Source: Candidatus Gottesmanbacteria bacterium UBA6580 (GTDB lineage Bacteria > Patescibacteriota > Microgenomatia > UBA10105 > UBA927). Taken from it: DNA of 64,000 nucleotides. The stretch is taken from NCBI GenBank assembly GCA_002433895.1, contig DJJA01000005.1, positions 3,883 to 67,882 on the forward strand, in the 5' to 3' direction. The first letter of the stretch is position 1; the number at the start of each line of letters is the position of its first letter. The position numbers and the translations under genes are program-made. The notes beneath the pieces were generated by a model. The model ran no database searches. It saw nothing but the letters and a program-made list of their open reading frames with translations, and was not told the DNA's origin. This document shows, in pieces, positions 1 through 64,000 of the stretch.

Positions 1-69
1 GTGACATCATAAATACCTTGGGCTATAATGATGTTAGACAGTGGTTAGTGAAATGAAGGAGGAAACGTT

Positions 70-627
70 ATGAATCAAACATTGTGGTTAGTATTAGGTG
101 CTGTAGCATTGGTCGGTGTATATTTTTGGACACTCTATAACGGGTTAATCTCCCTCAAAACCCAAATCGAAGAGGCGTGGAGCCAAATTGATATCCAGCT
201 CAAGCGCCGTGCAGACCTTATTCCTAATTTGGTGACGACAGTGAAGGGTTATGCAAAGCACGAAAAATCCGTGTTTACGGAAGTAACCAAAGCAAGAAGC
301 GCACTGATGGGTGCCAAATCTTTGCATGCCAAGGCAGAAGCAAGTGATATGCTGACGGGAGCGCTCGGCAAACTTTTTGCTATAGCCGAAAACTATCCGC
401 AGCTTAAAGCGAACGAAAACTTCGTTCATCTCCAGAAGGAGCTTTCTGACACGGAAGATAAGGTGGCATATAGCCGGCAATATTACAATTCTGTCGTCAA
501 CGATTACAACATACGCATCCGGACCTTCCCGAATACGTTGTTTAATGAAATGTTGGGATTTGCCGAGAAAGAATTCTTCGCGGCAAATGAGGAAGAGCGC
601 AAAAGCGTCAAAGTATCATTTGAGTAA
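70..627 (+). CDS. lemA: LemA family membrane protein
   Basis: 185-aa ORF with an N-terminal TM helix then the conserved LemA core (…LISLKTQIEEAWSQIDIQLKRRADLIPNLV…YAKHEK…). An RBS-like GGAGGA lies upstream. Confidence 0.75.
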   Translation: MNQTLWLVLGAVALVGVYFWTLYNGLISLKTQIEEAWSQIDIQLKRRADLIPNLVTTVKGYAKHEKSVFTEVTKARSALMGAKSLHAKAEASDMLTGALGKLFAIAENYPQLKANENFVHLQKELSDTEDKVAYSRQYYNSVVNDYNIRIRTFPNTLFNEMLGFAEKEFFAANEEERKSVKVSFE

Positions 628-709
628 ACAGGCGATGGCGCAAAGTATCGGGGAGCCCACGAACGTTCGAGCGAGTTCCGGCGGGTGATGTCCTCATATC
701 CATAATACT

Positions 710-1606
710 ATGACTATTACTTCTGCTATACAGTCTAACGTGACCAAAACCTACGCGATCATGTCGTTCTTTGTGGTATTTGTGGTGTTGGTAGGGTATG
801 TGCTGGGGCACGCGTTGGGGTATGGTAATAGCTTCATGTGGTTTGCGGTGTTGTTTTCGGTAATATCGAGTTTTGTGAGTTATTATTGGGGAGATTCGCT
901 TATCCTCGCGTTATCACACGCCCGGCCTGCCGATAGGCACCGCGATTTTGATTTTTACACTGTGGCCGAAAATCTGGCGATAGCGGCAGGGCTTCCGAAG
1001 CCGCGGCTGTATGTTATCGAGGACACGGCACTCAATGCCTTTGCGACCGGAAGAGATCCTGAGCACGCGGTAATTGTCGCCACAACCGGTATCCTTCATA
1101 GCCTCGAGCGGCGGGAGCTCGAAGGGGTTATTGCCCACGAGCTATCCCATATCAAAAATTTTGATACCCGCCTCATGGCGGTCGTTGCTGTGCTTGTGGG
1201 GACGGTTGCGTATTTAGCGGATATTTTTCTCCGATCTCTCTGGTGGGGTGGGAGGAGGGACCGTGATGATGACCGCGGGTTAGGCGCGATTTTGTTGGTC
1301 GTGGGTATAGTACTTGCGATTATCTCGCCGATTATCGCTAAACTTATACAGCTTGCCGCAAGCCGCAACCGCGAATATCTCGCTGACGCGACAGGCGCCA
1401 AGCTTACCCGGTATCCCGAAGGGCTTGCCCGCGCGTTGGAAAAATTAGGAAAAGACAAGGAGGTGTTGGAAGCTGCCACTAACGCGACCGCGCATCTTTA
1501 TATTACCAATCCTTTTAAGGGGAAAAATTTCGGCGCGTGGTTTGCGAACGCGTTTAATACCCATCCTCCGATCGCTGACCGCATCAAGCGGCTTCGCGCA
1601 ATGTAG
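710..1606 (+). CDS. htpX: HtpX-like M48 zinc metalloprotease
   Basis: HEXXH motif (HELSHIKN), multiple TM segments, and the typical Peptidase_M48 C-terminal region (…NAFNTHPPIADRIKRL). Confidence 0.75.
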   Translation: MTITSAIQSNVTKTYAIMSFFVVFVVLVGYVLGHALGYGNSFMWFAVLFSVISSFVSYYWGDSLILALSHARPADRHRDFDFYTVAENLAIAAGLPKPRLYVIEDTALNAFATGRDPEHAVIVATTGILHSLERRELEGVIAHELSHIKNFDTRLMAVVAVLVGTVAYLADIFLRSLWWGGRRDRDDDRGLGAILLVVGIVLAIISPIIAKLIQLAASRNREYLADATGAKLTRYPEGLARALEKLGKDKEVLEAATNATAHLYITNPFKGKNFGAWFANAFNTHPPIADRIKRLRAM

Positions 1607-1653
1607 GCTGTGTTTGCCTTGATAGGCGCATATGAGCGATAATACATGGTGTT

Positions 1654-2949
1654 ATGGCTTGGTTTGATCGCCTCACTGTTATATTTGCCAAAAGTATCTC
1701 CGTAATCAGCACCTCGTTGGGGCTAGGTGCGGGAGAGACATGGCCGGGGGAAATAGCCGTATCTATCCGGCCTGATATCGCCCGGTTTCTTTCGGGGAAA
1801 CTTTCTGACGGCACAATTCTCGTAGCCGGCACCAACGGGAAAACGACGACGTCACTCATGATTAAAACCATACTTGAGCATATCGGCGACTCCGTGGTGC
1901 ACAACGCCACCGGCGCGAATTTATTAAACGGCATTGTCTCATCATTTATCCGAAACACTGACTGGTTGGGCAGGGTGACCGCGGATATGGGTATATTTGA
2001 AGTAGACGAAAACTCGCTGCCGGTAGTGCTCAAATATATTACCCCCAAGCGCCTTGTGCTTCTTAACCTTTTCCGGGATCAGCTGGATAGGTACGGTGAA
2101 GTAGACGTGATTGTCGAAAAATGGATGACGGCGCTTGCTAAGCTTCCCAAAACAACCGAAGTAATTCTCAATAGCGACGACCCAGGCATTGCGGGCTTAG
2201 GGCGCGTTATAAAAGGGAAAGTGACTTATTTCGGGCTCAATGACCCGGGTAAATATTTAGGAGTACGCGAGCACGCGACTGATTCTATTTTTTGTTTCCG
2301 GTGCGGACACCGTTTGACCTATGATGGTATTTATTATTCTCATATCGGGTCATGGCGCTGCACGAAATGCGGCAATACGCGTCCCGTACCCACGGTTACC
2401 CGGGGACCAAGTCCATTGCCGGGCTTATACAACCAGTACAACGCGCTTGCGGCGGTTGGTGTCGCGACGTCTTTGGATATACCGGACAAAGAGGTTAAAA
2501 AGGCGCTGCGTGGATTTGCACCAGCATTCGGCAGGCAGGAAGAAATACGGGTAGGTAAAAAAACGGTAAAACTGTTCCTCTCCAAAAATCCGGCCGGGTT
2601 TAATGCTTCGCTTAAGACGGTATTGGAGATGGGAGCCAAAGATATCCTCCTCGTATTAAATGATCGCATTCCCGACGGCCGGGATGTGAGCTGGATTTGG
2701 GATGTTGATTTTGAAATGATACCTCCTTCCGTCACAGTTGGGGTGAGTGGTGACCGCCGGTATGATATGGCGATACGCATAAAATACGCTGATATTGATA
2801 TTCCTTCATCGCGTGTGTATCAGCAATTGGAGGACGCGATAGTGAAGTCACTCAAAAAACCGCTCAAAGGAAATGCTCTATATATTCTCGCCACGTATTC
2901 CGGCATGCTGGAAGTCCGAAAAATTCTCAAAGGCAGAAAAATACTATGA
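1654..2949 (+). CDS. murT: Mur ligase family protein MurT (lipid II isoglutaminyl synthase ligase subunit)
   Basis: Mur-ligase P-loop GTNGKTTT and a Cys-rich insert (CFRCGHRL…CTKCGN) typical of MurT. It is immediately followed, with a 4-nt overlap, by a CobB/CobQ-type amidotransferase (GatD). Confidence 0.7.
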   Translation: MAWFDRLTVIFAKSISVISTSLGLGAGETWPGEIAVSIRPDIARFLSGKLSDGTILVAGTNGKTTTSLMIKTILEHIGDSVVHNATGANLLNGIVSSFIRNTDWLGRVTADMGIFEVDENSLPVVLKYITPKRLVLLNLFRDQLDRYGEVDVIVEKWMTALAKLPKTTEVILNSDDPGIAGLGRVIKGKVTYFGLNDPGKYLGVREHATDSIFCFRCGHRLTYDGIYYSHIGSWRCTKCGNTRPVPTVTRGPSPLPGLYNQYNALAAVGVATSLDIPDKEVKKALRGFAPAFGRQEEIRVGKKTVKLFLSKNPAGFNASLKTVLEMGAKDILLVLNDRIPDGRDVSWIWDVDFEMIPPSVTVGVSGDRRYDMAIRIKYADIDIPSSRVYQQLEDAIVKSLKKPLKGNALYILATYSGMLEVRKILKGRKIL

Positions 2950-3668
2950 AACAATCAATCAAAATCGCGTGGTTGTACCCTGATCTTATGAGCACGTATG
3001 GTGATCGCGGGAATGTCATTGCGCTGCAAAAGCGGGCGGCGTGGCGGGGTATTGAAGCCAGTGTGGTTCCTGTGACGCTGGAAACGAATGTGAAAGCGCT
3101 CGCGGGAAGCGACATTTTTTTTATGGGGGGCGCGCAAGATCGGCAGCAAAAATTGGCAGGGGAAGATTTTTTGAAGCACAAAGGTCCGGTGGTAAAAGAG
3201 ATGATCGAGGCAGGTGTGCCAGCGTTGTTTGTGTGTGCCGCGTATCAATTTGCCGGCCATTATTACAAGCCATACCGGGGAGAAAAAATTCCCGGCGCCG
3301 GCATTTTTGACTTGTATACGGTGCATCCGGGCGATCAGGCGAAGCGGCTTATCGGTAATGTTGTCGCGCGCGTGGTACACCCGGAAACACTTTCAGGTAC
3401 GGTAATCGTGGGCTTTGAAAATCATGGAGGACGGACGCATTTGGGTCCTAAGATGCAGCCGCTCGCAAAAGTTATCAAGGGTAATGGGAATAATGGCGAT
3501 GACGGATGGGAAGGAGCGGTGTATAAAAACGCGATAGGGAGTTATTTTCATGGTCCGTTGCTCCCCAAAAATCCGATGATAGCTGACTGGTTATTGGCAA
3601 AAGCAGTTGGCACGCTTATCCCAATTGATGACACCCTGGAGGTAATGGCAAATAACGCAATGAGGTGA
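2946..3668 (+). CDS. gatD: CobB/CobQ-like glutamine amidotransferase GatD (partner of MurT)
   Basis: 240-aa type-1 glutamine amidotransferase-like protein translationally coupled to murT. The conserved pairing is known from lipid II amidation systems. Confidence 0.65.
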   Translation: MKQSIKIAWLYPDLMSTYGDRGNVIALQKRAAWRGIEASVVPVTLETNVKALAGSDIFFMGGAQDRQQKLAGEDFLKHKGPVVKEMIEAGVPALFVCAAYQFAGHYYKPYRGEKIPGAGIFDLYTVHPGDQAKRLIGNVVARVVHPETLSGTVIVGFENHGGRTHLGPKMQPLAKVIKGNGNNGDDGWEGAVYKNAIGSYFHGPLLPKNPMIADWLLAKAVGTLIPIDDTLEVMANNAMR

Positions 3669-3672
3669 TGTT

Positions 3673-4275
3673 ATGAAAAAACCCGTACGGTTTATTTACT
3701 TTGATGTTGGTGGTGTATTCCTGGATTGGAAGGAGGGCCACCGGAGAGCCGCGAAAAAATACAACGTGACCGCCGAAGAAATCGGAAAAATAACGCAGGC
3801 AAACATGCAGGCGGCGTTTGTCGGTTCACTCAGCGGCACTGACTACATGGCGAGATTTGCACAACTCCTGAAACTTACGGAACCATACCCGGATTTCGCG
3901 GAATTCTGGACGGATTTTCATGTCCCGATACCGGAAATGCACGCGTTTGCGCGATCGCTGCATCCGACGCATAAGCTGGGACTGTTGACGAACGCCGAAA
4001 CGGGTTCGATGCGCCAGGCGGTCAAAAAAGGGTTAGTGCCGGATGTCGCGTGGAAAGCCGTCGTTGATTCCTCGGTTTTTAAGGCTAAAAAACCCGATCC
4101 CGGGATTTTTGAAATTGCAGAAAAAGAAGCAGGGGTGGCACCACACGAAATCCTTTTCGTGGATGATCAGCCAGAAAATATCGAAGCAGTACATGCCCGC
4201 GGATGGCAAGGTATTGTGTTTGATACGGGAAACGTCACCGTTTCCATCGAAGCGATCAAAGTCGCGTTGAAATAA
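3673..4275 (+). CDS. HAD-superfamily hydrolase
   Basis: N-terminal DxG nucleophile motif (FDVGGV) and a C-terminal DD motif (ILFVDDQPEN). The length of 200 aa fits. Confidence 0.55.
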   Translation: MKKPVRFIYFDVGGVFLDWKEGHRRAAKKYNVTAEEIGKITQANMQAAFVGSLSGTDYMARFAQLLKLTEPYPDFAEFWTDFHVPIPEMHAFARSLHPTHKLGLLTNAETGSMRQAVKKGLVPDVAWKAVVDSSVFKAKKPDPGIFEIAEKEAGVAPHEILFVDDQPENIEAVHARGWQGIVFDTGNVTVSIEAIKVALK

Positions 4276-4319
4276 CCGGTTAGCTTGAGCCCACTCCCGA
4301 TGTGGGCTTGGGGGCGGGT

Positions 4320-4631
4320 TTATTCGACGCCGATAAACATGATCTTGGGGTATATTTTTTTGATTTCTTCCATAAATTTTTCGGAAAGGTTCATGCTGAA
4401 TTTACTGTATTGTCCTGCTCCCATTTTGGCGCAGAGTTTGCGTTCGTAGTCCCGGATGACATCCATGACCGTGCTGCCGATCGTGTTGTATTTTGACTGA
4501 TTTGCCGCGGGGTTTAACACATACGCGTCGTGGATCGGTTTGAATTCTTCAAATAGTTCCCTGTTCTCATCAAGCATTTGTTGCACTGCGGCACGGTATT
4601 TGGTCATATCGGGTAGTGAAATTTCGACCAT
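4320..4631 (-). CDS. hypothetical protein
   Basis: 103-aa ORF convergent with the HAD gene. No motif recognised. Confidence 0.35.
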   Translation of the reverse strand: MVEISLPDMTKYRAAVQQMLDENRELFEEFKPIHDAYVLNPAANQSKYNTIGSTVMDVIRDYERKLCAKMGAGQYSKFSMNLSEKFMEEIKKIYPKIMFIGVE

Positions 4632-4827
4632 TGCGTTTTACGCTGGCGAAAGTTCGGAATCCTTTCCTTTTGATCGTCTATATATGTCAGGGAAGTCTAG
4701 TCGACGCGCTATGAAACGGAAGCGTGTCGAAATTCTACAACCCGACATACGTACTACTCTAACAGGACTAAACCATTAGCTTCAAGTGTCTACTTCACGT
4801 GAGACAAATTTCCGCTATAATGGCTCC

Positions 4828-5169
4828 ATGAACGCTTCTCAGCCGAACCCCCAACCCAAAGATGCAAAAACCGTGGTGACGAGAGCAGATATAGACCATA
4901 TCGCCACGCTTGCGAATTTGCCGATTTCCGACGGACAATCTGAGGAATTGACCAAGCAGGTCGGCGGTACCGTAGCGTATGTATCACAACTTCAGTCATT
5001 GCCGACGGATGACGTGACAGAAACGTCACAGGTGACGGGGCTGGAAAACGTATTCCGTGAAGACGAAATAGACACCTCCCGCATGTTTACCCAGGAGGAA
5101 GCCCTTGCTAATGCAAAAAATACATACAATGGTTTCTTTGTGGTCGGACGGGTCTTAGAGGAAAAATAA
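4828..5169 (+). CDS. gatC: Asp-tRNA(Asn)/Glu-tRNA(Gln) amidotransferase subunit C
   Basis: Small protein directly upstream of gatA/gatB. The ORF track begins at a GTG at 4786, but I place the start at the ATG at 4828 (MNASQ…). Confidence 0.65.
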   Translation: MNASQPNPQPKDAKTVVTRADIDHIATLANLPISDGQSEELTKQVGGTVAYVSQLQSLPTDDVTETSQVTGLENVFREDEIDTSRMFTQEEALANAKNTYNGFFVVGRVLEEK

Positions 5170-5172
5170 ATT

Positions 5173-6591
5173 ATGTTAGCCGATCTTCCTATCAGTGTGT
5201 TGGCACAAAAACTGAAGCGCTCGGAAATAACGAGTGAACAGTTGGTGGCGGAATGTTACGACCGGATTGAAGCATATGACGGAACCATCAATTCCTTTAT
5301 TACGGTTGTCGATCGAAAAAAAGCAATTGAACGCGCTAAGTTTATAGACGCGCACCGTGAGACATTTCCGTCTCCGCTTGCGGGTATTCCCTACGTCATG
5401 AAAGATGCGTATCTTACCAAAGGGGTGCGCACGACCGCCGCCTCCAAAATTTTGGATGCGTTTATTGCTCCGTACAGCTCGACCGTTCATCAAAAACTAG
5501 AAAATGTGGGAGCGATCCTTATCGGTAAAATGAACATGGACGCATGGGGGCACGGCGCGAGTACTGAAAACACCGATTACGGCGTCACAAAAAACCCCTG
5601 GGGTAGCGACCGTTCAGCAGGCGGCAGCGGTGGCGGGCCGGCAGCAGCAATAGCAAGTAGATTTTGTGTATTTGGTATCGGTGAAGATACGGGTGGATCC
5701 ATCCGCAATCCCGCCGCATGGAACAACATCACCGCGATGAAGGTGACATACGGTCGTGTTTCCCGATACGGCGCGATTGCCTATGCATCAAGCCTGGACA
5801 CCATGGGGCCTACCGCGAAAACAGCCGAGGATTGCGCATTTGTTTTGGAAGCTATTGCAGGGTATGACGCGTACGATGCCACGAGTTCCCAAAAACCTGT
5901 TCCTTCCTATACAAAAGCATTGGACAAAAGCATCAAAGGAAAGAAAATCGCGTTTCCTACGGAATTTTATGGGGATGCACTTGATCCGAATATTAAAGAA
6001 GCTATTCTGGTTGCCCGTGATATTTTTGTGAAAGAAGGTGCTGAGGTGACTGATGTATCGCTGCCACTTCTGGAATACGGCGTTCCGGTCTACTATATTC
6101 TCGCGCCGAGCGAGACCAGTTCTAATTTGGGCCGATACGATGGGGTACGGTATGGCAACGGTAGGGATTTATTCACCAAAGAAAACATGCGCCGTATTAT
6201 GACCGGCACCTATGCATTATCAAGTGGATACTACGATGCGTATTACAAAAAAGCACAGAAAGTGCGGTCGTTATTTATCAAAGAATACGAAAAATTACTC
6301 TCCGAATATGACGCCATCCTTTCTCCTGTCACCCCGATTATGCCATCGAAGTTTGGCGAGCTGCTCGATGATCCGATTAAAAACATGATGGCGGATTTAT
6401 ACACGGTCATCGTAAACATTGTGGGGTTGCCCTCACTTGCTATCCCGTGCGGGTTTACGAAGGACAATCTTCCCATGGGGATGCAGCTCGTTGGCGCGAT
6501 GTTTGATGAAAGCACATTGTTTGCATTGGGGAATGCGTATCAAAAAGTGACCGACTGGCACACGCGCTCGCCAAATTTAGTAAATAGTTAA
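5173..6591 (+). CDS. gatA: Glu-tRNA(Gln) amidotransferase subunit A (amidase)
   Basis: Amidase signature GGSSGGPAAAIA, Ser-cisSer-Lys family, 472 aa, in gatCAB order. Confidence 0.9.
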   Translation: MLADLPISVLAQKLKRSEITSEQLVAECYDRIEAYDGTINSFITVVDRKKAIERAKFIDAHRETFPSPLAGIPYVMKDAYLTKGVRTTAASKILDAFIAPYSSTVHQKLENVGAILIGKMNMDAWGHGASTENTDYGVTKNPWGSDRSAGGSGGGPAAAIASRFCVFGIGEDTGGSIRNPAAWNNITAMKVTYGRVSRYGAIAYASSLDTMGPTAKTAEDCAFVLEAIAGYDAYDATSSQKPVPSYTKALDKSIKGKKIAFPTEFYGDALDPNIKEAILVARDIFVKEGAEVTDVSLPLLEYGVPVYYILAPSETSSNLGRYDGVRYGNGRDLFTKENMRRIMTGTYALSSGYYDAYYKKAQKVRSLFIKEYEKLLSEYDAILSPVTPIMPSKFGELLDDPIKNMMADLYTVIVNIVGLPSLAIPCGFTKDNLPMGMQLVGAMFDESTLFALGNAYQKVTDWHTRSPNLVNS

Positions 6592-6609
6592 CAGTTAATA
6601 GTTAATGGT

Positions 6610-7932
6610 ATGAAATACGAACCTGTCATCGGGTTAGAAATACATGTAGAGCTTAAAACCAAAAGCGGCATGTTTTGTGGTTGTCCCGCGGATCACTTTG
6701 CCAAAAAGCCGAATACCGGCACGTGTCCAGTATGTTTGGGCCTTCCGGGAGCACTCCCTACGCCGAATAAAAAAGCCGTTGAGTGGACGATTATGCTGGG
6801 GTTAGCGCTGGGCAGCGAGATAGCCGAAGTATCCAAGTTTGACCGCAAACATTATTTTTACCCCGATCTTCCGAAAGGCTATCAAATTTCCCAATACGAT
6901 CAGCCACTCTGCCGCGGAGGAAAGATTTCTACTTCGTTTGGCGACGTGCGGATTCATCGTGTGCATTTGGAAGAAGATACGGGTAAGTTGCAGCATGCGG
7001 TGGTGGACGGGAAAAAGGTGACGCTCGTCGATTTTAACCGGTCGGGCGTTCCGCTTGTGGAAATCGTTACGGAAGCGGATATTCATAGCTCAGAACAAGC
7101 CAAGGAATTTCTTAAAAAATTGCATCAGATCGTGCGGTACTTAGGGATATCTGACGCGGATATGGAGAAAGGCTCTATGCGCCTTGAGCCAAATATTTCC
7201 ATCCGGAAAGTCGGTGAAACGGGCATGCCGCCCTATAAGGTGGAAGTGAAAAACATTAACTCATTCCGATTTGCTGCCGCGGCCATAGAATACGAGCTCA
7301 AGCGTCACGAAGCACTGCTCAATGAAGGAAAGATTCCGGTACAGGAAACACGCGGCTGGGACGAAGCAAAAAACGGCACGGTTTCTCAGCGCAGTAAGGA
7401 AGAGGCGGCTGATTACCGATATTTCCCGGAGCCGGACATTCCACCCATGCGTTTTACGAAAGACGTTATCGCGTCTATTGGCAGCAACATTCCCGAACTT
7501 CCTGATGTGAAAAAAACGCGGTTTATGAGCGCCTATGCGTTAAACGATGCGGTTGCCAGCCAGCTTACCGACACCCGTGCGTTGGCGGATTATTTTGAAG
7601 AAGCGGTAAAGGCGGCGTCCGTATTCGAAAAGCCCTACTCACCTAAAGAAGTCGCTAATTGGCTCATCAATAAAAAACCGGACATAGAAAAGGTTCTGCC
7701 CGCCCAACTTATAGAAGAACTGCACGAAGCCAAAAAAGTGGTCGCTGTTTCAGCCGACGAATTGAACGCGATTATTACCCCCGTGCTGTCTTCTAACGAA
7801 AAAGCAGTCGCGGATTATAAAGCGGGCAAACAACAGGTCATTATGTTCCTTATGGGTCTTGTGCGCAAACAACTTCCAAAAGCCGATACCAAGATTATTT
7901 TAGAAGCGCTCAAAGGTGCGTTGGAATCATAA
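6610..7932 (+). CDS. gatB: Asp/Glu-tRNA amidotransferase subunit B
   Basis: Conserved GatB N-terminus (MKYEPVIGLEIHVEL…CGC…) and a C-terminal GatB/YqeY domain. Length 440 aa. Confidence 0.9.
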   Translation: MKYEPVIGLEIHVELKTKSGMFCGCPADHFAKKPNTGTCPVCLGLPGALPTPNKKAVEWTIMLGLALGSEIAEVSKFDRKHYFYPDLPKGYQISQYDQPLCRGGKISTSFGDVRIHRVHLEEDTGKLQHAVVDGKKVTLVDFNRSGVPLVEIVTEADIHSSEQAKEFLKKLHQIVRYLGISDADMEKGSMRLEPNISIRKVGETGMPPYKVEVKNINSFRFAAAAIEYELKRHEALLNEGKIPVQETRGWDEAKNGTVSQRSKEEAADYRYFPEPDIPPMRFTKDVIASIGSNIPELPDVKKTRFMSAYALNDAVASQLTDTRALADYFEEAVKAASVFEKPYSPKEVANWLINKKPDIEKVLPAQLIEELHEAKKVVAVSADELNAIITPVLSSNEKAVADYKAGKQQVIMFLMGLVRKQLPKADTKIILEALKGALES

Positions 7933-7936
7933 CGAA

Positions 7937-10900
7937 ATGGCAAATTTTGTCCACTTACATGTCCACAGTGAATTTTCCCTTCTCGACGGGCTTGGGAAAC
8001 TGGATCAATTAATAAACCGCACCAAAGAGCTCGGGATGGACACACTCGCCATCACCGACCATGGCGCGATGTATGGGAGCTTCAAGTTTTATCTCAAGGC
8101 CAAAGCCGCGGGTATTAAGCCCATTATTGGCGTGGAGACATACGTCGCCCGCAGAAGCCGTTTCGACAAAGAGGGAAAAATAGATACCGATCCATATCAC
8201 TTAGTGTTGCTTGCCAAAAACGAAGTAGGATACCGCAACTTACTCAAGCTTGTTACCCAGGCGCATTTGGAAGGATATTATTACAAACCACGCATTGACT
8301 GGGATTTGCTCAAGGATCACCATGAGGGGCTTATTGCGTTTTCATCGTGTTTGGCGGGGCAGGTACCGCAGCTTTTGATGCAGGATAAGCTCAAGGAGGC
8401 AGAGGAAGTCGCGAGTAAATACGCGGAACTATTTGGGCCCGATCACTACTACATAGAGTTGCAGAAGCACCCCAATATCCCCGAAATTGAGGAAACGAAT
8501 AAAAAACTCGTCGCTTTGTCGCGGAAACTCGGCCTTCCCTTGGTCGCGACCAATGACGTGCATTATGTAAATGCCGATGATGCCGAAGCTCAGGAAATTC
8601 TTCTCTGTGTGCAGACGCAGCGCACCATAGTCGAAAAAAACCGTCCGCTTTCCATGATGAGCTCGCCGGATTTTTATCTCCGGAGCCCGGAAGAAATGAC
8701 CGAACTTTTTATGCAGTATCCCGAAGCCATAGAAAATACGGTAAAAATCGCCGCCATGTGCGACATTACGCTTTCGGTGGGGAAGTGGATTTTGCCTAAA
8801 TTCCCGGTGCCCAACGATGATAAGCCGGAAGTGTATCTGCGGGCGCTTGTCGAGGAGCGGTTGCCAAACCGTTACAAAAACGTCACGGACGAGATTAAAG
8901 AGCGTATCAATTATGAGTTGGATATTATTACCAAAAAAGGCTATGCCACCTATTTCCTGATCGTTTCTGACTTTGTGAATTGGGCAAAAAGCCAAAAAAT
9001 CGGCGTGGGACCGGGGAGAGGTTCAGCAGCTGGGTCAGTTGTTTCCTATATTTTGGGTATTACCGGTATCGACCCGTTGTTTTTCCATTTGCCGTTTGAA
9101 CGTTTCCTAAACCCGATGCGGCCGAGCCCTCCGGATATTGATTTGGATTTTGCCGATGACCGCAGGGATGAAGTCATCGCCTATGTGACCCAGCGGTACG
9201 GTGACGACAAAGTGGCGCAGATTATCACCTTCGGCACCATGGAGGCGCGCGGAGCAGTACGGGACGCGGGGCGCGCGTTGGGTATGCCCTACGCCCAACC
9301 CGACCGGATATCCAAAATGATCCCTCCCGGTGCACAGGGAGCAGGTATGACGATAGATAGGGCTATTGAGATTTCCCCGGAGCTATCCGCCGCTTACCGT
9401 GCTGAACCAGAGACAAAGCGGCTACTGGATGTTGCCCGAAAGCTTGAGGGAGTGGCACGCCATGCGTCAGTGCATGCGGCGGGCGTGGTGATTGCAGATA
9501 AGCCGCTTGTGGAATACACCCCGCTGCAGCGCGAAAGCAAGGGTGATCGGGTCGTTACCCAATACGACATGTATACGGTGGGTGAAGACGGGGTGGGACT
9601 TTTAAAGATGGACTTTTTGGGACTGCGGAACTTAACTATCATGGCGGCCGCCCTAAAGTTTTTGGAGCAGACAAAAAACTTAGCTATCGATTTGTATTCC
9701 CTGCCGCTGACGGATAAAAAGACATTTGAAATGCTGGCAATCGGGGAGACCACCGGAGTATTTCAGCTTGAGTCTGCGGGCATGCGTCGCTACATAAAAG
9801 AACTCAAACCCACGACTATCTACGATCTCATGGCCATGGTCGCGCTGTTCCGGCCGGGGCCTATGCAGGTGATCCCGCAATACATCGCCCGGAAAAATAA
9901 TCCCAAGAGTATTACCTATCCTGATCCGCGGCTTGCTGACGTCCTCAAGCAATCATACGGACTTATTTGTTATCAGGACGATGTATTGCTTACGGCTATT
10001 ACACTCGCGGGCTACTCATGGGGCGACGCGGACAAACTCCGGAAAGCAGTCGGTAAAAAAATTCCGTCAGAGATGAAAAAGCAGCAGGAGAAGTTTATCC
10101 AGGGATGTGTGAAAAATGGCATGACGCAGTCAAAAGCCGAGGAGGTTTTCCACCTCATCGAGCCGTTCGCGGGTTATGGATTTAATAAAGCGCACGCGGC
10201 GTGTTATGCCGTTATCGCGTATCAGACCGCGTATCTTAAGGCAAATTATCCCGTCGAGTATATGACCGCGGTGTTGACCGCCGAGTCCCGGGCAAACACC
10301 GGCGATACCAGGGATGAAAAAATTGCCATGATTGTTGCCGAGTGTAAACGGACGGGCATTACGCTGCTCCCTCCAGACATTAACAAGTCTGATATAGAAT
10401 TTAGTATTGAAGACGGAAAGGTGCGGTTCGGGCTCTCGGCTATCAAAAATGTCGGGGAAGCAGCGATTGAAAGTATTTTGAAAACCCGTGTGAGCGACGG
10501 AGTCTTTACGTCATTTACCGATTTCCTCCGCCGTGTCGATGTGTCCAAGGTAAACAAAAAAACATTGGAAAGTCTTATCCGTACCGGGGCTATGGATGCG
10601 TTTGGTTCCCGGGCAGCAATACTGAGTACGCTTGAGACAAAGCTTGCGCAGGTGCACAAAGACCGGAAAGCCGCATCGCTCGGACAGACCGGTTTATTTG
10701 ATGTCGGCGACCCCAAAGAAGCCGCGCATCATGATCATCTCCCCAACATACCCGAGCTCACCAGCCAGGAGCTATTGGCGTTTGAAAAGCAGTTACTCGG
10801 GTTTTACCTGACGGCGCATCCTCTCGAAAAGGTGATGGAGCGGTTCAGTACTATGGACTCGGTTACACCCATTGCCCAGGTTACGGAAGAGCGTGTCGGC

Positions 10901-11167
10901 GACCGGGTGCAAACGGTCGGGATGGTGGCGCAGGTGAAGAAAATTGTGACCAGAAACGGCGGCAGCGAGATGGCATTTATCCGGCTAGAGGATCTGTCCG
11001 GAAATATCGAAGTTGTGATTTTTCCCAAGATTTATGCGCGTACTTCACAAGTATGGGTACGCGATGCGGTGGTGATGATCGCAGGAAAAGTTGATCAGAA
11101 AGACGACCGGTTGGTGCTCCTTGCGGATGAGGTGCGCCCGGTAGACACCCGGAGCACACTGGCGTAG
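7937..11167 (+). CDS. dnaE: DNA polymerase III alpha subunit
   Basis: PHP domain start (FVHLHVHSEFSLLDG), a polymerase core of about 1,080 aa, and a C-terminal OB fold. The start is placed at the ATG at 7937, just after the gatB stop. Confidence 0.9.
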   Translation: MANFVHLHVHSEFSLLDGLGKLDQLINRTKELGMDTLAITDHGAMYGSFKFYLKAKAAGIKPIIGVETYVARRSRFDKEGKIDTDPYHLVLLAKNEVGYRNLLKLVTQAHLEGYYYKPRIDWDLLKDHHEGLIAFSSCLAGQVPQLLMQDKLKEAEEVASKYAELFGPDHYYIELQKHPNIPEIEETNKKLVALSRKLGLPLVATNDVHYVNADDAEAQEILLCVQTQRTIVEKNRPLSMMSSPDFYLRSPEEMTELFMQYPEAIENTVKIAAMCDITLSVGKWILPKFPVPNDDKPEVYLRALVEERLPNRYKNVTDEIKERINYELDIITKKGYATYFLIVSDFVNWAKSQKIGVGPGRGSAAGSVVSYILGITGIDPLFFHLPFERFLNPMRPSPPDIDLDFADDRRDEVIAYVTQRYGDDKVAQIITFGTMEARGAVRDAGRALGMPYAQPDRISKMIPPGAQGAGMTIDRAIEISPELSAAYRAEPETKRLLDVARKLEGVARHASVHAAGVVIADKPLVEYTPLQRESKGDRVVTQYDMYTVGEDGVGLLKMDFLGLRNLTIMAAALKFLEQTKNLAIDLYSLPLTDKKTFEMLAIGETTGVFQLESAGMRRYIKELKPTTIYDLMAMVALFRPGPMQVIPQYIARKNNPKSITYPDPRLADVLKQSYGLICYQDDVLLTAITLAGYSWGDADKLRKAVGKKIPSEMKKQQEKFIQGCVKNGMTQSKAEEVFHLIEPFAGYGFNKAHAACYAVIAYQTAYLKANYPVEYMTAVLTAESRANTGDTRDEKIAMIVAECKRTGITLLPPDINKSDIEFSIEDGKVRFGLSAIKNVGEAAIESILKTRVSDGVFTSFTDFLRRVDVSKVNKKTLESLIRTGAMDAFGSRAAILSTLETKLAQVHKDRKAASLGQTGLFDVGDPKEAAHHDHLPNIPELTSQELLAFEKQLLGFYLTAHPLEKVMERFSTMDSVTPIAQVTEERVGDRVQTVGMVAQVKKIVTRNGGSEMAFIRLEDLSGNIEVVIFPKIYARTSQVWVRDAVVMIAGKVDQKDDRLVLLADEVRPVDTRSTLA

Positions 11168-11191
11168 TGTATTTATTGACGATCAAAAGTA

Positions 11192-11536
11192 TTGTGGGAT
11201 ACAATAATTATGGATAATACAAAGGAAGAGTTAGTTACATCTGAGGAAGAGTTTGATGTTATCTTAGAAGATGTTGAGACCGGTATCCGCCCACGGAAAG
11301 TGAAATCGGTAGAAAAAAAGAAGACACGAGGCGGCGGGTGGGAATATGCAGGGATTGCCGGGCAGATAGGATTTGAGATAGCATTACCAATGGTATTGGG
11401 ATTGGTCATAGGTACGAAGCTCGATGAGCGGTGGGGTACGCGTCCGAATGTGACGCTTATTTTATTTAGCCTCGGGTTAGTGCTCGCATGTACATCACTG
11501 ATACGTATTGTCCGGGAGGTTCTTGGTAAGCGATAA
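11192..11536 (+). CDS. small two-TM protein, AtpZ/AtpI-like, leading the ATP synthase operon
   Basis: Two hydrophobic helices. It sits where atpI/atpZ genes sit, upstream of atpB. Confidence 0.4.
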   Translation: MWDTIIMDNTKEELVTSEEEFDVILEDVETGIRPRKVKSVEKKKTRGGGWEYAGIAGQIGFEIALPMVLGLVIGTKLDERWGTRPNVTLILFSLGLVLACTSLIRIVREVLGKR

Positions 11537-11563
11537 TTGCCGGATAGATTTTATTTTTAGGGC

Positions 11564-12490
11564 ATGACGTTACATATATCATTAGCAGCTGAACGCTTAT
11601 GGACAGTCTGGGGACTGCCCATTTCTAATTCGCTTCTCACCGCATGGGTAGTGATGGGGTTACTCATCGTACTATCTGTTCTTGCTACCCGGAAGCTCAC
11701 CATGGTGCCCAGCACCGGTCAGTTGATTGCAGAAACGTTGGTGGGTGGATTGCATGACTTTTTTGGCGCCATCGCCGGCAAGCGTCTCGATCAATTTTTT
11801 CCGCTTATCGCGTCATTGTTTATATTTATTCTCGCGGCGAACTGGGTAGGACTACTGCCGGGTGTTGGTACGGTAGGTTATTTCCGTTCGGAAAAAGCGG
11901 AAGCAGCGGTAGAACAACAAGCAGCCGTTATACCAGGTGCCGAAGTGGCAGTTCCTACCGAGGAAGATAGCCATGCGCCTGCCGCGGGTACAGTTGCCGA
12001 AGAAACCACCGCGTCTTCCGCCGCCGCAGCGACAAAAGAAGAGGATGGACACGGAAAAACCGCCTTTGTCCCTATTCTCCGCGGAGCGACCGCTGATTTA
12101 AATATGACGCTTGCACTCGCGGTTGTCGCAGTGATTGCCATGCAATATTTCGGTTTCCGTAATCTTGGTGCGCATTATCTCGGGCGGTTTGTCAATTTCA
12201 AAGACCCAATACTATTTAGCGTCGGTATCCTGGAGCTTGTTTCGGATATATCAAAGGTTGTGTCATTCGCGTTCCGTTTGTTCGGTAACATATTTGCGGG
12301 TGAAGTCCTGCTTGCTGTTATCGCGTTTCTTATGCCGTTTTTCCTGCCATTACCGTTTTTGATGCTCGAGTTGTTTGTCGGCGTTATCCAGGCATTGGTG
12401 TTTTCAATGTTAACAACCGCATTCTTGAACGTCGCGGTGTCACACGGAGAAGAAGAGCACGCTGCAGCTGAGCACCATGCATCAGCATGA
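11564..12490 (+). CDS. atpB: F0F1 ATP synthase subunit a
   Basis: Conserved C-terminal subunit-a region (…FRLFGNIFAGE…LFVGVIQALVFSMLT…). It also contains an Ala/Glu/Thr-rich low-complexity insertion. Confidence 0.85.
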   Translation: MTLHISLAAERLWTVWGLPISNSLLTAWVVMGLLIVLSVLATRKLTMVPSTGQLIAETLVGGLHDFFGAIAGKRLDQFFPLIASLFIFILAANWVGLLPGVGTVGYFRSEKAEAAVEQQAAVIPGAEVAVPTEEDSHAPAAGTVAEETTASSAAAATKEEDGHGKTAFVPILRGATADLNMTLALAVVAVIAMQYFGFRNLGAHYLGRFVNFKDPILFSVGILELVSDISKVVSFAFRLFGNIFAGEVLLAVIAFLMPFFLPLPFLMLELFVGVIQALVFSMLTTAFLNVAVSHGEEEHAAAEHHASA

Positions 12491-12587
12491 TGCATATTGC
12501 GCAAATATAGATTGAAGGTATACTTATAAACATTAATCGCTGGGGAATGATAAAAATTCCGAAGCAAAAAAGGGGGTGAGTTAGAAA

Positions 12588-12815
12588 ATGGATGAAGCAT
12601 CAATTCGTATTGTTATGATGGGTTTGACCGTAGCACTTGGTGGATTAGCACCAGCTATGGCCATCGGTTTACTCACCGGTAAAGCATTGGAAGCTATGGG
12701 TAGAAACCCCGAAGCTTCTGGAGAAATCCGGACAACCATGATTTTGGGAGTGGCTTTTGCAGAAGCAATTGCTATTTACTCACTCGTCATCGCGTTGATT
12801 ATTAAGTTTGTATAA
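12588..12815 (+). CDS. atpE: F0F1 ATP synthase subunit c
   Basis: 75-aa hairpin proteolipid with the conserved carboxylate helix (…GVAFAEAIAIYSLVIALII…). Confidence 0.85.
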   Translation: MDEASIRIVMMGLTVALGGLAPAMAIGLLTGKALEAMGRNPEASGEIRTTMILGVAFAEAIAIYSLVIALIIKFV

Positions 12816-12838
12816 GGTTTGTAGAAGGAATAGATACC

Positions 12839-13354
12839 ATGGAAAAATTAGGTATAGAACCATCGTTGTTGTTGGCACAGGTCGTCAATTTTTTGGTGAT
12901 CATGGTTGTGCTGCAGAAGCTTCTCTATAAGCCAATTCTCACTATGTTGGAGAAGCGGAAAAAAGAGATTGCCGAAGGGTTACATCTGACGCAAAAAATG
13001 CGTGAGGAAGAAGAGCGCCTCAAAGAAAAGCAGGAAAAGGCGCTCGCCAAAGCCCGTGAGGACGCGCTGCAGATTATTGAAGACGCCAAGAAACAGGCAA
13101 AAGAAACAGAAAAAGAGTTGGTCGCCGAAGCACATACACAGGCGGCTGCTATTATCGCCCGTGCAAAAACTGAGGCTGAGGAGACCAAAAATGCGGCAAC
13201 CTCTGCTATCCGGCGTGAAGCAGTCGATTTGGCGGTCGTAATGGCAAAGCGGTTACTTACCTCTGTCATGGGGGTAAAAGAGCAGCATGCACTTATTTCC
13301 AAACGCGTCAAAGACCTGGAGAGTTGGGTCGCACGGGAGGAAAAAAAGTCCTGA
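12839..13354 (+). CDS. atpF: F0F1 ATP synthase subunit b
   Basis: N-terminal TM helix followed by a long charged coiled coil. The operon position fits. Confidence 0.8.
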   Translation: MEKLGIEPSLLLAQVVNFLVIMVVLQKLLYKPILTMLEKRKKEIAEGLHLTQKMREEEERLKEKQEKALAKAREDALQIIEDAKKQAKETEKELVAEAHTQAAAIIARAKTEAEETKNAATSAIRREAVDLAVVMAKRLLTSVMGVKEQHALISKRVKDLESWVAREEKKS

Positions 13355-13379
13355 TAAAGGGCTATTCATAGAATACTGT

Positions 13380-13733
13380 ATGAAATCTGTTTCCAAAGAT
13401 GCTCGAGGATTTGTGGAAGGGGTAATTAGCCATCTGAAGCGTGGCAAATCGGGTAATGTTGCCCCGAAAGTGCAGTCATTGTTACTTAAAATGACGGCCA
13501 CCGCCAAACACGAACATCAGGCAAAAGTCGAGTCCGCGGTGAAACTGACAAGCGCTGAGATTCAGGCGATTGCCCGGGTATTATCGAAAGTCGCCGGACA
13601 CGAAGTGAGTCTGACGGCGGAAGTAAATCCCGCGCTTATCGGTGGACTGCGCATTACGATGGCAGATTGGGTGATGGATTCTAGTATCCGCAATGAACTG
13701 AAAGAAATGGCATCAATAGTTACTGTTTCCTAA
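13380..13733 (+). CDS. atpH: F0F1 ATP synthase subunit delta (short form)
   Basis: It lies between atpF and atpA and ends with the delta C-terminal motif (…LIGGLRIT…). At only about 117 aa it lacks most of the usual N-terminal domain. The start is set at an internal ATG, because the longer ORF would overlap atpF. Confidence 0.6.
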   Translation: MKSVSKDARGFVEGVISHLKRGKSGNVAPKVQSLLLKMTATAKHEHQAKVESAVKLTSAEIQAIARVLSKVAGHEVSLTAEVNPALIGGLRITMADWVMDSSIRNELKEMASIVTVS

Positions 13734-13742
13734 ATTTATCGT

Positions 13743-15251
13743 ATGAAAACAAGCGCTGCATCATTTATCGCAAAAGAATTAGTCAAAAAGCTCGAAAGCT
13801 TTGAATCAAATGTAACCGCCCGGCGGGTCGGGTATGTGACGACGTTGGCAGACAGCGTCGCCAAGGCATCGGGTCTCCCGGGAGCCAAATACCTGGAGCT
13901 CGTGACGTTTGCAAATGGTGTGACGGGGGTCGTCGTAAATCTTGAAGAAGACGAAGTCGGTATCATGGTACTTGGTGATTATCTCACCCTCAAAGAAGGC
14001 GATGAGGTGCGAAGTACCGGAACATTACTTTCTGTGCCGGTCAGTGAGGCATTTTTAGGAAGAGTAATTAATCCACTCGGTATTCCTATTGATGGCAAGG
14101 GCAATGTGACGACAAAAACCCGGTACCCCATGGAACAGATAGCCTCCGGTGTCGTACACCGCCAGGCAGTCACGACCCCGCTTCAGACGGGTATCAAGGC
14201 GATCGACGCAATGATCCCGATTGGCCGCGGACAGCGGGAGCTTATTATCGGCGACCGTAGCACGGGGAAAACCGCCATTGCTGTTGACACGATTATCAAT
14301 CAGAAAGGCGAAGATGTTATCTGTATTTATATCGCGATCGGCCAGAAAACATCACGCGTGGCACAGGTTATCGCTGATTTAGAGAAACATAACGCTATGG
14401 CACACACGATTATCGTGTCTGCAAGCGCGAGTGATCCGGTGACGTACCAATATCTTGCGCCGTACGCCGGTTGCGCGATTGGTGAATACTTCATGGACAA
14501 AGGAAAAGACGTCTTAGTCATCTATGATGATCTTTCCAAACACGCATGGGCATACCGCCAGATTTCGCTTACACTCCGCAGGCCATCAGGCCGTGAGGCA
14601 TATCCGGGAGATGTATTTTATCTCCACAGCCGGTTGCTCGAGCGCGCGTGCCGGCTTTCCAAAGCACGGGGAGGCGGATCAATTACCGCGCTGCCGATTA
14701 TCGAAACACAAGCGGGAGACATGTCGGCTTACATTCCCACCAACGTTATTTCCATTACCGACGGCCAGATTTATCTGGAATCTGACTTGTTTAATAGCGG
14801 GCAGCGGCCGGCAGTAAACGTCGGGCTTTCGGTGTCGCGTGTCGGCGGAAGCGCGCAGATAAAAGCCATGAAAAAGGTCGCGGGTAATCTCCGTCTCGAC
14901 TTGGCACAATTCCGGGATTTGGCAGCATTTGCCCAGTTTGCTGCTGACGTCGATGAAACGACCAAAAAACAAATCGCGCGGGGAAGCCGCATGATGGAGC
15001 TTTTGAAACAGGGGCAATTCCAGCCGGTATCGGTCGCCGCTCAGGTCGTGATTATGTGGGCAGGAGCCAAGGGTCATCTTGATGACATTCCGGTTAAGCG
15101 GATTACTGATTTTGAACAGCAATTCATCGCGTACGTCCAGGCACGCCAAAAGAAGGCACTCACCGCAATCGCGAAAGAAAAGGTGATGTCGCCAGAGGTG
15201 GAAAAAAGCCTGGAAGCAGCAATAGCTGACTTTAAAAAAGGATTTAACTAA
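13743..15251 (+). CDS. atpA: F0F1 ATP synthase subunit alpha
   Basis: Walker A GDRSTGKT, 502 aa, strongly conserved alpha-subunit sequence. Confidence 0.95.
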
Positions 15252-15257
15252 TCATTC

Positions 15258-17539
<2,282 letters not shown>

Positions 17540-17542
17540 CCC

Positions 17543-17968
17543 ATGCAATTTCTTCTTGATGTCATTACGCCGCAGCGGAAAGCGTTTTCGGAAATGGTAG
17601 ACGCGGTTTCCGTGCCGACCCCTGACGGCACCATAGAAGTGCTTTCCAAGCACCAGCCATTGTTTACGCAGTTAGCCCCCGGCGAAGTAAAAATTATTGC
17701 CGGCGGCAAGGAGTATTATCTTGCTATCGGCGGGGGATTTATGGAAGTCCGCCGCAAAGGAGAAACAACAATCCTTGTTTCCCGTGCGGTGCGGGCGGAT
17801 GAAATAAACGAAGCAGAAATCAAAAAAGCAATGGATTCCGCGAAGGATCTGATCGCGAGAAAAGCCAAAGGTGAAGAATTGGCATCGGCAATCGCGGTAC
17901 TGCAGCGATCGATGCTCGAACTCAAAGTAAGCAAACGGAAGCACCGCGCGCCCTACCGCATCCAGTAA
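17543..17968 (+). CDS. atpC: F0F1 ATP synthase subunit epsilon
   Basis: 141 aa, last gene of the operon, epsilon-like beta-sandwich plus helical tail. Confidence 0.8.
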   Translation: MQFLLDVITPQRKAFSEMVDAVSVPTPDGTIEVLSKHQPLFTQLAPGEVKIIAGGKEYYLAIGGGFMEVRRKGETTILVSRAVRADEINEAEIKKAMDSAKDLIARKAKGEELASAIAVLQRSMLELKVSKRKHRAPYRIQ

Positions 17969-17979
17969 TTCCTCTGATA

Positions 17980-18010
17980 TTGACAGTCGCTTCTTTGTGT
18001 GTGCTATACT
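17980..18010 (+). promoter_or_regulatory. sigma70-like promoter upstream of the CBS gene (TTGACA … TGcTATACT)
   Basis: TTGACA at 17980-17985 and an extended -10 TATACT at 18005-18010, spaced 19 nt apart, located 15 nt upstream of the ATG at 18026. Confidence 0.4.
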
Positions 18011-18025
18011 TTCTAAAATTACATC

Positions 18026-18547
18026 ATGACTGTATCAGAGATAATGACCAGAGATGTGATGACCGTAAGCCCGGACTCCACCTATCGTGACCTCTGCAAA
18101 AAGATTTTTACCTCGCATATCCATACCCTCCCTGTCGTCACCCGTGACAATAAGCTCGTCGGCATAGTGACCCGTAGAGATATCCTCGAGCGGATTTATC
18201 CCAAGTATCAGGACGTGATGGATTATCTGGAGACACCGCAGGATTTTGAAGCCATGGAAGAGCGTATCAAAGACATGGCGCCTATTAAAGCCAAGGATAT
18301 TATGTGTAAAACCGTCATTTTCGCCCGTGAAACGACGCTCGTGATGCGCGCGCTTTCGCGGATGATCGTGCGGCATGTCGACCAGTTGCCGATATTAAAT
18401 GATGACGACCAGGTGGTGGGTATGGTGACCAAGGGGGATATTTTTTATTCGCTATTCCGCAAGCACATGGCGGGCGAGCGCCGGCCGGACAGAGTACGGC
18501 AGGAAACGGAAAAACGTCAGCGTGTCAAACAGCGTAAGGTAAAATAA
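18026..18547 (+). CDS. CBS-pair domain protein
   Basis: Two CBS motifs (…HTLPVVTRDNKLVGIVTRRDIL… and …QLPILNDDDQVVGMVTKGDIF…). Confidence 0.7.
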   Translation: MTVSEIMTRDVMTVSPDSTYRDLCKKIFTSHIHTLPVVTRDNKLVGIVTRRDILERIYPKYQDVMDYLETPQDFEAMEERIKDMAPIKAKDIMCKTVIFARETTLVMRALSRMIVRHVDQLPILNDDDQVVGMVTKGDIFYSLFRKHMAGERRPDRVRQETEKRQRVKQRKVK

Positions 18548-18615
18548 CCGGAAATTATACTCCCAGTCAGACGGTAAAAAGTTGACGGGGAGGGTATTTT
18601 TTGGTATCTTAAACC

Positions 18616-20298
18616 ATGCACTCTACAGAAACCAAATATATTTTTGTTTCTGGCGGGGTACTCTCAGGATTAGGAAAGGGGATTACCACCGCTTCTATTG
18701 GCTTCCTTCTTCAGGCAAGAGGTTATCGGGTCACCCCCGTAAAATTTGAAAACTACCTCAACGTCGATTCCGGCCTTATCAATCCTATTGAGCACGGTGA
18801 TCCGTTTCTGTGTGATGACGGCACTGAAGCTGACATGGACATGGGAACCTATGAGAAATTTCTGGGTAAAAATGTCCACCGGCACAATTTCGTGACCATG
18901 GGACAGATATATACTGCCGTTATCAACCGTGAACGGAATTTTGAATATAAAGGCGAAGATGTTGAGGCTATCCCCCATATCACCGACGAAATTCTTAAGC
19001 GGATAGAAGACGCAGCGAAAAAAGATGACGCGGAAATCGTGGTAATCGAGCTTGGCGGTACCGCTGGTGAATACCAAAACATGCTCTACTATGAAGCATC
19101 CCGGATTTTGAAAACGGTGAAAAAAGCTCCCGTCGTGCACGTGCATGTGAGTTATTTGCCCACTCCGCATCATCTCGGGGAGCCTAAAACAAAGCCAACA
19201 CAGCTTTCCGTAAAGTTTTTACTTTCAATGGGTATCCAACCGGACTTTATCGTTTGCCGTGGTGAAAAGGCGATCGATGTGAGACGCAGGGAACGGCTGG
19301 CGATGTTTTGTAATGTCGATGCGGATAACGTCATCAGCAATCCCGATGAAGATACGCCGTATGCCGTGCCCCGGACATTTGAAGAACAGGGGTTTGCGCA
19401 GAAAATCCTGAAGCTATTTGGATTACCTGACCGACCGGTGGAGATGGAAAAATGGACGCAACTATTGGCGCGAGTCAAGGAAAGCAAAAAGAAAGTGATC
19501 GAAGTTGCTATCGTGGGGAAGTACTTTGGAACGGGTGATTATGAGCTCCGGGATTCGTACGCCGCGCTGATGGACTCTCTTGATCATGCCGGGTGGGCAG
19601 AGGGCGTCACGGTCAAAACACGTTGGGTAAACTCCGAAAAGATAGAAAAAGGAAAAAAGCCGGAAGAGCTGCTCAAAGGGGTCGCCGGCGTTATTGTGCC
19701 CATAGGGTGGGGAGCACGGGGTGTGGAAGGAATGCTTGAGGCTATCCGGTTTGCACGGGAACAGAAAATTCCCTACCTTGGGCTTTGTTATGGCATGCAA
19801 CTTGCCGTTGTGGAATACGCGCGGAATGTCTTGCAGCTAAAGGGCGCCAATACGACCGAATGTGACGAAAAGACACCGTTTCCGGTGATCCACATGAATC
19901 CGATGCAGGAAGAGAATCAGAAGCGCCGGGCGTATGGCGGCACCATGCGGCTCGGGAGATGGGAGTGTAAAGTAAAGGAAGGCTCACTCGCCGATCAAAG
20001 TTACCTTACGCACAAAGGTTATAGTGACGAAAGCAAGAAAACCGTATGGGAACGTCACCGGCACCGATACGAGTTTAACGACGAGTTCGCCACACAATTG
20101 GAAGAAAAAGGGTTGATATTTTCCGGGCGGTCAATCGTCGAAAACCTGGCGGAAATTATTGAATTACCCACGAGTGTGCACCCGTTTTTCCTCGGTACCC
20201 AGTATCATCCGGAATACCGTTCAAGCCCCTTAGTTCCCCATCCATTATTTATCAGCTATATCCGAGCTTGTATCAATCAGGCTGGGATGGTAAAATAA
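18616..20298 (+). CDS. pyrG: CTP synthase
   Basis: Conserved N-terminus ([18 protein letters not shown]) and a C-terminal GATase domain (GLCYGMQ). Confidence 0.95.
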
Positions 20299-20308
20299 GC
20301 ATCTTACT

Positions 20309-20719
20309 ATGGCTAACCACATTGTTTGGACTGGCAAAGACGGTGAAAAAGATCTGAGCGTCGACATGCATGTCGGCGACACGGTCCGTGTGCATTACAA
20401 GCTCATCGAAAAAGAAAAAGTAGCCGGTAAAACCAAGCGGGAAGTCAAAGAAGAGACCCGTGAGCGTATTCAGGTATTTGAAGGTATCGTAATTTCCGTG
20501 AAAGGAAGCGGGGTAAACGCAATGTTTACCGTCCGCAAAATCGGCGCAGCGGCAGTCGGTATTGAGCGTATTTTCCCGTTAATTTCCCCATGGATCCGCA
20601 AGATTGAAGTGAAAAAGCGTGGCGTTACCCGCCGCGCGAAGCTGTACTATCTGCGTGGTAAGATAGGTAAAGATGCTACCCGGATTGCAGAAGTCACCCC
20701 CACACAGGCCGCGAAATAA
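20309..20719 (+). CDS. rplS: 50S ribosomal protein L19
   Basis: L19 signature (…[15 protein letters not shown]…[11 protein letters not shown]…). Confidence 0.85.
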
Positions 20720-21068
20720 TACCGGCGCGTACGGCGAACAGCTGGCGGTTTCCTATCTTCAGCATCATCATTTCCGAATACTTGAACGGAATTACCGTGC
20801 GGGTCACGGTGAAATCGATATAATTGCGGTTTGGCGGGACACGCTGGTCTTTGTGGAGGTGAAAACACGCATATCGTTTTCCTACGGGCGTCCGGAAGAT
20901 GCAATCAGCAGGAGAAAGCTTCAGGAAATTACGCGTACCGCGCTGATGTATAAACACGGTCACCCGGAGCTTCCGGAGAGTCTCCGTATTGATGTGATTG
21001 CCATCGTGCTCGCTTCATCCGGCGGCGAAGTTATATCTTTCGAGCATATTCCAAATATCACGTTATGA
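20673..21068 (+). CDS. yraN: YraN family (UPF0102) endonuclease
   Basis: …[32 protein letters not shown]…FVEVKTR… matches the YraN core. The exact start is uncertain, because the ORF overlaps the rplS 3' end. Confidence 0.55.
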
Positions 21069-21758
21069 CCGTGATTGGCGGGATGTCTTTTCGTGGTCGT
21101 GTTTTATCTTCATGTCGATATCCCAGATGGTTTTCTGCGCGCGGTAAATGTTTATCACAAGATAGAGGATATTAAGTCCGAAAAAAGCTAAAAGCAGCGG
21201 CACAAAAATAATACGGTCAAGAAAAATAAGCATGGTGTTGATAATAATCACCAGCACCCGGAATTCCGACGGTCCGAAGCCTTCTTTTGCGAGTTCCAGC
21301 TGTCCTGTGGCGCCAAAATAAAGAATTACATGGACAAAATACGCCGCGCTTATGGCAAGTACCACAAGCAGTACATATTTGTATTCGTAGGGCGTCAGAA
21401 ACCAGTAACTCATGACAATCGCACACAGAAACAGGTAATCGAGAAAATGATCCATGTAAAATCCCCATTTGATAAGCCCGGTATTCCGGTAACGTCCGAC
21501 TTCACCATCAAGACGGTCAGTAATTGCCTGCGCGAATACGCCGAATGACATGAGCCACAGATAGTGAATATTTTGGATGGCGAGATATCCTCCGACCAGA
21601 ATAAATCCGATCCAGAGGAAAGTTGCCAGCGTGAGATGATATGTTTCAAGCCAGGGCGGCAAATGCGGGATAACGGTTTTCGCGAACGTATCTTCCGTAC
21701 TTTTGAGGAACCAGAAGCCGCGTTTGTCGGCCAGTTTGTTAAACCGCTTGTGTTGCAT
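21063..21758 (-). CDS. CDP-alcohol phosphatidyltransferase family protein
   Basis: Polytopic membrane protein with a D-G-x2-G-R…D…D like motif (ITDRLDGEVGRYRN…DHFLDYL). Confidence 0.5.
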   Translation of the reverse strand: MQHKRFNKLADKRGFWFLKSTEDTFAKTVIPHLPPWLETYHLTLATFLWIGFILVGGYLAIQNIHYLWLMSFGVFAQAITDRLDGEVGRYRNTGLIKWGFYMDHFLDYLFLCAIVMSYWFLTPYEYKYVLLVVLAISAAYFVHVILYFGATGQLELAKEGFGPSEFRVLVIIINTMLIFLDRIIFVPLLLAFFGLNILYLVINIYRAQKTIWDIDMKIKHDHEKTSRQSRS

Positions 21759-21843
21759 TAGCTCTATTCTACTCCTGAGGGCGAGCGGATGGTAACCCCG
21801 TAAAAAAAGCGGGAAGTACCCTTTCCTTGGTATAATAGATCAC

Positions 21844-22590
21844 ATGACTATCCGTGAGATTAGCTTTGTGGCGTTACCGTTTATCGTGGCCATTGTGGTT
21901 AACAAGCTGCTGCAGCGGTTTATCCGTGTGCCAAAAAACCTGGATTCTGCCAGAACCGCTACGTATATCACCGTGCTCAAAAGCATGCTCACATTCATTA
22001 TCTACGCAATCGCCGGCTACATGACGTTTCAGGCCCTCAAGATCGATATGACGCCGGTATTTGCCTCTGCAGGAGTGTTGGGTATTATCATCGGTTTGGG
22101 ACTGCGCTCATTTATCGAAGATATCTTTACCGGTATATTTATATTGACCGAAGATACCATCAGGGTCGGTGATTATGTTGATATTGGTGGATCAGAGGGG
22201 ATCACTGAATCCCTCGGGCTACGCACCGTACGGATACGTGATAAAAATGGCGCCGTGCATATATTCCCCAACCGGGAAATCAAAAAAATCATCAATTATT
22301 CAAAACGTCAGGCGAGGGTGATTGCTGATTTTCCTATTAAATCAAACCAACCACTTGATGGTGTGCTTACGGCGTTGGGTCACGCGATGTCGGAAATAAA
22401 GAAGGATAAACGTCTGGGGCAGTATATACAGGAAAACTCGCGGATTGAAGGCGTCGAAGCGATTAACCCCGGGCATGTCGTGGTACGGGTGCTTATTCTG
22501 ACCCGTGCATCAGAACGGTGGAACGCTGCAAGAACATTCCGGAAGCTCGCCCTTCAGGAACTGGAAAAAGCCAATATCCTCCTTGCCTAA
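21844..22590 (+). CDS. small-conductance mechanosensitive channel (MscS family)
   Basis: Three TM helices followed by the MscS beta-domain (…FTGIFILTEDTIRVGDYVDIGG…IRDKNGAVHIFPN…). Confidence 0.7.
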   Translation: MTIREISFVALPFIVAIVVNKLLQRFIRVPKNLDSARTATYITVLKSMLTFIIYAIAGYMTFQALKIDMTPVFASAGVLGIIIGLGLRSFIEDIFTGIFILTEDTIRVGDYVDIGGSEGITESLGLRTVRIRDKNGAVHIFPNREIKKIINYSKRQARVIADFPIKSNQPLDGVLTALGHAMSEIKKDKRLGQYIQENSRIEGVEAINPGHVVVRVLILTRASERWNAARTFRKLALQELEKANILLA

Positions 22591-22593
22591 CGG

Positions 22594-23532
22594 TTATCCC
22601 TTTGGCAAAAACGAGCGGTATTGTGCAATAAGCGGCGCGCTGCCCAGCGCAATAGGTACCCGTTGGTCGTGCTTTACCGGGACGAGTTCCAATGGATTGG
22701 TCATGCCGCTTGTGGCATCTCCCCCTGCCTGGATCATGAGAAATGAAAGGGGAGCCACTTCGTAAAGTAAACGGAGCTTGCCGCTCTCGTGTTTCTTGTC
22801 GGCGGGATAGATAAATATGCCGCCTTTCAGTAGCGTGCGGTGGATATCCGCGACCATGGAGCCGATGTACCGGCCAGAAAAATCACCCGCGCTTTTTACT
22901 GCCGTGAGATAATTTTTTTCGGCATCAAAGAATAGCTCCCAGTTACCCTCGTTTATGGCGTAGTATTTCTTGTCGCCTACCCGCACGTTTTCATAGCTTA
23001 AAACAAATGTCTCCTGCACAGGATCAAAGGTAAATCCATTAACCGACCCTTTTACCGCGTAAAAAAGGAGCATGCTGGGTCCGTACAAAATATACCCTGA
23101 CGCTACCTGGGTACTTCCCTTCTGCAAAATAGAGTCTGCCTTGGGGTAGATTCCAAAAATCGTCCCAATCGGGAGGTTAGTGTCTATATTGCTTGATCCG
23201 TCGACCGGATCATGGGTGAGCGTAAACACACCCGTGCCGTTTCCCGATGTTTTTGGCGTTTCGAGTTCCTCAGAGCCAACGGCATGGATTGCCGGACACG
23301 CAAGCAGCGCGTCAGTGAGCGTTTTATCGGCATACGCGTCCAGTTTCTGCACGTTTTCGCCATACACGTTGGTGCCGCCTGAGTCTCCTGATTCATCGAT
23401 CAGCCCGTTCCGCGAAACTTTTTCGCGGATGGTTTTGGCGAACGACTCCAATACATCCATAACCTGGGCAAACGGCTCGCCGAGGTCAGCGTTGTGTTGG
23501 TGAACAAATTCATGAAGGGTAACTCGTGCCAT
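22594..23532 (-). CDS. fbp: fructose-1,6-bisphosphatase class I
   Basis: DPVDGSSNID metal-binding motif and a GG…Y…R C-terminal region. Length 312 aa. Confidence 0.8.
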   Translation of the reverse strand: MARVTLHEFVHQHNADLGEPFAQVMDVLESFAKTIREKVSRNGLIDESGDSGGTNVYGENVQKLDAYADKTLTDALLACPAIHAVGSEELETPKTSGNGTGVFTLTHDPVDGSSNIDTNLPIGTIFGIYPKADSILQKGSTQVASGYILYGPSMLLFYAVKGSVNGFTFDPVQETFVLSYENVRVGDKKYYAINEGNWELFFDAEKNYLTAVKSAGDFSGRYIGSMVADIHRTLLKGGIFIYPADKKHESGKLRLLYEVAPLSFLMIQAGGDATSGMTNPLELVPVKHDQRVPIALGSAPLIAQYRSFLPKG

Positions 23533-23673
23533 ACTGGGTAGTAGATTCGCGTTGCATCGTTTTCACGATGCGAACACGAGCCTTCCTCCTTTCGAAATGA
23601 ATGTAATAATGCTCATGTACCGTTATATGCCTTTGTAGGTTCGCATCTGTACGCGAAATCACTACCCAGCATA

Positions 23674-24588
23674 TTATTTCCCTCCCGTGTAAATAGCGAA
23701 TGCTTCGTCTACCGAAACTTTGTCATAGGTAAGTGCCGAGACCGCGTTGGCAAACCGTACCGCTTCGTCAAGCGGTTTCTGGTGGATATTGCGCCCCGTC
23801 GCGTTACCGGAGGTGCCAGAGATATGAATTTGGTCATGGAGTGTCTGGAGGAATTCTTTAACCTCCACACTACTGCCACCAGCGCAGATGAGCTTTGTGC
23901 GTCCGGCAGCTACCACCGCTTCTTTGAGCGCTTCCGCCCGGTTCCCTTCTTTTGGTTTCGGGTAATTTACCTTGGTGAAGTCTGATCCTAGGCACGCGGC
24001 AACACCCGCCGCCCCGGCTACCAAATGCGGGTCCTTTTCATCGGCGACCGCTTTGCCCCGCGGATACATCCAGAGTACGGTGAAAAGACCATGTTGATGT
24101 GCCTGAAATACCGCCTGTGCGGCTTCGTGGAGCATTTCTCCCTCAAACTCGCTTCCGGCGTAGACGGTGTAGCCGACACCTAATATCTTGAGCCCGCTCA
24201 TTTCCTTAAACCGCACGACGTCTGCCACGCTATACCAGCTTTGGCTCCGTGGATCCATTTGAGCGGCCTTGACGAGATTTGTTTTGGAGTTGAGTTTGAC
24301 TAAGTATGGGACATTAGCATAGCCGTGCCCATAACGGGCAATAAGCCCGAGTTGCGCGGCAAAAACGCCAATACGGGCTTTGGAGGCGATTTTGAAGATA
24401 TGCTCGGCGTCCGCGTCATCGGGGGCGATACCTTCGCCAAAAAAATCGTTATTTAAATGCTCTACTTTTTGATCTCCGGCAAATAACATGAGGCGGCCGG
24501 TATCATGGGTAGCAAGGCGTATATTACTTTCGTATTCGCTCTTTTTATCTTGAGGGACATCCAGTGGGGTAATGATGGTGTTCGTCAT
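23674..24588 (-). CDS. fba: class I fructose-bisphosphate aldolase (DhnA/archaeal type)
   Basis: About 300 aa with DhnA-family motifs (…GAAGVAA… and …GRNIHQ…). It is adjacent to fbp. Confidence 0.65.
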   Translation of the reverse strand: MTNTIITPLDVPQDKKSEYESNIRLATHDTGRLMLFAGDQKVEHLNNDFFGEGIAPDDADAEHIFKIASKARIGVFAAQLGLIARYGHGYANVPYLVKLNSKTNLVKAAQMDPRSQSWYSVADVVRFKEMSGLKILGVGYTVYAGSEFEGEMLHEAAQAVFQAHQHGLFTVLWMYPRGKAVADEKDPHLVAGAAGVAACLGSDFTKVNYPKPKEGNRAEALKEAVVAAGRTKLICAGGSSVEVKEFLQTLHDQIHISGTSGNATGRNIHQKPLDEAVRFANAVSALTYDKVSVDEAFAIYTGGK

Positions 24589-24698
24589 ACGTATACCTCC
24601 TTATACACCGGTGTGTAATATAAAACACCGGTAAATATCATCATATACTACAAGGACCGAGGAAAACAAATCAAACCGGCATTGCACCAGAAAAATAA

Positions 24699-25331
24699 CT
24701 ATGCTGCGTATTCGGGACAGAGATCGCCCAGTGTACAACCCTCGCACGTATGCGGCCGGGCAGTACAAACATAGCGTCCATGAAGCGTGAGCAGGTGCCC
24801 AAAGTCAATCCATTTATCCCGGGGAATGAGTTGCATCAGCTCCTGTTCGATTTTAACCGGATCTTTTTGTGTGGTGAGGCCGAATTTATTCGAAAGCCTG
24901 ATGCCATGGGTGTCGATTACTATTCCCTCGGCCTTGCCGAAAATACTTCCCAAAATAACGTTGGCCGTTTTTCTGGCGACCCCGGGCAGTGCGTCGAGCT
25001 TCTCCATCGTGTCGGGGATGTTGCCACCATAGTCGGTCATGATCATCTTAGCTGCAGCGACGATGTTTTTCGCTTTGTTGGAGTGGAAATTGATTTTGAC
25101 TACCATCCGGTCGATTTCCTCCGGAGTGGCGTTTGCGTAATCCTGAATGGCCGGGTATTTTGTAAATAATGCGGGGGTCACAGTGTTGACGAGTTTGTCA
25201 GTGCATTGGGCGGAAAGAATAGTCGCCACCAATAGTTCAAATGGTGTGGAGTAGTGAAGTTCAACCTTGGGATGCGGGGTGGCTATATACAGCCTGCGCA
25301 TAATCTCCAGTGCTTTTTCTTGTTTGGTCAT
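24699..25331 (-). CDS. nth: endonuclease III
   Basis: HhH-GPD domain and a C-terminal 4Fe-4S cluster loop (C-x6-C-x2-C-x5-C: CTARPHTCEGCTLGDLCPEYA). Confidence 0.9.
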   Translation of the reverse strand: MTKQEKALEIMRRLYIATPHPKVELHYSTPFELLVATILSAQCTDKLVNTVTPALFTKYPAIQDYANATPEEIDRMVVKINFHSNKAKNIVAAAKMIMTDYGGNIPDTMEKLDALPGVARKTANVILGSIFGKAEGIVIDTHGIRLSNKFGLTTQKDPVKIEQELMQLIPRDKWIDFGHLLTLHGRYVCTARPHTCEGCTLGDLCPEYAA

Positions 25332-25332
25332 A

Positions 25333-25560
25333 TTACTGTGGGCGTGCGTCGCAAGCCATGAGCGTACATGCTACCTGGCCGTTTTGGCAACTGCAGGTGT
25401 TGCAGTCGTCCCGGAATGATTCTCCGTGCTTATACGTTTGATTGTTGAAAGAACAGGAAAGCGGCAGTATGTTTGGAATTTGATAATTTGATTTGCCGAA
25501 CATAAATCCAATAATAATGCCAAGAAGCAAGAAGAACAGTGCGAGAACAAGAGTCTTCAT
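25333..25560 (-). CDS. small secreted Cys-rich protein
   Basis: Signal-peptide-like start MKTLVLALFFLLLGIII and a 6-Cys C-terminal module (CNTCSCQNGQVACTLMAC). The start is placed at the internal ATG at 25560. Confidence 0.35.
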   Translation of the reverse strand: MKTLVLALFFLLLGIIIGFMFGKSNYQIPNILPLSCSFNNQTYKHGESFRDDCNTCSCQNGQVACTLMACDARPQ

Positions 25561-25660
25561 ATGACGTGTACAGCCAAACATTAAATGTGTGTGAGCCATA
25601 CGGGTCTGGAACCGTTTAGTCCCATAACCACTGTATTTTGAGTGTATCACTTCAAGGCTA

Positions 25661-25698
25661 AATGAGACAAATGAGACACTATAAAAAAGGAGTGTCTC
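25661..25698. repeat. tandem 9-bp direct repeat (aatgagaca ×2) overlapping an 8-bp perfect inverted repeat (gagacact-N10-agtgtctc) at the GC/AT composition break
   Basis: Read directly from the sequence. It sits where core-like composition changes to AT-rich island composition. Confidence 0.5.
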
Positions 25699-25778
25699 AA
25701 AGATAATGATGTAGTTTGATATAGTATTCTTCCAAGTTGGTACTCACGTCCTGTAAGGAATATACTTAAAGCTGATAT

Positions 25779-26423
25779 ATGGCAAAAAAGACACAGAATC
25801 TAAACTCAAGAAAACTGATCTATTTGTTCCTATTTATAGTAATCCTCGGGTTAGGTTCGCTTCTGTGGTACAGAAACTGGCAAAGTAAGTTTGAAGCTCC
25901 CAGACACAATACTCAAATGGTCGAGTTCACTATCAGTAAAGACAAGACTTTGGACACTGTCATTGGCGACCTTCAGTACTACGACTTCATTAAAGACAAA
26001 GAAGCATTCAGATATGCTTTGGAACACGCAAAAGATACGAACCCGGGCAAAGATAGTTCACTAAAGATTGGAAATAATACCATTGATCGAGAAGCGAGAT
26101 ACTCTATCTCCCAAAGTATGACTGCTTGGGAAATAGCTGATGTTTTAGTTAACAAAGGTGAATATAGTCCATGTAATCATGGATGTCCTGATAGCGCATT
26201 TAACCCAGAATTAGTACCCGGTGGAGATTTAGCTCCTACTTTGAAAGAAAAATACTCTTGGGTCAAAACTTACGAAGATTGTACAAAAGCCATTGGTCAC
26301 GACGGTGGTCAACTCTCGTCAGAACAGTATTACCAAAGGACTGGAATAAGACGATGTGTGGCTCCTGACGGACGAGAATTTACAGAGGGTAAAGAGGGCT
26401 GGTCAGATGTTCCTACTCCTTAA
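25779..26423 (+). CDS. hypothetical membrane-anchored protein
   Basis: 214-aa ORF with an N-terminal signal-anchor helix. It converges on, and overlaps by 4 nt, the last gene of the candidate defence operon. It is AT-rich. Confidence 0.35.
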   Translation: MAKKTQNLNSRKLIYLFLFIVILGLGSLLWYRNWQSKFEAPRHNTQMVEFTISKDKTLDTVIGDLQYYDFIKDKEAFRYALEHAKDTNPGKDSSLKIGNNTIDREARYSISQSMTAWEIADVLVNKGEYSPCNHGCPDSAFNPELVPGGDLAPTLKEKYSWVKTYEDCTKAIGHDGGQLSSEQYYQRTGIRRCVAPDGREFTEGKEGWSDVPTP

Positions 26424-27337
26424 AATTTAATTTTTTGAATCTGAGTGCCAATTTGCTTCCAGGCTTCACCAAATTTAAAGAAATTGTCTGGTAAAGAGTT
26501 TTTCGCATATGGATTGTGGACTATAACGAAGTTACTTCCTAATTTATCAGGTTCTCTTGAACTGTTTAAGATATCCCATGGACAGTAGATCACAGCACTT
26601 ATACCTTCGTAACTGGAATCTCTAAACATAAGCATTTCAACTTCACTGCCACTAACCTTATTGAGTTTATCTCTTAAAGTCCAAGTACTTCCTTCTGACA
26701 TTGAATGAGGTGTAGTTCTTTTTAGAAAAAGAACTTGATGACCGATGGCAAAAAGGCACTTAAGTATCAATGGTATCTGCGCATCCATATGTTCCAATGG
26801 CGATCTATCAATCGCTATAATATACGGGTCACTAGAATTAATATGGCCACTTTTTAAATACGATAAGTACTTTTGATGTTTTTCTTTTAATCCTGCCGTA
26901 AGGCGAAATAGCATTTCTTTCTCAGGGACGTCCATTGCTTTACCGTATTCAATTTCTGGAACCCTATCTTTTCCAGCACCTTTTTCTACCGCAATTGCTT
27001 CAATCCAGACAGTACAATTATTATGAAGGATTTTGAAATCAGGACCAGTATCTTTATGTGTCTGTAAGTTATGACCCCTATTTAGTAACGTCGCTCCAAT
27101 GTGTAGCTCCCATGATCGTTGGTTAAACTGCTTTTTAAATTCGTTTGGAAAATTTGAATCGGCGTACGGTTCATATTGTTTCCAAATAGACTCTAACCAA
27201 TTTCTGAATTCTGGACGAGTTGCCATCGTAGCAATGGCAACATACGTAGGGTGGTAGAAATTAAACTTTTTCTTTAGAGCTGCAAGTTGTTTGCTGTTGG
27301 AGGCAACTCCTAGATTTTCATTAAATAGTTTGGTCAT
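26420..27337 (-). CDS. hypothetical protein (component C of the candidate defence operon)
   Basis: 305 aa. Its start overlaps the stop of the 1,225-aa gene by 17 nt, suggesting translational coupling. No confident domain was found. Confidence 0.4.
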   Translation of the reverse strand: MTKLFNENLGVASNSKQLAALKKKFNFYHPTYVAIATMATRPEFRNWLESIWKQYEPYADSNFPNEFKKQFNQRSWELHIGATLLNRGHNLQTHKDTGPDFKILHNNCTVWIEAIAVEKGAGKDRVPEIEYGKAMDVPEKEMLFRLTAGLKEKHQKYLSYLKSGHINSSDPYIIAIDRSPLEHMDAQIPLILKCLFAIGHQVLFLKRTTPHSMSEGSTWTLRDKLNKVSGSEVEMLMFRDSSYEGISAVIYCPWDILNSSREPDKLGSNFVIVHNPYAKNSLPDNFFKFGEAWKQIGTQIQKIKF

Positions 27338-30300
27338 GATTGTTTTCTATCCATTTTTGCTTAACCTCGTAATATTTAGGGTTACGTCTAATCAAAGAGT
27401 CAAATAGATTGTTAATCTCGTCCTTGTGACCTCGTAAAGATACCAATCTTTCAACGGCTCGATCCAAATCATTAGCTATAAGTACAGGTGCTGGATAATC
27501 GGAAAGCTTACTAAAGTAGAACAAAAACTCATCAACACCTTTATGATCTAATACGGTTTCTAATATCATGCCGTTATAGAAAAATGGCCACCAGTATAAA
27601 TCATGGAGTTTATCTTCTGACCAATTTTCTTGGTAATATTTTGATTCTAAGTCAATACATTTAGTCCATAGTTCGTAACAAATTTCAAAGTGATCAGTAT
27701 GATATTCTTCTATAAAATGATAGATGTCATTAAACACATCATGGTCATATTTAGTCAGAAGCATCGTCATATACTTTGACGATAATTTGATGGCGTCTTC
27801 TAAAGTAATAGCTCCTTTTGTTTCGGAACTCTTCTTTATCTCATCAGGTAACCTTTCTAATTGCCAGGCTAATTGTGCTCGAACTTTAGGATTTCCATTT
27901 TTGAGTTGACTCTCTAGTAGGGATTGTATTTTGGTTTGATCAAATTCCTCAAGCGGTTTCCATTGCCATTTGGGGAAGGCGTTTTGTCTGAATAGAGAAT
28001 AATAGATAAAAAGAGGCAGTATCTCCGAAATTACATCTTCATTATCACTTTTTAAGAACATTTGAATAACCTGCAAAGCCTTATCTGTTCCCAGAGTGCG
28101 GATATATGTAAACACCATTGCTAAATGTTTCGCCACCTGATTTAAGCGGATATTCTCATCAGTAAGCATGTCAAAAGCAAGGCGCTCCATTTCTTCTGCC
28201 AATTCTTCTGACACAAAACGTTCATTTGTCTTCCCAGGCAGGTGTGTGTGTCTGTTTTTAACAAGTTCAATCAGAGGTATACAGCCCTCGGCCCGCACAT
28301 AAAAATTTGAATCGAAACAAAGTATCTTTACCAACCTTAAACACTCAGGAATAATTTCTCTTGCGACTAATTGATCGGCTTCACTAAACGGAACTACTAG
28401 TTTTTGTAATGTCCATGCACAATATCCTCTTACTGTTGCCAATTCGGAAACATCATCACCTGAAGAGACTCTCTTGTGTAAATTAGATTCTCCCTTTGGA
28501 TCATCGGATGTGTTTGAACCATCCTTTGGGGGGTCGCTGTCTAAGATAAATATTTTTGTCATCCATAAGGCATCCTTTTTGTGACCGGCTTTGGCTAGTT
28601 TTTCAGCAAATTGAATTAGTGATTCTCTCGCATATCGATAACTAAATCTTTCTTCTATTGGACTGAAATCCTCTTCAGTTAACAAGTCCACTTGTTTCAC
28701 TTTCTTACCAATCAGATTCGAAAGAAGAGGCTTAACAAAGTTTTCAAAAACAAGCTTGAGAAGCTCTGGATTGTTATCATTTGTTTTGTATAGGCTACTA
28801 CATATAAGAATTTGCTGATTCGTGGTCAAATTAGCTTCTTGATTTACAGCATTTAGCAACGCTAAACCCCTATCAAAATTCTCCTCTAGCACACGGGAAA
28901 GTACTCCAGCAACATCATAGGCATCAAAAGTATCTCGCTTGGCTTTAAAATGATCGCTTTGAATATATGACTCAATTAAATCAATACCTTCAGACTTTGA
29001 CTTAGGATTGTTAATTAATTTCAGTGCACTATCAACAGTGTCCAACTCTCCGTAACTATGGCGTTTCTGATACTCAGGGTTGGATGCCCAGCTCTTTAAA
29101 ATCTCAACTGCGTTTTGACGAATTTCTTGATTGTCACTCTTCGCTGCTAAGTCTGAAACTATTTGTTCAACGAAAACATTGACAGGTAGATCACTAAAAG
29201 CTTTCAAACTGACACTTACAAGCTCCCACTTTTGTTCATCACTATAGCTATCGCTGTTTAGCGACTGAAATATTAAATCGTTTTTCCAGGGTATTCCTTT
29301 TCGCATTTTAATAAAGTCGCTTAATATTTCTCTTGCTTCATTAGAATGACTGCCTCCTTTATATTCCTCCAACAAGATTGGAAGTGAAGCTCGGTTAAGA
29401 AAATCAGGTTTTTGTCTTGTAACATCTTCCGTTTGTCGAGCGATGCAGTTTGAAATTACAAACGACCAGCCAACTTCTTTGTCTTTATATAGTTCTTGAA
29501 GTGCGGGAGTTAATATTTTTACGACAAAATGCTTATCTATAATCGAGAATTCATTCCCAGACTGGCCTATTCCTCCTCCCATGTGTTCCCAACCATCAAA
29601 GCTAATCTTCTTATTGAACCTACGGTAATACTTTTGATATTGATTAGAACATTTATCTTTTAACTCAAGTATCCTCTCAGCTGGATTTGCAATTACAAAA
29701 TCAGCTAAAATCTCGAACAGGCTTGGTGGGGTATAATGCCAAAATTTACCGTCGTCTTCTACGATATTAAAATTGCCTAAAATATAATTAACAATTTCTA
29801 CCTTAAGTTGTTGGACTGAACTTTGTTGGTAAATCTCTTTTAAGAACTTTGAGATTTCCTCGCGCTCCCACGAGCTTTCATCCTTTCTTTCAGAGTACAA
29901 GAATTTTTCAATGCGATATGCATATAGACTCTTCAGGATTCTAAATATTCTTTCAGCATATCTATGGTTTTTTTGGAATATATGTTGGCATAGATCGACA
30001 ATATCTTTTTTAATAAATTCTTCCCTATAATAATTAGCTTCATAGTTTTCAATCGCATTTTCGATGAGAGATAACGAATACTCTTGATTTTCTTGTTGAT
30101 CAATATTTTTTTCTAAAACTTTGAACAACTCTAAAGAAAAAGCACCTCTCAATGTGGCTTTCCATAGTGCATCCCAATCAGCTAACTTCAAATTCTCAAC
30201 GCTTTGTAACTTTTGCAGAACAAAATAATGAACAGATGGATTTACTGGCAAGCGGGCTATCTCATTATTAGCCCTATCTCTTCGGGAGTTGTTTTTTAAG

Positions 30301-30998
30301 TTTTTTATTATTTCCTCAACTCTACTTGTTGTAGTTTCTTTCTCTTCTTCGTACTTGTAGCCTGAATCGTCAAAAAATTGGACTTTCTTGTTATTAATTT
30401 TCTCCAAAATTTCCGATCGGGTCACAATCTTACCCTTCTGAGATCCATGATAAATATCATCAACTAATAATTTCTTTGTCCATTCGTTAAGTTGATGCGA
30501 TGGTAGCCAAAAATTTCCACCAATATTTAACACTTGAGCCATCAAAACAAGTATTCCCTTGTCATTTATCTCTTGAGGAACCTCCCAAATCTTTAATCGC
30601 GGGAGGAGTGATATATGCTCATCAGTAAATTTATGTACACTGTTTTTTAATTCTTTTTGTAACCTACCACCAAAATACTTAAAATTCTCAACTGCTCCCT
30701 TAACATCAGGATTAATCTGCTCAGTAATTATTAGTATTTCGTCATTTTTGGAAATTTGTTTATGTTTAGAAATAGTTTCTAAAATCTCACGAATATTATG
30801 CCACTCCAATGGAACGCTCCTATATTTGGATTCACAAATTATCCTTTTCTCATCAAAAACAAGAACAAAATCTTCAAGCTTAGACTGTTCAAGCTCAATC
30901 TGTTTAAAATCGGGTCGGGTGAGATATTGTAAAAACAACGATAGCCCAGCTGCCGCTTGTGCGTTTATTCCTTTAAATGTTGATTTTCCTGATGACAT
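27321..30998 (-). CDS. giant protein (component B): PD-(D/E)xK nuclease-like (Cap4/DUF4297-like) N-domain plus a roughly 1,000-aa HEAT-like repeat array
   Basis: 1,225-aa uninterrupted ORF. The N-terminus (KGINAQAAAGLSLFLQYL … EDFVLVF … ICESKY) is paralogous to the upstream 289-aa protein. The C-terminal two thirds hold repeated xxVRxxAxxxLxxL-type HEAT signatures (NFYVRAEGCIPLIELV, NPKVRAQLAWQLERL, ATVRGYCAWTLQKLV). No Walker A motif is present. Confidence 0.5.
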   Translation of the reverse strand: MSSGKSTFKGINAQAAAGLSLFLQYLTRPDFKQIELEQSKLEDFVLVFDEKRIICESKYRSVPLEWHNIREILETISKHKQISKNDEILIITEQINPDVKGAVENFKYFGGRLQKELKNSVHKFTDEHISLLPRLKIWEVPQEINDKGILVLMAQVLNIGGNFWLPSHQLNEWTKKLLVDDIYHGSQKGKIVTRSEILEKINNKKVQFFDDSGYKYEEEKETTTSRVEEIIKNLKNNSRRDRANNEIARLPVNPSVHYFVLQKLQSVENLKLADWDALWKATLRGAFSLELFKVLEKNIDQQENQEYSLSLIENAIENYEANYYREEFIKKDIVDLCQHIFQKNHRYAERIFRILKSLYAYRIEKFLYSERKDESSWEREEISKFLKEIYQQSSVQQLKVEIVNYILGNFNIVEDDGKFWHYTPPSLFEILADFVIANPAERILELKDKCSNQYQKYYRRFNKKISFDGWEHMGGGIGQSGNEFSIIDKHFVVKILTPALQELYKDKEVGWSFVISNCIARQTEDVTRQKPDFLNRASLPILLEEYKGGSHSNEAREILSDFIKMRKGIPWKNDLIFQSLNSDSYSDEQKWELVSVSLKAFSDLPVNVFVEQIVSDLAAKSDNQEIRQNAVEILKSWASNPEYQKRHSYGELDTVDSALKLINNPKSKSEGIDLIESYIQSDHFKAKRDTFDAYDVAGVLSRVLEENFDRGLALLNAVNQEANLTTNQQILICSSLYKTNDNNPELLKLVFENFVKPLLSNLIGKKVKQVDLLTEEDFSPIEERFSYRYARESLIQFAEKLAKAGHKKDALWMTKIFILDSDPPKDGSNTSDDPKGESNLHKRVSSGDDVSELATVRGYCAWTLQKLVVPFSEADQLVAREIIPECLRLVKILCFDSNFYVRAEGCIPLIELVKNRHTHLPGKTNERFVSEELAEEMERLAFDMLTDENIRLNQVAKHLAMVFTYIRTLGTDKALQVIQMFLKSDNEDVISEILPLFIYYSLFRQNAFPKWQWKPLEEFDQTKIQSLLESQLKNGNPKVRAQLAWQLERLPDEIKKSSETKGAITLEDAIKLSSKYMTMLLTKYDHDVFNDIYHFIEEYHTDHFEICYELWTKCIDLESKYYQENWSEDKLHDLYWWPFFYNGMILETVLDHKGVDEFLFYFSKLSDYPAPVLIANDLDRAVERLVSLRGHKDEINNLFDSLIRRNPKYYEVKQKWIENNHDQTI

Positions 30999-31000
30999 AT

Positions 31001-31867
31001 TTATTCTGTTAAACTTCTATTTGCTATTGGTAAAGTTGGCTGACGAGTCCACCATTGATTGAACTTAGATTGAACAACCGTTTTGATTTCACCTTTTTTC
31101 TGCTCTACTGCCGTAGGCCTCGGGTAATGCTCACTAAATAACTTTCGCATAGTAATATATTCGATAAGCGAGTCCTGGATTATAGGAACAACATCCTCCC
31201 CACTGCCTGACATCCTAACTAGGTGATATAAAAGATTGTGAAATAGAATTTCCTTGGGATATTCATAGTTGGTGGAGTCTGCTCCAAGTTCACTGATTAA
31301 ACTTTCAATTTCCTCTAAAATTAACCCCTCCAGCTGAGGATCATCTGGAGACTGAAGCGTATTACAATCTGCCGGAAGATCTTCGATCTTAATTTGGGAG
31401 CAAAAAACATGAACACTTCTCTGGTCGGGGAATACTTCTTCTTCATGATTTAGTTTATCCATTAACCATTGAGCTGAATTATGTGCTCTATCTGAATTTA
31501 GTATTTTGTACCTTCGTAGAATCGTCAAATGGCTCCAGTATTCCGAAATTGTAGGCAGGTATCCATGATTCATATATAAGTGTAGCTTAACTGTGGGAAA
31601 CGAAATACCATAAGTATGCAAATCAAGCATTGAACTGGCGATTTCCACCTCATCATCCTTAAACGTTTCACCAGTTTTAATCTCATAGACTTTTTCTTCA
31701 CCGCCAACCCTTGTTAGCAATCGGATATCCAATGATTTTTGGTCAGCTAGAGGATAATCGACGAAAAATGAAGTAAGATTTCTGGACCTAAAGTGTTTCA
31801 AAAACAAATATAATGCAACCTTATCTTGGTAATGGAATCCTTTTCTGGTAGCAAATATTGTTGACAT
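31001..31867 (-). CDS. PD-(D/E)xK nuclease-like (Cap4/DUF4297-like) protein (component A)
   Basis: 289 aa from the ATG at 31867. The N-terminus (RKGFHYQDKVALYLFLKHF … LDIRLL … EEKVYEIKTGE) carries D-(hydrophobic)n … E-x-K motifs and matches the N-terminus of the 1,225-aa protein. Its stop lies 2 nt from the start of the next gene. Confidence 0.45.
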   Translation of the reverse strand: MSTIFATRKGFHYQDKVALYLFLKHFRSRNLTSFFVDYPLADQKSLDIRLLTRVGGEEKVYEIKTGETFKDDEVEIASSMLDLHTYGISFPTVKLHLYMNHGYLPTISEYWSHLTILRRYKILNSDRAHNSAQWLMDKLNHEEEVFPDQRSVHVFCSQIKIEDLPADCNTLQSPDDPQLEGLILEEIESLISELGADSTNYEYPKEILFHNLLYHLVRMSGSGEDVVPIIQDSLIEYITMRKLFSEHYPRPTAVEQKKGEIKTVVQSKFNQWWTRQPTLPIANRSLTE

Positions 31868-31868
31868 A

Positions 31869-32051
31869 TTATCGATTGAGTAGCTTAAGAACTTCTTCTT
31901 TATTGTATTTTCTATCCTTACGTGCCCCAAACCTCACGGCCTTGAGAATACCCTTCTTGTCCCACTGCCTCAGGGTATTGGGGTGAACTTTGAGGAGCTC
32001 ACAGGTCTCCTTCATTGTCAGTAGTTCTGGTAATTGCGTGTCTTTTTTCAT
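31869..32051 (-). CDS. AlpA/excisionase-family HTH DNA-binding protein
   Basis: 60 aa (…LLTMKETCELLKVHPNTLRQWDKKGILKAVRFG…), an HTH_17-type prophage regulator. Its stop lies 1 nt from the start of component A. Confidence 0.6.
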   Translation of the reverse strand: MKKDTQLPELLTMKETCELLKVHPNTLRQWDKKGILKAVRFGARKDRKYNKEEVLKLLNR

Positions 32052-32108
32052 TGTCTAATAACCTACCATTTGATACTATTACCATACTAGAAATACCTTA
32101 AATTTACA

Positions 32109-32942
32109 ATGGAAGACAAATATATCCTTACTAGCAAAAACTTTGAAGACTGGCGAAACTATTTATTGGTTAATAGCTTCTTTTTTGATGTGTTGATGAG
32201 AATAATACGACGTGATCTTGGTCTTCCAGAGAATGGCATAAAAGATCTAGAGGAAATGATTCGCTGGGACGGAGAAAGGAAAGATCAAGTTAGACGAAAA
32301 ATTACCCCCACCTCAAAGCGTAAAAAGACCGGAGTTCAAACGGTCAAAGAAATATTTGCCATTGAGGATGAGGTGAGGCGAAAAGCATACCCACAAATCT
32401 GGGAAGCTATCGAAAAGTTTGCTGATTTTAACTTAGACTTTTCACTACTCCACACCTTTGTCTTGGGTAATACAAGAATATCGTTTGGTGGAAGCTCGAG
32501 GGTTTTAATGGTTACATCCCCAAATGATCCAATTCAAGAAACTGGTGTATATATCAAATATTCTCCCGAGCTAAGCGAAAAAGACATCATTGCATTAATC
32601 AAACAAGCACGTGAGTCGTACGAGTCGTTGTTTAAATACAGACACCCATCCGAAAGGACACATGATGAAAATGGTAAGCCGTATATCAAACGTCCGAAGC
32701 TAAAAGTTCGCCAAAGGAAAGTGTCCCAACCAACCAAAGAACAGCTAAAAATTTTCGAGTCAGTAGAAAATTGTCTAAAAGAAGATTATTCCTCCAGAAC
32801 CGATTCGATAAAAATGCAAGTTGTTTTTGAACTGGTTGCCACCAAATTAAAGAAAAATATGAACTCGGTTCAGCGAACATACCACGCCATTTTGAGAAAC
32901 TACAATTTACCTACAAGTGTCGATACCCGCAATATTTTCTAA
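32109..32942 (+). CDS. hypothetical protein (phage-associated)
   Basis: 277-aa basic protein divergently transcribed from the HTH gene. No motif recognised. Confidence 0.3.
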   Translation: MEDKYILTSKNFEDWRNYLLVNSFFFDVLMRIIRRDLGLPENGIKDLEEMIRWDGERKDQVRRKITPTSKRKKTGVQTVKEIFAIEDEVRRKAYPQIWEAIEKFADFNLDFSLLHTFVLGNTRISFGGSSRVLMVTSPNDPIQETGVYIKYSPELSEKDIIALIKQARESYESLFKYRHPSERTHDENGKPYIKRPKLKVRQRKVSQPTKEQLKIFESVENCLKEDYSSRTDSIKMQVVFELVATKLKKNMNSVQRTYHAILRNYNLPTSVDTRNIF

Positions 32943-33009
32943 CTAATGCGGTGTTAGCCTGAAAAGTCATCTGATTTTTAATTCTTAGATTGTTTGGAAA
33001 AATATAGAT

Positions 33010-34344
33010 ATGTCAAAAGTATCTATACAAACAGTTGAAGTTCCAATCAATGAATTGGTTCCAGCAGACTACAACCCACGAAAACACGATGAGACTGCTA
33101 CTGAGCAACTGAAACAAAGCATTCAACGATTTGGGTTGGTTGATCCAATAATCGTAAACTCCGCCCCGAGTCGTAAAAATATTATCATCGGTGGGCACTT
33201 TCGCTGGGAAGCAGCCAAGGAATTAGGGTTTGAGACTGTCCCCGTGGTCTTTGTTGATATTCCAGATTTAGATAAAGAAAAGGAGCTCAATCTCCGCCTC
33301 AACAAAAACACAGGAGAGTTTGATTGGAATCTTCTCGCAAAATTTGATGAATCGTTACTCTCCGAGATTGGTTTCTCTAGCGACGAACTCGATTCTATTT
33401 TTGATCTTGATATCGAACCAGAGAAATTCGATCTGGAAAAAGAACTACAAAAGCTGAACATCCAGAGTATAAACACCAAAAAAGGAGATATCTATGCTTT
33501 GGGTAATAGTCGTCTGATGTGTGGCGACTCCACAGTTGAAGAAAACATATTAGCTCTCATGAATGGGGAGAAAGCGAATATGTGTTTTACTGACCCACCC
33601 TACATCCTCGACTACTTACATGGGAAGAAAAAACATGGAAGTGCAGTAACAGGCTTTGGGGCAAAACGTGACCGCAGATACTTGGAAACAGATGTTCTAC
33701 CGCCCGACTTTACTGAAAAATGGATGAGTAATATTGCCAAAATCCAAAATGAAAGTTTCAGCATCATTGTTTATGAAAATTGGAAGAACCTTCGCACAAT
33801 TTGGGGTGAGATGGAGAAGCATTGGAAGGTCAAAAACATGATTGTTTGGCACTTGCCCAATCGCCATCAAGGGTTTTCCGCCAAGTATAAATTCTTTTCA
33901 AAACATGACATTGCTATGGTTGGGGCAAGCCCAGACAAAGATGTTGAGTTCAACATGGAGCCAGAAGCAGACGGTCTTCAAGAGGAGTACGAAACCGCTC
34001 TATATGCCATTTCCGGCAAGCCACAATGGGAAGGTTATCAAAAAGGCAAGAAAAACCAACCAACTGATCATATCGAGTATGTAGCGTCCGACGAAAAACA
34101 TTCTGGTCAAGGAATTATCTTTGGTACAAAACCAATTGAAATCCTTATTCCTTACATCAAAGTCCTAACTAAACGCGGTGACCTAATAGTTGAACCTTTC
34201 TCAGGTAGTGGAAGCACGTTAATTGCGTCAACCAAAATGAAACGCAGGTGTTACGGAATGGAAAAGTCTCCCGTTTATGCGGAAGTCATCATTAAACGTT
34301 GGGAAAAGATAACGGGACAGAAAGCAAAGAAAATATATGGATAA
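33010..34344 (+). CDS. ParB-like nuclease domain / DNA (N6-adenine or N4-cytosine) methyltransferase fusion
   Basis: N-terminal ParB/Srx-like region (…LVPADYNPRKHDE…GLVDPIIVN…GGHFRWEAAKELG…), then MTase motif IV DPPY (CFTDPPY) and motif I (FSGSGST). This is an architecture typical of phages. Confidence 0.75.
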   Translation: MSKVSIQTVEVPINELVPADYNPRKHDETATEQLKQSIQRFGLVDPIIVNSAPSRKNIIIGGHFRWEAAKELGFETVPVVFVDIPDLDKEKELNLRLNKNTGEFDWNLLAKFDESLLSEIGFSSDELDSIFDLDIEPEKFDLEKELQKLNIQSINTKKGDIYALGNSRLMCGDSTVEENILALMNGEKANMCFTDPPYILDYLHGKKKHGSAVTGFGAKRDRRYLETDVLPPDFTEKWMSNIAKIQNESFSIIVYENWKNLRTIWGEMEKHWKVKNMIVWHLPNRHQGFSAKYKFFSKHDIAMVGASPDKDVEFNMEPEADGLQEEYETALYAISGKPQWEGYQKGKKNQPTDHIEYVASDEKHSGQGIIFGTKPIEILIPYIKVLTKRGDLIVEPFSGSGSTLIASTKMKRRCYGMEKSPVYAEVIIKRWEKITGQKAKKIYG

Positions 34345-34756
34345 CACAATTGAAAAACGCCAAATCAAAAACAAAGAATTATTGTTGGAGCAACTCAAAA
34401 AGACTCCAGTGGTTCAGATTGCCTGTGAGAAAGCAGGAGTCGGCAGAGCTACTTACTATCGCTGGCGTAAGGAAGATCCAGAATTTACTAAAGCTAGTGA
34501 CCAGGCATTGCTAGATGGCAACCTCCTTGTGAATGATATGGCTGAAAGCCAAATGATGAGCGCTATCAAAGATAAAAATATGACGGCTATTATTTTTTGG
34601 CTCAAGCACCATCACCCAGCCTATGCTACCAAAATAGAAATCACTGCCACAAATAAGAACCAGGATATCGAACTCAGCGATGAACAAAAAGCGTTATTAA
34701 ACAAAGCCTTAGAAATGGTGGCATTGATGCCGCCAGAAAACGAAAACCATGAATGA
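34337..34756 (+). CDS. terminase small subunit-like HTH protein
   Basis: 139 aa with an N-terminal HTH (…VVQIACEKAGVGRATYYRWRKEDPEFTK…). It overlaps both the MTase gene and the large-terminase gene. Confidence 0.45.
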   Translation: MDNTIEKRQIKNKELLLEQLKKTPVVQIACEKAGVGRATYYRWRKEDPEFTKASDQALLDGNLLVNDMAESQMMSAIKDKNMTAIIFWLKHHHPAYATKIEITATNKNQDIELSDEQKALLNKALEMVALMPPENENHE

Positions 34757-36281
34757 CCATCAAGAAATCATTAAATTAGTCCAGATTGACTCTAATTTTA
34801 GAAGAGCTTTAACTCGGGAAAGTTTTTCTTGGTTTTTCATTACCTACTTCACCCATTACATAACTTGTCCGACTGCGCCCTTTCAGAAAGAGATATTTAA
34901 CCTCCTGCAAAATGATGGGTTGTTAAAGGTAGCGGTAACAGCTTTTCGAGGTTCGGCAAAATCCACTATTGCCAGTCTCGCATATCCAATCTGGGCAATG
35001 GTTGGTAGACCCGCCAAGAAATATACATTAGTAGTCAGTCAAACTCAGGATTTATCAAAACAAATACTGACCAACATTAAACAGGAGCTTTCATCAAATG
35101 AATTATTAATTCGAGACTTCGGACCTTTTAATGAAGTGGCTGATGAGTGGCGATCTAATTCATTCGTGATTCCTCAATTTAATGCTCGTATTTCTGCCAT
35201 CTCTCAAAGCGAAAGCATTCGAGGTTTACGTCACTACCAATATCGACCAGATTTAATCGTCATTGATGACGTTGAGGATTTGGAATCAGTTAAAACCAGA
35301 GAGGGTCGAGACAAGGTATGGAATTGGTTTACAGGCGAGGTTATGCCTATCGGTGATCTTAATACCAAGATAGTCATTATTGGCAACCTCTTACACGAAG
35401 ACTCTCTCATGATGCGACTTAAGGAAAGTATTAATAATGGAAAAATGGATGGAGTTTACAAAGAGTATCCACTGCTTGATAAAAATGACAATATCGCTTG
35501 GCTGGGTAAATATCCTTCGATGATGCATATAGAAACCAAACAAAGACAGGTAGCTGATGAATCTGCCTGGTATCGTGAGTATTTGCTTAAGTTTATCTCT
35601 GACGATAAAAGAATTGTGCAAAGGAGTTGGCCACAATTTTATGATAAGTTGCCAGATCTACGACATTATCGAATTTTAGGCATTGGAATTGATTTGGCGA
35701 TATCGGAGAAAAGTAGTGCAGATTTTACCTCCCTTGTTCCCTTTATTGTCATAGGCTATGGGGATGACCTAAAAATATATATCCTTCCATATATCGTAAA
35801 TAAGCGAATGAACTTTCCCGATACGATTTTAGAAATTAAAAGAGTTAGTGCCGTTTTAGAACAAGACTACAAACGAGTACCTACGGTTTTAGTTGAAAAT
35901 GTAAGCTACCAAATGGCAGTCGTTCAACAATTAACTATTGAAAAAATATTAGCAGAACCAGTTGCGATATCCGGCATGAATAAACAGACAAGGTTAGAAA
36001 TGGCCACGCCATATATCAGACAAGGTAAAGTTCTGTTCCCACAAAAAGGTGCAGAGTCTCTCATTAGTCAAATCGTAAATTTTGGCATCGAAAAGCATGA
36101 CGATCTGGTTGATGCATTTACCATAATCGTTTTGAAAGTCTTGCAGTCTGACAGACCAACCTATAAATCAAATGGCCCTACCGAGCCACCAAGGGATCGT
36201 TGGGGAATAGATCCATTCACTGGAGAGTACCGAAACTTAGACGCACCCATCACCGCAGGGATGTGGGGTAAAAGATTTTAA
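34749..36281 (+). CDS. phage terminase large subunit
   Basis: 510 aa. It has a Walker-A-like AFRGSAKST, an ATPase-coupling region (…LIVIDDVED…), and a C-terminal RNaseH-like nuclease region (…GIGIDLAISEKSSADFT…). Confidence 0.7.
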   Translation: MNDHQEIIKLVQIDSNFRRALTRESFSWFFITYFTHYITCPTAPFQKEIFNLLQNDGLLKVAVTAFRGSAKSTIASLAYPIWAMVGRPAKKYTLVVSQTQDLSKQILTNIKQELSSNELLIRDFGPFNEVADEWRSNSFVIPQFNARISAISQSESIRGLRHYQYRPDLIVIDDVEDLESVKTREGRDKVWNWFTGEVMPIGDLNTKIVIIGNLLHEDSLMMRLKESINNGKMDGVYKEYPLLDKNDNIAWLGKYPSMMHIETKQRQVADESAWYREYLLKFISDDKRIVQRSWPQFYDKLPDLRHYRILGIGIDLAISEKSSADFTSLVPFIVIGYGDDLKIYILPYIVNKRMNFPDTILEIKRVSAVLEQDYKRVPTVLVENVSYQMAVVQQLTIEKILAEPVAISGMNKQTRLEMATPYIRQGKVLFPQKGAESLISQIVNFGIEKHDDLVDAFTIIVLKVLQSDRPTYKSNGPTEPPRDRWGIDPFTGEYRNLDAPITAGMWGKRF

Positions 36282-36524
36282 TTATTTGAAGAACTCGTCA
36301 GCCGAGACTTTCAAGGCTTTAGCGAGTTTGTGGATATTATCCACCGACACGTTTTGCTCAGCCCTCTCAATCGAACCGATATAAGTTCTATGGAGGTTGG
36401 CTCTAAAGCCTAATTCCTCCTGAGACAGCCCAGCCTTCTTTCTTAAGGCTCTTAGCCTCTTGCCAAACTGCTTTCTTGTAGGAGTTATTGACATAGTACA
36501 CAAAGCGTATCTAAATGATGTCAA
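36282..36524 (-). CDS. XRE-family HTH transcriptional regulator
   Basis: 80 aa with a classic Cro/C1 HTH (…LRALRKKAGLSQEELGFRANLHRTYIGSIERAEQNVSVDNIHKLAKAL…). Confidence 0.7.
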   Translation of the reverse strand: MTSFRYALCTMSITPTRKQFGKRLRALRKKAGLSQEELGFRANLHRTYIGSIERAEQNVSVDNIHKLAKALKVSADEFFK

Positions 36525-36600
36525 TAGCTCTACAGTCGATAACTAGCATTTCATGGCTAAAAGCGGTATTATTCAGTTAAAGAAAGGAGGTGAGAAATTA

Positions 36601-37155
36601 ATGAAAAAATTACTAAAATGGGGCGGAATTGCCCTACTCATCATCATTGTTCTGGGAATGATTGGCAGTAAAGGTGGCGAAAGCAAGAAAGTCGGGTCCA
36701 ATGACTCCACTACTACCCAAACCGCGGCCAAGACTAATAATCAACCCACCCAGCAGATGTATAGGGTCGGTGATAAAGTCCAAATGGGCGATGTCATCCT
36801 GACGGTTAATAAAGTCGAGACGTCCCAAGGTGGTCAATACACCAAACCGTCATCTGGTAACCAATGGATAGAGTTAAATCTAACCATTGAAAACACTGGA
36901 TCAAACCAAGAGTACATTACTACCCTAGGCCAGATGTTTGTAACTGATAAAGATAATAATCAATATCAGACTACGGTAACCAGCAAGAGAATGGAAAATC
37001 CAGGATCTCTGGGATTAGACGGCGCACTGATAGCCAAAGCCAAGAAAACTGATTGGGTCGGATTTGAAGTACCCAAAACAGCCACAGGCTTAAAGTTCCA
37101 ATACAACGCCAGTTTCTGGAGCAACAAAAGCATTGTAGTCGACCTGGGTAGATAA
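36601..37155 (+). CDS. DUF4352-like membrane-anchored/secreted protein
   Basis: The start at 36601 is preceded by an AAAGGAGGTGA RBS. It has a signal-anchor helix, a Thr/Gln-rich linker, and a beta-rich domain (…YRVGDKVQMGDVILTVNKVE…WIELNLTIENTG…). Confidence 0.45.
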   Translation: MKKLLKWGGIALLIIIVLGMIGSKGGESKKVGSNDSTTTQTAAKTNNQPTQQMYRVGDKVQMGDVILTVNKVETSQGGQYTKPSSGNQWIELNLTIENTGSNQEYITTLGQMFVTDKDNNQYQTTVTSKRMENPGSLGLDGALIAKAKKTDWVGFEVPKTATGLKFQYNASFWSNKSIVVDLGR

Positions 37156-37278
37156 TGACTACGGCTACATACAAAGGATGCCTGAGTTAAACCGCAGGCA
37201 TCTTTTGTTATGTTTTATTTTCATAATGATGACAAGTTCTTTATCTTCATAAAATCTTAATCTCTGCAGAGGTACGAT

Positions 37279-37569
37279 TTGCTTATGCAAACAGCAGTTA
37301 AAAAAGTATACAAAGCAGAAATCCTTCAGAGTCTGCTTTCTACAAAAGTTCAAGTAGAAAAGCTTCTTTTTGATGCTGAAACAAACACCAGTTGGCAAGT
37401 GTTTCACCAACATACACAAACAGCTGTTAATCACTTGAATAATGTAATTAGATTACTAGCAGAACAACATATAACAATCTGTGTGTTAAGTAAATACAAG
37501 CAGATCGGGGTTAATTACTCTCCTGAAGATGTTGATGAAATTATGAAAATATACAGGTATCTAAACTAA
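37279..37569 (+). CDS. hypothetical protein
   Basis: 96-aa ORF. A TCTTCATA direct-repeat box lies immediately upstream. A minus-strand ORF (37165..37434) overlaps it, so one of the two is probably spurious. Confidence 0.25.
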   Translation: MLMQTAVKKVYKAEILQSLLSTKVQVEKLLFDAETNTSWQVFHQHTQTAVNHLNNVIRLLAEQHITICVLSKYKQIGVNYSPEDVDEIMKIYRYLN

Positions 37570-37573
37570 ACTT

Positions 37574-38071
37574 ATGTCACCAAAAACTATTTTTATCTGG
37601 ATGCTCGTGTTTATCGGATCAGTCGTCGGTTTGGCATTTATATTAACTGCCGGCCAGAAGCCTACTCCTGCGACGGCAAGTTATTCGACAGGAGAATCAG
37701 AGCGGCCGAAAGCCGAGACGGATAAAAACACAATAGATTTGGGAACGATTAAAGTATCTGATGTCAAAGTGCAGGATTTCGCACTTAAGAACTCAGGAAC
37801 GAAACCACTCCAAATCCTCAATGTGAACTCAAGCTGTGGCTGTACTGCAGGGCAAATTATCTACAAAGGAGAAACAAGTAAGGAATTCAGTATGCACACA
37901 CAGAGCGGGTTTGTGACAGAGATTGTGCCTGGTGATACCGCGACCGTGCGTTTGACATACCGCCCGGCTTCTATGCCCGTGTATGGACTTGTTGAACGTG
38001 CAGTATTTGTTGAGACGAATGATCCGGCAAACGCGAAACTTACTTTTAGCATTAGAACAAAGGTGGAATAA
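37574..38071 (+). CDS. DUF1573 domain protein
   Basis: Signal-anchor plus the characteristic …LQILNVNSSCGCTAG… motif of DUF1573. Confidence 0.5.
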   Translation: MSPKTIFIWMLVFIGSVVGLAFILTAGQKPTPATASYSTGESERPKAETDKNTIDLGTIKVSDVKVQDFALKNSGTKPLQILNVNSSCGCTAGQIIYKGETSKEFSMHTQSGFVTEIVPGDTATVRLTYRPASMPVYGLVERAVFVETNDPANAKLTFSIRTKVE

Positions 38072-38073
38072 TC

Positions 38074-38898
38074 ATGGACACAAATTTATTATTCGGGATT
38101 TCGTTAACCGCATCATTCTTAGCAGGAGTCTTGGCGCTGTTTGCACCGTGCTGCATTACGTTCCTCTTTCCGTCTTACCTGGGAACAATATTTAAAGAGC
38201 AAAAACGCGTTATGTACTATACGTTTGTATTTGCCGTTGGGTTGGCTTTTATCCTTGTCCCAATAGCACTTGGCATTCGTTCCATCATCTTTTTCCTTGA
38301 TGCGTATCACACACCGATATATTATCTCGGAGCACTCATTATGATTCTGATGGGGGTCATGACTTTAAAGCCGATTTTCCACCTGCCACAAATATTCCAC
38401 GTATCAGGGCTTCAGAATAAGAAAGTGAATACAGCAAGTGTCTTTGGGTTGGGACTTATGTCCGGGTTAACATCTGCATGCTGCGCGCCGGTTTTGTTTG
38501 CCGCCGTTACCCTCACATCACTCTCACCCTCATTGTTTCAGGCGGTGATAGTATCCCTTGCTTATGTGACTGGTATCGTAATGCCGCTCTTTCTAATGTC
38601 GATGTTTTATGACAAAGCGACTGCCAAAGTTACTGGACACAATAGACACAAGATATATACAGTCCTGAAAAATCTCGGAGCAGGAATATTCTTCCTCACC
38701 GGTATTCTCATTGCCGTCTTTAACTATCTAGGAAAGATCCAGATGAACCAGATGGAAGGCTATAGCCAGAAGATCCGTATGATTGTATTTGAAATTGCAA
38801 AATACTTCAAAAACCCGGTCGTCGATATCCTGGTTTTTGGCACAATTATCTATATTTTTTATCGACTACTGAGGTACAAAGGTCATGAAAACGAATAA
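38074..38898 (+). CDS. CcdA/DsbD-like transmembrane thiol-disulfide transporter
   Basis: Polytopic membrane protein with Cys pairs inside TM helices (…LFAPCCITF… and …TSACCAPVLFAAV…). Confidence 0.45.
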   Translation: MDTNLLFGISLTASFLAGVLALFAPCCITFLFPSYLGTIFKEQKRVMYYTFVFAVGLAFILVPIALGIRSIIFFLDAYHTPIYYLGALIMILMGVMTLKPIFHLPQIFHVSGLQNKKVNTASVFGLGLMSGLTSACCAPVLFAAVTLTSLSPSLFQAVIVSLAYVTGIVMPLFLMSMFYDKATAKVTGHNRHKIYTVLKNLGAGIFFLTGILIAVFNYLGKIQMNQMEGYSQKIRMIVFEIAKYFKNPVVDILVFGTIIYIFYRLLRYKGHENE

Positions 38899-39823
38899 AC
38901 TGTTTCCCATACTTTTAATTAGTGCAGTCGCCAACGTCATCTTGGCCGCATTCCTGCTCGCCCCGCAAATTACCAAGTTCAAAAATGCGCGGGCTGGTAT
39001 AGGAGCACAAAACAAAACGGTCGTTTCAAATGCTGCCAATCAGGATAATTTGTTTGATGAAGTCAATCCGGTTGAGGGATTTACCATTAAGGCCAGCTAT
39101 GGCAATTTGGGACCCAAAATGACCTCTTCAGGGGTTATCGACCTTGCAAAGTTTAAAGAGACATACGAAAAATCAAATTCACCGCTGACCGAAGAACAAC
39201 TAGCAATTTTAGAACAGGGGTCGGACAAAAATATAACCATCAATCGTGAGAATTCCTATTTCCTTCTTAACTTCTTTTGGGCAATGGGTCTAGCAAACAA
39301 GTCACCTATTCTCGACGAAGGGGACATGATCAAATACGGCGGCAAAGAAGGTGCTGGCAGCTTTGCCTCAACCGGAGGATGGACATTATCAAAAGGTAAC
39401 GCAATGAACTACTACTCTAAATCAGCACTTATCCCGCTTACCAAGGAGCAAGAAGCACTGGTCTATGAGGTAACATCCAACATTTTCAGACCCTGCTGCA
39501 ATAACTCGACCGCGTTTCCAGATTGTAATCACGGCATGGCGCTCCTTGCTGTTATGCAGCTTATGGCAAGTAATGGTGCTACGGAAAAAGAAATGTACGA
39601 GGCAGGTAAATACTTTAATGCCTACTGGTTCCCCGGCAACTATTATGATTTGGCGATGTACTTTAAGAATAAAGATGGGAAGTCTTTCAAGGAAATGGAT
39701 GCAAAAACAGTTCTTAGCCGTGAGTATTCGTCGGCATCAGGTGCACAAAGCATCAAGAAATGGCTTGTGGAGAAAGGATTAGTCCAACAGCCGCCTAAAA
39801 CTGGTGGCGGATGCGGAGTTTAA
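38885..39823 (+). CDS. exported hypothetical protein
   Basis: 312 aa with a signal-anchor helix and a Cys cluster (…FRPCCNNSTAFPDCNHGMA…). Confidence 0.3.
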   Translation: MKTNKLFPILLISAVANVILAAFLLAPQITKFKNARAGIGAQNKTVVSNAANQDNLFDEVNPVEGFTIKASYGNLGPKMTSSGVIDLAKFKETYEKSNSPLTEEQLAILEQGSDKNITINRENSYFLLNFFWAMGLANKSPILDEGDMIKYGGKEGAGSFASTGGWTLSKGNAMNYYSKSALIPLTKEQEALVYEVTSNIFRPCCNNSTAFPDCNHGMALLAVMQLMASNGATEKEMYEAGKYFNAYWFPGNYYDLAMYFKNKDGKSFKEMDAKTVLSREYSSASGAQSIKKWLVEKGLVQQPPKTGGGCGV

Positions 39824-40055
39824 AATAATGTGGCAGACGGTTGCGTACTACAAAGCTCTTTCAAACCCTAAAAGGCTAGCAATACTCAAACTGGTCGCGG
39901 TTCAAGAGAAAACAGTTGGAGATATTGTTAAGAGGCTACATCTACGACAAGCAAACGTATCTCAACATCTAATGCTTCTCAAAGAAGCAGGTGTTATTGT
40001 GATGAGGCGAAGTGGAAAGAATGTCTATTATCATTTGAAAAATGGAACGAAATAA
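39804..40055 (+). CDS. ArsR/SmtB-family metalloregulator
   Basis: 83 aa with a winged HTH (…LSNPKRLAILKLVAVQEKTVGDIVKRLHLRQANVSQHLMLLKEAGVI…). Confidence 0.7.
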   Translation: MADAEFKIMWQTVAYYKALSNPKRLAILKLVAVQEKTVGDIVKRLHLRQANVSQHLMLLKEAGVIVMRRSGKNVYYHLKNGTK

Positions 40056-40572
40056 GTGCTACCATGAATATAACGAACTCATGATGAAGCATTATCATAA
40101 AAGCATAATTCTACTTGCTACCCCAGATCAGGTTTTTGACTATGCTGATGACCATACCCGATTTTCTTCCCACATGAGCAGTTCTTCCTGGATGATGATG
40201 GGAAGTAAGATGCATATCTCGACAGACAGCAAACTTGGGAAAGAAGTCGGCTCACATATCCTTCTCGAAGGATCAATTCTTGGAATACCAATGTTTGTGG
40301 ACGAGGTCGTCACAGAACACAAAAAGCCAAGTGTTAAAACATGGAAAACAGTGAAGGTAAGAAACCTTTTGGTCATTGGCGATTATGTGATGAAAATAGA
40401 GATATTCCCTCAGGCTAAGAATTCTCTCTTTCGTGTCTCCATAGATTACGTGATGCCAGATAAAAATAGGTGGCTTGGATTACTTCTCGGAGATTGGTAT
40501 GCCAAGTGGTGTGTTCAACAAATGCTTGATGGGGCAAAAAAATATTTTCAGATGAAAAATCTAAGGAGGTGA
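40042..40572 (+). CDS. SRPBCC (START/Aha1-like) superfamily protein
   Basis: 176 aa. The ArsR plus SRPBCC gene pairing is a frequent arrangement. The assignment is by fold-family impression only. Confidence 0.35.
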   Translation: MERNKCYHEYNELMMKHYHKSIILLATPDQVFDYADDHTRFSSHMSSSSWMMMGSKMHISTDSKLGKEVGSHILLEGSILGIPMFVDEVVTEHKKPSVKTWKTVKVRNLLVIGDYVMKIEIFPQAKNSLFRVSIDYVMPDKNRWLGLLLGDWYAKWCVQQMLDGAKKYFQMKNLRR

Positions 40573-40578
40573 ATCATC

Positions 40579-40845
40579 ATGAAGCATAGTGTTTCAGCAA
40601 CTGCCAACGCAGCCGCGGTTACAATTGGTATCTTTTATGTAGTCTGTCGCTTGCTTGTAGGGCTATTTCCAGCGCTTATGTTTGCCGCAGCACAATCGTT
40701 ATTGCACGGTATGGCATTAACACAGGTCGGAACATGGAATTTGAGTATGGGTAATTTCCTCTTGGGCTTACTCACCTCAATGGTATCAGCGTGGTTTATG
40801 GGCTATGTGTTTGCCACGGCCTATAATTCGTTCGCAAAGAAATAA
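40579..40845 (+). CDS. small membrane protein
   Basis: 88 aa with two or three hydrophobic helices. RBS AGGAGGTGA upstream. Confidence 0.35.
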   Translation: MKHSVSATANAAAVTIGIFYVVCRLLVGLFPALMFAAAQSLLHGMALTQVGTWNLSMGNFLLGLLTSMVSAWFMGYVFATAYNSFAKK

Positions 40846-40891
40846 ACGATAACTTAATGTTTTCTTCATGATTTTTTAATATAATAAGATC

Positions 40892-41566
40892 ATGAGAATA
40901 CTTGTCGTCGAGGACGAACGCCGGCTATCTACCGTTATTAAAAAGGGCTTTGTCGAGGATGGATTTGCAGTCGATCAGGCATTTGATGGTGAAGACGGGC
41001 AGTTTTTAGCTGAAAGCGAGCAATACGACCTCATTGTCCTTGATATCATGCTTCCCAAGGTTGATGGTCTCACCCTTTGTAAAAATATCCGTGCAAAAAA
41101 TATAAAAACCCCGATTTTGATGTTAACTGCTAAATCCTCTACAGACGACAAAGTGGCCGGTCTTGATAGCGGTGCGGATGACTACCTTACCAAACCATTT
41201 TCCTTTGTCGAATTCCGCTCGCGTGTCCATGCACTAATCCGAAGAAGTCATCAGGAGACATCGCCTGTACTTGCAATCGATGATCTCGAACTTAATCCTC
41301 TGAAACACTCAGTTTCTCGTAAAGGAAATCCTCTAAAATTGACCCCGAAAGAATTCGCAATTTTAGAGCTTTTACTTCGTCACAAAGGTGAAGTCGTTAC
41401 CCGTACCATGATCACAGAACACGTGTGGGACTATAATTTTGATGGCATGAGTAACGTCGTTGATGTGTTTGTTGCGTCGCTCCGTAAAAAAGTAGATGCC
41501 AAAGGTAAAAAGAAAATTATTGAAACTGTCCATGGAGTAGGCTTTAGAATAGGTAGCGCTGTATGA
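40892..41566 (+). CDS. OmpR/PhoB-family response regulator
   Basis: Receiver domain (…DLIVLDIMLPKVDGL…) and a winged-helix C-terminal domain (…LTPKEFAILELLLRHKGEVVTR…VHGVGFRI). Confidence 0.9.
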   Translation: MRILVVEDERRLSTVIKKGFVEDGFAVDQAFDGEDGQFLAESEQYDLIVLDIMLPKVDGLTLCKNIRAKNIKTPILMLTAKSSTDDKVAGLDSGADDYLTKPFSFVEFRSRVHALIRRSHQETSPVLAIDDLELNPLKHSVSRKGNPLKLTPKEFAILELLLRHKGEVVTRTMITEHVWDYNFDGMSNVVDVFVASLRKKVDAKGKKKIIETVHGVGFRIGSAV

Positions 41567-42975
41567 ATACAAAAAGTCTCCGGTTCCGCGTGAGTGTGTG
41601 GTATACCTCCATTTTTTCCTTTGCGATGGCAATACTTTTTGTATCCTTCTATTTCTTAACTCAGCAGTCGCTTCTGTCTCATACAGACGGTGCAATTACA
41701 TCACATACTGAACGTATTGTAGAAATTATCGGTCAGGAAGACGGTAATTCGATGGATGCTTCATTTGTAAACAATAGTCAAGCGTTTGCCCATCAGTTTA
41801 CAGAAATGCCGGGAATGGTACTTATCATCGGAGATCCCTTTGGCAAGATTCTGTATTCTTCACAAAGTTTAGGTGGCAACGAGGCAGTTGCTGAGGTGCT
41901 ACTTGAAAAGTCTGCAAACATTATCAAGCCAACATTCGTCAACCGTACAATTGGTGGTAGTACTGTTCGACTCGGCGTATTTCCTGCTAGAAGAAGCGAT
42001 GATGGGAAAGTGCTTGTCATTATGGGGCAGCCCATGGATGTCATTCAAAATTCCCTAAATACGCTTGCAATAACGCTTTCAGTTGTCTATGCAGGAGTTT
42101 TTCTCTTAAGTTTGCTTGGAGGGATCATTATTGCCGGAAAAGCCATGAATCCAGTTGCGGCCATGTCCCGCGAGCTGAAGAAAATTAGTGCCGAAAACCT
42201 TGATGAACGCATGCCAAATCCCAAAACAGGTGACGAACTGGAAGAACTCTCGCAAACGTTTAACGGTCTTCTAGACCACCTACATGATGCTTTCGCGCGT
42301 GAACGACAGTTTATTGGTGATATGGCACATGAGTTGAAAACCCCTCTTGCAACCCTTAGGAGCAGTATTGAGGTAACTCTGACAAAAGCCAGGACGAATG
42401 ATGATTATAAAAAAGCATTTGCCGATACTTTGATAGACGTAAACCGCTTATCTCAAACGGTTAAGAATATTTTAGATTTAGCCTGGATTGGTGCAGAAAA
42501 TGCCCACACAATGAAAGAACCTGTTAATCTTTCAACTCTTGCGAAAGACTTGCACGAGATAGCCGAAAAACTGGCGGCAGAAAAGAAAATATCTATTTCA
42601 GCATCCATAGCATCCGGCGTTACCGTTGAAGGAGTTGAAGATAAAATATTTCGGGCGCTTCTCAATATTATAGATAATGCAGTGAAATACACTCCTGCAG
42701 GTAAATCGGTATCGTTATCGTTAAAGAAAAATAAACATCATGCCTTTTTTGTTGTAAAAGACTCGGGAGTTGGCATTTCAGCAGACGAGCAACAACATAT
42801 GTTTGAGCGTTTCTACCGGGGAGCAAAAACTGCACGAACGGTCGGATCCGGCTTAGGGCTTGCCATTGCTCACGGTATAATCAAAGCACATCTGGGAGAT
42901 ATACAAGTGAGTAGTAAACCCGGACACGGTACTATCATGACCATCGTACTTCCCCTCGCAAAATTGCAATCTTAA
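41563..42975 (+). CDS. sensor histidine kinase
   Basis: Two TM helices flank a periplasmic sensor domain of about 120 aa. It has a HAMP region, an H-box (DMAHELKTPLA) and N/G boxes (…DNAVKYT…DSGVGI…GSGLGLAI…). A 4-nt overlap with the RR gene indicates coupling. Confidence 0.85.
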   Translation: MNTKSLRFRVSVWYTSIFSFAMAILFVSFYFLTQQSLLSHTDGAITSHTERIVEIIGQEDGNSMDASFVNNSQAFAHQFTEMPGMVLIIGDPFGKILYSSQSLGGNEAVAEVLLEKSANIIKPTFVNRTIGGSTVRLGVFPARRSDDGKVLVIMGQPMDVIQNSLNTLAITLSVVYAGVFLLSLLGGIIIAGKAMNPVAAMSRELKKISAENLDERMPNPKTGDELEELSQTFNGLLDHLHDAFARERQFIGDMAHELKTPLATLRSSIEVTLTKARTNDDYKKAFADTLIDVNRLSQTVKNILDLAWIGAENAHTMKEPVNLSTLAKDLHEIAEKLAAEKKISISASIASGVTVEGVEDKIFRALLNIIDNAVKYTPAGKSVSLSLKKNKHHAFFVVKDSGVGISADEQQHMFERFYRGAKTARTVGSGLGLAIAHGIIKAHLGDIQVSSKPGHGTIMTIVLPLAKLQS

Positions 42976-43029
42976 CGATTTCTTCATACCTTTTGATCTA
43001 CTGTAGAAGTACCTTGAAAAGGAGGTATA

Positions 43030-43241
43030 TGAAAAATTATCATAGACAAAATATTCCTGCTGCAACTGGGCCAAGTCAGACCATGAAATGGGTAGGAATC
43101 TTTATTATCGTGGGAGCGATTCTCCTCATTGCCATATCCGTATTCAACATTCCGGTATATACCGTTGTTACTGGCGCATTATTACTAGCGTGCCCATTGA
43201 TCCACATGGCTATGATGCGGAATGGAGGGCATAAACATTAA
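43030..43241 (+). CDS. DUF2933 family small membrane protein (paralogue 1)
   Basis: Start at MKNYHRQ…; one TM helix then the motif …LLLACPLIHMAMMRNGGHKH. It is a paralogue of the ORF at 49893..50105. Confidence 0.5.
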
Positions 43242-43446
43242 GAATTAGTTCATCTTAATTTCACGATATCTTAATGACAGAAGGATTACTATAAAAGAGT
43301 TAACAGGAACATAGAAAGGAGGCGAAAAAACATGATGGGATGCTGTCACTATCCGATACGCAGTCCTACAATAACAAAGCGTAAACATTAAAATAAACCA
43401 CAGAAATCACCCTTTACCCCTATAAGGGTGATTTCTATTTTATAAC

Positions 43447-43566
43447 TTACTTAGCCTCTTCGTTTTTCAAAACCAAGTCCATTCCGCATTTGGGGCATTT
43501 CCCTGGTTTATCAGAAGTCACCTCAGGATGCATTGAACATGTATAAGTCTCTGTTGTTTCTGCCAT
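43447..43566 (-). CDS. 39-aa stand-alone zinc-ribbon heavy-metal-binding mini-protein (not in the ORF track)
   Basis: Minus-strand ORF MAETTETYTCSMHPEVTSDKPGKCPKCGMDLVLKNEEAK. Its C-x-M-H-P-E-V…C-P-K-C-G-M motif is the same one found at the N-terminus of the P1B ATPase at 51434. Confidence 0.5.
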   Translation of the reverse strand: MAETTETYTCSMHPEVTSDKPGKCPKCGMDLVLKNEEAK

Positions 43567-43605
43567 TAATTATCACCTCGCTTTCTTTTATCAAACACTA
43601 ATCAG

Positions 43606-44010
43606 CTAAGGAACATTTACAGTGAAATCCTTATTTTCCGTGCTTCCATCAGGCATTTTAACAGTGGTTCTAACTCTCCATGGCCCTCGCATAGACATAT
43701 TTCCAATCGCTGAATATCTTCCATTACCCTGCGATGTTGCATTACCTTGCTGCGTTCCCATATTCATTGCAGTCATATTCAGATCAAAGGAAACAGTTGC
43801 ATTATCAACTGGTTTACCGCTTTTATCCTTTACATCGATCATGAATGTGGCTTGACCAAGTCGAAGCGGATTAGGACTAGTAGACAGTGTAATGCCACCG
43901 TTTGAGTCAGCAGAAGTACCTGGAGTAGGAATTGACATTGATTTCCAACCGAGGTAAGCCACGGCGACAACTAAAACTGCGAGTAGTGCTAATAGTGTCT
44001 TATTATTCAT
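43606..44010 (-). CDS. periplasmic Met-rich YtkA/FixH-like protein
   Basis: Signal-anchor, then a beta-rich domain with Met clusters (…LNMTAMNMGTQQGN…IGNMSMRGPW…). Confidence 0.35.
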   Translation of the reverse strand: MNNKTLLALLAVLVVAVAYLGWKSMSIPTPGTSADSNGGITLSTSPNPLRLGQATFMIDVKDKSGKPVDNATVSFDLNMTAMNMGTQQGNATSQGNGRYSAIGNMSMRGPWRVRTTVKMPDGSTENKDFTVNVP

Positions 44011-44037
44011 ATTTTACCTCCATTCGATTTTTATACA

Positions 44038-45087
44038 TTAAATAACATTGATCATCATCATTAGTCCACCCGGTTCTTCATGGTCATTGGTTGTGTGGTG
44101 CGGAATATGGCAATGTAACATCCATTTACCAGGTCTGTCCGGTGTAAATTCGATATCATAACGTTCTCCCGGGGCTACTGAGACAACATCTTTTGTCCAC
44201 TGGGCACTTTCCGGGACGTCATTACCGTCCGTGGCCACGATCTTAAACGGAAATCCATGTAGGTGCATCGGATGGATCATTTGCCCGGACCCGATAAATC
44301 GTAGGCGAATTTTTTGACCTACTTTAGCCATAACATTTTCGGTATTGGGGAAAGCTTTCCCATTAATGGTAAAAAAGTTGCCGTCCATACCTGTTGCCGG
44401 CATGGCAGCATAGGTCTGGCCGTCAATGACTCTCCACTCATTTAACATAAATACTTTATCTACATCAGGCTTTGAAGCCAGTCCGCCGACCGGATCGATG
44501 ATAAACGCCCCAGATAGTCCCACTGAAATTTGTTTATCTGAATCAAAATGAGAGTGATACCAATATGTCCCGGCTGGTTTGGCAACAAACTCATAGGTAA
44601 ATGTTTCTCCTGGTTGAATAGGATCTTGTGTTTCGTCTGGAATACCATCCATATTATTGGGAACCTGGATACCATGCCAGTGGATGGTTGTCGGCTCCAT
44701 AAGATTGTTTTTGATGAGAATTTTAACTTTATCCCCATTGGTTGCACGAATAAGGGGACCCGGAACCATACCGTTATATGCCCAGGCCGTGACAACAGTA
44801 TCTTTTAGGATTGACCATCTCACTGGAGCCGCAGTCAAATTGAAAACTTTAGTGCCATTCTCCATTTTGAATGGAAGTTCCTGCAATCCAGAATCTTCGG
44901 TAGCCATGGGTACTCCCGTATCAGAAATTGCTTCCATTGCTTTTTCTCCAGCTAGATTAGCGCCAGTTGTCGTGAGCAGAGCGGGAGCGTTATTCGATTT
45001 TTTAACGATTTTCGGCACCATGAATGTGAGAATGATACCGAACAACACGATAAATCCTATGATGATTTTTTTGTTTGTATTTTCCAT
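44038..45087 (-). CDS. multicopper oxidase
   Basis: Copper-ligand motifs HWHG…, HSHF…, HPMHLHG… and HCHIPHHTTNDH, with a signal peptide from the ATG at 45087. Confidence 0.8.
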   Translation of the reverse strand: MENTNKKIIIGFIVLFGIILTFMVPKIVKKSNNAPALLTTTGANLAGEKAMEAISDTGVPMATEDSGLQELPFKMENGTKVFNLTAAPVRWSILKDTVVTAWAYNGMVPGPLIRATNGDKVKILIKNNLMEPTTIHWHGIQVPNNMDGIPDETQDPIQPGETFTYEFVAKPAGTYWYHSHFDSDKQISVGLSGAFIIDPVGGLASKPDVDKVFMLNEWRVIDGQTYAAMPATGMDGNFFTINGKAFPNTENVMAKVGQKIRLRFIGSGQMIHPMHLHGFPFKIVATDGNDVPESAQWTKDVVSVAPGERYDIEFTPDRPGKWMLHCHIPHHTTNDHEEPGGLMMMINVI

Positions 45088-45137
45088 ATTATTGCCTACT
45101 ACATAGTGTAGAACATCACACAATCATTTTCAATGAA

Positions 45138-45779
45138 CTAGTGATGATCGATGCCTTTAAATGCCTTAATAAATGTATGCATCCGATCAGCGTCAAAATC
45201 GTTGAATTTATCGATTCGCGCCCAAGCTGTCATTGCAATTTTAGCGTCCAATTTAGGGTATGGTGCCATAAAAACTTTGTCAGGGTATTTTTTGGCTACT
45301 TCTGTTAATCTCTCTACCAGTTGCCTACACTCGCCTTCAACTTCAGCACTCGGTGAGGCAGTGTCCGTCGCATTTCCCTCAGGGGAACAGTTGTATTGAA
45401 TTCCCACTCCACCATCTTCAAGGTTATGAAGCTGCAATTCATCGGGAATGGGAGAATCACTTTTGCCCCATTTCGCTTTCCCACCAACATGAGTTCCAGA
45501 GGTAGGTGGAATGGAATTATAAGGGTCATGCGCGTCCGTTATATTTTCGATGTGTTTGTTCCCGAGAGACGCCACAAATTCTCCAGGCTGAGGTTTTGAA
45601 AGCTCTTTAATGAGCAGATATCCGCCTCCGATCACAACAAGACCAATGAAAGCATAAAGGCCATATTTCTTATAATTCGATGTTGTATATTGTTTTTGCT
45701 GTTGCACACGATAATAATTCCTCTTGTACTCTTTGCGTTCATGCTTTGATAGCTGATTCCAATTATCCGGAAGTTCCAT
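45138..45779 (-). CDS. DUF3105 domain protein
   Basis: N-terminal TM helix plus the conserved …YNSIPPTSGTHVGG…GGVGIQYN… region. Confidence 0.5.
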   Translation of the reverse strand: MELPDNWNQLSKHERKEYKRNYYRVQQQKQYTTSNYKKYGLYAFIGLVVIGGGYLLIKELSKPQPGEFVASLGNKHIENITDAHDPYNSIPPTSGTHVGGKAKWGKSDSPIPDELQLHNLEDGGVGIQYNCSPEGNATDTASPSAEVEGECRQLVERLTEVAKKYPDKVFMAPYPKLDAKIAMTAWARIDKFNDFDADRMHTFIKAFKGIDHH

Positions 45780-45781
45780 AG

Positions 45782-46321
45782 TTATTTTTGATCTTTAACC
45801 ACACAAGTATATGGCTGGTTAATTTTTTTGATCGTAAAACTAATCGCAACCAAAAGGATAGATATCCCAGCAAAACCAAACTCTTGCCCGCGAAATGGTA
45901 ATATCCCCAACACGGTCGTTGCAGAACTAAACCCTATTAGGGAGGTCAGGACCACAGAACCACATGATGCACACCCTACACCAAATAAACTTGTGGCTAC
46001 TCCTGCAAAAGAAACACCCAATTCTGTCTGAATTCTTACTGATTGACGGAGATAGTAAATTAATAAACTCATCTGAATACCAGTAAGAGTCGCGCTAATT
46101 ACCGTTAGTGTCCGCGAAAGAGGGGTAAAGTTAGTTTCGAGCGAACCGAGTAAAGCCGTGAGCAAATTCGTCTTTTCCCAAATACTCATAGAGGAGGAGG
46201 TCATGGTTTTGGTTACAAGATGTAAATTTGGTAACCAGGCTGCAAAAGCAATCATTGTGACAGTTATAAATAAGGTTGCGGCTAAATATTTGGGGTGCCA
46301 AATTATTTTCGCTATGGTGGT
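45782..46321 (-). CDS. polytopic membrane protein with a TM-embedded CxxC (possible thiol-oxidoreductase partner of the adjacent DsbA)
   Basis: Several TM helices and a …GVGCASCGSV… motif. The start is placed at the internal ATG at 46321, just downstream of the dsbA stop. Confidence 0.3.
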   Translation of the reverse strand, partial: TTIAKIIWHPKYLAATLFITVTMIAFAAWLPNLHLVTKTMTSSSMSIWEKTNLLTALLGSLETNFTPLSRTLTVISATLTGIQMSLLIYYLRQSVRIQTELGVSFAGVATSLFGVGCASCGSVVLTSLIGFSSATTVLGILPFRGQEFGFAGISILLVAISFTIKKINQPYTCVVKDQK

Positions 46322-46328
46322 CATATCG

Positions 46329-47090
46329 TTATTTAAGCAGTGGATCAATAACTGCCTGGAAAGCAGCAAATGGTTGTGCTCCAACCAATAGATCACCATC
46401 AATATTCCCGTCACTGGTTGATTTTCCAATTAAGAATGTAGGGGTACCAGATGCACCGGCGGCTGAGCCGTCAGCGATGTCTTTCTTTACCTCATCTGCT
46501 TTAGCTGTGTTGGATAGACAAGTTGTAAAGGTGCTGATGTTCATTTTTAAATCTCTGGCGATTGTTTGTATTTTTGCATCATCCAGGCCATTCCCGTTAG
46601 ACGTCGTGCGCTTGAATATTTCATCGTGAAATTCATAATATTTTTTATCTCCACCCTGGTCTCGGGCACAAGTGGCAGCAATTGCCTCCTTACTGGCCAT
46701 TGGATCGTGGAATGAGAGCGGAAAATCTCTAAATACCAGCTTTGCCTTACCCGTATCAATATATTTTTTAACAAGTTCTTGATGTGTAGAATCAAAGTGA
46801 CGTTTACAAAATGGACACTCATAATCAGAAAACTCAATAATAGTTACAGGTGCGTTTTTATCACCCAAGATAGGATCGTCATCGATAGAAGCGACACCTT
46901 TGGTTACCTGAGGCGCTTGTGCAGCCGGTGCCGCTGGTTGATTATCGTTGGTTCCCTGAGCAACACCAGCAACGACTCCTTTTTCTAACATTTTGACTTT
47001 TGTGGTGAGTGATCCGAGGAAAAACGAACCAATTATTAGAAGTACTACTAATACGGGTGTGAGTTTGGAACTGGTTATTTGATCTGTCAT
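46329..47090 (-). CDS. DsbA-family thioredoxin-fold protein
   Basis: TM anchor and a CPFC active site (…FSDYECPFCKRH…), 253 aa. Confidence 0.7.
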   Translation of the reverse strand: MTDQITSSKLTPVLVVLLIIGSFFLGSLTTKVKMLEKGVVAGVAQGTNDNQPAAPAAQAPQVTKGVASIDDDPILGDKNAPVTIIEFSDYECPFCKRHFDSTHQELVKKYIDTGKAKLVFRDFPLSFHDPMASKEAIAATCARDQGGDKKYYEFHDEIFKRTTSNGNGLDDAKIQTIARDLKMNISTFTTCLSNTAKADEVKKDIADGSAAGASGTPTFLIGKSTSDGNIDGDLLVGAQPFAAFQAVIDPLLK

Positions 47091-47145
47091 ATTACTACAC
47101 AGTGTAGTAGGTAAACAGATTATCTGTCAACTATGTCTAACCACA

Positions 47146-48144
47146 TCACTTAACAGAACTGAAGTTTACAGTGGTTGCTGGTGTGTATCGAGGTTGGATG
47201 CTCTGAAGCTCCTGGAGTGTTTCTTTACGGCAGACTGATTCACAATTTGCAGAATTATTACAAAGCATAACAACGTCTTGACCGTCTTCGTGAAGTTCGA
47301 TGGTATTTACCGGAGTTACCATGAGTCCTAGTAAGGCGGTGAGAGATAAAATACTTAACCCTATGTTTCGTAAGCCGATCTTTTTGTAAGTATTGTCGAT
47401 TACGTTCATCGAACGAATGCGGGCTTCAAGTGTATCGACACTCATCATCGCTGGTAGAAAAATGGGGTTGATATCTGGTTCGTATTGGATTAGCTTTCGT
47501 AGTACATCTTTCAGTGATTGTTTATCTTTGGCGTTTGTTATCGCGGCATTGTCTGCGGTCACCTCCCTATCTGTTCGATAGACTCTTATAAAATCGGACA
47601 CCACCGGAAAAAAAGGAAAAAGTGATTCAATCGTTGAAGCCAGAAGTAAAGTAAGTGTATCTTTGTGCTCCAGGTGGTATTTTTCATGCCTTAGTATTAC
47701 CTCTAGCTCATTCTGGCTCATAAGTTGAATCAACCCAGTCGAAATATAGATTTTGGGATTACGGATACCAAAACAGAATGCTTGGGGTTTAGCTTGTGTA
47801 AAAACTAATATTTTCTCTTGTAATCCTAAAGATTTAAAAAGGTTTGTGAGATCTACAGGATGTTCAAGGTTCTTTTTTAAAAGTTTATTTCGAAAAATAA
47901 CTACATTAAATATCGATCCGAACAATTTGAAAAGGGTAAACACGACAGCAAGTATGAATATTCCGGCCAGAATCCTTCCATACTCACCGGGTATCTGAAA
48001 ATTTAATGATTTTGCCATTTCCTGACAATAATACAGACCATGATGAATAAGAATCAGAAAGTATTTGTAGATAACGAATATGTGGCCAAACGTAAGAAAT
48101 ACGAGCATTCCGGCAAATACCAATAAATAATTATGTATTTTCAT
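47146..48144 (-). CDS. BlaR1/MecR1-type M56 signal-transducing metalloprotease lacking the PBP sensor domain, with a Cys-rich C-terminal tail
   Basis: TM helices and an HEKYHLEHKD zinc motif. After the last TM there is only a tail of about 60 aa, with C-x5-C-x3-C (…MLCNNSANCESVCRKE…) in place of a beta-lactam sensor domain. Its start overlaps the stop of the blaI/copY-like gene. Confidence 0.6.
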   Translation of the reverse strand: MKIHNYLLVFAGMLVFLTFGHIFVIYKYFLILIHHGLYYCQEMAKSLNFQIPGEYGRILAGIFILAVVFTLFKLFGSIFNVVIFRNKLLKKNLEHPVDLTNLFKSLGLQEKILVFTQAKPQAFCFGIRNPKIYISTGLIQLMSQNELEVILRHEKYHLEHKDTLTLLLASTIESLFPFFPVVSDFIRVYRTDREVTADNAAITNAKDKQSLKDVLRKLIQYEPDINPIFLPAMMSVDTLEARIRSMNVIDNTYKKIGLRNIGLSILSLTALLGLMVTPVNTIELHEDGQDVVMLCNNSANCESVCRKETLQELQSIQPRYTPATTVNFSSVK

Positions 48145-48517
48145 TCTGTTTTTCTATGAGTTTTATAAAATAATCTTTCTTTTCTTTTGGCAGCTCATCT
48201 ATGGACTCTGCGAAAGAGGCTATGGCGGTGTCGCCGAAAGATTGAAAAAAATTGGTGAAAAAAGAACCAGCTACTTTCTTACTAAATTCCTTCCGGGAAA
48301 TTCTCGGAGAGTAATACACAACAGAATTTTTCTCGGATCGTTTTAACAAGCCCTTTTCATAAAGTCGCGTAAGAATAGTCGCCACGGTTGTATAAGCCAG
48401 CTCTTTCTCTTTTCTCATTTCTTCCAGGACTTCCCGCACGGAACAAGTCTCAGAGTTCCATACGATATTCATGATTTCCTGATCGAGTGGACTTAAACTC
48501 TTTTGTGTAATCTGCAT
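48131..48517 (-). CDS. BlaI/MecI/CopY-family transcriptional repressor
   Basis: 128 aa with a winged helix (…LDQEIMNIVWNSETCSVREVLEEM…YTTVATILTRLYEKGLL…). Confidence 0.75.
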   Translation of the reverse strand: MQITQKSLSPLDQEIMNIVWNSETCSVREVLEEMRKEKELAYTTVATILTRLYEKGLLKRSEKNSVVYYSPRISRKEFSKKVAGSFFTNFFQSFGDTAIASFAESIDELPKEKKDYFIKLIEKQNENT

Positions 48518-48534
48518 ACTACTGATTGTAGTAT
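48516..48534. promoter_or_regulatory. palindromic operator ATACTAC-N5-GTAGTAT overlapping the start codon of the blaI/copY-like gene
   Basis: Perfect 7-bp inverted repeat containing the TAC…TGTA cores typical of BlaI/CopY boxes. Confidence 0.45.
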
Positions 48535-48615
48535 CTCACTGACAGACATTCAATATGTGAGACTTTAAGAAATCTTCATGCTTTCTTAATCATTCAAAGT
48601 TTAGACTATGCATAT

Positions 48616-49296
48616 ATGTACGACTATGGTAACTGGTTTCTTGTTTTATTGAACATCGTTCTATTTGGTTACTTTCTGAGAAGTTCGTTTAAACCCCGAA
48701 CCAAAACAGACTGGGAGACATTTAATTCATTCGGCGCTTTTATCGTAGCTCTATTTGCAGAAATGTACGGTTTCCCGCTAACAATTTATTTACTAACGTC
48801 ACTTTTTGGTACCCGCCTTGGTATTGACTTTACCCATGATAACGGACATTTACTCAATACTTTACTTGGAATTAAAGGAGATCCGCATTTCAGTTTTCTT
48901 CATGTAGTAAGTTATGCACTCATTATCGGAGGTTTTACCCTTCTGAGTAATGCTTGGGAAGTCCTGTATAAAGCGCAAAAACGGCGCAGACTCGCACGAA
49001 CCGGAATATATACATATATCCGCCATCCACAGTACCTTGCCTTTATCATGATCATTTTCGGCTTTTTAGTACAGTGGCCAACTATAATTACGCTCATTAT
49101 GGCGCCAATTCTCATCTGGCGGTATCTACATCTTGCCAAGCTTGAAGAGAGCGAGATACACAAACAATTCGGGTCATCCTACGCCTCATATCTTAAAAAT
49201 ACTCCTGCATTTTTACCATCTTTTACCACTGTACTAGAAAAATTAAAGTCTCGTAGCGTCAAGCTTGAGATTACGAAAGGGAATACCCATGAATAA
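48616..49296 (+). CDS. isoprenylcysteine carboxyl methyltransferase (ICMT/PEMT) family membrane protein
   Basis: …RLARTGIYTYIRHPQYLAFIMIIFGFL…E… motif of the ICMT family, with multiple TM helices. Confidence 0.55.
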   Translation: MYDYGNWFLVLLNIVLFGYFLRSSFKPRTKTDWETFNSFGAFIVALFAEMYGFPLTIYLLTSLFGTRLGIDFTHDNGHLLNTLLGIKGDPHFSFLHVVSYALIIGGFTLLSNAWEVLYKAQKRRRLARTGIYTYIRHPQYLAFIMIIFGFLVQWPTIITLIMAPILIWRYLHLAKLEESEIHKQFGSSYASYLKNTPAFLPSFTTVLEKLKSRSVKLEITKGNTHE

Positions 49297-49813
49297 TCAA
49301 GTTTCTTCATCTGACCAAGCAGTCAAACTTAGAGAGCCTATACGCGAAAGTTTGATATTATTTATTATTAAAATTACATCATTACTGATCGTAACAGACA
49401 CAATATATGCGGTGCTAAATTTTGTTCTATTACAAGCTTTCTTTCTAAATCATGAATTGCCGCTCAACCTGCATGCATATGCCCCATATATTCTTACAAT
49501 ACTTCACTTGGTAAAAACGATTTTACAAGTATGGGGAATTTCTTCAATCGTATTCCAATGGGTCGGGAATTCGTATCAAATAACTAATCGGCACTTAATT
49601 CACAGTATGGGCATAATGAATTGTACTGAGAAAATATATGATTTGAATATCATCCGTTCTATTTCCATAGAGCAGTCTTGGATCGGTAAGATATTCAAAT
49701 ACGGTACGGTAAACATCGAAATTAGCGCCTCGGGTGGTTATACGGACCAAGTAACTCTTTTTGGTGTACCAAATCCTCAGCAGTATGAAAATATGCTACG
49801 AAAGCATTTTTAA
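49289..49813 (+). CDS. membrane-anchored bacterial PH domain protein (YdbT/DUF304-like)
   Basis: Start at MNNQVSS…; TM helices then …ITNRHLIHSMGIMNCTEKIYDLNIIRSISIEQSWIGKIFKYGTVNIE…. Confidence 0.45.
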   Translation: MNNQVSSSDQAVKLREPIRESLILFIIKITSLLIVTDTIYAVLNFVLLQAFFLNHELPLNLHAYAPYILTILHLVKTILQVWGISSIVFQWVGNSYQITNRHLIHSMGIMNCTEKIYDLNIIRSISIEQSWIGKIFKYGTVNIEISASGGYTDQVTLFGVPNPQQYENMLRKHF

Positions 49814-49892
49814 TGTAAAGATATGAATCTTAACGATTTCTTCATACTTCGCTTTCTATACTGAGATATTGGTATTAAAAGGAGGTATCGGT

Positions 49893-50105
49893 ATGGAAGA
49901 TCATCACAATCACAGTGTTACAAAAGCAGAGCCGGTAAGCAGTCCCCTAAAATGGGTAGGTGTTTGCTTAGCTATCGGGGCGGTGCTCCTAATAGCTATA
50001 ACCGTGTTTAAAGTCCCGGTTAATACTGTTGCTACAACTGCTATTTTTCTCGCATGTCCGTTGTTACACATCTTTATGATGAAAAACGGCAATCATAAAC
50101 ATTAA
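49893..50105 (+). CDS. DUF2933 family small membrane protein (paralogue 2)
   Basis: MEDHHNHS…; one TM helix, then …IFLACPLLHIFMMKNGNHKH. RBS AAAGGAGGT upstream. Confidence 0.5.
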   Translation: MEDHHNHSVTKAEPVSSPLKWVGVCLAIGAVLLIAITVFKVPVNTVATTAIFLACPLLHIFMMKNGNHKH

Positions 50106-50123
50106 AAATGAAAGGAATTTTAT

Positions 50124-50504
50124 ATGAATAATAATATTGGTATTGCAGCGGTTATTATCGCCGTTATTGTGGGTATAATTGGTTATACAAAATTTAATTC
50201 ATCTGCAGGAGGAAGTCAGGCTGTACAGCAGGTGGGAGATGTTGCCGTTATCAAACTTTCCAGTCTACCGAATGGAAACTACACAAATCAAAAGTTTGAA
50301 GTTAAACAAGGAACCAAAGTACGAATTGAAGGCGATCCTGCTACACTCGTTGGCTCGATGAGTAAAGTTATCGTTGATGGCTATGAAGTAAGTAAAGACA
50401 TTGCCGAAGGTGACAACGTCTTAGAGTTTGTCGCCGACAAGTCAGGTAAGTTTCGGATTCACTGTGCAAATGGCATGGGTAACGCATTTCTGACGGTCAA
50501 ATAA
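50124..50504 (+). CDS. cupredoxin-like small exported protein
   Basis: Signal-anchor and a beta-rich domain ending …KFRIHCANGMGNAFLTVK. The same C-x-x-G-M pattern recurs twice in the C-terminus of the 55970 protein. Confidence 0.35.
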   Translation: MNNNIGIAAVIIAVIVGIIGYTKFNSSAGGSQAVQQVGDVAVIKLSSLPNGNYTNQKFEVKQGTKVRIEGDPATLVGSMSKVIVDGYEVSKDIAEGDNVLEFVADKSGKFRIHCANGMGNAFLTVK

Positions 50505-50540
50505 TTCTCGCCAAGATGTTGTACTATTAAAGGTAGAACC

Positions 50541-51197
50541 ATGGATACAAAGGGAGGTACAACAATGAATAACACAAAAAATCTCTACGCTATCGGTGGA
50601 GTGGTTCTTGGTGCAGTACTGGCCTGGTTTTTGTTTTCCACTGCTGTCCGGAGTAATAACGTGGGTATGATGCAGATGATGGGGCTTCGTGCCCCTACTT
50701 CCTCCAACTCGGATACGCTGGATGCTCATTTTATCGAACAAATGATTCCTCACCATGAAGATGCCATTACTATGGCACGGCTTGCAGAAACTAAAGCCAA
50801 AACTTCTGAAGTAAAGCAATTAGCCAAAAATATAATAACTTCTCAAGGATCTGAGATCGACCAAATGAAATCATGGTACAAAGGCTGGTTTAGACGGGAT
50901 CTTCCAACAGGCAAAAACGTCATGACACAGCACAGCATGATGGGCGGAAGCCAAAGCATGCATATGGGGATGATGGGTAACGAAACAGACTCTGCCCGAC
51001 TCGAAAATGCAGACGATTTTGATACAGCATTTGTGGAGGATATGATTCCTCATCATCAAATGGCAGTTATGATGGCAAGCATGCTTAAAGATGGTTCTTC
51101 AAGGCCGGAAATGCGAAAACTTGCTGACGATATTATTGCAGCTCAAACCAGTGAAATTAATGAGATGCGGATGTGGCTTACCAAGTGGAGTAAATAA
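50541..51197 (+). CDS. DUF305 (CopM-like) periplasmic metal-binding protein
   Basis: Internal duplication with two …[FI][IV]E[QD]MIPHH[EQ]…M…MA… motifs, a Met/His-rich linker and a signal-anchor helix. Confidence 0.7.
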   Translation: MDTKGGTTMNNTKNLYAIGGVVLGAVLAWFLFSTAVRSNNVGMMQMMGLRAPTSSNSDTLDAHFIEQMIPHHEDAITMARLAETKAKTSEVKQLAKNIITSQGSEIDQMKSWYKGWFRRDLPTGKNVMTQHSMMGGSQSMHMGMMGNETDSARLENADDFDTAFVEDMIPHHQMAVMMASMLKDGSSRPEMRKLADDIIAAQTSEINEMRMWLTKWSK

Positions 51198-51200
51198 TTA

Positions 51201-51437
51201 ATGATGCACTCAATCACTACACAAACAATAAAAACTACAGCAACTTTAACATGTCCTCTTTGTCACAAAGACCATGTAGAAGAAATGCCTATAGATGCGT
51301 GCCAACATTTTTATAAATGTGAGTCATGTAAATCGATAATTAAGCCAAAAGAAGGAGATTGCTGTGTTTTTTGTTCATATTCAGATAGTTTATGTCCACC
51401 GAAGCAAGCTGAGTATCTTGCAGCTAACAACTTATGA
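51201..51437 (+). CDS. small Cys-rich putative metal-binding protein
   Basis: 78 aa with 10 Cys (CPLC…CQHFYKCESC…GDCCVFCSY…C). Its stop overlaps the ATPase start by ATGA. Confidence 0.35.
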   Translation: MMHSITTQTIKTTATLTCPLCHKDHVEEMPIDACQHFYKCESCKSIIKPKEGDCCVFCSYSDSLCPPKQAEYLAANNL

Positions 51438-53668
51438 CTACATATACCTGCTCAATGCATCCGGAAGTTATTAAAGATGCTCCTGGTACCTGTCCAAAAT
51501 GCGGAATGACATTAGTTCCCGTAGAAAAAACTCCAGACCACTCCGGGATGGATCACTCATCCCACACTGAGAGTGCTCATGATCATCATTCCATGAAGAC
51601 GGTAACAGGCATGACCTTTTGGGAAAAACTCAAAATGAGTATGACTATGTCGATGGGAATGGATCATACGGGATTGACAGGTCGCGAGATGGCTAAACTC
51701 ATGGAAGAAGATATCCGGAACAAATTTTTTGTCTCACTCCTTCTGACTCTACCCATTATTGCGTATTCCCCGATGGGTACAAATATGCTCGGCCTTTCTT
51801 TGCCGACACCTATTCCCGCTTCGTGGATTATGTTTCTTTTAACGACACCAGTGTACTTTTACTCTGGGTGGATCTTTCTGTATTCAACCTATAAAGCACT
51901 GCAAGCAAAAACTCTCAATATGGCTGTGCTTATCGCCGTCGGCATTACCGCCGCATACGCTTTTAGCATTGTTCTAACGCTTCTTGGGAGCGAAGAGTCA
52001 TTTTATGAAGCGGCAGCCATGCTTACCACATTCGTCTTGTTTGGACACTGGATGGAAATGAAGTCACGCCGGGGAACGACCGATGCCCTGCAGGCCTTAT
52101 TTAATTTGGTGCCCCCACAAGCACGGGTATTACGGGATGGCAAAGAAATGATGATCCCTACCTCTGAAGTAAAGCTCGGCGATATTCTCATACTCAAGCC
52201 AGGTGACAAGGTGCCGGTCGATGGCGAGATTATTGAAGGTGAAACCGCAATCGATGAGTCTTTAGTGACCGGCGAGTCCTTGCCTGTTGCAAAATCTATC
52301 GGTGATAGTGTCATCGGAGGATCAATCAATACATCAGGTTCAGTTCAGTTTAAGGCAACCAAAATAGGATCTGATACCGCACTTGCGCAAATCGTTAAGA
52401 TGGTTGAGACTGCACAAAACTCCAAAGCCCCTGGGCAAAAAATTGCCGATCGGTTCGCTAAATACCTTGTCATAGTGGCCGTCGGTGGTGGGCTTCTTAC
52501 GTTTCTTGTTTGGTATTTTGCCTTAGGCGCAACATTTATGGTTGCACTCACGTTTGCAATTTCTACGGTTGTTATTGCGTGTCCGGATGCGTTAGGACTT
52601 GCGACCCCTACCGCTGTTGCGGTCGGTACCGGATTGGGTGCCAAGCACAATATTCTTATCAAGGACGCCCCCACGCTTGAGCAGGTATCGAAGATCCAAG
52701 CTGTGGTACTCGATAAAACGGGAACACTTACAGAGGGGAAACCTATTATTACGGATGTTATAGCAGCAACAGGATTTACTGAGGACGAGATCATCGCACT
52801 CGACGCAGCAGCAGAGGCCAAGTCATCACATCCGTTAAGTTTGGCGGTCTTGGAAGAAGCCAAAAAACGAAAAGTAGAGATACCGACGACTGTTGAAAAA
52901 TTCCAAAACTTAGCGGGTCACGGAGTGGAAGCAGTTGTTGATGGCAAAAAAGTGTTAGTCGGCACCAACAAGCTCATGCAGGACAGAAATATATCTATTG
53001 ATCCCATCAAAGCGGATATAGATCGACTGCTGTCTGAAGGTAAAACGATAATGGTGCTGGCTGTTGACGGCAAAGTTGCCGGCGTTGCTGCAGCCTCTGA
53101 TCCTGTGAAAGCCAACGCAAAATCGGCGATTGCCCGTATGAAAGACATGGGTCTGACGGTCGCTATGATAACTGGTGACAATCAAAAAACTGCGGAAACA
53201 ATCGGCAAGCAACTCGGCATAGACCGGGTATTTGCAGAAGTACTGCCGGAGGATAAATCGTCATACGTCAAAAAACTACAGGCAGAAGGTAAATTTACAG
53301 CTATGGTCGGTGACGGTGTCAATGATGCGCCTGCCCTTGCCCAAGCTGACATCGGGATCGCTATCGGGGCAGGAACGGATGTGGCGATAGAAACAGCCAA
53401 GGTGGTGCTTATGAAATCGGATCCGGCAGATGTCCTGCGGGCAATTAAACTCTCCAAAGCGACAGTCCGGAAGATGAAGGAAAATCTCGTCTGGGCGAGT
53501 ATTTATAACCTACTAGCAATTCCGGTTGCTGCAGGCGTTTTATACCCTAGCTATGGCATTACGCTTCGCCCTGAGTTCTCTGCTCTTCTTATGTCAATTT
53601 CTTCGATAATCGTGGCCACCAATGCCGTACTCCTCAAGCGGGCAGAGAAAAGTCTAGTACAAATGTAG
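51434..53668 (+). CDS. P1B-type heavy-metal-translocating ATPase with an N-terminal zinc-ribbon metal-binding domain, a His/Met-rich linker and an atypical CPD transmembrane motif
   Basis: N-terminus YTCSMHPEV…CPKCGM, then …HSGMDHSSHTESAHDHH…MSMTMSMGMDH…. It has a TGES actuator motif, an [13 protein letters not shown]6 motif (Cys-Pro-Asp), DKTGTLT, and GDGVNDAPAL. Length 744 aa. Confidence 0.85.
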   Translation: MTTYTCSMHPEVIKDAPGTCPKCGMTLVPVEKTPDHSGMDHSSHTESAHDHHSMKTVTGMTFWEKLKMSMTMSMGMDHTGLTGREMAKLMEEDIRNKFFVSLLLTLPIIAYSPMGTNMLGLSLPTPIPASWIMFLLTTPVYFYSGWIFLYSTYKALQAKTLNMAVLIAVGITAAYAFSIVLTLLGSEESFYEAAAMLTTFVLFGHWMEMKSRRGTTDALQALFNLVPPQARVLRDGKEMMIPTSEVKLGDILILKPGDKVPVDGEIIEGETAIDESLVTGESLPVAKSIGDSVIGGSINTSGSVQFKATKIGSDTALAQIVKMVETAQNSKAPGQKIADRFAKYLVIVAVGGGLLTFLVWYFALGATFMVALTFAISTVVIACPDALGLATPTAVAVGTGLGAKHNILIKDAPTLEQVSKIQAVVLDKTGTLTEGKPIITDVIAATGFTEDEIIALDAAAEAKSSHPLSLAVLEEAKKRKVEIPTTVEKFQNLAGHGVEAVVDGKKVLVGTNKLMQDRNISIDPIKADIDRLLSEGKTIMVLAVDGKVAGVAAASDPVKANAKSAIARMKDMGLTVAMITGDNQKTAETIGKQLGIDRVFAEVLPEDKSSYVKKLQAEGKFTAMVGDGVNDAPALAQADIGIAIGAGTDVAIETAKVVLMKSDPADVLRAIKLSKATVRKMKENLVWASIYNLLAIPVAAGVLYPSYGITLRPEFSALLMSISSIIVATNAVLLKRAEKSLVQM

Positions 53669-53692
53669 TATTGCCTAAAGAGTAACTTTGAC

Positions 53693-53712
53693 ATATCATT
53701 AGATAATGATAT
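53693..53712. promoter_or_regulatory. ArsR-type operator: 9-2-9 inverted repeat ATATCATTA-GA-TAATGATAT overlapping the arsR start codon
   Basis: Perfect palindrome read from the sequence. A TTGACA hexamer lies directly upstream at 53687-53692. Confidence 0.5.
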
Positions 53713-54031
53713 GAAAAAGACTAACTACGCTATAAACGCAAAATTTTTCAGAGGATTCTCAGACCCTACCAGACTTTCCGTTCTCCTGACACTCCTTGAC
53801 AATGAGAAGACTGTGGGAGAAATAGTCGAGGACATCCAGCAATCTCAATCAAATGTATCCAATCATCTTAAATGTCTTTCAGATTGTGGATTGGTGAAAA
53901 ATAGAAGAAACGGAAAAAATATCTACTACTCACTTAGAGATCCCAAAACTAAACGGTTACTTACGTTATCCGAACAGGTAATTTCGAAAGTTTACGCTGA
54001 TATTGATGCTTGCTTGAGATACAAGGAATAA
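53711..54031 (+). CDS. ArsR/SmtB-family metalloregulator (CadC/CzrA-like)
   Basis: 106 aa with a winged HTH (…LSDPTRLSVLLTLLDNEKTVGEIVEDIQQSQSNVSNHLKCLSDCGLV…). It precedes a P1B-4-type ATPase. Confidence 0.75.
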   Translation: MKKTNYAINAKFFRGFSDPTRLSVLLTLLDNEKTVGEIVEDIQQSQSNVSNHLKCLSDCGLVKNRRNGKNIYYSLRDPKTKRLLTLSEQVISKVYADIDACLRYKE

Positions 54032-54038
54032 TAATTAT

Positions 54039-55922
54039 ATGAAAAGAATATTGTCTTATCTAAAAAATCCAAAAGTAGCAACCTCATCAGTCAGCTGGTT
54101 GGTATTTCTCATTACGTTCTTTTTAGGATTATTCGGTGTTGGACAAGCCGTCATAATTCCCCTCTATGTATCAGGCATTCTTATCGGTGGATTTTATTTC
54201 GGACGGGAAGCAATTGAAAAGTTATTTGAGAAAAAAATTGGTATCGAAATCCTGATGTCTGTTGGAATTATTGGGGCGGCAGCTCTGGGAGAGTGGAAGG
54301 AGGCATTGCTTCTGGTTGGGCTTTACTCTATTTCTGAAGCAATCGAAAGTTTCATTTCCGACAAGACCAGAAGTGCCATTCGTGCTTTGATGGATTTAGT
54401 ACCGAAAAAAGCGTTGGTCAAAGAAAATGGCAAAACAGAATATATTTTGGCAGAGAAGCTCGAAGTAGACCAGATTTTTATTGTCAAAGCGGGCGAATCT
54501 ATTGCCACCGACGGAATTATCTACACGGGGAGTGCTTCTATCAATCAAGCTGCGATTACCGGAGAGTCTATTCCTGTGTTTAGAAAAGAAGGAGAAACCG
54601 TGTTTGCTGGGACGATAAACGAGGACGGATACATAGAAGTTAAAGCCACGAAGAAGTTTTCGGAAAATACCATCTCAAAAATTATCAAACTGGTTGAAGA
54701 TGCACAGGAGAGTAAAGGCAAAAGACAACAAATGGTTGAAAAATTTTCCTATACTTTTTCACCGATAGTGCTGGGTGTCTCTATTCTCATGCCGCCAGCA
54801 CTGATCCTTTTAGGGTTTCCTCTTTCTGACGCTTTCGTAAGAGCTGTAACATTTGTGGTAGCTGCCTCTCCCTGTGCTTTCGCGGTTTCCATCCCGGTTG
54901 CGTTTGCAGCAGCAATAGGCACTTCGGCAAAAAATGGAGTGTTGGTAAAAGGAGGGATTTATTTAGAAGAGCTCGCCGATACAAAAGTAGTAGCTTTTGA
55001 CAAGACAGGCACGCTCACCACCGGTAAGCCCGTGGTAACAAATATTCTTCCTTTTGGAAACCTTGGCAAAAAACAACTCCTAGAGACCGCAGGTGGTTTA
55101 GCTGTCAACTCATCACATCCGCTTAGTAAAGCAGTTCTATCGGAGTTATATCAGAATAATGTCAATCCGTCATCAGTTGCCAGCCATCACACAATGGCAG
55201 GTGAAGGAGTTAAAGGGGTGATCGATGGAGAAACAGTCTATCTTGGCAGTCCACATCTTTTTGAAAAGCTGGGACAGCGTATTTCGGATATCCGCGAATT
55301 TAAAACATTCTCAGCAGAAGGTAAAACGGTCATTTTTGTCGGCACGGAAAAGAAACTGTTAGGCCTAATCGCAATCGCCGATGCTCCGAGAACCGAAGCC
55401 AAAGCAGCTTTATTATCACTAAAGCGATTGGGTGTAGAAAATGTCATGCTCACGGGTGACCATACGTTGGTTGGAGAAAGCATCGGAAAAGAACTTGGAG
55501 TAGATAAAGTCATTGCCGAGCTGAAACCCGACCAGAAAGTAGAGCGAATTAAGGAACTGAAAAATAAATATCATCATGTGGCTATGATTGGTGATGGTAT
55601 TAATGATGCGCCGGCACTGGCCGAGTCGTCGGTTGGACTGGCAATGGGAACGGCCGGAACAGATGCGGCTCTTGAAGCTGCAAATGTTGCGATCATGGGC
55701 GATGATCTTACTAAAATTCCTTATGCTATCCAACTATCCCGTTATGCTAAAAAGATTGTTTTTCAGAATCTTTTTTTCTCGACAGTTTTACAGGTTATAG
55801 TAATGGGACTTGCAATCTTTATGGTTTTGCCAGTTAGTCTCATATTGTTCGTGGATGAGTTTGGAGAAGTTTTAGTAGTCTTGAATGGACTTCGTCTGCT
55901 ATCTGGGAAAATAAATAGCTGA
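54039..55922 (+). CDS. P1B-4-like (SPC-motif) heavy-metal ATPase without an N-terminal metal-binding domain
   Basis: ASPCAFAVSIP TM6 motif, TGES, DKTGTLT and [10 protein letters not shown], 627 aa. The TM8 region reads DEFGEVLVVLNGLRLL rather than the canonical HEGST…. Confidence 0.8.
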   Translation: MKRILSYLKNPKVATSSVSWLVFLITFFLGLFGVGQAVIIPLYVSGILIGGFYFGREAIEKLFEKKIGIEILMSVGIIGAAALGEWKEALLLVGLYSISEAIESFISDKTRSAIRALMDLVPKKALVKENGKTEYILAEKLEVDQIFIVKAGESIATDGIIYTGSASINQAAITGESIPVFRKEGETVFAGTINEDGYIEVKATKKFSENTISKIIKLVEDAQESKGKRQQMVEKFSYTFSPIVLGVSILMPPALILLGFPLSDAFVRAVTFVVAASPCAFAVSIPVAFAAAIGTSAKNGVLVKGGIYLEELADTKVVAFDKTGTLTTGKPVVTNILPFGNLGKKQLLETAGGLAVNSSHPLSKAVLSELYQNNVNPSSVASHHTMAGEGVKGVIDGETVYLGSPHLFEKLGQRISDIREFKTFSAEGKTVIFVGTEKKLLGLIAIADAPRTEAKAALLSLKRLGVENVMLTGDHTLVGESIGKELGVDKVIAELKPDQKVERIKELKNKYHHVAMIGDGINDAPALAESSVGLAMGTAGTDAALEAANVAIMGDDLTKIPYAIQLSRYAKKIVFQNLFFSTVLQVIVMGLAIFMVLPVSLILFVDEFGEVLVVLNGLRLLSGKINS

Positions 55923-55984
55923 AAGCTAAAATTTATTGGCAAATCTTCATAAAATCTTCATAGCTTGCCTTGTATGCTCTAACA

Positions 55985-57802
55985 ATGAGTAAACAAAAAA
56001 TTCACATACAAGGCATGCATTGCCGCTCGTGCGAGATATTAATCGAGGACGAGTTGAGTAAGGTTAAAGGGGTTAAGAAAGTCTACGTCAACCACAAGAC
56101 AGGGGTTGCTGATGTTGACTGTGAGTGTGAGCTTGACCAAAACGAGGTCGCTACAGCCGTTCAAAACGCTGGCTATGTCGTCGGTGAAGACGGCAAGATG
56201 CCACTCATCTCCAAAAACCGCAAGGATTATATTGACTTAGGAATTGCCTTTTTTATAACCGTTGCTCTCTATTTTGTTGCCAAAACGCTTGGGATATTTG
56301 ACCTTGGCAAATCCATTACCGGTGGCAATTATTCCAGCTTACCTGTTGTCTTTATCGTTGGCTTAACTGCCGGAGTATCTACCTGTATGGCCTTGGTCGG
56401 TGGACTCGTGCTTGGTGCCGCCTCCCGCTTCTCGGCGAAGAATCCGCGAGCTACAGGCATGGAAAAATTTACGCCGCATATCTACTTTAACCTAGGGAGA
56501 ATTGCCTCTTATTTTGTTTTAGGTGGCGCACTTGGATTCTTAGGATCAATATTCCAGTTATCTACCTCAGTCCTAGGCATGCTCACAGTAATTGTCGGTT
56601 TAGTCATGCTCCTTTTGGGTGGCCAGCTTATAGACATATTCCCATTTCTCAAGCGCGTGTCATTTACCTTGCCAAAAGGTATCAGTCGCGCTTTAGGCAT
56701 AAAGGAACAGTCTGAACTCGAGTATAGCAATACAAACTCTGCAATTATGGGTGCCTCCACATTCTTTTTGCCCTGTGGTTTTACCCAGGCTATGCAGCTC
56801 TTTGCCATGAGTTCTGGAAGTCCTCTTACCGGTGCCCTGACTATGGGAGTATTTGCTCTAGGCACAGCTCCCGGGCTACTGGGAGTCGGTGGCTTAACTT
56901 CTGTCGTAAAAGGAAACGGTGCAAAACTGTTCTTCAAGACAGCAGGAGTAGTAGTCATACTGCTTTCACTCTTTAACATTACCAATGGTCTTAATCTCTT
57001 GGGGGTTACGCCTGAAGTTTTAGGTGCCTTCACGACTAAGGCAGCGGCAGGTAATACCGTAAATGATCCAAACGTCAAAATGGTTGGTGGCGTCCAGGAA
57101 GTGCGTATGACCCAAGCCTCCGGAGGTTATAGCCCCAACAAGTTTACAATCCGGAAAGGCATTCCTGTCAAATGGATCATTACATCCAAAGACATATATA
57201 CCTGTGCAGCAAGTATTGCCTCTCAACAGCTTAATATTAGAAAAGGTTTGCAGCTTGGAGAAAACGTCTTTGAATTTACTCCCAAAGAAACAGGCACGAT
57301 CCGCTTCTCGTGCTCGATGGGTATGTATACCGGATCATTTACTGTCGTCGATGATAAAGAATCAGCCGGTGCTACTCAGCAAACAACGTTAGCAAACACA
57401 CAAACGCAAAACTCAGGATCAGCAGGATCCTGCAGTGCGGGAGGATGTGGTTGTGGAGGTGCAGCTAAAAAGGCAGCCGCCCTACAAAATAACAACGAAC
57501 CTGCGACGAAACCTATTACCCAGGGAAATGTACAGGTCATCAAAGCAACGTATACCGCCCTTGGTGATATTTCACCCAATACCTTTACCGTCAAAGCCAA
57601 TCAGCCGGTAAAGTTTGAAATTCTATCGAAAGACAATGGTGAGGGCTGTATGGGGAGTGTAGCCGTTCCAAACTTAAGTAAAAAAGTAGAAATGCTTACC
57701 AAAGGGGAAACAACCACCTTTGAATTTACACCGACCTCAACTGGTACCTATCCCATTACCTGCGCCATGGGAGTACCTAGGGGTCAAATACAAGTTATTT
57801 AA
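55985..57802 (+). CDS. HMA-domain / polytopic membrane / 2× cupredoxin-like fusion protein
   Basis: N-terminal HMA with GMHCRSCE; a membrane domain with TM-embedded Cys (…VSTCMAL… and …FFLPCGFTQAM…); a Gly/Cys-rich linker; and two C-terminal beta domains ending …FSCSMGMYTGSFTVV… and …ITCAMGVPRGQIQVI. Confidence 0.45.
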   Translation: MSKQKIHIQGMHCRSCEILIEDELSKVKGVKKVYVNHKTGVADVDCECELDQNEVATAVQNAGYVVGEDGKMPLISKNRKDYIDLGIAFFITVALYFVAKTLGIFDLGKSITGGNYSSLPVVFIVGLTAGVSTCMALVGGLVLGAASRFSAKNPRATGMEKFTPHIYFNLGRIASYFVLGGALGFLGSIFQLSTSVLGMLTVIVGLVMLLLGGQLIDIFPFLKRVSFTLPKGISRALGIKEQSELEYSNTNSAIMGASTFFLPCGFTQAMQLFAMSSGSPLTGALTMGVFALGTAPGLLGVGGLTSVVKGNGAKLFFKTAGVVVILLSLFNITNGLNLLGVTPEVLGAFTTKAAAGNTVNDPNVKMVGGVQEVRMTQASGGYSPNKFTIRKGIPVKWIITSKDIYTCAASIASQQLNIRKGLQLGENVFEFTPKETGTIRFSCSMGMYTGSFTVVDDKESAGATQQTTLANTQTQNSGSAGSCSAGGCGCGGAAKKAAALQNNNEPATKPITQGNVQVIKATYTALGDISPNTFTVKANQPVKFEILSKDNGEGCMGSVAVPNLSKKVEMLTKGETTTFEFTPTSTGTYPITCAMGVPRGQIQVI

Positions 57803-57825
57803 CGAAAGGAATTATATGAACACAC

Positions 57826-58022
57826 AAACATTTACATTAACCGGCCTAACTTGCCCAGCCTGCAAAAAGATAACTGAAAAACGAATCGGTTCGCTTCCCG
57901 GAGTGACGCACGTCGAAGTGACAGTTTCGAATGGTTCTGCCCATGTGATGTCCGAGAGTCTTATTACAAACGTACAAATCAACGAGGTATTGAAGGATAC
58001 CCCGTATTTTATAGAAGGATAA
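57826..58022 (+). CDS. copZ: copper chaperone CopZ (HMA domain)
   Basis: 65 aa with [14 protein letters not shown]…GV, the MxCxxC-type HMA fold. RBS GAAAGGAAT upstream. The ORF track extends it upstream to 57720. Confidence 0.7.
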
Positions 58023-58026
58023 ACAT

Positions 58027-61000
58027 ATGAACAGAACAATAAATCTAGAAGTCAAAGGAATGCACTGTCAATCATGCGAGATGCTCATTAAGGATGAGTT
58101 GTCAGAGATTTCCGGTATTAAGGATATATCTATTGATGCCAAAACGGGTAAAGGATCGCTCGTCGCAACCAGTAGTAAGGTAACCGATGCTGCTATTATT
58201 GCAGCCATCAAAAACGCAGGTTACACTGGTGTCGTTTTCCCTACCACGAACGGCAATGGCCATTCATTATTGAGCCGTGAGGAATTTGACCAACACTCTG
58301 CCCCTGTATCGTTCACAATGCCACAAGAAGTTGAGATAGATGGCAAGATTGGCAAAAGTGACGACGGATTCTGGACAATTAAGGGAATCCTTCGCTTTGG
58401 AACACGAAATACTATTGTTGAAACGGTGGCGAATGCCATAGCTCCAGTAACAGTCGAAGCTGCAGGAAAATCTGGAGAGCGCACAAACTTGGTTATCCAG
58501 GGCATGCATTGCTCTTCCTGCGCAGCCATTATTGAACGACAATTGAAAAAAGTTCCGGGTGTTACGGATGCAAAAGTAAACTTTGCAGCTGAGAAAGCGT
58601 CAATTGTTCACGACTCGTCCATTGCAAAGATTACTGATCTAATCGCCGGAGTTGAGAAAGCCGGATACAGAGCAATTTCTGCTGATCAAGAAGATTCTAA
58701 AGCTCAGGCAGAACGCCAGCAAGGCGAGATTAAAGGTATGTGGCGGAAGTTTTTGGTCAGCTTAGTGCTGTCTTCCCCCATGATCTATTTCATGTTCATG
58801 GACTTTTTCGCGATGCCGTTTAAGGCGGTACTTTTACCATACATTGGAATCGTCTCACTTGTCTTATCAACTCCTGTCCAATTCTTTATTGGATCGAGTT
58901 TTTATAAAGGAATGATTTCTGCGCTGCGCATGAAGACGTTTAATATGGATAGTCTGATTGCCATCGGCACGTCGGTTGCGTATTTCTATAGTTTGGTCAA
59001 TTTCCTGACCTACAACGCACAAACCGGTTCTATCCTCGGATTGAACGGTGCCAAAATTCCTGAGCTCTACTTTGAGACTGCAGCGTTTCTTATTACCTTT
59101 GTTATTTTAGGTAAATTCCTGGAAGCAAAAGCAAAAGGAAGAACCAGCGAAGCGATCAAAAAACTGATGGGTTTGCAGGCAAAAACCGCGCGTGTCATAA
59201 GAAATGGTGAAACACTTGATATTCCGGTTGAGCAAGTCGTCAAAGATGACATTATCGTTGTCCGACCGGGTGAAAAAGTTCCTGTCGATGGCGTGATCGT
59301 CAAAGGTTCGTCCTCTGTTGATGAATCCATGATTACCGGAGAAAGTCTGCCAGTGGAGAAGCATGTTGATGACATGGTCATCGGTGGCACGATTAATAAA
59401 GTTGGTAGCTTTGAATTCATGGCTACCCGTATCGGTGGCGAGACAACCTTGGCACAGATCATCCGATTGGTTGAGGATGCCCAGGGTTCAAAAGCCCCGA
59501 TTCAGGCTGTTGCTGACCGAATCTCTGCTTATTTTGTGCCCGCAGTTATTATCGTTGCTTTACTCACCTTTGTAGTGTGGTATTTCCTTTTGGGAGCAAC
59601 GCTATCATTTGCACTCATGGCATTTACAGCCGTGATCGTTATTGCGTGTCCATGTGCCCTTGGCTTAGCCACTCCGACGGCCATTATGGTTGGTACGGGA
59701 GTTGGTGCCGAGCACGGTATTTTGGTCAAAGGCGGCGAGCCACTTGAGGCTGCCAGCAAGATTAATGCCATCGTATTTGATAAGACCGGCACGATTACCA
59801 AAGGGAAACCCGAGGTGACAGATGTAGAAGACTATGGCACGCTTGACGAAGACGACGTTCTTATGATCGCAGCCAGTCTTGAAAAACAGTCTGAGCACCC
59901 GCTTGCAGAAGCTATCTACTCCTATGCACAGGAGGAAGGTATCAAACTTGCCGAAGTCGATGGATTCTCCGCAATCCCCGGACACGGAGTCAAGGGAAAA
60001 GTCGGGAAAACCGAATATTATCTCGGGAACCGCAGACTTATAGCCGACAAACTTGGCCTTGATATTGGCCGGATTGAGCGAAAGCTTGCCAGACTTGAAG
60101 AACAAGGCAAAACCGCTATGATTCTCGCTTCCAAGAAGCAAGTGGAAGGTGTGGTCGCTGTTGCCGATACAGTCAAAGACACCTCGCGTGAAGCCGTAGA
60201 ACGCCTTAAGAAGATGGGTATCGAAGTCTGGATGATTACGGGTGACAATACCCGTACAGCCAAGGCTATTGCCGCCCAAGTCGGTATTGATAATGTCCTG
60301 GCAGAAGTCTTGCCTCAGGACAAAGCGAATGAAGTCAAGAAACTCCAGGATGCTGGCAAAAAGGTCGCCATGGTTGGCGATGGTATCAATGACGCACCAG
60401 CGCTTGCTCAGGCAGATTTAGGTATCGCCATGGGATCAGGCACTGATGTCGCTATGGAAACTGGTGGCATTGTCATTATCAAAAATGACCTTCGGGACGT
60501 TGTGCATGCACTGGAACTATCCAAGAGCACTGTGTCAAAGATCCAGCAGAATATGTTCTTTGCGCTCTTTTATAACGTCATCGGTATTCCGATTGCCGCA
60601 CGCATATTCAGCTTCATCGGCTTGGTCTTAAAGCCTGAGCTCGCTGGCCTTGCCATGGCCTTAAGTTCCGTCTCAGTTGTCGGCAACTCCCTCTTACTGA
60701 GGCAGTACAAACCCGGTAAGCGCAACTATGTGTCGCAGTTTGCCCCAGCCATAATGATGGTGGCGTTTACATTCCTATTCATAGAGTTTGCCCGGTTCAG
60801 TTCAACCATGGCAGCCAGTGAGAAGATGGATACAAAAGCGGCTGATGCAAACATTATGGTGGCAAAAACACCCGACGGCACTGAGAAGAAGTTCTTTGCC
60901 ATGGATAGAGAGCTACCGAAAGAACTTGCAGGTAAAATCCCTGCAGACGGCTTTGCCCCGGTCTATATTGGTGGAAAAAAATACTTGCCAGTCTATATTG

Positions 61001-61176
61001 GCTACGATGAAGCCAAGATCATGACCGATGAGAAACTCTTTACCAAAGAGGGTGATACCATTAAAGGCTTCTTTGGAAATGATGTGATCGTGTCCGGTAT
61101 CCTCCCCGATACCAATACGGCCTACGACACCTATCACTTCGTCAAACCTGGATTTGAAATCAAAAAGATGGACTGA
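58027..61176 (+). CDS. copA: copper-translocating P1B-1 ATPase with two N-terminal HMA domains and an extended C-terminus
   Basis: GMHCQSCE and [11 protein letters not shown] motifs, [31 protein letters not shown]. There is an extra hydrophobic segment plus a tail of about 130 aa after the last canonical TM helix. Length 1,049 aa. Confidence 0.9.
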
Positions 61177-61206
61177 CCTAGACATTTCTTATAACCACGA
61201 TGCATT

Positions 61207-61231
61207 AAGAGGGGCCTTAGCCCCTCTTTTT
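61207..61231 (+). terminator. rho-independent terminator after copA
   Basis: A 9-bp GC-rich stem (aagaggggc / gcccctctt) with a 4-nt loop, followed by a T-run. Confidence 0.65.
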
Positions 61232-61270
61232 GTATTCTTCTGCTAGACTTCCTCAAGACCCAGCGGTACC

Positions 61271-62626
61271 TTGTACCCTGAAATGAGTACAAAGTACAAC
61301 CAGAATTCAACGATAGAACCACCAAAAATAGAATACTGTCTCTATGCTCGCAAGTCGTCAGAGTCGGATGAACGACAGGCAATGTCCATCGATTCTCAGA
61401 TTGACGAGATGCTTACATTAGCGAAGCGAGATAATCTCAAAATTAAGGAGGTTAAAAAAGAAAGCCACTCGGCAAAGATGTCAGGTTCTCGGCCAGTATT
61501 TACTCAACTCCTCCAAGAAATACGCCAAAAGAAGTTCAATGGAATCTTGACTTGGGCACCAGATCGATTGAGCCGTAATGCTGGCGACTTGGGATCAGTA
61601 GTCGATCTCATGGATCAGGGGAAGTTGGTAAAGATACAAACTTACTCTCAGAGTTTTACAAACAGTCCAAACGAAAAATTCCTCTTAATGATTCTATGTT
61701 CACAGGCAAAGTTAGAAAATGACAACAAAGGATTAAATGTTCAGCGAGGTTTGCGAACGAAGTGTTCAATGGGATGGAGACCAAGCATTGCTCCCGTAGG
61801 ATATCTAAATCAAGCTGGTGATGGTCACAAGGACGAACTAATCATTCTCGACCCCGACAGAGCTTCATTTGTCACTCAAATGTTTGAAAGGGTGGCAAAT
61901 CAAGGTCATAGCGGTAGGGCGATTAAACATTGGCTAGACAGAATAGGATTTAAAACTAGGAATGACAAACCAATACCTTTGAGTAAGGTTTATTCAACAC
62001 TTAATAACCCATTCTATTATGGTGAATTTGAATTCCCTGTAGGCAGTGGAACTTGGTACCAAGGTAAACATACGCCACTCGTGACAAAAGAACTTTTCGA
62101 TAAAGTCCAAGCTGTTTTACAAACAGTCCCGAAAGGCTACAAGAACAAGATTTTTCCTTTCAAAAGTATTTTTAGATGTGGTGGGTGTGGAGGTGGAGTA
62201 ACCGCCGAAGAAAAGATCAGGAAACTAAAACATGGTGGATACACCAAACACACTTATTACCATTGTGGCAGATCATTAAATTATGAATGTGATGAGCCAT
62301 ACATTACCGAAAGCGATCTCATAAAACAATTAATCGTCAATATCGACAAAATCAAATTTAATAACGCTGGAGTGTCACGAAAAATCCAGGAAGATATCGA
62401 GAGATATCACCGTCTCAAGTCCCAAGTCCTACATCAGGAATTTTTAGATGGTCACTTGGGAGAATATGAAAGAATTCCTAAAAGCACAGCCGACAAAAAC
62501 GATATGACAAAAAACTATCTCCTCCATATCCTCCAAGTGGGGACGGCTGAGGAGCGACAAGAGGCACTCACTTTCATCAAAACGAAGTTTATTCTGACAA
62601 ATAAAACGATAGTTATCCAGAAATAA
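61271..62626 (+). CDS. large serine recombinase (integrase)
   Basis: N-terminal resolvase catalytic domain (…CLYARKSSESDERQAMSIDSQ…), a recombinase domain, and a zinc-ribbon (…CGGCGGGV…YYHCGRS…). Length 451 aa. It sits next to a tRNA. Confidence 0.8.
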   Translation: MYPEMSTKYNQNSTIEPPKIEYCLYARKSSESDERQAMSIDSQIDEMLTLAKRDNLKIKEVKKESHSAKMSGSRPVFTQLLQEIRQKKFNGILTWAPDRLSRNAGDLGSVVDLMDQGKLVKIQTYSQSFTNSPNEKFLLMILCSQAKLENDNKGLNVQRGLRTKCSMGWRPSIAPVGYLNQAGDGHKDELIILDPDRASFVTQMFERVANQGHSGRAIKHWLDRIGFKTRNDKPIPLSKVYSTLNNPFYYGEFEFPVGSGTWYQGKHTPLVTKELFDKVQAVLQTVPKGYKNKIFPFKSIFRCGGCGGGVTAEEKIRKLKHGGYTKHTYYHCGRSLNYECDEPYITESDLIKQLIVNIDKIKFNNAGVSRKIQEDIERYHRLKSQVLHQEFLDGHLGEYERIPKSTADKNDMTKNYLLHILQVGTAEERQEALTFIKTKFILTNKTIVIQK

Positions 62627-62803
62627 CGACATCTACAGGCGTGGGTGTTCTTCTCGTGGTCTTAAAACGGAGTGTCCCATTGGGGTTAATCCCTCTATTA
62701 CAGGATCTAAAACTCGATTTCGAACAAATCGAAGAAAAATTAGCAGGTGTTATCGGTCTTTTTTGAGCAGGCGAACGGGTCGCGCTGAACCTTACGATAC
62801 TTG

Positions 62804-62875
62804 TGAGCCCGCTGGGATTCGAACCCAGAACCAATAGCTTAAAAGGCTACTGCTCTACCGTTGAGCTACAGGCCC
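62804..62875 (-). tRNA. tRNA-Lys (anticodon UUU)
   Basis: 72-nt cloverleaf folded by hand: acceptor GGGCCUG/CGGGCUC (two G·U pairs), D-arm GCUC-AACGGUA-GAGC, anticodon stem GUAGC/GCUAU with loop CUUUUAA, T-arm CUGGG-UUCGAAU-CCCAG, discriminator A. No CCA is encoded. Confidence 0.75.
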
Positions 62876-63103
62876 GTGTATCAATTCGTTAATATACTTC
62901 TTACTCTTGTATGACTTTATTTGTTTTTCTCTGTTTCTCGCTTCAAGTTCAGTCGTGTATTCTTCAGTGTAAACCAATTCTTTAGTTCCTAACAATCGTG
63001 TTGTTCTGGTATTTCCGCTATTATGTTGTAGTAATCTTCTTTTTAGGTTAATGGTTGATCCAATATAAAAGCGATCTGTTGATCTATTCCATAGAATATA
63101 CAA
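62855..63103 (-). CDS. GIY-YIG nuclease family protein
   Basis: 82 aa with a GIY-YIG module (MYILWNRSTDRFYIGSTINLKRRLLQHN). AT-rich. Its last roughly 7 codons overlap the 5' end of the tRNA-Lys. Confidence 0.55.
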   Translation of the reverse strand: MYILWNRSTDRFYIGSTINLKRRLLQHNSGNTRTTRLLGTKELVYTEEYTTELEARNREKQIKSYKSKKYINELIHGPVAQR

Positions 63104-63275
63104 TCACGCCATATAGATCTTGCCATACTCCTATTCAATCGAGGCTCTACCGCTTGCTCCGATTTTATCGGGGTTCAGCTATAGACCCCATTATGGAGAG
63201 ACTACCTTAACTTGTGTGGAACACAAATCAGATCGTTCAGCTTTGATTATAGCAAAGAAGAGGCACGGGGTAAAT

Positions 63276-64000
63276 TCATCGTTGCTGGACGCGTATTCCG
63301 GCAGTGTGGAGTACCTGCATAATGGCGGGAAGCGACGCGATAGCCGCGTCATATCCTTTTTGGATTATTGCCTCGCCGTGAAGGAACTGGGTGAGATTGA
63401 TAGACGATGTTGAGGCCACGGGTGGGGTAATGGTCACGTCCGCGTCCTTACATAATTGCTTCGCGAGATTGTACCGGAGCATCCAGACGGCAGCCACTCC
63501 AACGTCCGCCGCGGACGGCCGTTTGTCCGGGTTCGTGGTGCGGATAAACTCATACGTATCCAAATTTACGGCGATGACGTAGGTTGCCCCGAGGTCACGG
63601 GCGACACTCACTGGCACCGGGTTAGAGCCGCCTCCGTCGATTAAATAGGTTTTCCCAAAAAATGCCGCATCGACAAGCGCCGGGACAGAGCTACTCGCAC
63701 GGATTGCCTTGATGAGGCTACCGTGATTTATCGTCACCGCTTCGCCACTACTCATGTCTGTGGCAATTGCGGCGTAGGGGAGCGGCAAGTCCTCGATATT
63801 CTTCCTCCCTATCAAACGGGTAAGATGCTGCTCCAGTTTGAGTCCGCGGATAAGACCGGACTTGGAGCCAAAGTCTGCAAACGCGGCAATGATATCTTTG
63901 TACGTTAAGGATTTGGCGATGTGTTCTACTTTTTCGATAGATCCGAGCGAAAGATACATGCCGCCGATAAGCGCGCCCGCGCTCGCACCGGTAATGATGT
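63276..64000 (-). CDS. patatin-like phospholipase (5' end beyond the window)
   Basis: GxSxG nucleophile motif (GASAGALIGG) at the window edge and a DGG catalytic Asp motif (…YLIDGGGSNPVPV…). GC-rich, so core genome. Confidence 0.75.
   Translation of the reverse strand, partial: IITGASAGALIGGMYLSLGSIEKVEHIAKSLTYKDIIAAFADFGSKSGLIRGLKLEQHLTRLIGRKNIEDLPLPYAAIATDMSSGEAVTINHGSLIKAIRASSSVPALVDAAFFGKTYLIDGGGSNPVPVSVARDLGATYVIAVNLDTYEFIRTTNPDKRPSAADVGVAAVWMLRYNLAKQLCKDADVTITPPVASTSSINLTQFLHGEAIIQKGYDAAIASLPAIMQVLHTAGIRVQQR

Follow-up and report, generated by a model that had tools for sequence, protein, structure and literature searches.

Large serine recombinases (LSRs) catalyse integration by recombining attP with attB, and excision requires a directionality factor. 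Their att sites are about 40-50 bp long and imperfectly dyad-symmetric about a crossover of 2 bp. To our knowledge, the LSRs known from prophages (SPbeta SprA, TP901-1, Bxb1, phiC31) use attachment sites inside protein-coding genes or between genes. According to Islander (2015), no serine integrases with tRNA-gene targets were known (PMC4383910), and the word tRNA appears nowhere in the main text of a large LSR survey (PMC10083194). The tycheposons of Prochlorococcus, site-specific elements at tRNA genes of streamlined genomes in which exchangeable adaptive cargo is joined to a modular backbone, are overwhelmingly tyrosine-recombinase elements, an LSR being present in 27 of 937 (Hackl et al., bioRxiv 10.1101/2020.12.28.424599). 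The ssrA islands of Dehalococcoides carry an LSR, DsiB, at the target-proximal end. They insert into a tRNA-like gene, in its 3' part, and the 3' end of this target recurs at the far boundary as a short direct repeat. They consist of low-GC DNA with adaptive cargo, combine a ParB-domain protein with a DNA-modification gene in the integration module, and leave tandem or recombinase-less remnants at the same site (McMurdie et al. 2011, PMC3146451).

Here we analyse a 64,000-nucleotide stretch of DNA (the window) from a bacterium of the Candidate Phyla Radiation (CPR), whose genome is tiny and streamlined. We consider it likely that 37,212 bp of it are an integrated mobile genetic island, inserted at the 3' end of tRNA-Lys(UUU) by its own LSR.

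Insertion at tRNA-Lys(UUU) and its junctions

The initial annotation had proposed a low-GC island of about 37 kb, from 25650 to 63103, at tRNA-Lys(UUU). Base composition bears out the insertion: GC content is 0.411 at 25651-63103 versus 0.493 on the left (1-25650) and 0.526 on the right (63104-64000), and in a 1-kb profile all intervals from 26 to 51 kb stay at or below 0.44, those of the left flank being all at or above 0.447. GC is uneven within the island (0.36 to 0.45). The tRNA is also confirmed (62803-62875, minus strand; ARAGORN; Rfam, 73.4 bits), but the limits of the island had to be redrawn. The octamer TGTGAGCC occurs on the plus strand only at 25590 and 62802, therefore the island measures 37,212 bp, from 25590 to 62801/62809 at the tRNA 3' end. 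The earlier right boundary overshot by about 300 bp because it took in the tRNA, which is host DNA, together with an unrelated insert carrying GIY-YIG; both lie outside the island. At 291 bp (62882-63172), this low-GC insert, which contains a GIY-YIG ORF, is an insertion of its own on the opposite side of the tRNA and is missing in the closest relative. Att sites had been thought unreadable by eye; in fact this 8-bp direct repeat marks both ends.

At the right junction (62802-62809, plus strand), TGTGAGCC is the reverse complement of the tRNA 3' end, GGCTCA, plus CA, and homology with a related locus without an island (L039) and with one holding a mini-island (L038) stops directly after ...GGGCTCACAA. 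The tRNA itself, the integration target, is intact: its columns show no difference from the L038 tRNA, and 62797-62881 are 97.6% identical to that locus. At the left junction (25590-25597, plus strand), three unrelated left flanks, those of the window, L038 and L152, meet a conserved block exactly at TGTGAGCC. Read on the tRNA strand, this distal repeat of the tRNA 3' end is GGCTCACA, shorter than the repeats usual for tyrosine-integrase islands. With an intact tRNA at one end and an integrase gene adjoining it across a gap of 176 bp, the locus has the layout of a tRNA-gene island. It departs from the usual kind in that its sole recombinase is of the serine instead of the tyrosine family.

The same locus was found without the island in related genomes (L039, L040/L005, L038/L002). 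In L039 the site is empty and tRNA-Lys(UUU) lies 45 bp from nth, the left-flank gene; in L005/L040 the two are separated by 1.1 kb, and in L038/L002 by 4.9 kb of different low-GC DNA lacking a recombinase. On both sides of the island the window is collinear with a single locus of L038, where the left block is kept and a 10-bp direct repeat surrounds a 3.9-kb remnant, again without recombinase; the DNA between block and nth differs between the two. Close relatives carrying the same genes at this locus with uniform composition would have spoken for an ancestral region. We looked for them, and the relatives lack the genes there, as expected of an insertion.

The left block extends over about 170 bp (25590-25759) and is conserved in two other contigs (L038/L002 and L152). 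Its identity with L038/L002 is 88.7% over 25585-25759 and 93% over 25585-25730, compared with only 81.5% in neighbouring nth/deoC; with L152 it reaches 97% over 25590-25721. In every comparison the DNA flanking the block on either side is unrelated, and an Rfam search of the block gave no match. The tandem and inverted repeat at 25661-25698, AAATGAGAC AAATGAGACAC..GTGTCTC, had been noted to coincide with the left composition break; the repeat is real and lies inside this block, the end being at 25590. A second conserved stretch, the right arm (62627-62801, plus strand), was delimited by alignment and runs from the recombinase to the tRNA. An nhmmer profile found a single copy in each island, in every case directly adjoining the tRNA, a position kept also in L148 and L138, where an extra gene has been inserted downstream of the recombinase. 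Between block and arm no significant similarity was seen, and the dyad symmetry expected of an LSR attP is weak; a GGGT lies about 23-25 nt from the core both in the right arm and in the tRNA half.

A different LSR gene, of 578 aa, runs directly into the block in L152; another recombinase or an earlier island could therefore have made the left junction. Neither IMG/VR nor the fetched loci contained the predicted attP junction, and no excised or circular form was found there or in the 20 contigs with the ATPase gene of the island. No empty site was seen within the same species.

The recombinase and its family

The recombinase gene (61271-62626, plus strand) had been described as encoding a 451-aa serine recombinase beside tRNA-Lys, with resolvase N-domain and zinc ribbon, and our searches agree; gene callers start it at 61283, giving 447 aa. 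Resolvase (E = 6e-20), Recombinase (PF07508, E = 3e-14) and Zn_ribbon_recom (PF13408, E = 1e-6) are all present, the last two above curated cut-offs, and PHROGs returns integrase (E = 3e-60). The best match among solved structures is the SPbeta integrase SprA, with which residues 25-404 align, including the YxRxS active-site motif (YARKS versus YLRRS). By these domain matches and this alignment, the protein is a complete and genuine LSR. It lies tail to tail with tRNA-Lys(UUU), its stop codon being the 176 bp already mentioned from the tRNA 3' end.

The family is large and is found in Microgenomates. There are more than 8000 homologues, of which the best 120 are 61-96% identical; the few of these 120 with a named source come from Shapiro-, Levy- or Roizmanbacteria or Patescibacteria. 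The recombinase lies beside a tRNA gene in every close relative examined, and in nine independent islands the tRNA is Lys-UUU, Lys-CUU, Glu-CUC (five islands), Glu-UUC or Gln-UUG. In seven of these nine islands, 174-191 bp separate the stop codon from the tRNA, the exceptions being L148, with its inserted gene, and L127, with a gap of 94 bp. The conserved arm of about 170 bp is present next to the tRNA in eight (LSR at least 67% identical). L127, the island at tRNA-Gln, belongs to a more distant member (52% identical) and has no arm.

Backbone and cargo slots

The annotation had also described modular cargo, consisting of a defence, a phage or satellite-like and a copper/heavy-metal module, and all three are present. 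The second of them is not peculiar to the window island: the whole element family has it as its conserved backbone, and it recurs in L118-L123, L127-L133, L142 and L148. It begins at the head of the defence cassette with a 60-aa HTH_17 protein of MerR/excisionase type (31869-32051, minus strand; Pfam HTH_17), matched by PHROGs excisionase (E = 5e-9) and PADLOC mad1 (E = 4e-9), which is a candidate regulator or recombination directionality factor. Its gene is annotated in sister islands L118, L119 and L121, and its DNA is kept in L152. Then follow, on the plus strand, a 277-aa ORF (32109-32942), present in all island copies including L152 and without family match in Pfam or PHROGs, and a ParB_N-N6/N4 DNA methyltransferase fusion (33010-34344; Pfam N6_N4_Mtase, E = 3e-21; ParB_N, E = 2e-14), 73-81% identical at the amino acid level in sister islands. 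A small-terminase-like HTH protein (TerS, 34337-34756, plus strand; PHROGs terminase small subunit, E = 3e-9) is 62-85% identical there, and the large terminase subunit (TerL, 34749-36281, plus strand) is full length, with residues 17-472 of 510 matching phrog_38 (E = 1.7e-81). An XRE-type (HTH_3) repressor-like regulator (36282-36494, minus strand; Pfam HTH_3, E = 3e-15; limits from L150) closes this group. All backbone ORFs are full length, and the order ParB-methyltransferase, TerS, TerL and LSR recurs in L127-L133 and L142.

No capsid, portal, tail or lysis gene was matched by Pfam or PHROGs on any island ORF, the XRE gene and cargo following directly after TerL; nor did these searches find a replication module (primase, helicase or replication-initiator domain). 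Pfam gave no match to relaxase, type IV coupling protein or secretion genes. Lacking virion and lysis genes on its ORFs, the island is not classed as a prophage, nor, lacking Pfam matches to conjugation genes, as an integrative conjugative or mobilizable element. It does hold the gene set of a PICI-like satellite (LSR, XRE, HTH_17, TerS and TerL, with no full virion module).

Slot 1 adjoins the left end and holds anti-phage genes, here a PD-T7-5-like gene and two unknown proteins. It starts with a membrane-anchored ORF of 214 aa (25779-26423, plus strand), weakly YceG-like (Pfam YceG, E = 6e-4, under the curated cut-off), which has no PHROGs or PADLOC match and is missing from the L152 variant. 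On the minus strand lie the 305-aa defence gene (26420-27337; PADLOC PD-T7-5, E = 9e-22; PD-T7-1, E = 1e-13), a 1225-aa protein (27321-30998) with only sub-threshold HEAT/ARM matches and no PADLOC match, and a weakly LmuA-like 288-aa protein (31001-31867; PADLOC LmuA, E = 7e-5; limits from the L001/L150 gene calls), without Pfam match. The 1225-aa protein, a candidate member of the defence cassette, fills the slot where sister islands hold known defence systems. These include a type I R-M system with SduA_C, a HamA-plus-helicase pair (Hachiman-like) and a SMODS-domain cassette (CBASS-like); an AAA_13 protein is also found there.

The second slot (slot 2), bounded by the XRE regulator and the recombinase, begins with a DUF4352 lipoprotein-like ORF (36553-37155, plus strand; Pfam DUF4352, E = 2e-20), also present in L147 beside a recombinase 96% identical to ours. 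The slot holds a copper/heavy-metal resistance region of about 24 kb (23.6 kb at 37574-61176; Pfam, and gene calls with Pfam in L150 and L157). It encodes a CusRS-like two-component system (40892-42975), a two-domain multicopper oxidase (44038-45087, minus strand), a CopY/BlaI-like repressor with BlaR-like protease (47146-48517, minus strand), three P1B-type ATPases (51434-53668, 54039-55922 and 58027-61176) and a CopZ-like HMA protein (57816-58022). Two ArsR regulators, DsbA, an HMA-DsbD_2-cupredoxin protein, DUF305, YtkA and DUF3105 complete the set.

A related metal set occupies the same slot in L124, and in L147 the cargo consists of NUDIX and methyltransferase genes. L152 is identical to the window island from TerL onward and has a non-homologous three-gene cassette in slot 1, which was thus exchanged recently. 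These comparisons show that cargo is swapped, probably by recombination between related islands.

Origin, mobility and comparison with known systems

The window is a metagenome contig, and its relatives differ by indels at the locus, as could be expected of an ancestral region deleted in relatives or of an assembly chimera. Such an origin is effectively refuted: GC inside is 8 points below that of the flanks, both flanks match one L038 locus, the same junctions are present in independent assemblies from many samples, and the integrase family, together with its conserved arm, recurs in other genomes at different tRNAs. We also regard it as improbable that the island is a decayed prophage fixed in the chromosome, its terminase genes being leftovers and its recombinase inactive or domesticated. 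The lack of structural and lysis genes among the island ORFs, the identical host context in at least nine samples and the failure to find an excised form are consistent with decay. However, random decay is an unlikely source because the capsid-less order from ParB-methyltransferase to LSR recurs in at least ten elements, with host GC from 0.35 to 0.52. The intact backbone ORFs, the differing cargo beside recombinases 96% identical and the recent exchange of slot 1 likewise argue against it.

More thought is due to a composite origin, which we consider doubtful, by which two or more islands accumulated one behind the other at the tRNA. In that case the left block, with its TGTGAGCC junction, would be a relic of an older element, possibly of the 578-aa LSR type, and the element of the 451-aa LSR would have come later or have replaced the interior. 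The DNA from block to nth differs between window and L038, so the locus is layered; the 578-aa LSR gene running into the block in L152, the block and 10-bp repeat retained in L038 and the uneven GC point the same way, and the ssrA islands of Dehalococcoides are known to form tandem arrays (PMC3146451). Against accretion, the island has a single recombinase gene and a single arm, no internal TGTGAGCC on the plus strand and, by ARAGORN, no internal tRNA fragment, and the layout from block to backbone is kept in two island variants.

We thus favour a single island placed by its own recombinase. The LSR encoded at the tRNA-proximal end would have inserted it at the tRNA-Lys(UUU) 3' end by a crossover within or beside the shared octamer, that is, the last six tRNA bases plus CA, leaving the tRNA intact and repeating the 8-mer at the far end. 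The element would consist of two conserved termini of about 170 bp, two cargo slots and a backbone made up of HTH_17, the 277-aa ORF, ParB-methyltransferase, TerS, TerL, XRE regulator and recombinase. The 20 contigs with the exact ATPase gene, which come from at least nine samples, all show it within one host context, and searches for an excised form found none. The element may accordingly no longer be mobile, and it looks fixed in its population. For its spread we offer the conjecture, possible though not the likelier course, of a satellite-like lifestyle in which its own terminase would package excised DNA into the capsids of helper phages.

A ParB-methylase and a TerS-like gene are present in the family members, full TerL in about half of those examined, the window island included, and a capsid gene in none. 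Taken together, and quite tentatively, these islands may form a very large CPR/Microgenomates family, apparently undescribed, in which the clade closest to the window island sits at tRNA-Lys or tRNA-Glu: terminase-bearing satellites of unknown CPR phages, with two cargo slots, acting as a main route of gene gain in minimal CPR genomes. If this is true, the defence hot spot of slot 1 could be mined for new anti-phage systems, the 305/1225/288-aa trio of the window island and the 328/283/1173-aa trio of L152 being candidate new sets.

With the prophage LSRs (SPbeta SprA, TP901-1, Bxb1, phiC31) the recombinase shares three-domain architecture and catalytic motif, and presumably also unidirectional integration with a very short core. 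Like PICIs and other phage satellites, the island combines an integrase, an XRE-type repressor, an excisionase-like HTH protein, a small terminase and defence cargo, with no capsid genes. Classical PICIs differ from it in their tyrosine integrases, their primase/replication module and their size of about 10-15 kb. They also lack TerL unless they make their own capsids, whereas TerL is present here, in an element whose dependence on a helper is putative.

Some relatives of the tycheposons are PICI-like, with a small terminase, but these were never seen to carry cargo, while the window island joins a terminase backbone and large cargo in one element. Many tycheposons have replication modules (primase, helicase), which this island lacks, and they are without its TerL and ParB-methylase backbone (bioRxiv 10.1101/2020.12.28.424599).

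The likeness to the Dehalococcoides ssrA islands extends to all the features given at the outset. Those islands, in Chloroflexota and not in CPR, target tmRNA (ssrA) with a 20-bp repeat, compared with tRNA-Lys, -Glu or -Gln and 8-10 bp here. Their CcrB-like DsiB of about 540 aa is paired with a small serine recombinase, in contrast to the single LSR of about 447 aa; RecF and Mom are missing from our island, whose family has TerS and TerL (PMC3146451). As it has no second serine recombinase (DsiA) and its target is a tRNA rather than tmRNA, we regard it as an analogue of the ssrA islands and not as one of them.

Limits of the island and its insertion at tRNA-Lys

The GC content is 0.493 at positions 1-25650, 0.411 at 25651-63103 and 0.526 in the last 900 bases. 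In a 1-kb profile, all values from 26 to 51 kb are at or below 0.44 and none in the left flank falls below 0.447, bearing out the low GC described in the initial annotation. The left flank contains housekeeping genes (gatCAB-like genes, dnaE, the ATP synthase operon, CTP synthase, rplS, fbp, deoC and nth), and the island starts 260 bp after the end of nth. The window belongs to a 119-kb contig of JGI metagenome 3300005673. According to a search with the Nth protein, its nearest relatives are CPR/Microgenomates MAGs, the best being 'Candidatus Gottesmanbacteria' UBA5942 (90%). Organism names are taken throughout as written on MAG records.

Metagenome contigs found with the Nth protein form a graded series of tRNA-Lys(UUU)-nth spacings. 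The distance is 45 bp in L039 (nth 80% identical), 1.1 kb in L040/L005 (78%), 4.9 kb without a recombinase in L038, a 1.17-Mb contig, and L002 (90%), and 37.5 kb in the window, whose nth was the query. Both window flanks are collinear with a single L038 locus: DNA identity is 81.5% for nth/deoC and 79% for the patatin gene, and the tRNA alignment columns show no difference. The initial annotation had proposed searching relatives for the same genes at the same locus as a way to refute insertion. That comparison, by the graded spacing and the collinearity with L038, favours insertion, and a chimeric assembly is ruled out because both flanks match one L038 locus.

At the right end, homology of the window to L038 and L039 passes through the tRNA to ...GGGCTCACAA and then ends. 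At the left end lies a non-coding block of about 170 bp (25590-25759), which holds the tandem and inverted repeat initially noticed at 25661-25698. The block is 89-93% identical in L038 (8796-8972) and L002, where the surrounding DNA is unrelated on either side. The decisive comparator was L152 (contig SRR2135036_22186, Logan), a variant of the island found by exact look-up of the TerL protein. Its block (1607-1738) is 97% identical over 25590-25721 and is preceded by the 3' part of a gene for a 578-aa large serine recombinase (LSR), completely different from the left flank of the window. Since three unrelated left flanks (window, L038 and L152) join the block at an identical point, TGTGAGCC, we place the left boundary there. 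The tRNA junction is formed by the same 8-mer, which occurs on the plus strand of the window only at 25590 and 62802, about one occurrence being expected by chance. Counting one repeat copy, 37,212 bp are inserted at the 3' end of the tRNA. An 8-bp direct repeat of this target borders the island on both sides, and an intact LSR lies beside the junction. The junctions can be read at this repeat, contrary to the earlier statement that att sites cannot be. The proposal of a low-GC island at 25650-63103 stands, but the left end is at 25590 and the right bound overshoots, because the GIY-YIG stretch at 62882-63172 is a separate insertion.

This 291-bp low-GC (0.35) stretch lies between the patatin gene and the tRNA-Lys 5' end. 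L038 lacks it, and it has the look of a small mobile element of its own, outside the island. Its GIY-YIG ORF (62855-63103, minus strand, 82 aa, Pfam E = 3e-13) overlaps the tRNA by about 20 nt. The patatin ORF of the right flank has 227 aa, versus 279 aa in its L038 homologue, and probably extends past the window end. Another variable piece at the nth/tRNA-Lys locus, missing from both L038 and L039, is found between nth and the island: a gene for a small secreted cysteine-rich protein with pacifastin/VWC-like domain matches (E = 1e-11; 25333-25560, ORF listed at 25333-25650, minus strand), a domain unusual in bacteria.

Between its tRNA and its block, L038 carries a recombinase-less mini-island of 3.9 kb (5099-8972; GC 0.37 vs 0.465 in the host) bordered by a 10-bp repeat, GGCTCACAAA. 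It encodes a 201-aa ORF, a Fur/Zur-like regulator, a ZIP transporter, a thioredoxin-DsbD protein and a 107-aa membrane protein. A diverged block copy was found in L119 (20790-20990), an unrelated CPR genome (CP129472.1), 5 kb downstream of tRNA-Gln; eight small ORFs without known function separate the two. As a terminus, the block rests on three contigs (window, L038/L002 and L152), the far ends of the sister islands lying beyond the 10-kb flanks. A search for these ends with the motif ACGGGTC..GAACC recovered only blocks and arms, the arm being the right terminal region between LSR and tRNA (62627-62801).

The block may serve as an att arm or a promoter, or encode a small RNA. Neither IMG/VR nor Rfam (searched at the gathering threshold and with E values up to 10) contains a match to it. 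Folded as a single sequence, one strand scored z = -2.0 and the other -0.4, and RNAalifold on the three available copies produced a plausible helix (CATTTAGCC / GG.CTAAACG) with only 1-2 compensatory pairs, a covariation too low in three sequences to claim a structured RNA. A displaced tRNA fragment was also rejected: of 27 positions at the outer end of the block, 17 agree with the tRNA 3' end, a score equalled at eight other places in the window, and the resemblance beyond the 8-mer is only suggestive. Neither long direct nor long inverted repeats occur at the island ends, and similarity between block and arm, the dyad expected of attP, is not above shuffled controls.

A recombinase family associated with tRNA ends

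The LSR ORF (61271-62626; 451 aa, called gene 447 aa) contains Resolvase, Recombinase and zinc-ribbon domains, each above the Pfam cut-off. SprA, the SPbeta integrase, can be aligned to residues 25-404, a stretch that includes the YxRxS motif of the active site. By ARAGORN and Rfam alike, tRNA-Lys(UUU), at 62803-62875 on the minus strand, is the sole tRNA. Pfam, ARAGORN and Rfam thus agree with the initial identification of a serine recombinase with resolvase and zinc-ribbon domains beside tRNA-Lys.

More than 8000 homologues of the LSR were found. Among the best 120, identity is 61-96% and length 430-447 aa, and the few source names given are Shapiro-, Levy- and Roizmanbacteria and Patescibacteria. 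Genomic context was examined for nine independent members, 52-100% identical to the window LSR, and all nine have a tRNA gene in tail-to-tail orientation beside the recombinase: Lys-UUU in the window, Lys-CUU in L124, Glu-CUC in L118, L119, L121, L122 and L148, Glu-UUC in L142 and Gln-UUG in L127. The distance from the LSR stop to the tRNA 3' end is 174-191 bp in seven of them; L148 has a gene inserted between LSR and tRNA, and L127, the most distant member (52%), has a 94-bp gap. The DNA between LSR and tRNA is the conserved arm (alignment A3). An arm profile found one copy per island, always abutting the tRNA, in eight islands with an LSR at least 67% identical, and no further copy elsewhere in about 2 Mb of fetched DNA, L127 included. 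The arm remains with the tRNA despite a gene inserted after the LSR (a KAP NTPase in L148, a 249-aa ORF in L138). In those eight islands the junction is GTGA(C/G)(C/G)CC, preceded by A or T; therefore, the acceptor ends of the targeted Lys and Glu tRNAs are almost alike. In L127 the junction with tRNA-Gln has a different sequence, and no adjacent tRNA is present in the approximately 50%-identical relatives L130-L133 and L139-L141. The family to which the window LSR belongs is associated with tRNA ends.

Backbone and exchangeable cargo

We class the element as a genomic island integrated at a tRNA, with a terminase/ParB-methylase backbone and probably with an LSR of a dedicated clade as its driver. 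From left to right it comprises the block, slot 1, a 277-aa ORF, a ParB-N6/N4 methyltransferase (MTase), a TerS-like HTH protein, TerL, an XRE regulator on the opposite strand, slot 2, the LSR, the arm and the tRNA. TerL is full length (PHROGs E = 1.7e-81). The order ParB-MTase/TerS/TerL/(XRE)/LSR recurs in L127, as a minimal 5.5-kb version, and in L128, the 16.5-kb UViG 3300014656_005724, L130-L133 and L142. Portal or capsid genes are never present among the elements with this order, and Pfam and PHROGs reveal no relaxase, type IV secretion, primase or virion genes in the island. The phage or satellite-like module initially suspected is confirmed by the presence of TerS, TerL and XRE and by the recurrence of their order in relatives. 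In L118, L119, L122 and L148, the ParB-MTase and the TerS-like gene are kept and a 263-292-aa ORF replaces TerL. Two tandem TerL paralogues lie between TerS and LSR in L130 (594-3752), L131 (2405-5564) and L132 (3809-6938). They are 44-49% identical to the window TerL, in hosts of about 0.52 GC and without an adjacent tRNA.

Two cargo slots exchanged by recombination exist. Slot 1 lies on the minus strand, with a 60-aa HTH_17 excisionase-like gene at its head. In the window it encodes a 214-aa membrane protein, a 305-aa PD-T7-5/PD-T7-1-like protein (E = 9e-22), a 1225-aa protein without family match and a 288-aa protein with a weak LmuA match. The corresponding slot of sister islands contains a type I R-M system with SduA_C (Shedu-type), a HamA and helicase pair (Hachiman-like), a SMODS/DUF6602 cassette (CBASS-like) or an AAA_13 protein. 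The candidate defence operon of the initial annotation is supported because sister islands hold defence systems at this position and one match is solid. In L152, slot 1 (block to HTH_17) is occupied by a trio of 328 aa (Mrr_cat), 283 aa and 1173 aa without homology to the window cassette, which suggests a second candidate defence cassette. L152 and the window are about 15% divergent over 31891-34890 and differ by 9 mismatches in 11.4 kb over 34891-46281. As judged from these alignments, L152 directly shows exchange of slot-1 cargo.

Slot 2, between XRE and LSR, contains 23.6 kb of metal resistance in the window. It encodes three P1B ATPases (transmembrane motifs CPD, SPC and CPC, read from the sequences), a two-domain multicopper oxidase, a CusRS-like two-component system, two ArsR regulators, a CopY/BlaI-like repressor with a BlaR-like protease, DsbA, an HMA-DsbD_2-cupredoxin protein, a CopZ-like HMA protein and DUF305, YtkA and DUF3105 proteins. 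L124 has a related metal set in slot 2; L147, whose recombinase is 96% identical, has NUDIX and methyltransferase genes ahead of the LSR instead. Defence cassette, terminase module and metal region were each found, as the initial view of modular cargo held.

Several further features were observed in the metal region. An exact 22-nt repeat, AATCTTAACGATTTCTTCATAC (42968-42989 and 49826-49847), lies just upstream of two paralogous DUF2933-like small membrane ORFs (42993-43241 and 49869-50105) and may be an operator or promoter common to both. A stand-alone 39-aa HMBD mini-gene (43447-43566, minus strand; counterpart 51434-51517) repeats, in inverted orientation and with 71% complementarity, the part of the 744-aa ATPase gene that encodes the N-terminal metal-binding domain (inverted repeat I1). 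The 68-aa CopZ-like HMA gene (57816-58022, plus strand) is called in public contigs and was masked in the longest-ORF list by a spurious 75-aa minus-strand ORF (57812-58039). The island regulators at 40892-42975 resemble chromosomal genes of L005/L040 (1-1667), a related Microgenomates genome (response regulator 70%, histidine kinase 44% identical). Sequence comparison points to recruitment of part of the metal cargo within CPR.

Integration state, proposed mechanism and known systems

The exact TerL is found in 18 contigs. The exact 1049-aa ATPase is found in 20, which come from nine or more data sets on wastewater or bioreactor sludge. Ten ATPase places were listed, the remainder being grouped with them because their neighbouring genes were mostly alike. 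In these ten the same LSR comes after the ATPase and then, where the contig reaches, the tRNA gap, patatin and Ca-ATPase. Two contigs end inside the tRNA, at window position 62830, as expected if relatives sharing the tRNA but not the island co-occur. The predicted attP junction is absent from IMG/VR and from all 165 fetched loci. Since the same context recurs and the excised junction was not found there, the element is stably integrated in its source species and may be immobile today.

We think it probable that the 447-aa LSR recombines an attP made of arm, core and block with an attB at the tRNA end. This attB would consist of the tRNA acceptor/T-arm end and downstream DNA. The predicted attP junction would read ...GAACCTTACGATACT-TGTGAGCC-ATACGGGTCTGGAACC... 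and the restored attB ...ATTAAATGTG-TGTGAGCC-CGCTGGGATTCGAACC... GGGT lies about 23-25 nt from the core in the arm and in the tRNA half, and outer motifs of this kind are read by LSR zinc-ribbon domains. Alternatively, the left junction could date from an earlier island, as in L152 (1-7337) the gene for the 578-aa LSR, 23% identical to the 451-aa LSR, runs straight into the block. This arrangement points to islands placed in tandem at a single tRNA. That L152 might be a circular form in which the 578-aa LSR takes the place of the 451-aa one was rejected as the simplest reading: all 20 exact-ATPase contigs continue into the 447-aa LSR and the tRNA. In the proposed recombination by the 447-aa LSR, HTH_17 would be the best candidate for directionality factor or regulator, and XRE for maintenance repressor.

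For transfer, it is tempting to propose that the element behaves as a satellite, its own excised DNA being packaged into the proheads of a helper phage. Although we hold it only as a tentative possibility, this is the most economical model because the backbone conserves TerS and TerL and never virion genes. The 37-kb element is of phage-genome size. Neither a replication module (primase) nor virion genes appear among the island ORFs by Pfam/PHROGs, and transfer is a step that we infer.

CPR genomes are about 1 Mb and, to our knowledge, little is known about their gene gain and phage resistance. A single element adds about 3% to such a genome, and this one equips a wastewater/bioreactor population with three metal-pumping ATPases and a multicopper oxidase as well as regulators and anti-phage genes. 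Each member of the family is a ready-made pair of a compact integrase of about 447 aa and a tRNA-end attB, in organisms not yet engineerable. Moreover, the positionally defined defence slot allows cassettes without known function to be nominated as new anti-phage systems.

We found no published description of a CPR LSR-island family in a literature coverage that is incomplete, and the TIGER database may contain such islands. This family uses serine integrases systematically at tRNA genes, a target that the standard Islander reference of 2015 held as not known for serine integrases (PMC4383910); the word tRNA is absent from the main text of a large LSR survey (PMC10083194). Prochlorococcus tycheposons are tRNA-targeting cargo elements of streamlined genomes, with an LSR in 27 of 937, and some of their relatives are PICI-like with TerS (bioRxiv 10.1101/2020.12.28.424599). 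The closest analogue is provided by the Dehalococcoides ssrA islands. Their LSR occupies the target-proximal end, and the 3' end of the tmRNA is repeated over 20 bp; ParB and Mom genes belong to the integration module, tandem arrays occur and the cargo is adaptive (PMC3146451).

Follow-up and report, generated by a model that had tools for sequence, protein, structure and literature searches.

The known Cap4-type nucleases are under the control of either a ligand sensor or an NTPase. The CBASS effector Cap4 joins a DUF4297 nuclease to a SAVED domain (PDB 6vm6/6wam), while Avs3 (SeAvs3, PDB 8dgc) combines a nuclease and a repeat region with a STAND ATPase at its centre, through which the protein tetramerises. 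Lamassu possesses a variable effector, the N-domain of LmuA, together with the SMC-like ATPase LmuB and the kleisin-like LmuC, and NTPase partners are also present in Hachiman, where HamA is paired with the helicase HamB, and in HerA-DUF4297. Such pairing of a nuclease with an NTPase is a widespread design (bioRxiv 10.1101/2025.07.10.664194).

Here, we analysed a block of four minus-strand genes (HTH gene, A, B and C) located in a 64-kb stretch of DNA (the window). Protein B shares with Avs3 the order of a nuclease followed by a repeat region. However, B contains neither a Walker A motif nor an alpha/beta NTPase domain, it is accompanied by an adjacent swappable small partner gene (77/85 loci) which Avs lacks, and outside the nuclease it has no detectable sequence homology to Avs. 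In contrast to the CBASS effector, the operon carries no SAVED/CARF domain, and a CD-NTase is found neither in nor near it; therefore, cyclic-oligonucleotide activation is not expected for A-B. LmuB and LmuC are likewise absent, and the whole upstream gene varies here instead of a single effector domain. While HamA and HerA-DUF4297 rely on NTPases, the partner of the B nuclease is a fused non-enzymatic solenoid. The A+B architecture is rare and undescribed. On balance, we lean towards two independent modules (A+B and C) behind a small HTH regulator, with A+B being an undescribed NTPase-free two-gene nuclease system.

Organisation and setting of the gene block

The four open reading frames and their tight packing, as described in the original prediction, were confirmed: 1 nt lies between the stop of the HTH gene and the start of A, 2 nt lie between A and B, and B and C overlap by 17 nt (Table 1). 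Judged by this spacing, the four genes look like a single transcription unit, in keeping with the operon that had been proposed. The 57-bp intergenic region is the sole possible promoter site upstream of the block, and a promoter and terminator consensus scan gave scores no better than those of shuffled sequence. The reading frame of A is real, but its length is 288 aa from the ATG and not 289 aa as first given. The longest A frame begins at a TTG (31930) and would run into the HTH gene; since the homologues begin with MSTIF, the ATG was taken as the start. A, B and C all have homologue families (96 cluster representatives in the A profile search, 85 full-length homologues of B and more than 200 of C), which argues that the genes are real.

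Table 1. Position of the block, its domains and motifs, and the flanking genes in the window
Feature	Position	Strand	Description
HTH gene	31869-32051	-	60 aa; MerR/excisionase-type HTH_17
Gene A	31001-31867	-	288 aa from ATG at 31867
Putative A catalytic-motif codons	31676-31729	-	D47 ... E62-x-K64 (SLDIRL ... YEIK), counted from ATG 31867
Gene B	27321-30998	-	1225 aa, ATG at 30998
B N-terminal domain	30354-30998	-	residues 1-215; Cap4/HamA/LmuA-type PD-(D/E)xK nuclease
B catalytic-motif codons	30825-30872	-	D43 ... E56-S-K58 (EDFVLVF ... ICESK), counted from ATG 30998
B body	27321-30353	-	residues 216-1225; all-alpha HEAT/ARM-like solenoid
Gene C	26420-27337	-	305 aa
Divergent intergenic region	32052-32108		57 bp, between HTH gene and 277-aa gene
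277-aa gene	32109-32942	+	context only
ParB-N/N6_N4 methyltransferase	33010-34344	+	PHROGs, Pfam; context only
Small terminase (TerS)	34337-34756	+	PHROGs, Pfam; context only
Large terminase	34749-36281	+	PHROGs, Pfam; context only

The block is cargo at the variable edge of a prophage-like element, and the genes at 32109-36281 form the backbone flanking this slot. The AT-rich island noted earlier was borne out, with a GC content of 0.33-0.39 over 26-32 kb compared to approximately 0.43-0.54 in the host-like left part, the block having the lowest GC of the region. The phage neighbours also proved to be as described, namely the ParB-N/methyltransferase (phrog_498, 1.1e-86) and the small and large terminases (phrog_38, 1.7e-81, for the latter). 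In a related element (L030), the methyltransferase, TerS and C are 76%, 59% and 69% identical to those of the window, with other genes in between; C is kept there and HTH-A-B is exchanged, i.e., different cargo occupies the same slot. With the block in such a cargo slot and B homologues in defence islands, the suggested defence-island context is supported.

The first gene of the block probably encodes a local regulator, matching Pfam HTH_17 (3.3e-10) and MerR_1 (5.1e-9). It also resembles MADS through the PADLOC mad1 model (3.7e-9); however, this likeness is that of the generic HTH_17/excisionase fold. The NCBIfam MADS1 equivalog scored 17.1 bits, below its cut-off of 80, and A, B and C had no matches in NCBIfam, any MADS components it includes among them. 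Apart from the window, a single locus has an HTH homologue ahead of B (L092, 78% identity), and by this distribution the gene is no conserved partner of A/B.

Gene B and its exchangeable partner

By its predicted fold and catalytic triad, the N-terminal domain of B is a Cap4/HamA/LmuA-type PD-(D/E)xK nuclease. D43 and E56 are invariant in both the 40- and the 63-sequence alignments, while K58 is invariant in the former and conserved in at least 90% of the latter. B had no above-threshold match in Pfam and none in NCBIfam, PADLOC or PHROGs. In the AF2 model of residues 1-1200 (pLDDT 86.3, pTM 0.65), residues 216-1200 are helical, save a few strands of 2-5 residues (478-488, 919-927). For this body, Pfam HEAT_2/HEAT matched below threshold only, and Foldseek returned generic eukaryotic HEAT solenoids (CAND1, SF3B1, karyopherins, MMS19, Pds5B) at a TM of about 0.2. 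The "nuclease-HEAT giant" of the original prediction stands as an N-terminal nuclease followed by a HEAT-like repeat body of approximately 1,000 residues. Several motifs of the body are invariant or nearly so, namely GWEHMGGGI (~468-476), KPDFLNRA (~530-537), RKGIPxK (~566-572), NQQI (~727-730) and DPDP (~820-823), and it is presumed to be a sensor or scaffold. As anticipated, no P-loop was found: Walker A is absent from all four proteins, occurs in 1/85 B homologues as a chance match, and no alpha/beta NTPase domain is present in the full-length B model. Pfam, PADLOC and NCBIfam searches, together with the Walker A scan and the B model, also agreed with the claimed absence of SMC, STAND and CD-NTase partners from the operon.

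Protein A is a putative stand-alone Cap4/DUF4297-like PD-(D/E)xK nuclease, on the basis of weak HMM and profile matches. It matched PADLOC LmuA PDLC03848 (7.4e-5, residues 8-193) and, weakly, Pfam (E 0.19), and Pfam Cap4_nuclease was matched by 8 of 69 A-family members. In the alignment of these 69 sequences, Q14, D47 and K64 show no variation, and at least 90% of the members share G10, Y13, D37, S45, E62 and G66; D47, E62 and K64 are the putative catalytic residues. The profile matches and the conserved D/ExK are in line with the fold and the Cap4/DUF4297 likeness initially assigned, with A as a remote member of the superfamily. Its "clearly paralogous" relation to the B N-domain holds at the profile level, where hhalign (71% probability, E 3.8e-5) placed D47 ... 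E62-x-K64 of A over D43 ... E56-x-K58 of B, but not in pairwise comparison (BLASTP E 0.015 over 26 residues only). Residues 4-256 of the homologue P0237 (1274 aa) form an A-type domain (E 9.6e-27), which is fused to a body that aligns with B residues 291-1216 (E 1e-123). This fusion supports the kinship of A and the B N-domain and ties A-type nucleases to the B body.

A same-strand open reading frame abuts B in 77/85 evaluable loci, 45 of them with an overlap of 4 or 8 nt, and is missing in the other 8/85. This A slot is occupied by four mutually unrelated families, i.e., AlbA_2/Schlafen-like (34), Cap4-like (25), a ~200-aa family (11) and a ~370-aa family (5), the last two without classification. 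In the window, the slot is filled by gene A, a Cap4-like relative of the nuclease domain of B itself. Different families occur beside B N-domains that are 82-94% identical, and where the slot differs, DNA homology sets in no more than 7 nt from the start codon of B. The A-slot genes are thus swapped precisely at this codon. No docking motif was found to be shared among the four families, and the A-slot proteins could act independently of B.

B is found chiefly in Patescibacteria and some archaea, with a sparse and patchy distribution (20/185,579 species genomes). The genes near its homologues include type I, type IIG and Bsp6I R-M, GmrSD, SduA_C (Shedu-like), Vsr and a KAP NTPase. The conserved unit is a small swappable A-slot gene plus B, often with a type IIG R-M enzyme upstream.

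Gene C as a probable separate module

In an E. coli pangenome screen, PD-T7-1 and PD-T7-5 were classed as single-gene defence systems (Vassallo et al. 2022, PMC9519451). A negative PADLOC run had been expected for the locus, but C matched PD-T7-5 (9e-22, residues 29-252 on model positions 14-233 of 346), as well as PD-T7-1 (1.1e-13) and phrog_8571 (3.9e-28). These matches place C in the PD-T7-5/PD-T7-1 family as a predicted PD-(D/E)xK/RmuC-like nuclease, which appears to be co-transcribed with B and yet to be an independent module. Similar to these systems, C is carried by a prophage and occurs as a stand-alone gene; it differs in that the relationship is remote, the source is an uncultivated bacterium with a small genome, and its overlap with the end of B is not among the arrangements described.

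The idea of A-B-C as a conserved three-gene system did not survive the comparison of loci. The C family occurs widely without A/B (e.g., in L030-L032) and is found in only 2/91 B loci, namely the window and L076, where it lies upstream of B. Of the expected synteny, the A-slot gene and B are kept together, while C and HTH are not conserved with B. Downstream sequence was available for 48 B loci: 16 of these lack a neighbouring gene there, and the genes of the remaining 32 are spread over 23 unrelated clusters, some of them housekeeping genes (e.g., TspO and MreD). One five-locus cluster (L005, L009, L033, L038 and L045) carries a PDDEXK_1/Cas4-like gene after B, which in L003 is two genes downstream, and a NERD gene follows B in L026 and L113. 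The 17-nt overlap may reflect some functional coupling of C to B.

Possible mechanism and competing readings

In the two-module reading, the solenoid of B would serve as sensor and as scaffold holding the nuclease silent. An invader cue on the solenoid would bring nuclease domains together (B with B, and/or B with A), and the assembled nucleases would cut DNA, whereby the invader is destroyed or the infection is aborted. Avs3 is set off by a phage protein, which may also be the cue here; another possible cue is that a nearby restriction enzyme is inhibited. C, for its part, would defend alone as a PD-T7-5-family nuclease. For A+B, we infer the anti-phage function, trigger, oligomerisation, A-B contact and substrate. 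To our knowledge, a nuclease switched by a passive solenoid has no precedent, which counts against this reading.

The neighbouring restriction enzymes suggest another role, which we consider rather unlikely, whereby A-B is an accessory or guard of R-M: the solenoid would bind the R-M enzyme, and a phage anti-restriction protein disabling that enzyme would unleash the nucleases. The anticodon nuclease PrrC, whose gene lies within a type Ic R-M locus, offers an analogue. A type IIG REase-MTase in the same orientation lies within 4 kb upstream in 27/60 evaluable loci and abuts the A-slot gene in 18/60, an association spanning the three larger A-slot families. These enzymes are full-length (PADLOC PDLC03596 up to 1.8e-273; Pfam Eco57I, N6_Mtase, MmeI_Mtase, TaqI_C), and type I R-M genes take the same position in other loci. 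However, 33/60 loci, the window included, lack a type IIG enzyme within 4 kb, and tblastn found none in the whole 64-kb window; this copy would be orphaned or differently wired. Moreover, no other systems are as common in defence islands as R-M, so chance would produce some adjacency.

That HTH-A-B-C forms one integrated multi-nuclease system with C as an obligatory third component appears distinctly unlikely. The short gaps and the B/C overlap do suggest co-transcription and possibly translational coupling, several other loci have a PD-(D/E)xK-type gene after B, and close relatives carry A, B and C on one contig (a 6,377-nt contig with P0086, P0093 and P0307; a 186,170-nt contig bearing P0002 and P0113 is counted among them). 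Against this stand the far larger C family and its occurrence without A/B, its rarity among B loci and its upstream position in L076, the unrelated or absent genes downstream of B, the retention of C in L030 with HTH-A-B replaced, and the single-gene classification of its family. Very unlikely, in our view, is a cassette serving the mobile element (for addiction or exclusion, as a weapon against rival elements or in DNA processing), or B as a housekeeping scaffold. The window copy lies in a prophage-like element beside terminase genes, conjugation genes (TraG, T4SS pilin, relaxase, resolvase) adjoin some homologues, and HEAT solenoids are generic protein-binding scaffolds; but B was not found in 2.9 million IMG/VR viral contigs, 50,697 phage records and 72,556 plasmid records, its patchy distribution and fast partner swapping are typical of defence and not of housekeeping genes, and the strictly conserved nuclease triad argues for catalysis instead of pure scaffolding. 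In practice, the line between defence and exclusion is blurred where a mobile element carries them, so this rival is only partial.

C already falls within the described PD-T7-5 family, and the A+B module is undescribed. This module is plausibly a Cap4-type nuclease defence with the nuclease-then-repeat order of Avs3 but without its ATPase, and a credible candidate for a new bacterial immune system.

Organization of the block and placement of gene C

The four minus-strand open reading frames (ORFs) HTH, A, B and C named in the original prediction are all present; 1 nt separates HTH from A, 2 nt separate A from B, and B and C overlap by 17 nt. A longer TTG-start ORF for A would run into the HTH gene; the ATG start was favoured because the homologues begin with MSTIF. 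The sole sizeable non-coding stretch at the block is a 57-bp divergent region 5′ of the HTH gene. A scan of the block for consensus promoters and terminators gave counts not above those of shuffled sequence, which speaks neither for nor against a single transcript; therefore, the single-operon reading is based on spacing alone. The GC content over 26-32 kb is 0.33-0.39, compared with 0.37-0.44 in the remainder of the AT-rich island and about 0.43-0.54, well above that of the block, in the host-like left part of the window. To the right of the block lie a 277-aa gene, a ParB-N/N6_N4 methyltransferase gene and the genes of the small and large terminase subunits.

Coordinates of the block and of other features of the element in the window
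Feature	Position	Strand	Remarks
HTH gene	31869-32051	minus	60 aa
Gene A	31001-31867	minus	288 aa counted from ATG
Gene B	27321-30998	minus	1225 aa
Conserved motifs of the B body	~29400-29600, 29290-29410, 28810-28820, 28530-28540		residues ~468-476, 530-537, 566-572, 727-730, 820-823
Gene C	26420-27337	minus	305 aa
277-aa gene	32109-32942		divergent from HTH gene
224-aa and 470-aa genes	40892-42975		4-nt overlap
22-nt direct repeat	42968-42989, 49826-49847		perfect
610-aa and 1,049-aa ORFs	55970-61176
28-nt repeat	56006, 58051, 58495		three copies
Large serine recombinase	61271-62626		phrog_95, 3e-60
tRNA-Lys(ttt)	62803-62875		beside serine recombinase

The block had been proposed to encode one three-gene system unknown to PADLOC, and this proposal fails at gene C. 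Residues 29-252 of C match positions 14-233 of the 346 in the PADLOC PD-T7-5 profile (PDLC04110) at 9e-22, a profile for which the PADLOC output lists no curated cut-off, and C belongs to this family by sequence; it also matches PADLOC PD-T7-1 (1.1e-13) and phrog_8571 (3.9e-28). PD-T7-5 and PD-T7-1 were described as single-gene systems in an E. coli pangenome screen (PMC9519451), and later surveys place them among the PD-(D/E)xK/RmuC-like nucleases. More than 200 homologues of C were found, including distant plasmid-borne ones annotated as hypothetical. The three C contexts inspected all lack A and B, and only two of the 91 non-redundant B loci compared contain a C homologue. C was thus rejected as a conserved component of the A/B unit. 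By the genomic proxy of its occurrence without A or B, C would be a self-contained single gene, with a partner possible in the elements L030 and L031. The HTH gene was likewise rejected as a conserved component, having a homologue near B in only one locus outside the window (L092). For annotation, gene C should be named a PD-T7-5-family defence gene, and the block is best not annotated as a single system of three components.

The related prophage-like element L030 carries C without HTH-A-B. Its ParB-methyltransferase, small terminase and C are 76%, 59% and 69% identical to those of the window, while genes of 244, 319, 190 and 203 aa (the last HNH_5) replace the 277-aa gene, HTH, A and B between methyltransferase and C. 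The presence of other genes at this position therefore marks the region as a cargo hotspot, in which C persists more stably and HTH-A-B is one insert among several that can replace one another. The 277-aa gene of the window has no Pfam or PHROG match; since it is not conserved in L030, it is part of the variable cargo and could be linked to the HTH-A-B insert. The 319-aa gene and the 203-aa HNH_5 gene precede the C homologues in both L030 (2847-5918) and L031 (3428-5930), with the 190-aa gene between them in L030 only; the PD-T7-5-like gene of these elements may have its own recurrent partners.

At the other end of the element, the large serine recombinase and the adjacent tRNA-Lys gene probably form its integration module. 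Near 26 kb, at the left island border, no convincing att-type direct repeat of the tRNA-Lys end was detected. Within the AT-rich island, the 22-nt repeats (AATCTTAACGATTTCTTCATAC) flank 6.9 kb of mostly minus-strand genes and may be the ends of a nested insertion. The 470-aa protein, also encoded inside the prophage-like island, matches the kinase family phrog_10912, and the 224-aa protein has a weak match to a family of transcriptional regulators; the two resemble a cargo-borne two-component regulatory pair. All three copies of the 28-nt repeat fall inside the large 610-aa and 1,049-aa ORFs; the repeat would encode a GMHC..C-type metal-binding motif, and the ORFs are probably heavy-metal P-type ATPases. 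They separate the island from the serine integrase; the element may thus reach this far, or the island may be composite.

The nuclease domain of B, the putative nuclease A and the solenoid body of B

Searches with B gave no match in NCBIfam, PADLOC or PHROGs and only sub-threshold HEAT matches in Pfam. Sequence-profile searches of the PDB with full-length B, its N-terminal domain (B-N, residues 1-215), A, C and two unclassified A-slot families (the A slot being the gene position directly upstream of B) returned designed alpha-repeat proteins only; they were useless for this purpose, and the remote relatives of B-N surfaced by fold comparison only. The confident AlphaFold2 model of B-N (pLDDT 86.1, pTM 0.81) shows the alpha-beta-beta-beta-alpha-beta core of PD-(D/E)xK enzymes. 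Foldseek retrieved Hachiman (8zue_A, E 4.1e-7, TM 0.70), Cap4 (6wam/6vm6, about 5e-7), LmuA (9nxx/9hr5) and HerA-DUF4297 (9c1m), and two independent fold comparisons, Foldseek among them, were concordant. E37, D43, E56 and D86 are invariant across the family alignments, and K58 is invariant in a 40-sequence alignment and at least 90% conserved in a 63-sequence alignment. With this core, the D...(D/E)xK triad and the likeness to Cap4, HamA and LmuA, B-N falls into the Cap4/DUF4297 branch of the PD-(D/E)xK superfamily. The original assignment of B-N to this branch was correct, because the fold comparisons agree with it.

A itself matches Pfam Cap4_nuclease with an E-value of only 0.19 and PADLOC LmuA at 7.4e-5 over residues 8-193. 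A word-based homologue search gave 4 relatives, and an exhaustive HMM search gave 96 cluster representatives, nearly all of 290-310 aa. In a 69-sequence alignment of the A family, the invariant positions are Q14, D47 and K64, and conservation reaches at least 90% at G10, Y13, D37, S45, E62 and G66; eight of the 69 members match Cap4_nuclease, with E-values down to 4.4e-5. BLASTP between A and B-N is barely positive (E 0.015 over 26 residues only), and therefore the description of the two as clearly paralogous was too strong as a pairwise reading. At the profile level the kinship holds: hhalign of the A family against B-N gave a probability of 71% (E 3.8e-5), with GFxYQ/GINAQ, D47/D43 and E62xK64/E56xK58 in register, and A aligned with the Cap4-positive A-slot group at 76%. 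A is on these profile matches a candidate member of the Cap4/DUF4297 branch. The strongest link between A and B is the homologous protein P0237 (1274 aa, L113:998-4822), in which residues 4-256 are of A type (E 9.6e-27) and the remainder aligns to B residues 291-1216 (E 1e-123). Judged by these alignments, it is a natural fusion that carries an A-type Cap4-like domain in place of B-N on a B-type body. Thus A-type and B-type nuclease domains appear as alternative heads on one body. At the P0237 locus, no A-slot gene stands apart from the fusion, and the gene for a NERD nuclease follows downstream.

The model of B residues 1-1200 (pLDDT 86.3, pTM 0.65) is helical beyond residue 215 save for a few short strands. 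The structural neighbours of this body (residues 216-1225) are generic eukaryotic HEAT solenoids only, namely CAND1, SF3B1, karyopherins, MMS19 and Pds5B, at a TM of about 0.2. Neither a Walker A motif (by motif search) nor an alpha/beta NTPase domain (in the model of residues 1-1200) was found in B. In the family alignments, the motifs GWEHMGGGI, KPDFLNRA, RKGIPxK, NQQI and DPDP of the body are invariant or nearly so. GWEHMGGGI is a glycine-rich loop, and many basic residues (R536, K572, R791, R857 and R1004) are invariant as well. A repeat scaffold that is only passive would not usually show such strict motif conservation, which points to a site for binding a ligand or nucleic acid.

The A-slot/B unit, its neighbours and its distribution

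What recurs across the homologous loci is B together with the gene in the A slot. Among the 85 loci that could be evaluated for the A slot, 77 have a same-strand ORF abutting B, and 45 of these overlap B by 4 or 8 nt. The ORFs belong to four unrelated families: a Schlafen/AlbA_2-like family in 34 loci (Pfam 1.3e-16 in L009), a Cap4-like family that includes A of the window in 25 (L003 being above the Pfam threshold), a family of ~200 aa in 11 and a family of ~370 aa in 5. The last two are unrelated to each other by hhalign (probability 0.1%) and found no match in Pfam, PADLOC or the PDB sequences. The ~370-aa family (e.g. L029, L039, L092 and L105) has a Mrr-like G-x-D...E-x-K motif with invariant D37, E54 and K56, and the ~200-aa family (e.g. 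L005, L012, L018 and L027) has a GKD...IK motif; on these motifs, both are putative nucleases. Different A-slot families accompany B-N domains that are 82-94% identical, and in such swapped pairs the B start codon lies no more than 7 nt from where DNA homology begins. No C-terminal docking motif common to the four families was found. The position downstream of B is not conserved: of the 48 loci with enough sequence 3′ of B, 16 have no adjacent gene, and the other 32 form 23 clusters, with PDDEXK_1/Cas4-like genes (5 loci) and NERD (L026 and L113) recurring.

Of 60 evaluable loci, 27 have a full-length, co-oriented type IIG restriction enzyme-methyltransferase of about 1,050-1,230 aa in the 4 kb upstream (e.g. 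L037, L081, L056, L013, L028, L033, L089 and L069), and in 18 of the 60 it directly adjoins the A-slot gene. Its PADLOC matches to REase_MTase_IIG reach 1.8e-273, and in Pfam it matches Eco57I, N6_Mtase, MmeI_Mtase and TaqI_C. Some other B loci have type I restriction-modification (R-M) genes upstream. No type IIG enzyme was found by tblastn in the whole 64-kb window, and the ParB-N/N6_N4 methyltransferase there is of phage type and occurs in L030 as well, where A/B are absent. Type IIG plus A-slot/B is the commonest arrangement of the family; it may reflect a functional tie, as a guard or accessory, or a layout that recurs in islands. Other neighbours of B homologues include GmrSD, a Shedu-type SduA_C protein, Vsr, Bsp6I R-M and a KAP NTPase, with conjugation genes near some. 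In L005 (8067-10575), a Heimdallarchaeaceae contig, a pair of B and PDDEXK_1 genes is followed by the polyamine-type genes BpsA_C and AdoMet decarboxylase, then by genes of the 7-deazaguanine (preQ0) pathway (GTP cyclohydrolase I, PTPS/QueD, radical-SAM QueE-like and QueC) and lastly by genes for a carbamoyltransferase and a glycosyltransferase; the cluster may serve DNA modification in a Dpd-like manner.

There are 85 full-length B homologues of about 1,150-1,260 aa with 26-61% identity. B was found in 20 of 185,579 species-representative genomes and on 92 metagenome contigs; no match was found in IMG/VR viral contigs, INPHARED phages or PLSDB plasmids. The species genomes are labelled as Shapirobacteria, Doudnabacteria, Giovannonibacteria, Parcubacteria, Saccharibacteria, WWE3, Margulisiibacteriota, Elusimicrobia and Armatimonadota, together with metagenome-assembled genomes (MAGs) labelled Gammaproteobacteria; the archaeal homologues are in Heimdallarchaeaceae and Halobacteriota MAGs.

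Relation to known systems and possible mode of action

CBASS, Lamassu, Hachiman, HerA-DUF4297 and Avs have the nuclease fold in common with the block, but the defining partner or domain of each is absent here. For CBASS, the block has no Pfam or PADLOC match to a SAVED/CARF domain, the rest of B being an all-alpha solenoid and A having only 288 aa, and no CD-NTase match was found among the four genes or their neighbours. For Lamassu (LmuB/LmuC), there is no SMC/ABC ATPase match and no Walker A motif in the block, nor any such match in the loci whose flanking genes were examined with Pfam. No superfamily-2 helicase partner of the Hachiman HamB type accompanies the block, and the window operon has no HerA/DUF87 match. 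A MADS assignment finds as little support, as the HTH protein scores 17.1 bits against the NCBIfam MADS1 cut-off of 80, and NCBIfam has no model that matches A, B or C. In Avs3, a nuclease is followed by a STAND ATPase and a terminase-binding repeat sensor. B resembles Avs and STAND proteins in combining an N-terminal effector nuclease with a long C-terminal repeat region, which makes Avs3 its nearest architectural analogue; however, B has no STAND NTPase, with no Walker A motif, no STAND Pfam match and only helices after residue 215 of the AlphaFold2 model. Literature searches, of partial coverage, on HEAT repeats or alpha-solenoids with Cap4, DUF4297 or anti-phage defence did not find this architecture described. 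To our knowledge, the characterised Cap4-type defence nucleases (Cap4, LmuA, HamA, DUF4297 and Avs3) are all switched by a nucleotide-binding partner, namely SAVED, SMC, a helicase, HerA or a STAND ATPase. The pairing of nuclease and NTPase has been presented as a general design (bioRxiv 10.1101/2025.07.10.664194). Because all solved nuclease relatives have a nucleotide-binding controller, the absence of an NTPase from A/B is both the main novelty and the main mechanistic gap.

A and B are tightly co-encoded without an NTPase, and their homologues lie in defence-type neighbourhoods; the domains, the absence of ATPases and the defence context given in the original prediction were right overall. 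In our assessment, the A-slot/B cassette is a predicted Cap4-type nuclease defence whose control module is new and lacks an NTPase and whose partner can be swapped, the family of C having already been described. The solenoid of B would serve as sensor and as scaffold keeping the nuclease inactive. Recognition of an invader cue would assemble nuclease domains (B-B and/or B-A), which would then cut DNA. The A slot might supplement or diversify the output, the AlbA_2 partners being Schlafen-type. According to a 2026 paper (PMC13462974), prokaryotic Schlafen proteins cleave tRNA in type III CRISPR immunity. The anti-phage function of the B family is a well-supported prediction.

Another role is suggested by where the cassette sits, behind R-M enzymes of types IIG and I, and by analogy with PrrC, which is a guard of restriction enzymes: the cassette might itself be such a guard, although just over half of the loci, including the window, have no R-M neighbour. 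In a tentative reading, possible rather than probable, the cassette is a new immune class, a pattern-recognition nuclease that works independently of an NTPase ("Avs without the ATPase"). What the HEAT solenoid senses would be either a phage component or the state of a restriction enzyme encoded nearby, and the output would be varied through small genes of at least four unrelated kinds (Schlafen-type, Cap4-type and two unclassified) in the precisely delimited upstream slot. Patescibacteria and some DPANN, Asgard and halobacterial archaea, lineages with few recognised defence systems, would then rely on it as a main innate defence.

A nuclease with a giant repeat region and no NTPase would reveal a different way of controlling a dangerous nuclease. 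The exact swapping of four unrelated partners at the B start codon offers a clean natural experiment on effector modularity, and the frequent place of the cassette behind type IIG enzymes hints at layered or guard-type immunity. The B family is concentrated in uncultivated small-genome lineages and is missed by the standard screens based on E. coli or Bacillus.

Follow-up and report, generated by a model that had tools for sequence, protein, structure and literature searches.

A candidate two-gene conflict module pairing Cap4-like nucleases with an NTPase-free HEAT/ARM solenoid

Most modular immune sensors of prokaryotes that carry a Cap4-type nuclease need an ATPase or a second messenger, as seen for Avs (STAND), Lamassu (SMC), Hachiman (helicase), DUF4297-HerA and CBASS. 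A locus in the window analysed here, a stretch of 64,000 nucleotides from Candidatus Gottesmanbacteria bacterium UBA6580, raises the question of how such a nuclease might operate when it is joined to a repeat array alone. Gene B (27321..30998, minus strand) is an intact open reading frame with an ATG start and a stop codon at 27321..27323, whose 1,225-residue product begins with a Cap4-type nuclease head that a hinge connects to a HEAT/ARM solenoid body. The original prediction of a nuclease-like head fused to some 1,000 residues of HEAT-like repeats without an NTPase is borne out by the reading frame, its homologues, the predicted fold, Pfam searches and a Walker A scan. With the neighbouring nuclease gene A, B looks like an undescribed anti-phage-type module that occurs mainly in uncultured bacteria. 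We lean towards a reading in which the two genes form an NTPase-independent conflict module, most likely directed against phages or other mobile genetic elements, with the solenoid serving as a sensor-scaffold that carries its effector at the N-terminal end.

Architecture of the gene B product

B is a real conserved gene, as indicated by 85 full-length homologue clusters (26-61% identity) and by the 515 cluster representatives recovered in an exhaustive profile search. The family occurs in Patescibacteria (CPR), uncultured Proteobacteria and some archaea, and all of its members are of metagenome or MAG origin; searches of cultured plasmids, phages and IMG/VR gave zero matches, as did a comparison of B with PADLOC-DB, and these points weigh against the conflict-module reading.

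The head (residues 1-215; 30354..30998, minus strand) is apparently an active Cap4-type PD-(D/E)xK nuclease, and as judged from family conservation and the predicted model it would cut DNA. Its fold is an alpha-beta-beta-beta-alpha-beta restriction-endonuclease-like core with the helical elaboration specific to Cap4, and the D...(D/E)xK catalytic residues expected of this type are conserved. E37, D43 and E56 are invariant in all 81 members aligned, K58 is retained in at least 90% of them, and in the model these predicted catalytic residues (codons within 30825..30890, minus strand) map to strands beta1-beta3. Pfam PF14130 (Cap4_nuclease) gave no match above its gathering score with either whole B or residues 1-240, while hhalign of the head against class-II A proteins (described below) gave a probability of 71% (E 3.6e-5).

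The body (residues 216-1225; 27324..30353, minus strand) makes up the family's conserved core. In a full-length AF2 model with a pLDDT of 86.5, the region from about residue 216 onwards is 71% helix and 1.5% strand, with tandem antiparallel helical hairpins stacked into a superhelical solenoid, and its structural matches are exclusively HEAT/ARM solenoids. The repeats thus fold as originally proposed. At the sequence level no HEAT-family Pfam model exceeds its gathering score in the window protein (HEAT_2, 20.4 against 27.7; HEAT, 12.8 against 23.5); across 41 family members, matches at E<=0.01 were obtained for HEAT_2 in 10, HEAT in 8 and Cnd1 in 4.

A degenerate STAND or AAA+ domain concealed in the middle of B would make the protein a divergent Avs-like sensor, a reading that fold, Pfam and Walker A evidence together effectively refute. 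We found no alpha/beta nucleotide-binding core in the model, no NTPase folds among the structural matches of B, and no NTPase Pfam families in any of the 41 members. The Walker A pattern [AG]xxxxGK[ST] occurs in only one of 81 members, at a site that is not conserved, and the N-terminal SSGKST, already discounted as a P-loop in the original prediction, is confined to the window protein among the 81 members scanned. B was accordingly rejected as a STAND, AAA+ or P-loop NTPase sensor.

The solenoid is conserved to a fairly even degree along its length and has loop motifs that are invariant; GWEHMGGG (469) and PDFLNRA (531) are among the invariant patches of the body. Some phage-protein sensors have a hypervariable pattern, and the uniformity seen here counts against the reading we prefer: it could mean that the ligand is itself conserved, or even that the solenoid has a catalytic or binding pocket that has escaped recognition.

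Gene A and the head/body junction

Gene A (31001..31867, minus strand) encodes a 288-residue stand-alone Cap4-like nuclease (class I) and ends 2 nt before the start of B. Its true start is probably M22 of a 309-residue TTG-initiated frame (31001..31930), and public assemblies call the 288-residue form. Window A matches PADLOC LmuA at E 8.7e-5 and, by hhalign, the Cap4_nuclease-positive class II at a probability of 90% (E 1.5e-6), with no PF14130 match above the gathering score; class-II proteins are the only A proteins to pass that model (29.1 bits against a 26.2 cutoff), with five matching members. R8, G10, Y13, Q14, D37, D47 and K64 are invariant in the class-I family (n=7). Two of the seven orthologues are substituted at predicted catalytic positions, a point against our preferred reading.

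The A genes of other loci fall into several classes: SLFN_AlbA_2 (9 loci, with the Pfam model matched in 8 of 25 non-duplicate A proteins scanned), Cap4-like I, Cap4-like II, a weakly Mrr_cat-like class of about 200 residues, one of about 360 residues, and CHAT. These classes are dispersed across the B tree. From such sequence comparisons, the A family appears to be exchanged freely between B loci, and A to be an exchangeable partner effector of B. The A classes were compared for a common docking motif and none emerged, which again tells against the module as we read it.

Whether A belongs with B at all is the point on which one rival turns. B might be a self-contained sensor-nuclease, the main idea of the original prediction, and A an independent nuclease of the same defence island; defence islands do pack unrelated nucleases tightly (gene C, below, is a case in point), B has an apparently active nuclease of its own judging by its conserved residues, and the most distant homologue (P0085) stands alone. 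Four of 29 non-redundant loci carry B without A, so A is not obligatory. Against this, an A gene adjoins or overlaps the B start in the other 25, in a fixed position with the two genes overlapping by 4 to 8 nt or separated by 2 nt, and when an A profile was used as the query, B lay directly downstream in all 15 informative, independent loci. Relatives without a head, and relatives whose body carries a fused A-type protein, also speak for a connection between the two, and we consider the independence of A unlikely.

These relatives converge on the hinge at the head/body junction (residues ~211-265; 30204..30368, minus strand), which has a low pLDDT (51-67 over residues 211-260 in the AF2 model) and behaves as a swap point. 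In head-less and alternative-head relatives the profile match begins at about residue 200-240, so that the hinge marks both where head-less relatives start and where alternative heads are fused. About 20 of the best 150 representatives are head-less bodies. All four that were examined keep a coupled upstream effector, whether a class-I A protein (E 4.5e-52), a Cap4-II-like protein or CHAT. In P0174 the Cap4 head is replaced by a complete class-I A protein (E 4.6e-53), and this fusion locus has no coupled gene upstream; in P0159 and P0172 it is replaced by the ~360-residue A class (E 2e-15 and 1e-11). Some B relatives have HTH_3 fused N-terminally.

It had also been suggested that A might be recruited to B through the domain they share. 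The partnership itself stands, given the 25 of 29 loci, the reciprocal search and the A-type fusions to the solenoid. The proposed route is not supported: window A and the B head are, by sequence comparison, only remote relatives within the Cap4 superfamily (BLASTP E 0.14; hhalign probability 63%, E 7e-5), the solenoid also pairs with AlbA_2/Schlafen, Mrr-like and CHAT proteins, and head-less solenoids take A-type partners too.

Genomic setting and known systems

The window operon runs HTH-A-B-C within an island of 36-37% GC, set among core genes of 47-50% GC, and adjoins a ParB-methylase and a terminase. Directly upstream of A lies a 60-residue HTH_17/MerR-type gene (31869..32051, minus strand; HTH_17 was matched by Pfam in the identical gene of locus L001), a possible operon regulator whose membership in the module is uncertain. 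Gene C (26420..27337, minus strand), which overlaps the stop of B by 17 nt, encodes a 305-residue protein similar to PD-T7-5 (PADLOC E 9e-22, residues 29-252 against positions 14-233 of the 346-position model) and PD-T7-1 (E 1.1e-13). We rejected C as a component of the A-B system: no homologues were found in the other ~57 loci, and the genes 3' of B are heterogeneous between loci.

In a plain tally of 137 neighbouring ORFs from 24 loci, made without a formal null model, the top families were DNA methylases, ResIII, serine recombinases, SWI2/SNF2, Eco57I/MmeI and type I/III restriction-modification. B loci also lie near ICE/T4SS genes, integrases, Shedu and PemK. Such surroundings, with loci on ICEs and prophage-like islands bearing recombinases, would also suit a toxin-immunity or addiction module in which A is the toxin (a nuclease, RNase or protease) and the HEAT protein a neutralising antitoxin or immunity protein, stabilising a mobile element with no phage sensing. 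This account fits the pairing of a variable enzyme with a conserved binding protein, the close translational coupling of their genes and the common use of HEAT/ARM scaffolds to bind and mask enzymes. It leaves unexplained why B should have an invariant nuclease active site of its own and be found without A, or why A-type domains should be fused to the body, which would place toxin and antitoxin in one polypeptide; an antitoxin of 1,000 residues with conservation extending from CPR bacteria to archaea would also be atypical. We regard an addiction function as quite improbable. In practice it overlaps with abortive-infection defence.

Among established systems, the module is closest in logic to DSR2, which we take as the best functional analogy for B. 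DSR2 comprises SIR2 and an alpha-solenoid HEAT-like sensor with no NTPase, and its solenoid captures the phage tail tube protein to activate the effector (PMC11850899). Both are single polypeptides of about 1,000 residues in which an effector enzyme at the N terminus precedes a long HEAT-like alpha-solenoid; B, however, has a Cap4-type nuclease where DSR2 has a SIR2 NADase, no Pfam or PADLOC match to SIR2 or Dsr was found in B, and DSR2 is not among its top structural matches. The earlier premise that repeat sensors normally come with an NTPase switch therefore overlooked an existing precedent (PMC11850899), and its description of ABC-3C C-components as repeat sensors was imprecise, LmuA being an effector with a helical C-terminal domain.

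In Avs7 and Avs3, a repeat lobe sequesters the Cap4 domains and tetramerisation activates them (bioRxiv 10.64898/2026.01.04.697583). These are single-gene systems that have TPR repeats and oligomerise by means of a central STAND NTPase, whereas A and B are two genes, the repeats of B are of HEAT/ARM type and it has no NTPase. Among Cap4/DUF4297-DUF1837 effector nucleases, Lamassu LmuA needs the SMC-like ATPase LmuB (with LmuC) and Hachiman HamA the superfamily-2 helicase HamB; the A-B operon has neither kind of gene, its constant partner being the ATPase-free solenoid. Lamassu was rejected on the absence of an ATPase from the operon and of LmuB-like neighbours from homologous loci, with the A-LmuA match no better than that given above, and Hachiman on the absence of a helicase from the operon, a PADLOC HamA match being seen only for the A protein of locus L004 (E 3.4e-4). 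Upx (Gao_Upx) resembles B in size, PD-(D/E)xK nuclease content and two-nuclease logic; it is a 1,212-residue single-protein dual nuclease whose middle domain auto-inhibits until relieved by a phage protein (PMC13099982).

HEAT scaffolds also organise nucleases in housekeeping processes, as Symplekin and INTS4 do for CPSF73 and INTS11, or engage DNA as in AlkD-like proteins, so that B might instead act in the repair or recombination of DNA or in RNA maturation. The likeness of B to Symplekin, Integrator INTS4, CAND1 and karyopherins is generic to solenoids (7-14% identity, TM 0.1-0.3) and points to neither common ancestry nor a shared function. We think a housekeeping role very unlikely.

Proposed mechanism and significance

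Bringing Cap4-type domains together is what activates the Cap4, Avs3/Avs7 and LmuA nucleases. By analogy, and returning to the two-gene module that we prefer, we infer a defence function, physical contact between A and B, a trigger and a mode of activation as follows. The effector, an enzyme degrading nucleic acid or protein, would be attached at the N-terminal end of the solenoid, either covalently, as B's own Cap4-type head or as an A-type domain in some relatives, or as a separate protein encoded by the upstream gene, to which B is translationally coupled. The window has both forms, the fused head and the separate A, which are two different Cap4-like nucleases. At rest the solenoid would keep the nuclease or nucleases inactive via the flexible hinge. 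Binding of an infection-derived ligand, for which a phage protein or an aberrant nucleic acid is a candidate, would provoke a conformational change or oligomerisation, bringing Cap4-type domains together as in the systems just named, and DNA would then be cut without an ATP/GTP switch, as in DSR2.

More tentatively, and with somewhat less than even confidence, the solenoid may represent an unrecognised class of NTPase-free immune receptor-scaffold in Patescibacteria, uncultured Proteobacteria and archaea, with a fixed N-terminal port for interchangeable effectors, fused or separate (Cap4-like, Schlafen/AlbA_2, Mrr-like, CHAT). In the window subtype, head and A might form a hetero-oligomeric nuclease that fires only on an infection cue.

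In this family a 1,000-residue HEAT solenoid takes the place of the ATPase of other Cap4-type immune sensors. With fused heads, no head, alternative fused heads and at least six kinds of separate partner, it amounts to a natural experiment in modularity, and its fused and head-less forms allow the hypothesis that A docks on B to be tested directly. To our knowledge, few defence systems have been characterised in CPR/Patescibacteria and these archaea. If A-B is a defence system, it would add an ATP-independent activation logic for Cap4-type nucleases and a second example of HEAT-like pattern recognition, unrelated to DSR2, and it would give CPR/Patescibacteria and some archaea a candidate immune system.

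Gene B and its operon

Gene B (27321..30998, minus strand) is an uninterrupted ORF of 1,225 codons with an ATG start, encoding a Cap4-type nuclease head, a hinge and a long solenoid body. The gene is real and conserved: 85 homologue clusters, annotated as 'hypothetical' or at most 'HEAT repeat domain', share 26-61% identity with B and cover 95-100% of its length, the one exception being a truncated 1,058-aa entry (86%). When 1.84 billion representatives were searched exhaustively with a profile, 515 relatives emerged, of which 308 scored E<=1e-30.

The minus-strand operon runs in the order HTH_17 gene, A, B, C. Gene A (31001..31867, minus strand) encodes a Cap4-like nuclease of 288 aa counted from M22, the mechanical ORF opening at a TTG at 31930, and B starts 2 nt past it. 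Directly 5' of A lies a 60-aa HTH_17/MerR-like gene (31869..32051, minus strand). Two distant relatives, P0162 and P0178, carry HTH_3 fused N-terminally to full-length B, and these fusions, together with the HTH_17 gene, hint at transcriptional autoregulation or DNA tethering. A search of the operon for promoters and terminators gave sites no more often than in shuffled sequence.

Gene C (26420..27337, minus strand; 305 aa) overlaps the stop of B by 17 nt and matches the single-gene PADLOC defence models PD-T7-5 (E 9e-22) and PD-T7-1 (E 1.1e-13); a Pfam relative was not found, and neither A nor C has a sequence relative in the PDB. We considered C as a third component of the system and ruled this out, as the genes 3' of B are heterogeneous (Cas4-like, NERD, DUF2779, resolvase, TspO and T5orf172) and none of the other ~57 loci has a homologue of C near B. 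Gene C is best read as an independent defence-type gene adjoining B.

A HEAT-type solenoid with no NTPase

The structural model of B (residues 1-1200) has a mean pLDDT of 86.5. Past residue 215 it contains approximately 53 helices (71% helix), with strand limited to two short hairpins (1.5%). A P-loop alpha/beta core cannot be accommodated. Across 41 diverse members, Pfam detected HEAT_2 in 10, HEAT in eight and Cnd1 in four, and NTPase families in none. Of 81 members, just one has the Walker A pattern, at a site that is not conserved, and the SSGKST at the N-terminus of the window's B is likewise not conserved among the 81. The fold, Pfam and Walker A results thus bear out the original prediction of a nuclease head joined to a HEAT array with no NTPase: a degenerate STAND/AAA+ fold was looked for in the middle region and did not emerge, and with an all-helical model and HEAT_2, HEAT and Cnd1 matches, the repeats do not belong to a type other than HEAT/ARM.

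Conservation is uniform along the length of the solenoid, with invariant loop motifs. The unusually invariant loops are GWEHMGGG (469-476), PDFLNRA (531-537), MRKGIPxKxDLIFQ (565-578) and FINDPDP (817-823), all four kept across CPR bacteria and archaea, and VRGxCAW (856-862) is a further invariant loop; the stretch from residues 467-476 to 817-823 corresponds to about 28530..29600 of the window. This invariance exceeds the needs of a plain scaffold, and the loops could form a ligand-, DNA- or effector-binding site.

Both parts of B, the Cap4-type nuclease and the HEAT solenoid, belong to kinds already known, and neither PADLOC, Pfam nor NCBIfam contains the family as such. Assignment to a known system was attempted and rejected: PADLOC and NCBIfam returned no match, and the B profile retrieved only alphaRep (E 0.01) among PDB sequences. 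The architecture is undescribed in the literature searched, which covered Cap4/DUF4297 with HEAT, PDC-M46 and Schlafen/CHAT/HEAT conflict systems, and partners with HEAT repeats or a solenoid go unmentioned in the bacterial Schlafen paper.

Exchangeable partners and heads

Our examination of loci covered approximately 45 of the 515 family representatives. Among the 29 non-redundant loci having upstream DNA, 25 carry a gene for a protein of ~200-370 aa immediately 5' of B on the same strand, usually overlapping it by 4 or 8 nt, while B stands without a partner in the other four. These partners fall into several classes: Schlafen AlbA_2 (nine loci), Cap4-like I (to which the window's A belongs), Cap4-like II (the sole class to pass Pfam Cap4_nuclease), a class of ~200 aa weakly similar to Mrr_cat and a further class of ~360 aa. 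The classes are intermixed on the B tree, indicating that partners have been swapped repeatedly. The link also holds from the other side. A metagenome scan seeded with the class-I A profile alone found 17 loci, and in all 15 with sufficient downstream DNA, B lies directly 3' of A. The association is reciprocal, and B is one half of a modular pair.

Variant architectures place the point of exchange at the solenoid's N-terminal end. Some 20 of the best 150 representatives, of 950-1,020 aa, start at profile position ~220 and so consist of the solenoid without the nuclease head. Three more (1,270-1,340 aa) have a different N-terminal domain, and two an extra HTH_3. The alternative heads are A-type proteins: that of P0174, a fusion with no coupled upstream gene, corresponds over its full length to the class-I A HMM (E 4.6e-53), and those of P0159 and P0172 belong to the ~360-aa partner class (E 2e-15 and 1e-11). 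The genes found coupled upstream of head-less solenoids encode a class-I A (E 4.5e-52) in a 4-nt overlap, a protein resembling Cap4-II or, overlapping by 8 nt, a CHAT protease that scores 30 bits where the cutoff is 24. In the B model, the point of exchange falls on a hinge of low confidence (residues 211-260, pLDDT 51-67). These Rosetta-stone fusions, with the strict linkage of the two genes, provide the main argument from sequence that A probably works physically with the solenoid at its N-terminal end.

Within a few kb of two head-less solenoids lies a gene for a ~880-aa fusion of a ResIII helicase and an RE_endonuc/TnsA-like nuclease (1..2655 of locus L038 and 6192..8822 of locus L040), upstream of the solenoid in one case and downstream in the other. 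It could be an added component of the head-less subtype, or a coincidence.

As an alternative, the original prediction suggested that A may be recruited through a domain shared with B. This is not supported. A and B match by BLASTP only at E 0.14, and hhalign, which aligns A with the B head in register across 133 columns, gives a probability of 63% and E 7e-5; the two are no more than distant Cap4-superfamily relatives. Furthermore, AlbA_2, Mrr-like and CHAT partners exist, and A also pairs with head-less bodies. HMM-versus-sequence comparison, hhalign and inspection by eye found no C-terminal docking tail common to the A classes, and recruitment through a shared domain is thus not a general rule. 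Within the seven-member class-I A family, an R-G-x-x-Y-Q helix, D37, D47 and K64 are kept, and predicted catalytic positions are substituted in two of the seven orthologues: the second Asp is Asn in the A gene of locus L017 (150..1061), and the Glu of ExK is Ser in that of locus L030 (5090..5995). Some A proteins may be catalytically dead adaptors.

Genomic setting and a proposed model for activation

Carriers of the B family are metagenomic throughout. Patescibacteria/CPR account for half of the 26 genome loci and the remainder come from uncultured Gamma- and Deltaproteobacteria, Armatimonadota, Margulisiibacteriota and Elusimicrobia; archaeal homologues include Heimdallarchaeaceae and Halobacteriota entries. 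PLSDB plasmids, GenBank phages and IMG/VR gave no match in cultured or viral carriers. By raw counts over 137 neighbouring ORFs from 24 loci, the commonest neighbours are DNA methylases, ResIII, serine recombinases, SWI2/SNF2, Eco57I/MmeI and type I/III RM components, and single loci also show ICE/T4SS genes, integrases, Shedu, PemK and ArdA. At locus L010, two tandem ~500-aa MutS_V-domain genes (10628..13661) lie 3' of the A-B pair.

In the window, the operon adjoins a plus-strand stretch (33010..36281) of a ParB_N-N6_N4 DNA methyltransferase fusion (444 aa), a 139-aa ORF and a T7-type terminase large subunit (510 aa). This stretch sits in a low-GC region (about 26-52 kb, GC 0.36-0.43), the GC content over B being 36-37% against 47-50% in the genes to the left. 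Apart from the terminase, no gene was recognised clearly as a phage structural gene, and the stretch has the appearance of an island or of what is left of a prophage or satellite. Between it and the operon, a divergent 277-aa ORF (32109..32942, plus strand), with faint similarity to Fic (E 0.048) and PADLOC Aga_Unknown (E 0.006), is kept in the same position in loci L001-L003. Overall, by these counts, the surroundings of B resemble those of a gene carried in a defence island or as MGE cargo.

Related logic has been described elsewhere. In DSR2, a HEAT-like solenoid captures the phage tail tube protein and SIR2 becomes active without an NTPase (PMC11850899), a precedent for the NTPase-free logic of B. 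In Avs7/Avs3, Cap4 is sequestered by the repeat lobe and activated by tetramerisation (bioRxiv 10.64898/2026.01.04.697583), and in the dual-nuclease protein Upx a phage protein relieves auto-inhibition by the middle domain (PMC13099982).

The folds, the intact predicted active site, the lack of an NTPase and the coupling, swapping and fusion of genes are features of the system as observed, and the mechanism that we propose for them is conditional. Two observations do not fit neatly with it: the missing docking motif common to the A classes, and the uniform conservation of the solenoid, which, with its invariant loops, may reflect a conserved ligand or an unrecognised pocket. In the proposed mechanism, the solenoid would be a sensor-scaffold that holds its effectors, whether tethered or docked, in a silent state. 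An infection-derived ligand would bind the solenoid, and the ensuing conformational change or oligomerisation would juxtapose the Cap4-type domains and so activate them.
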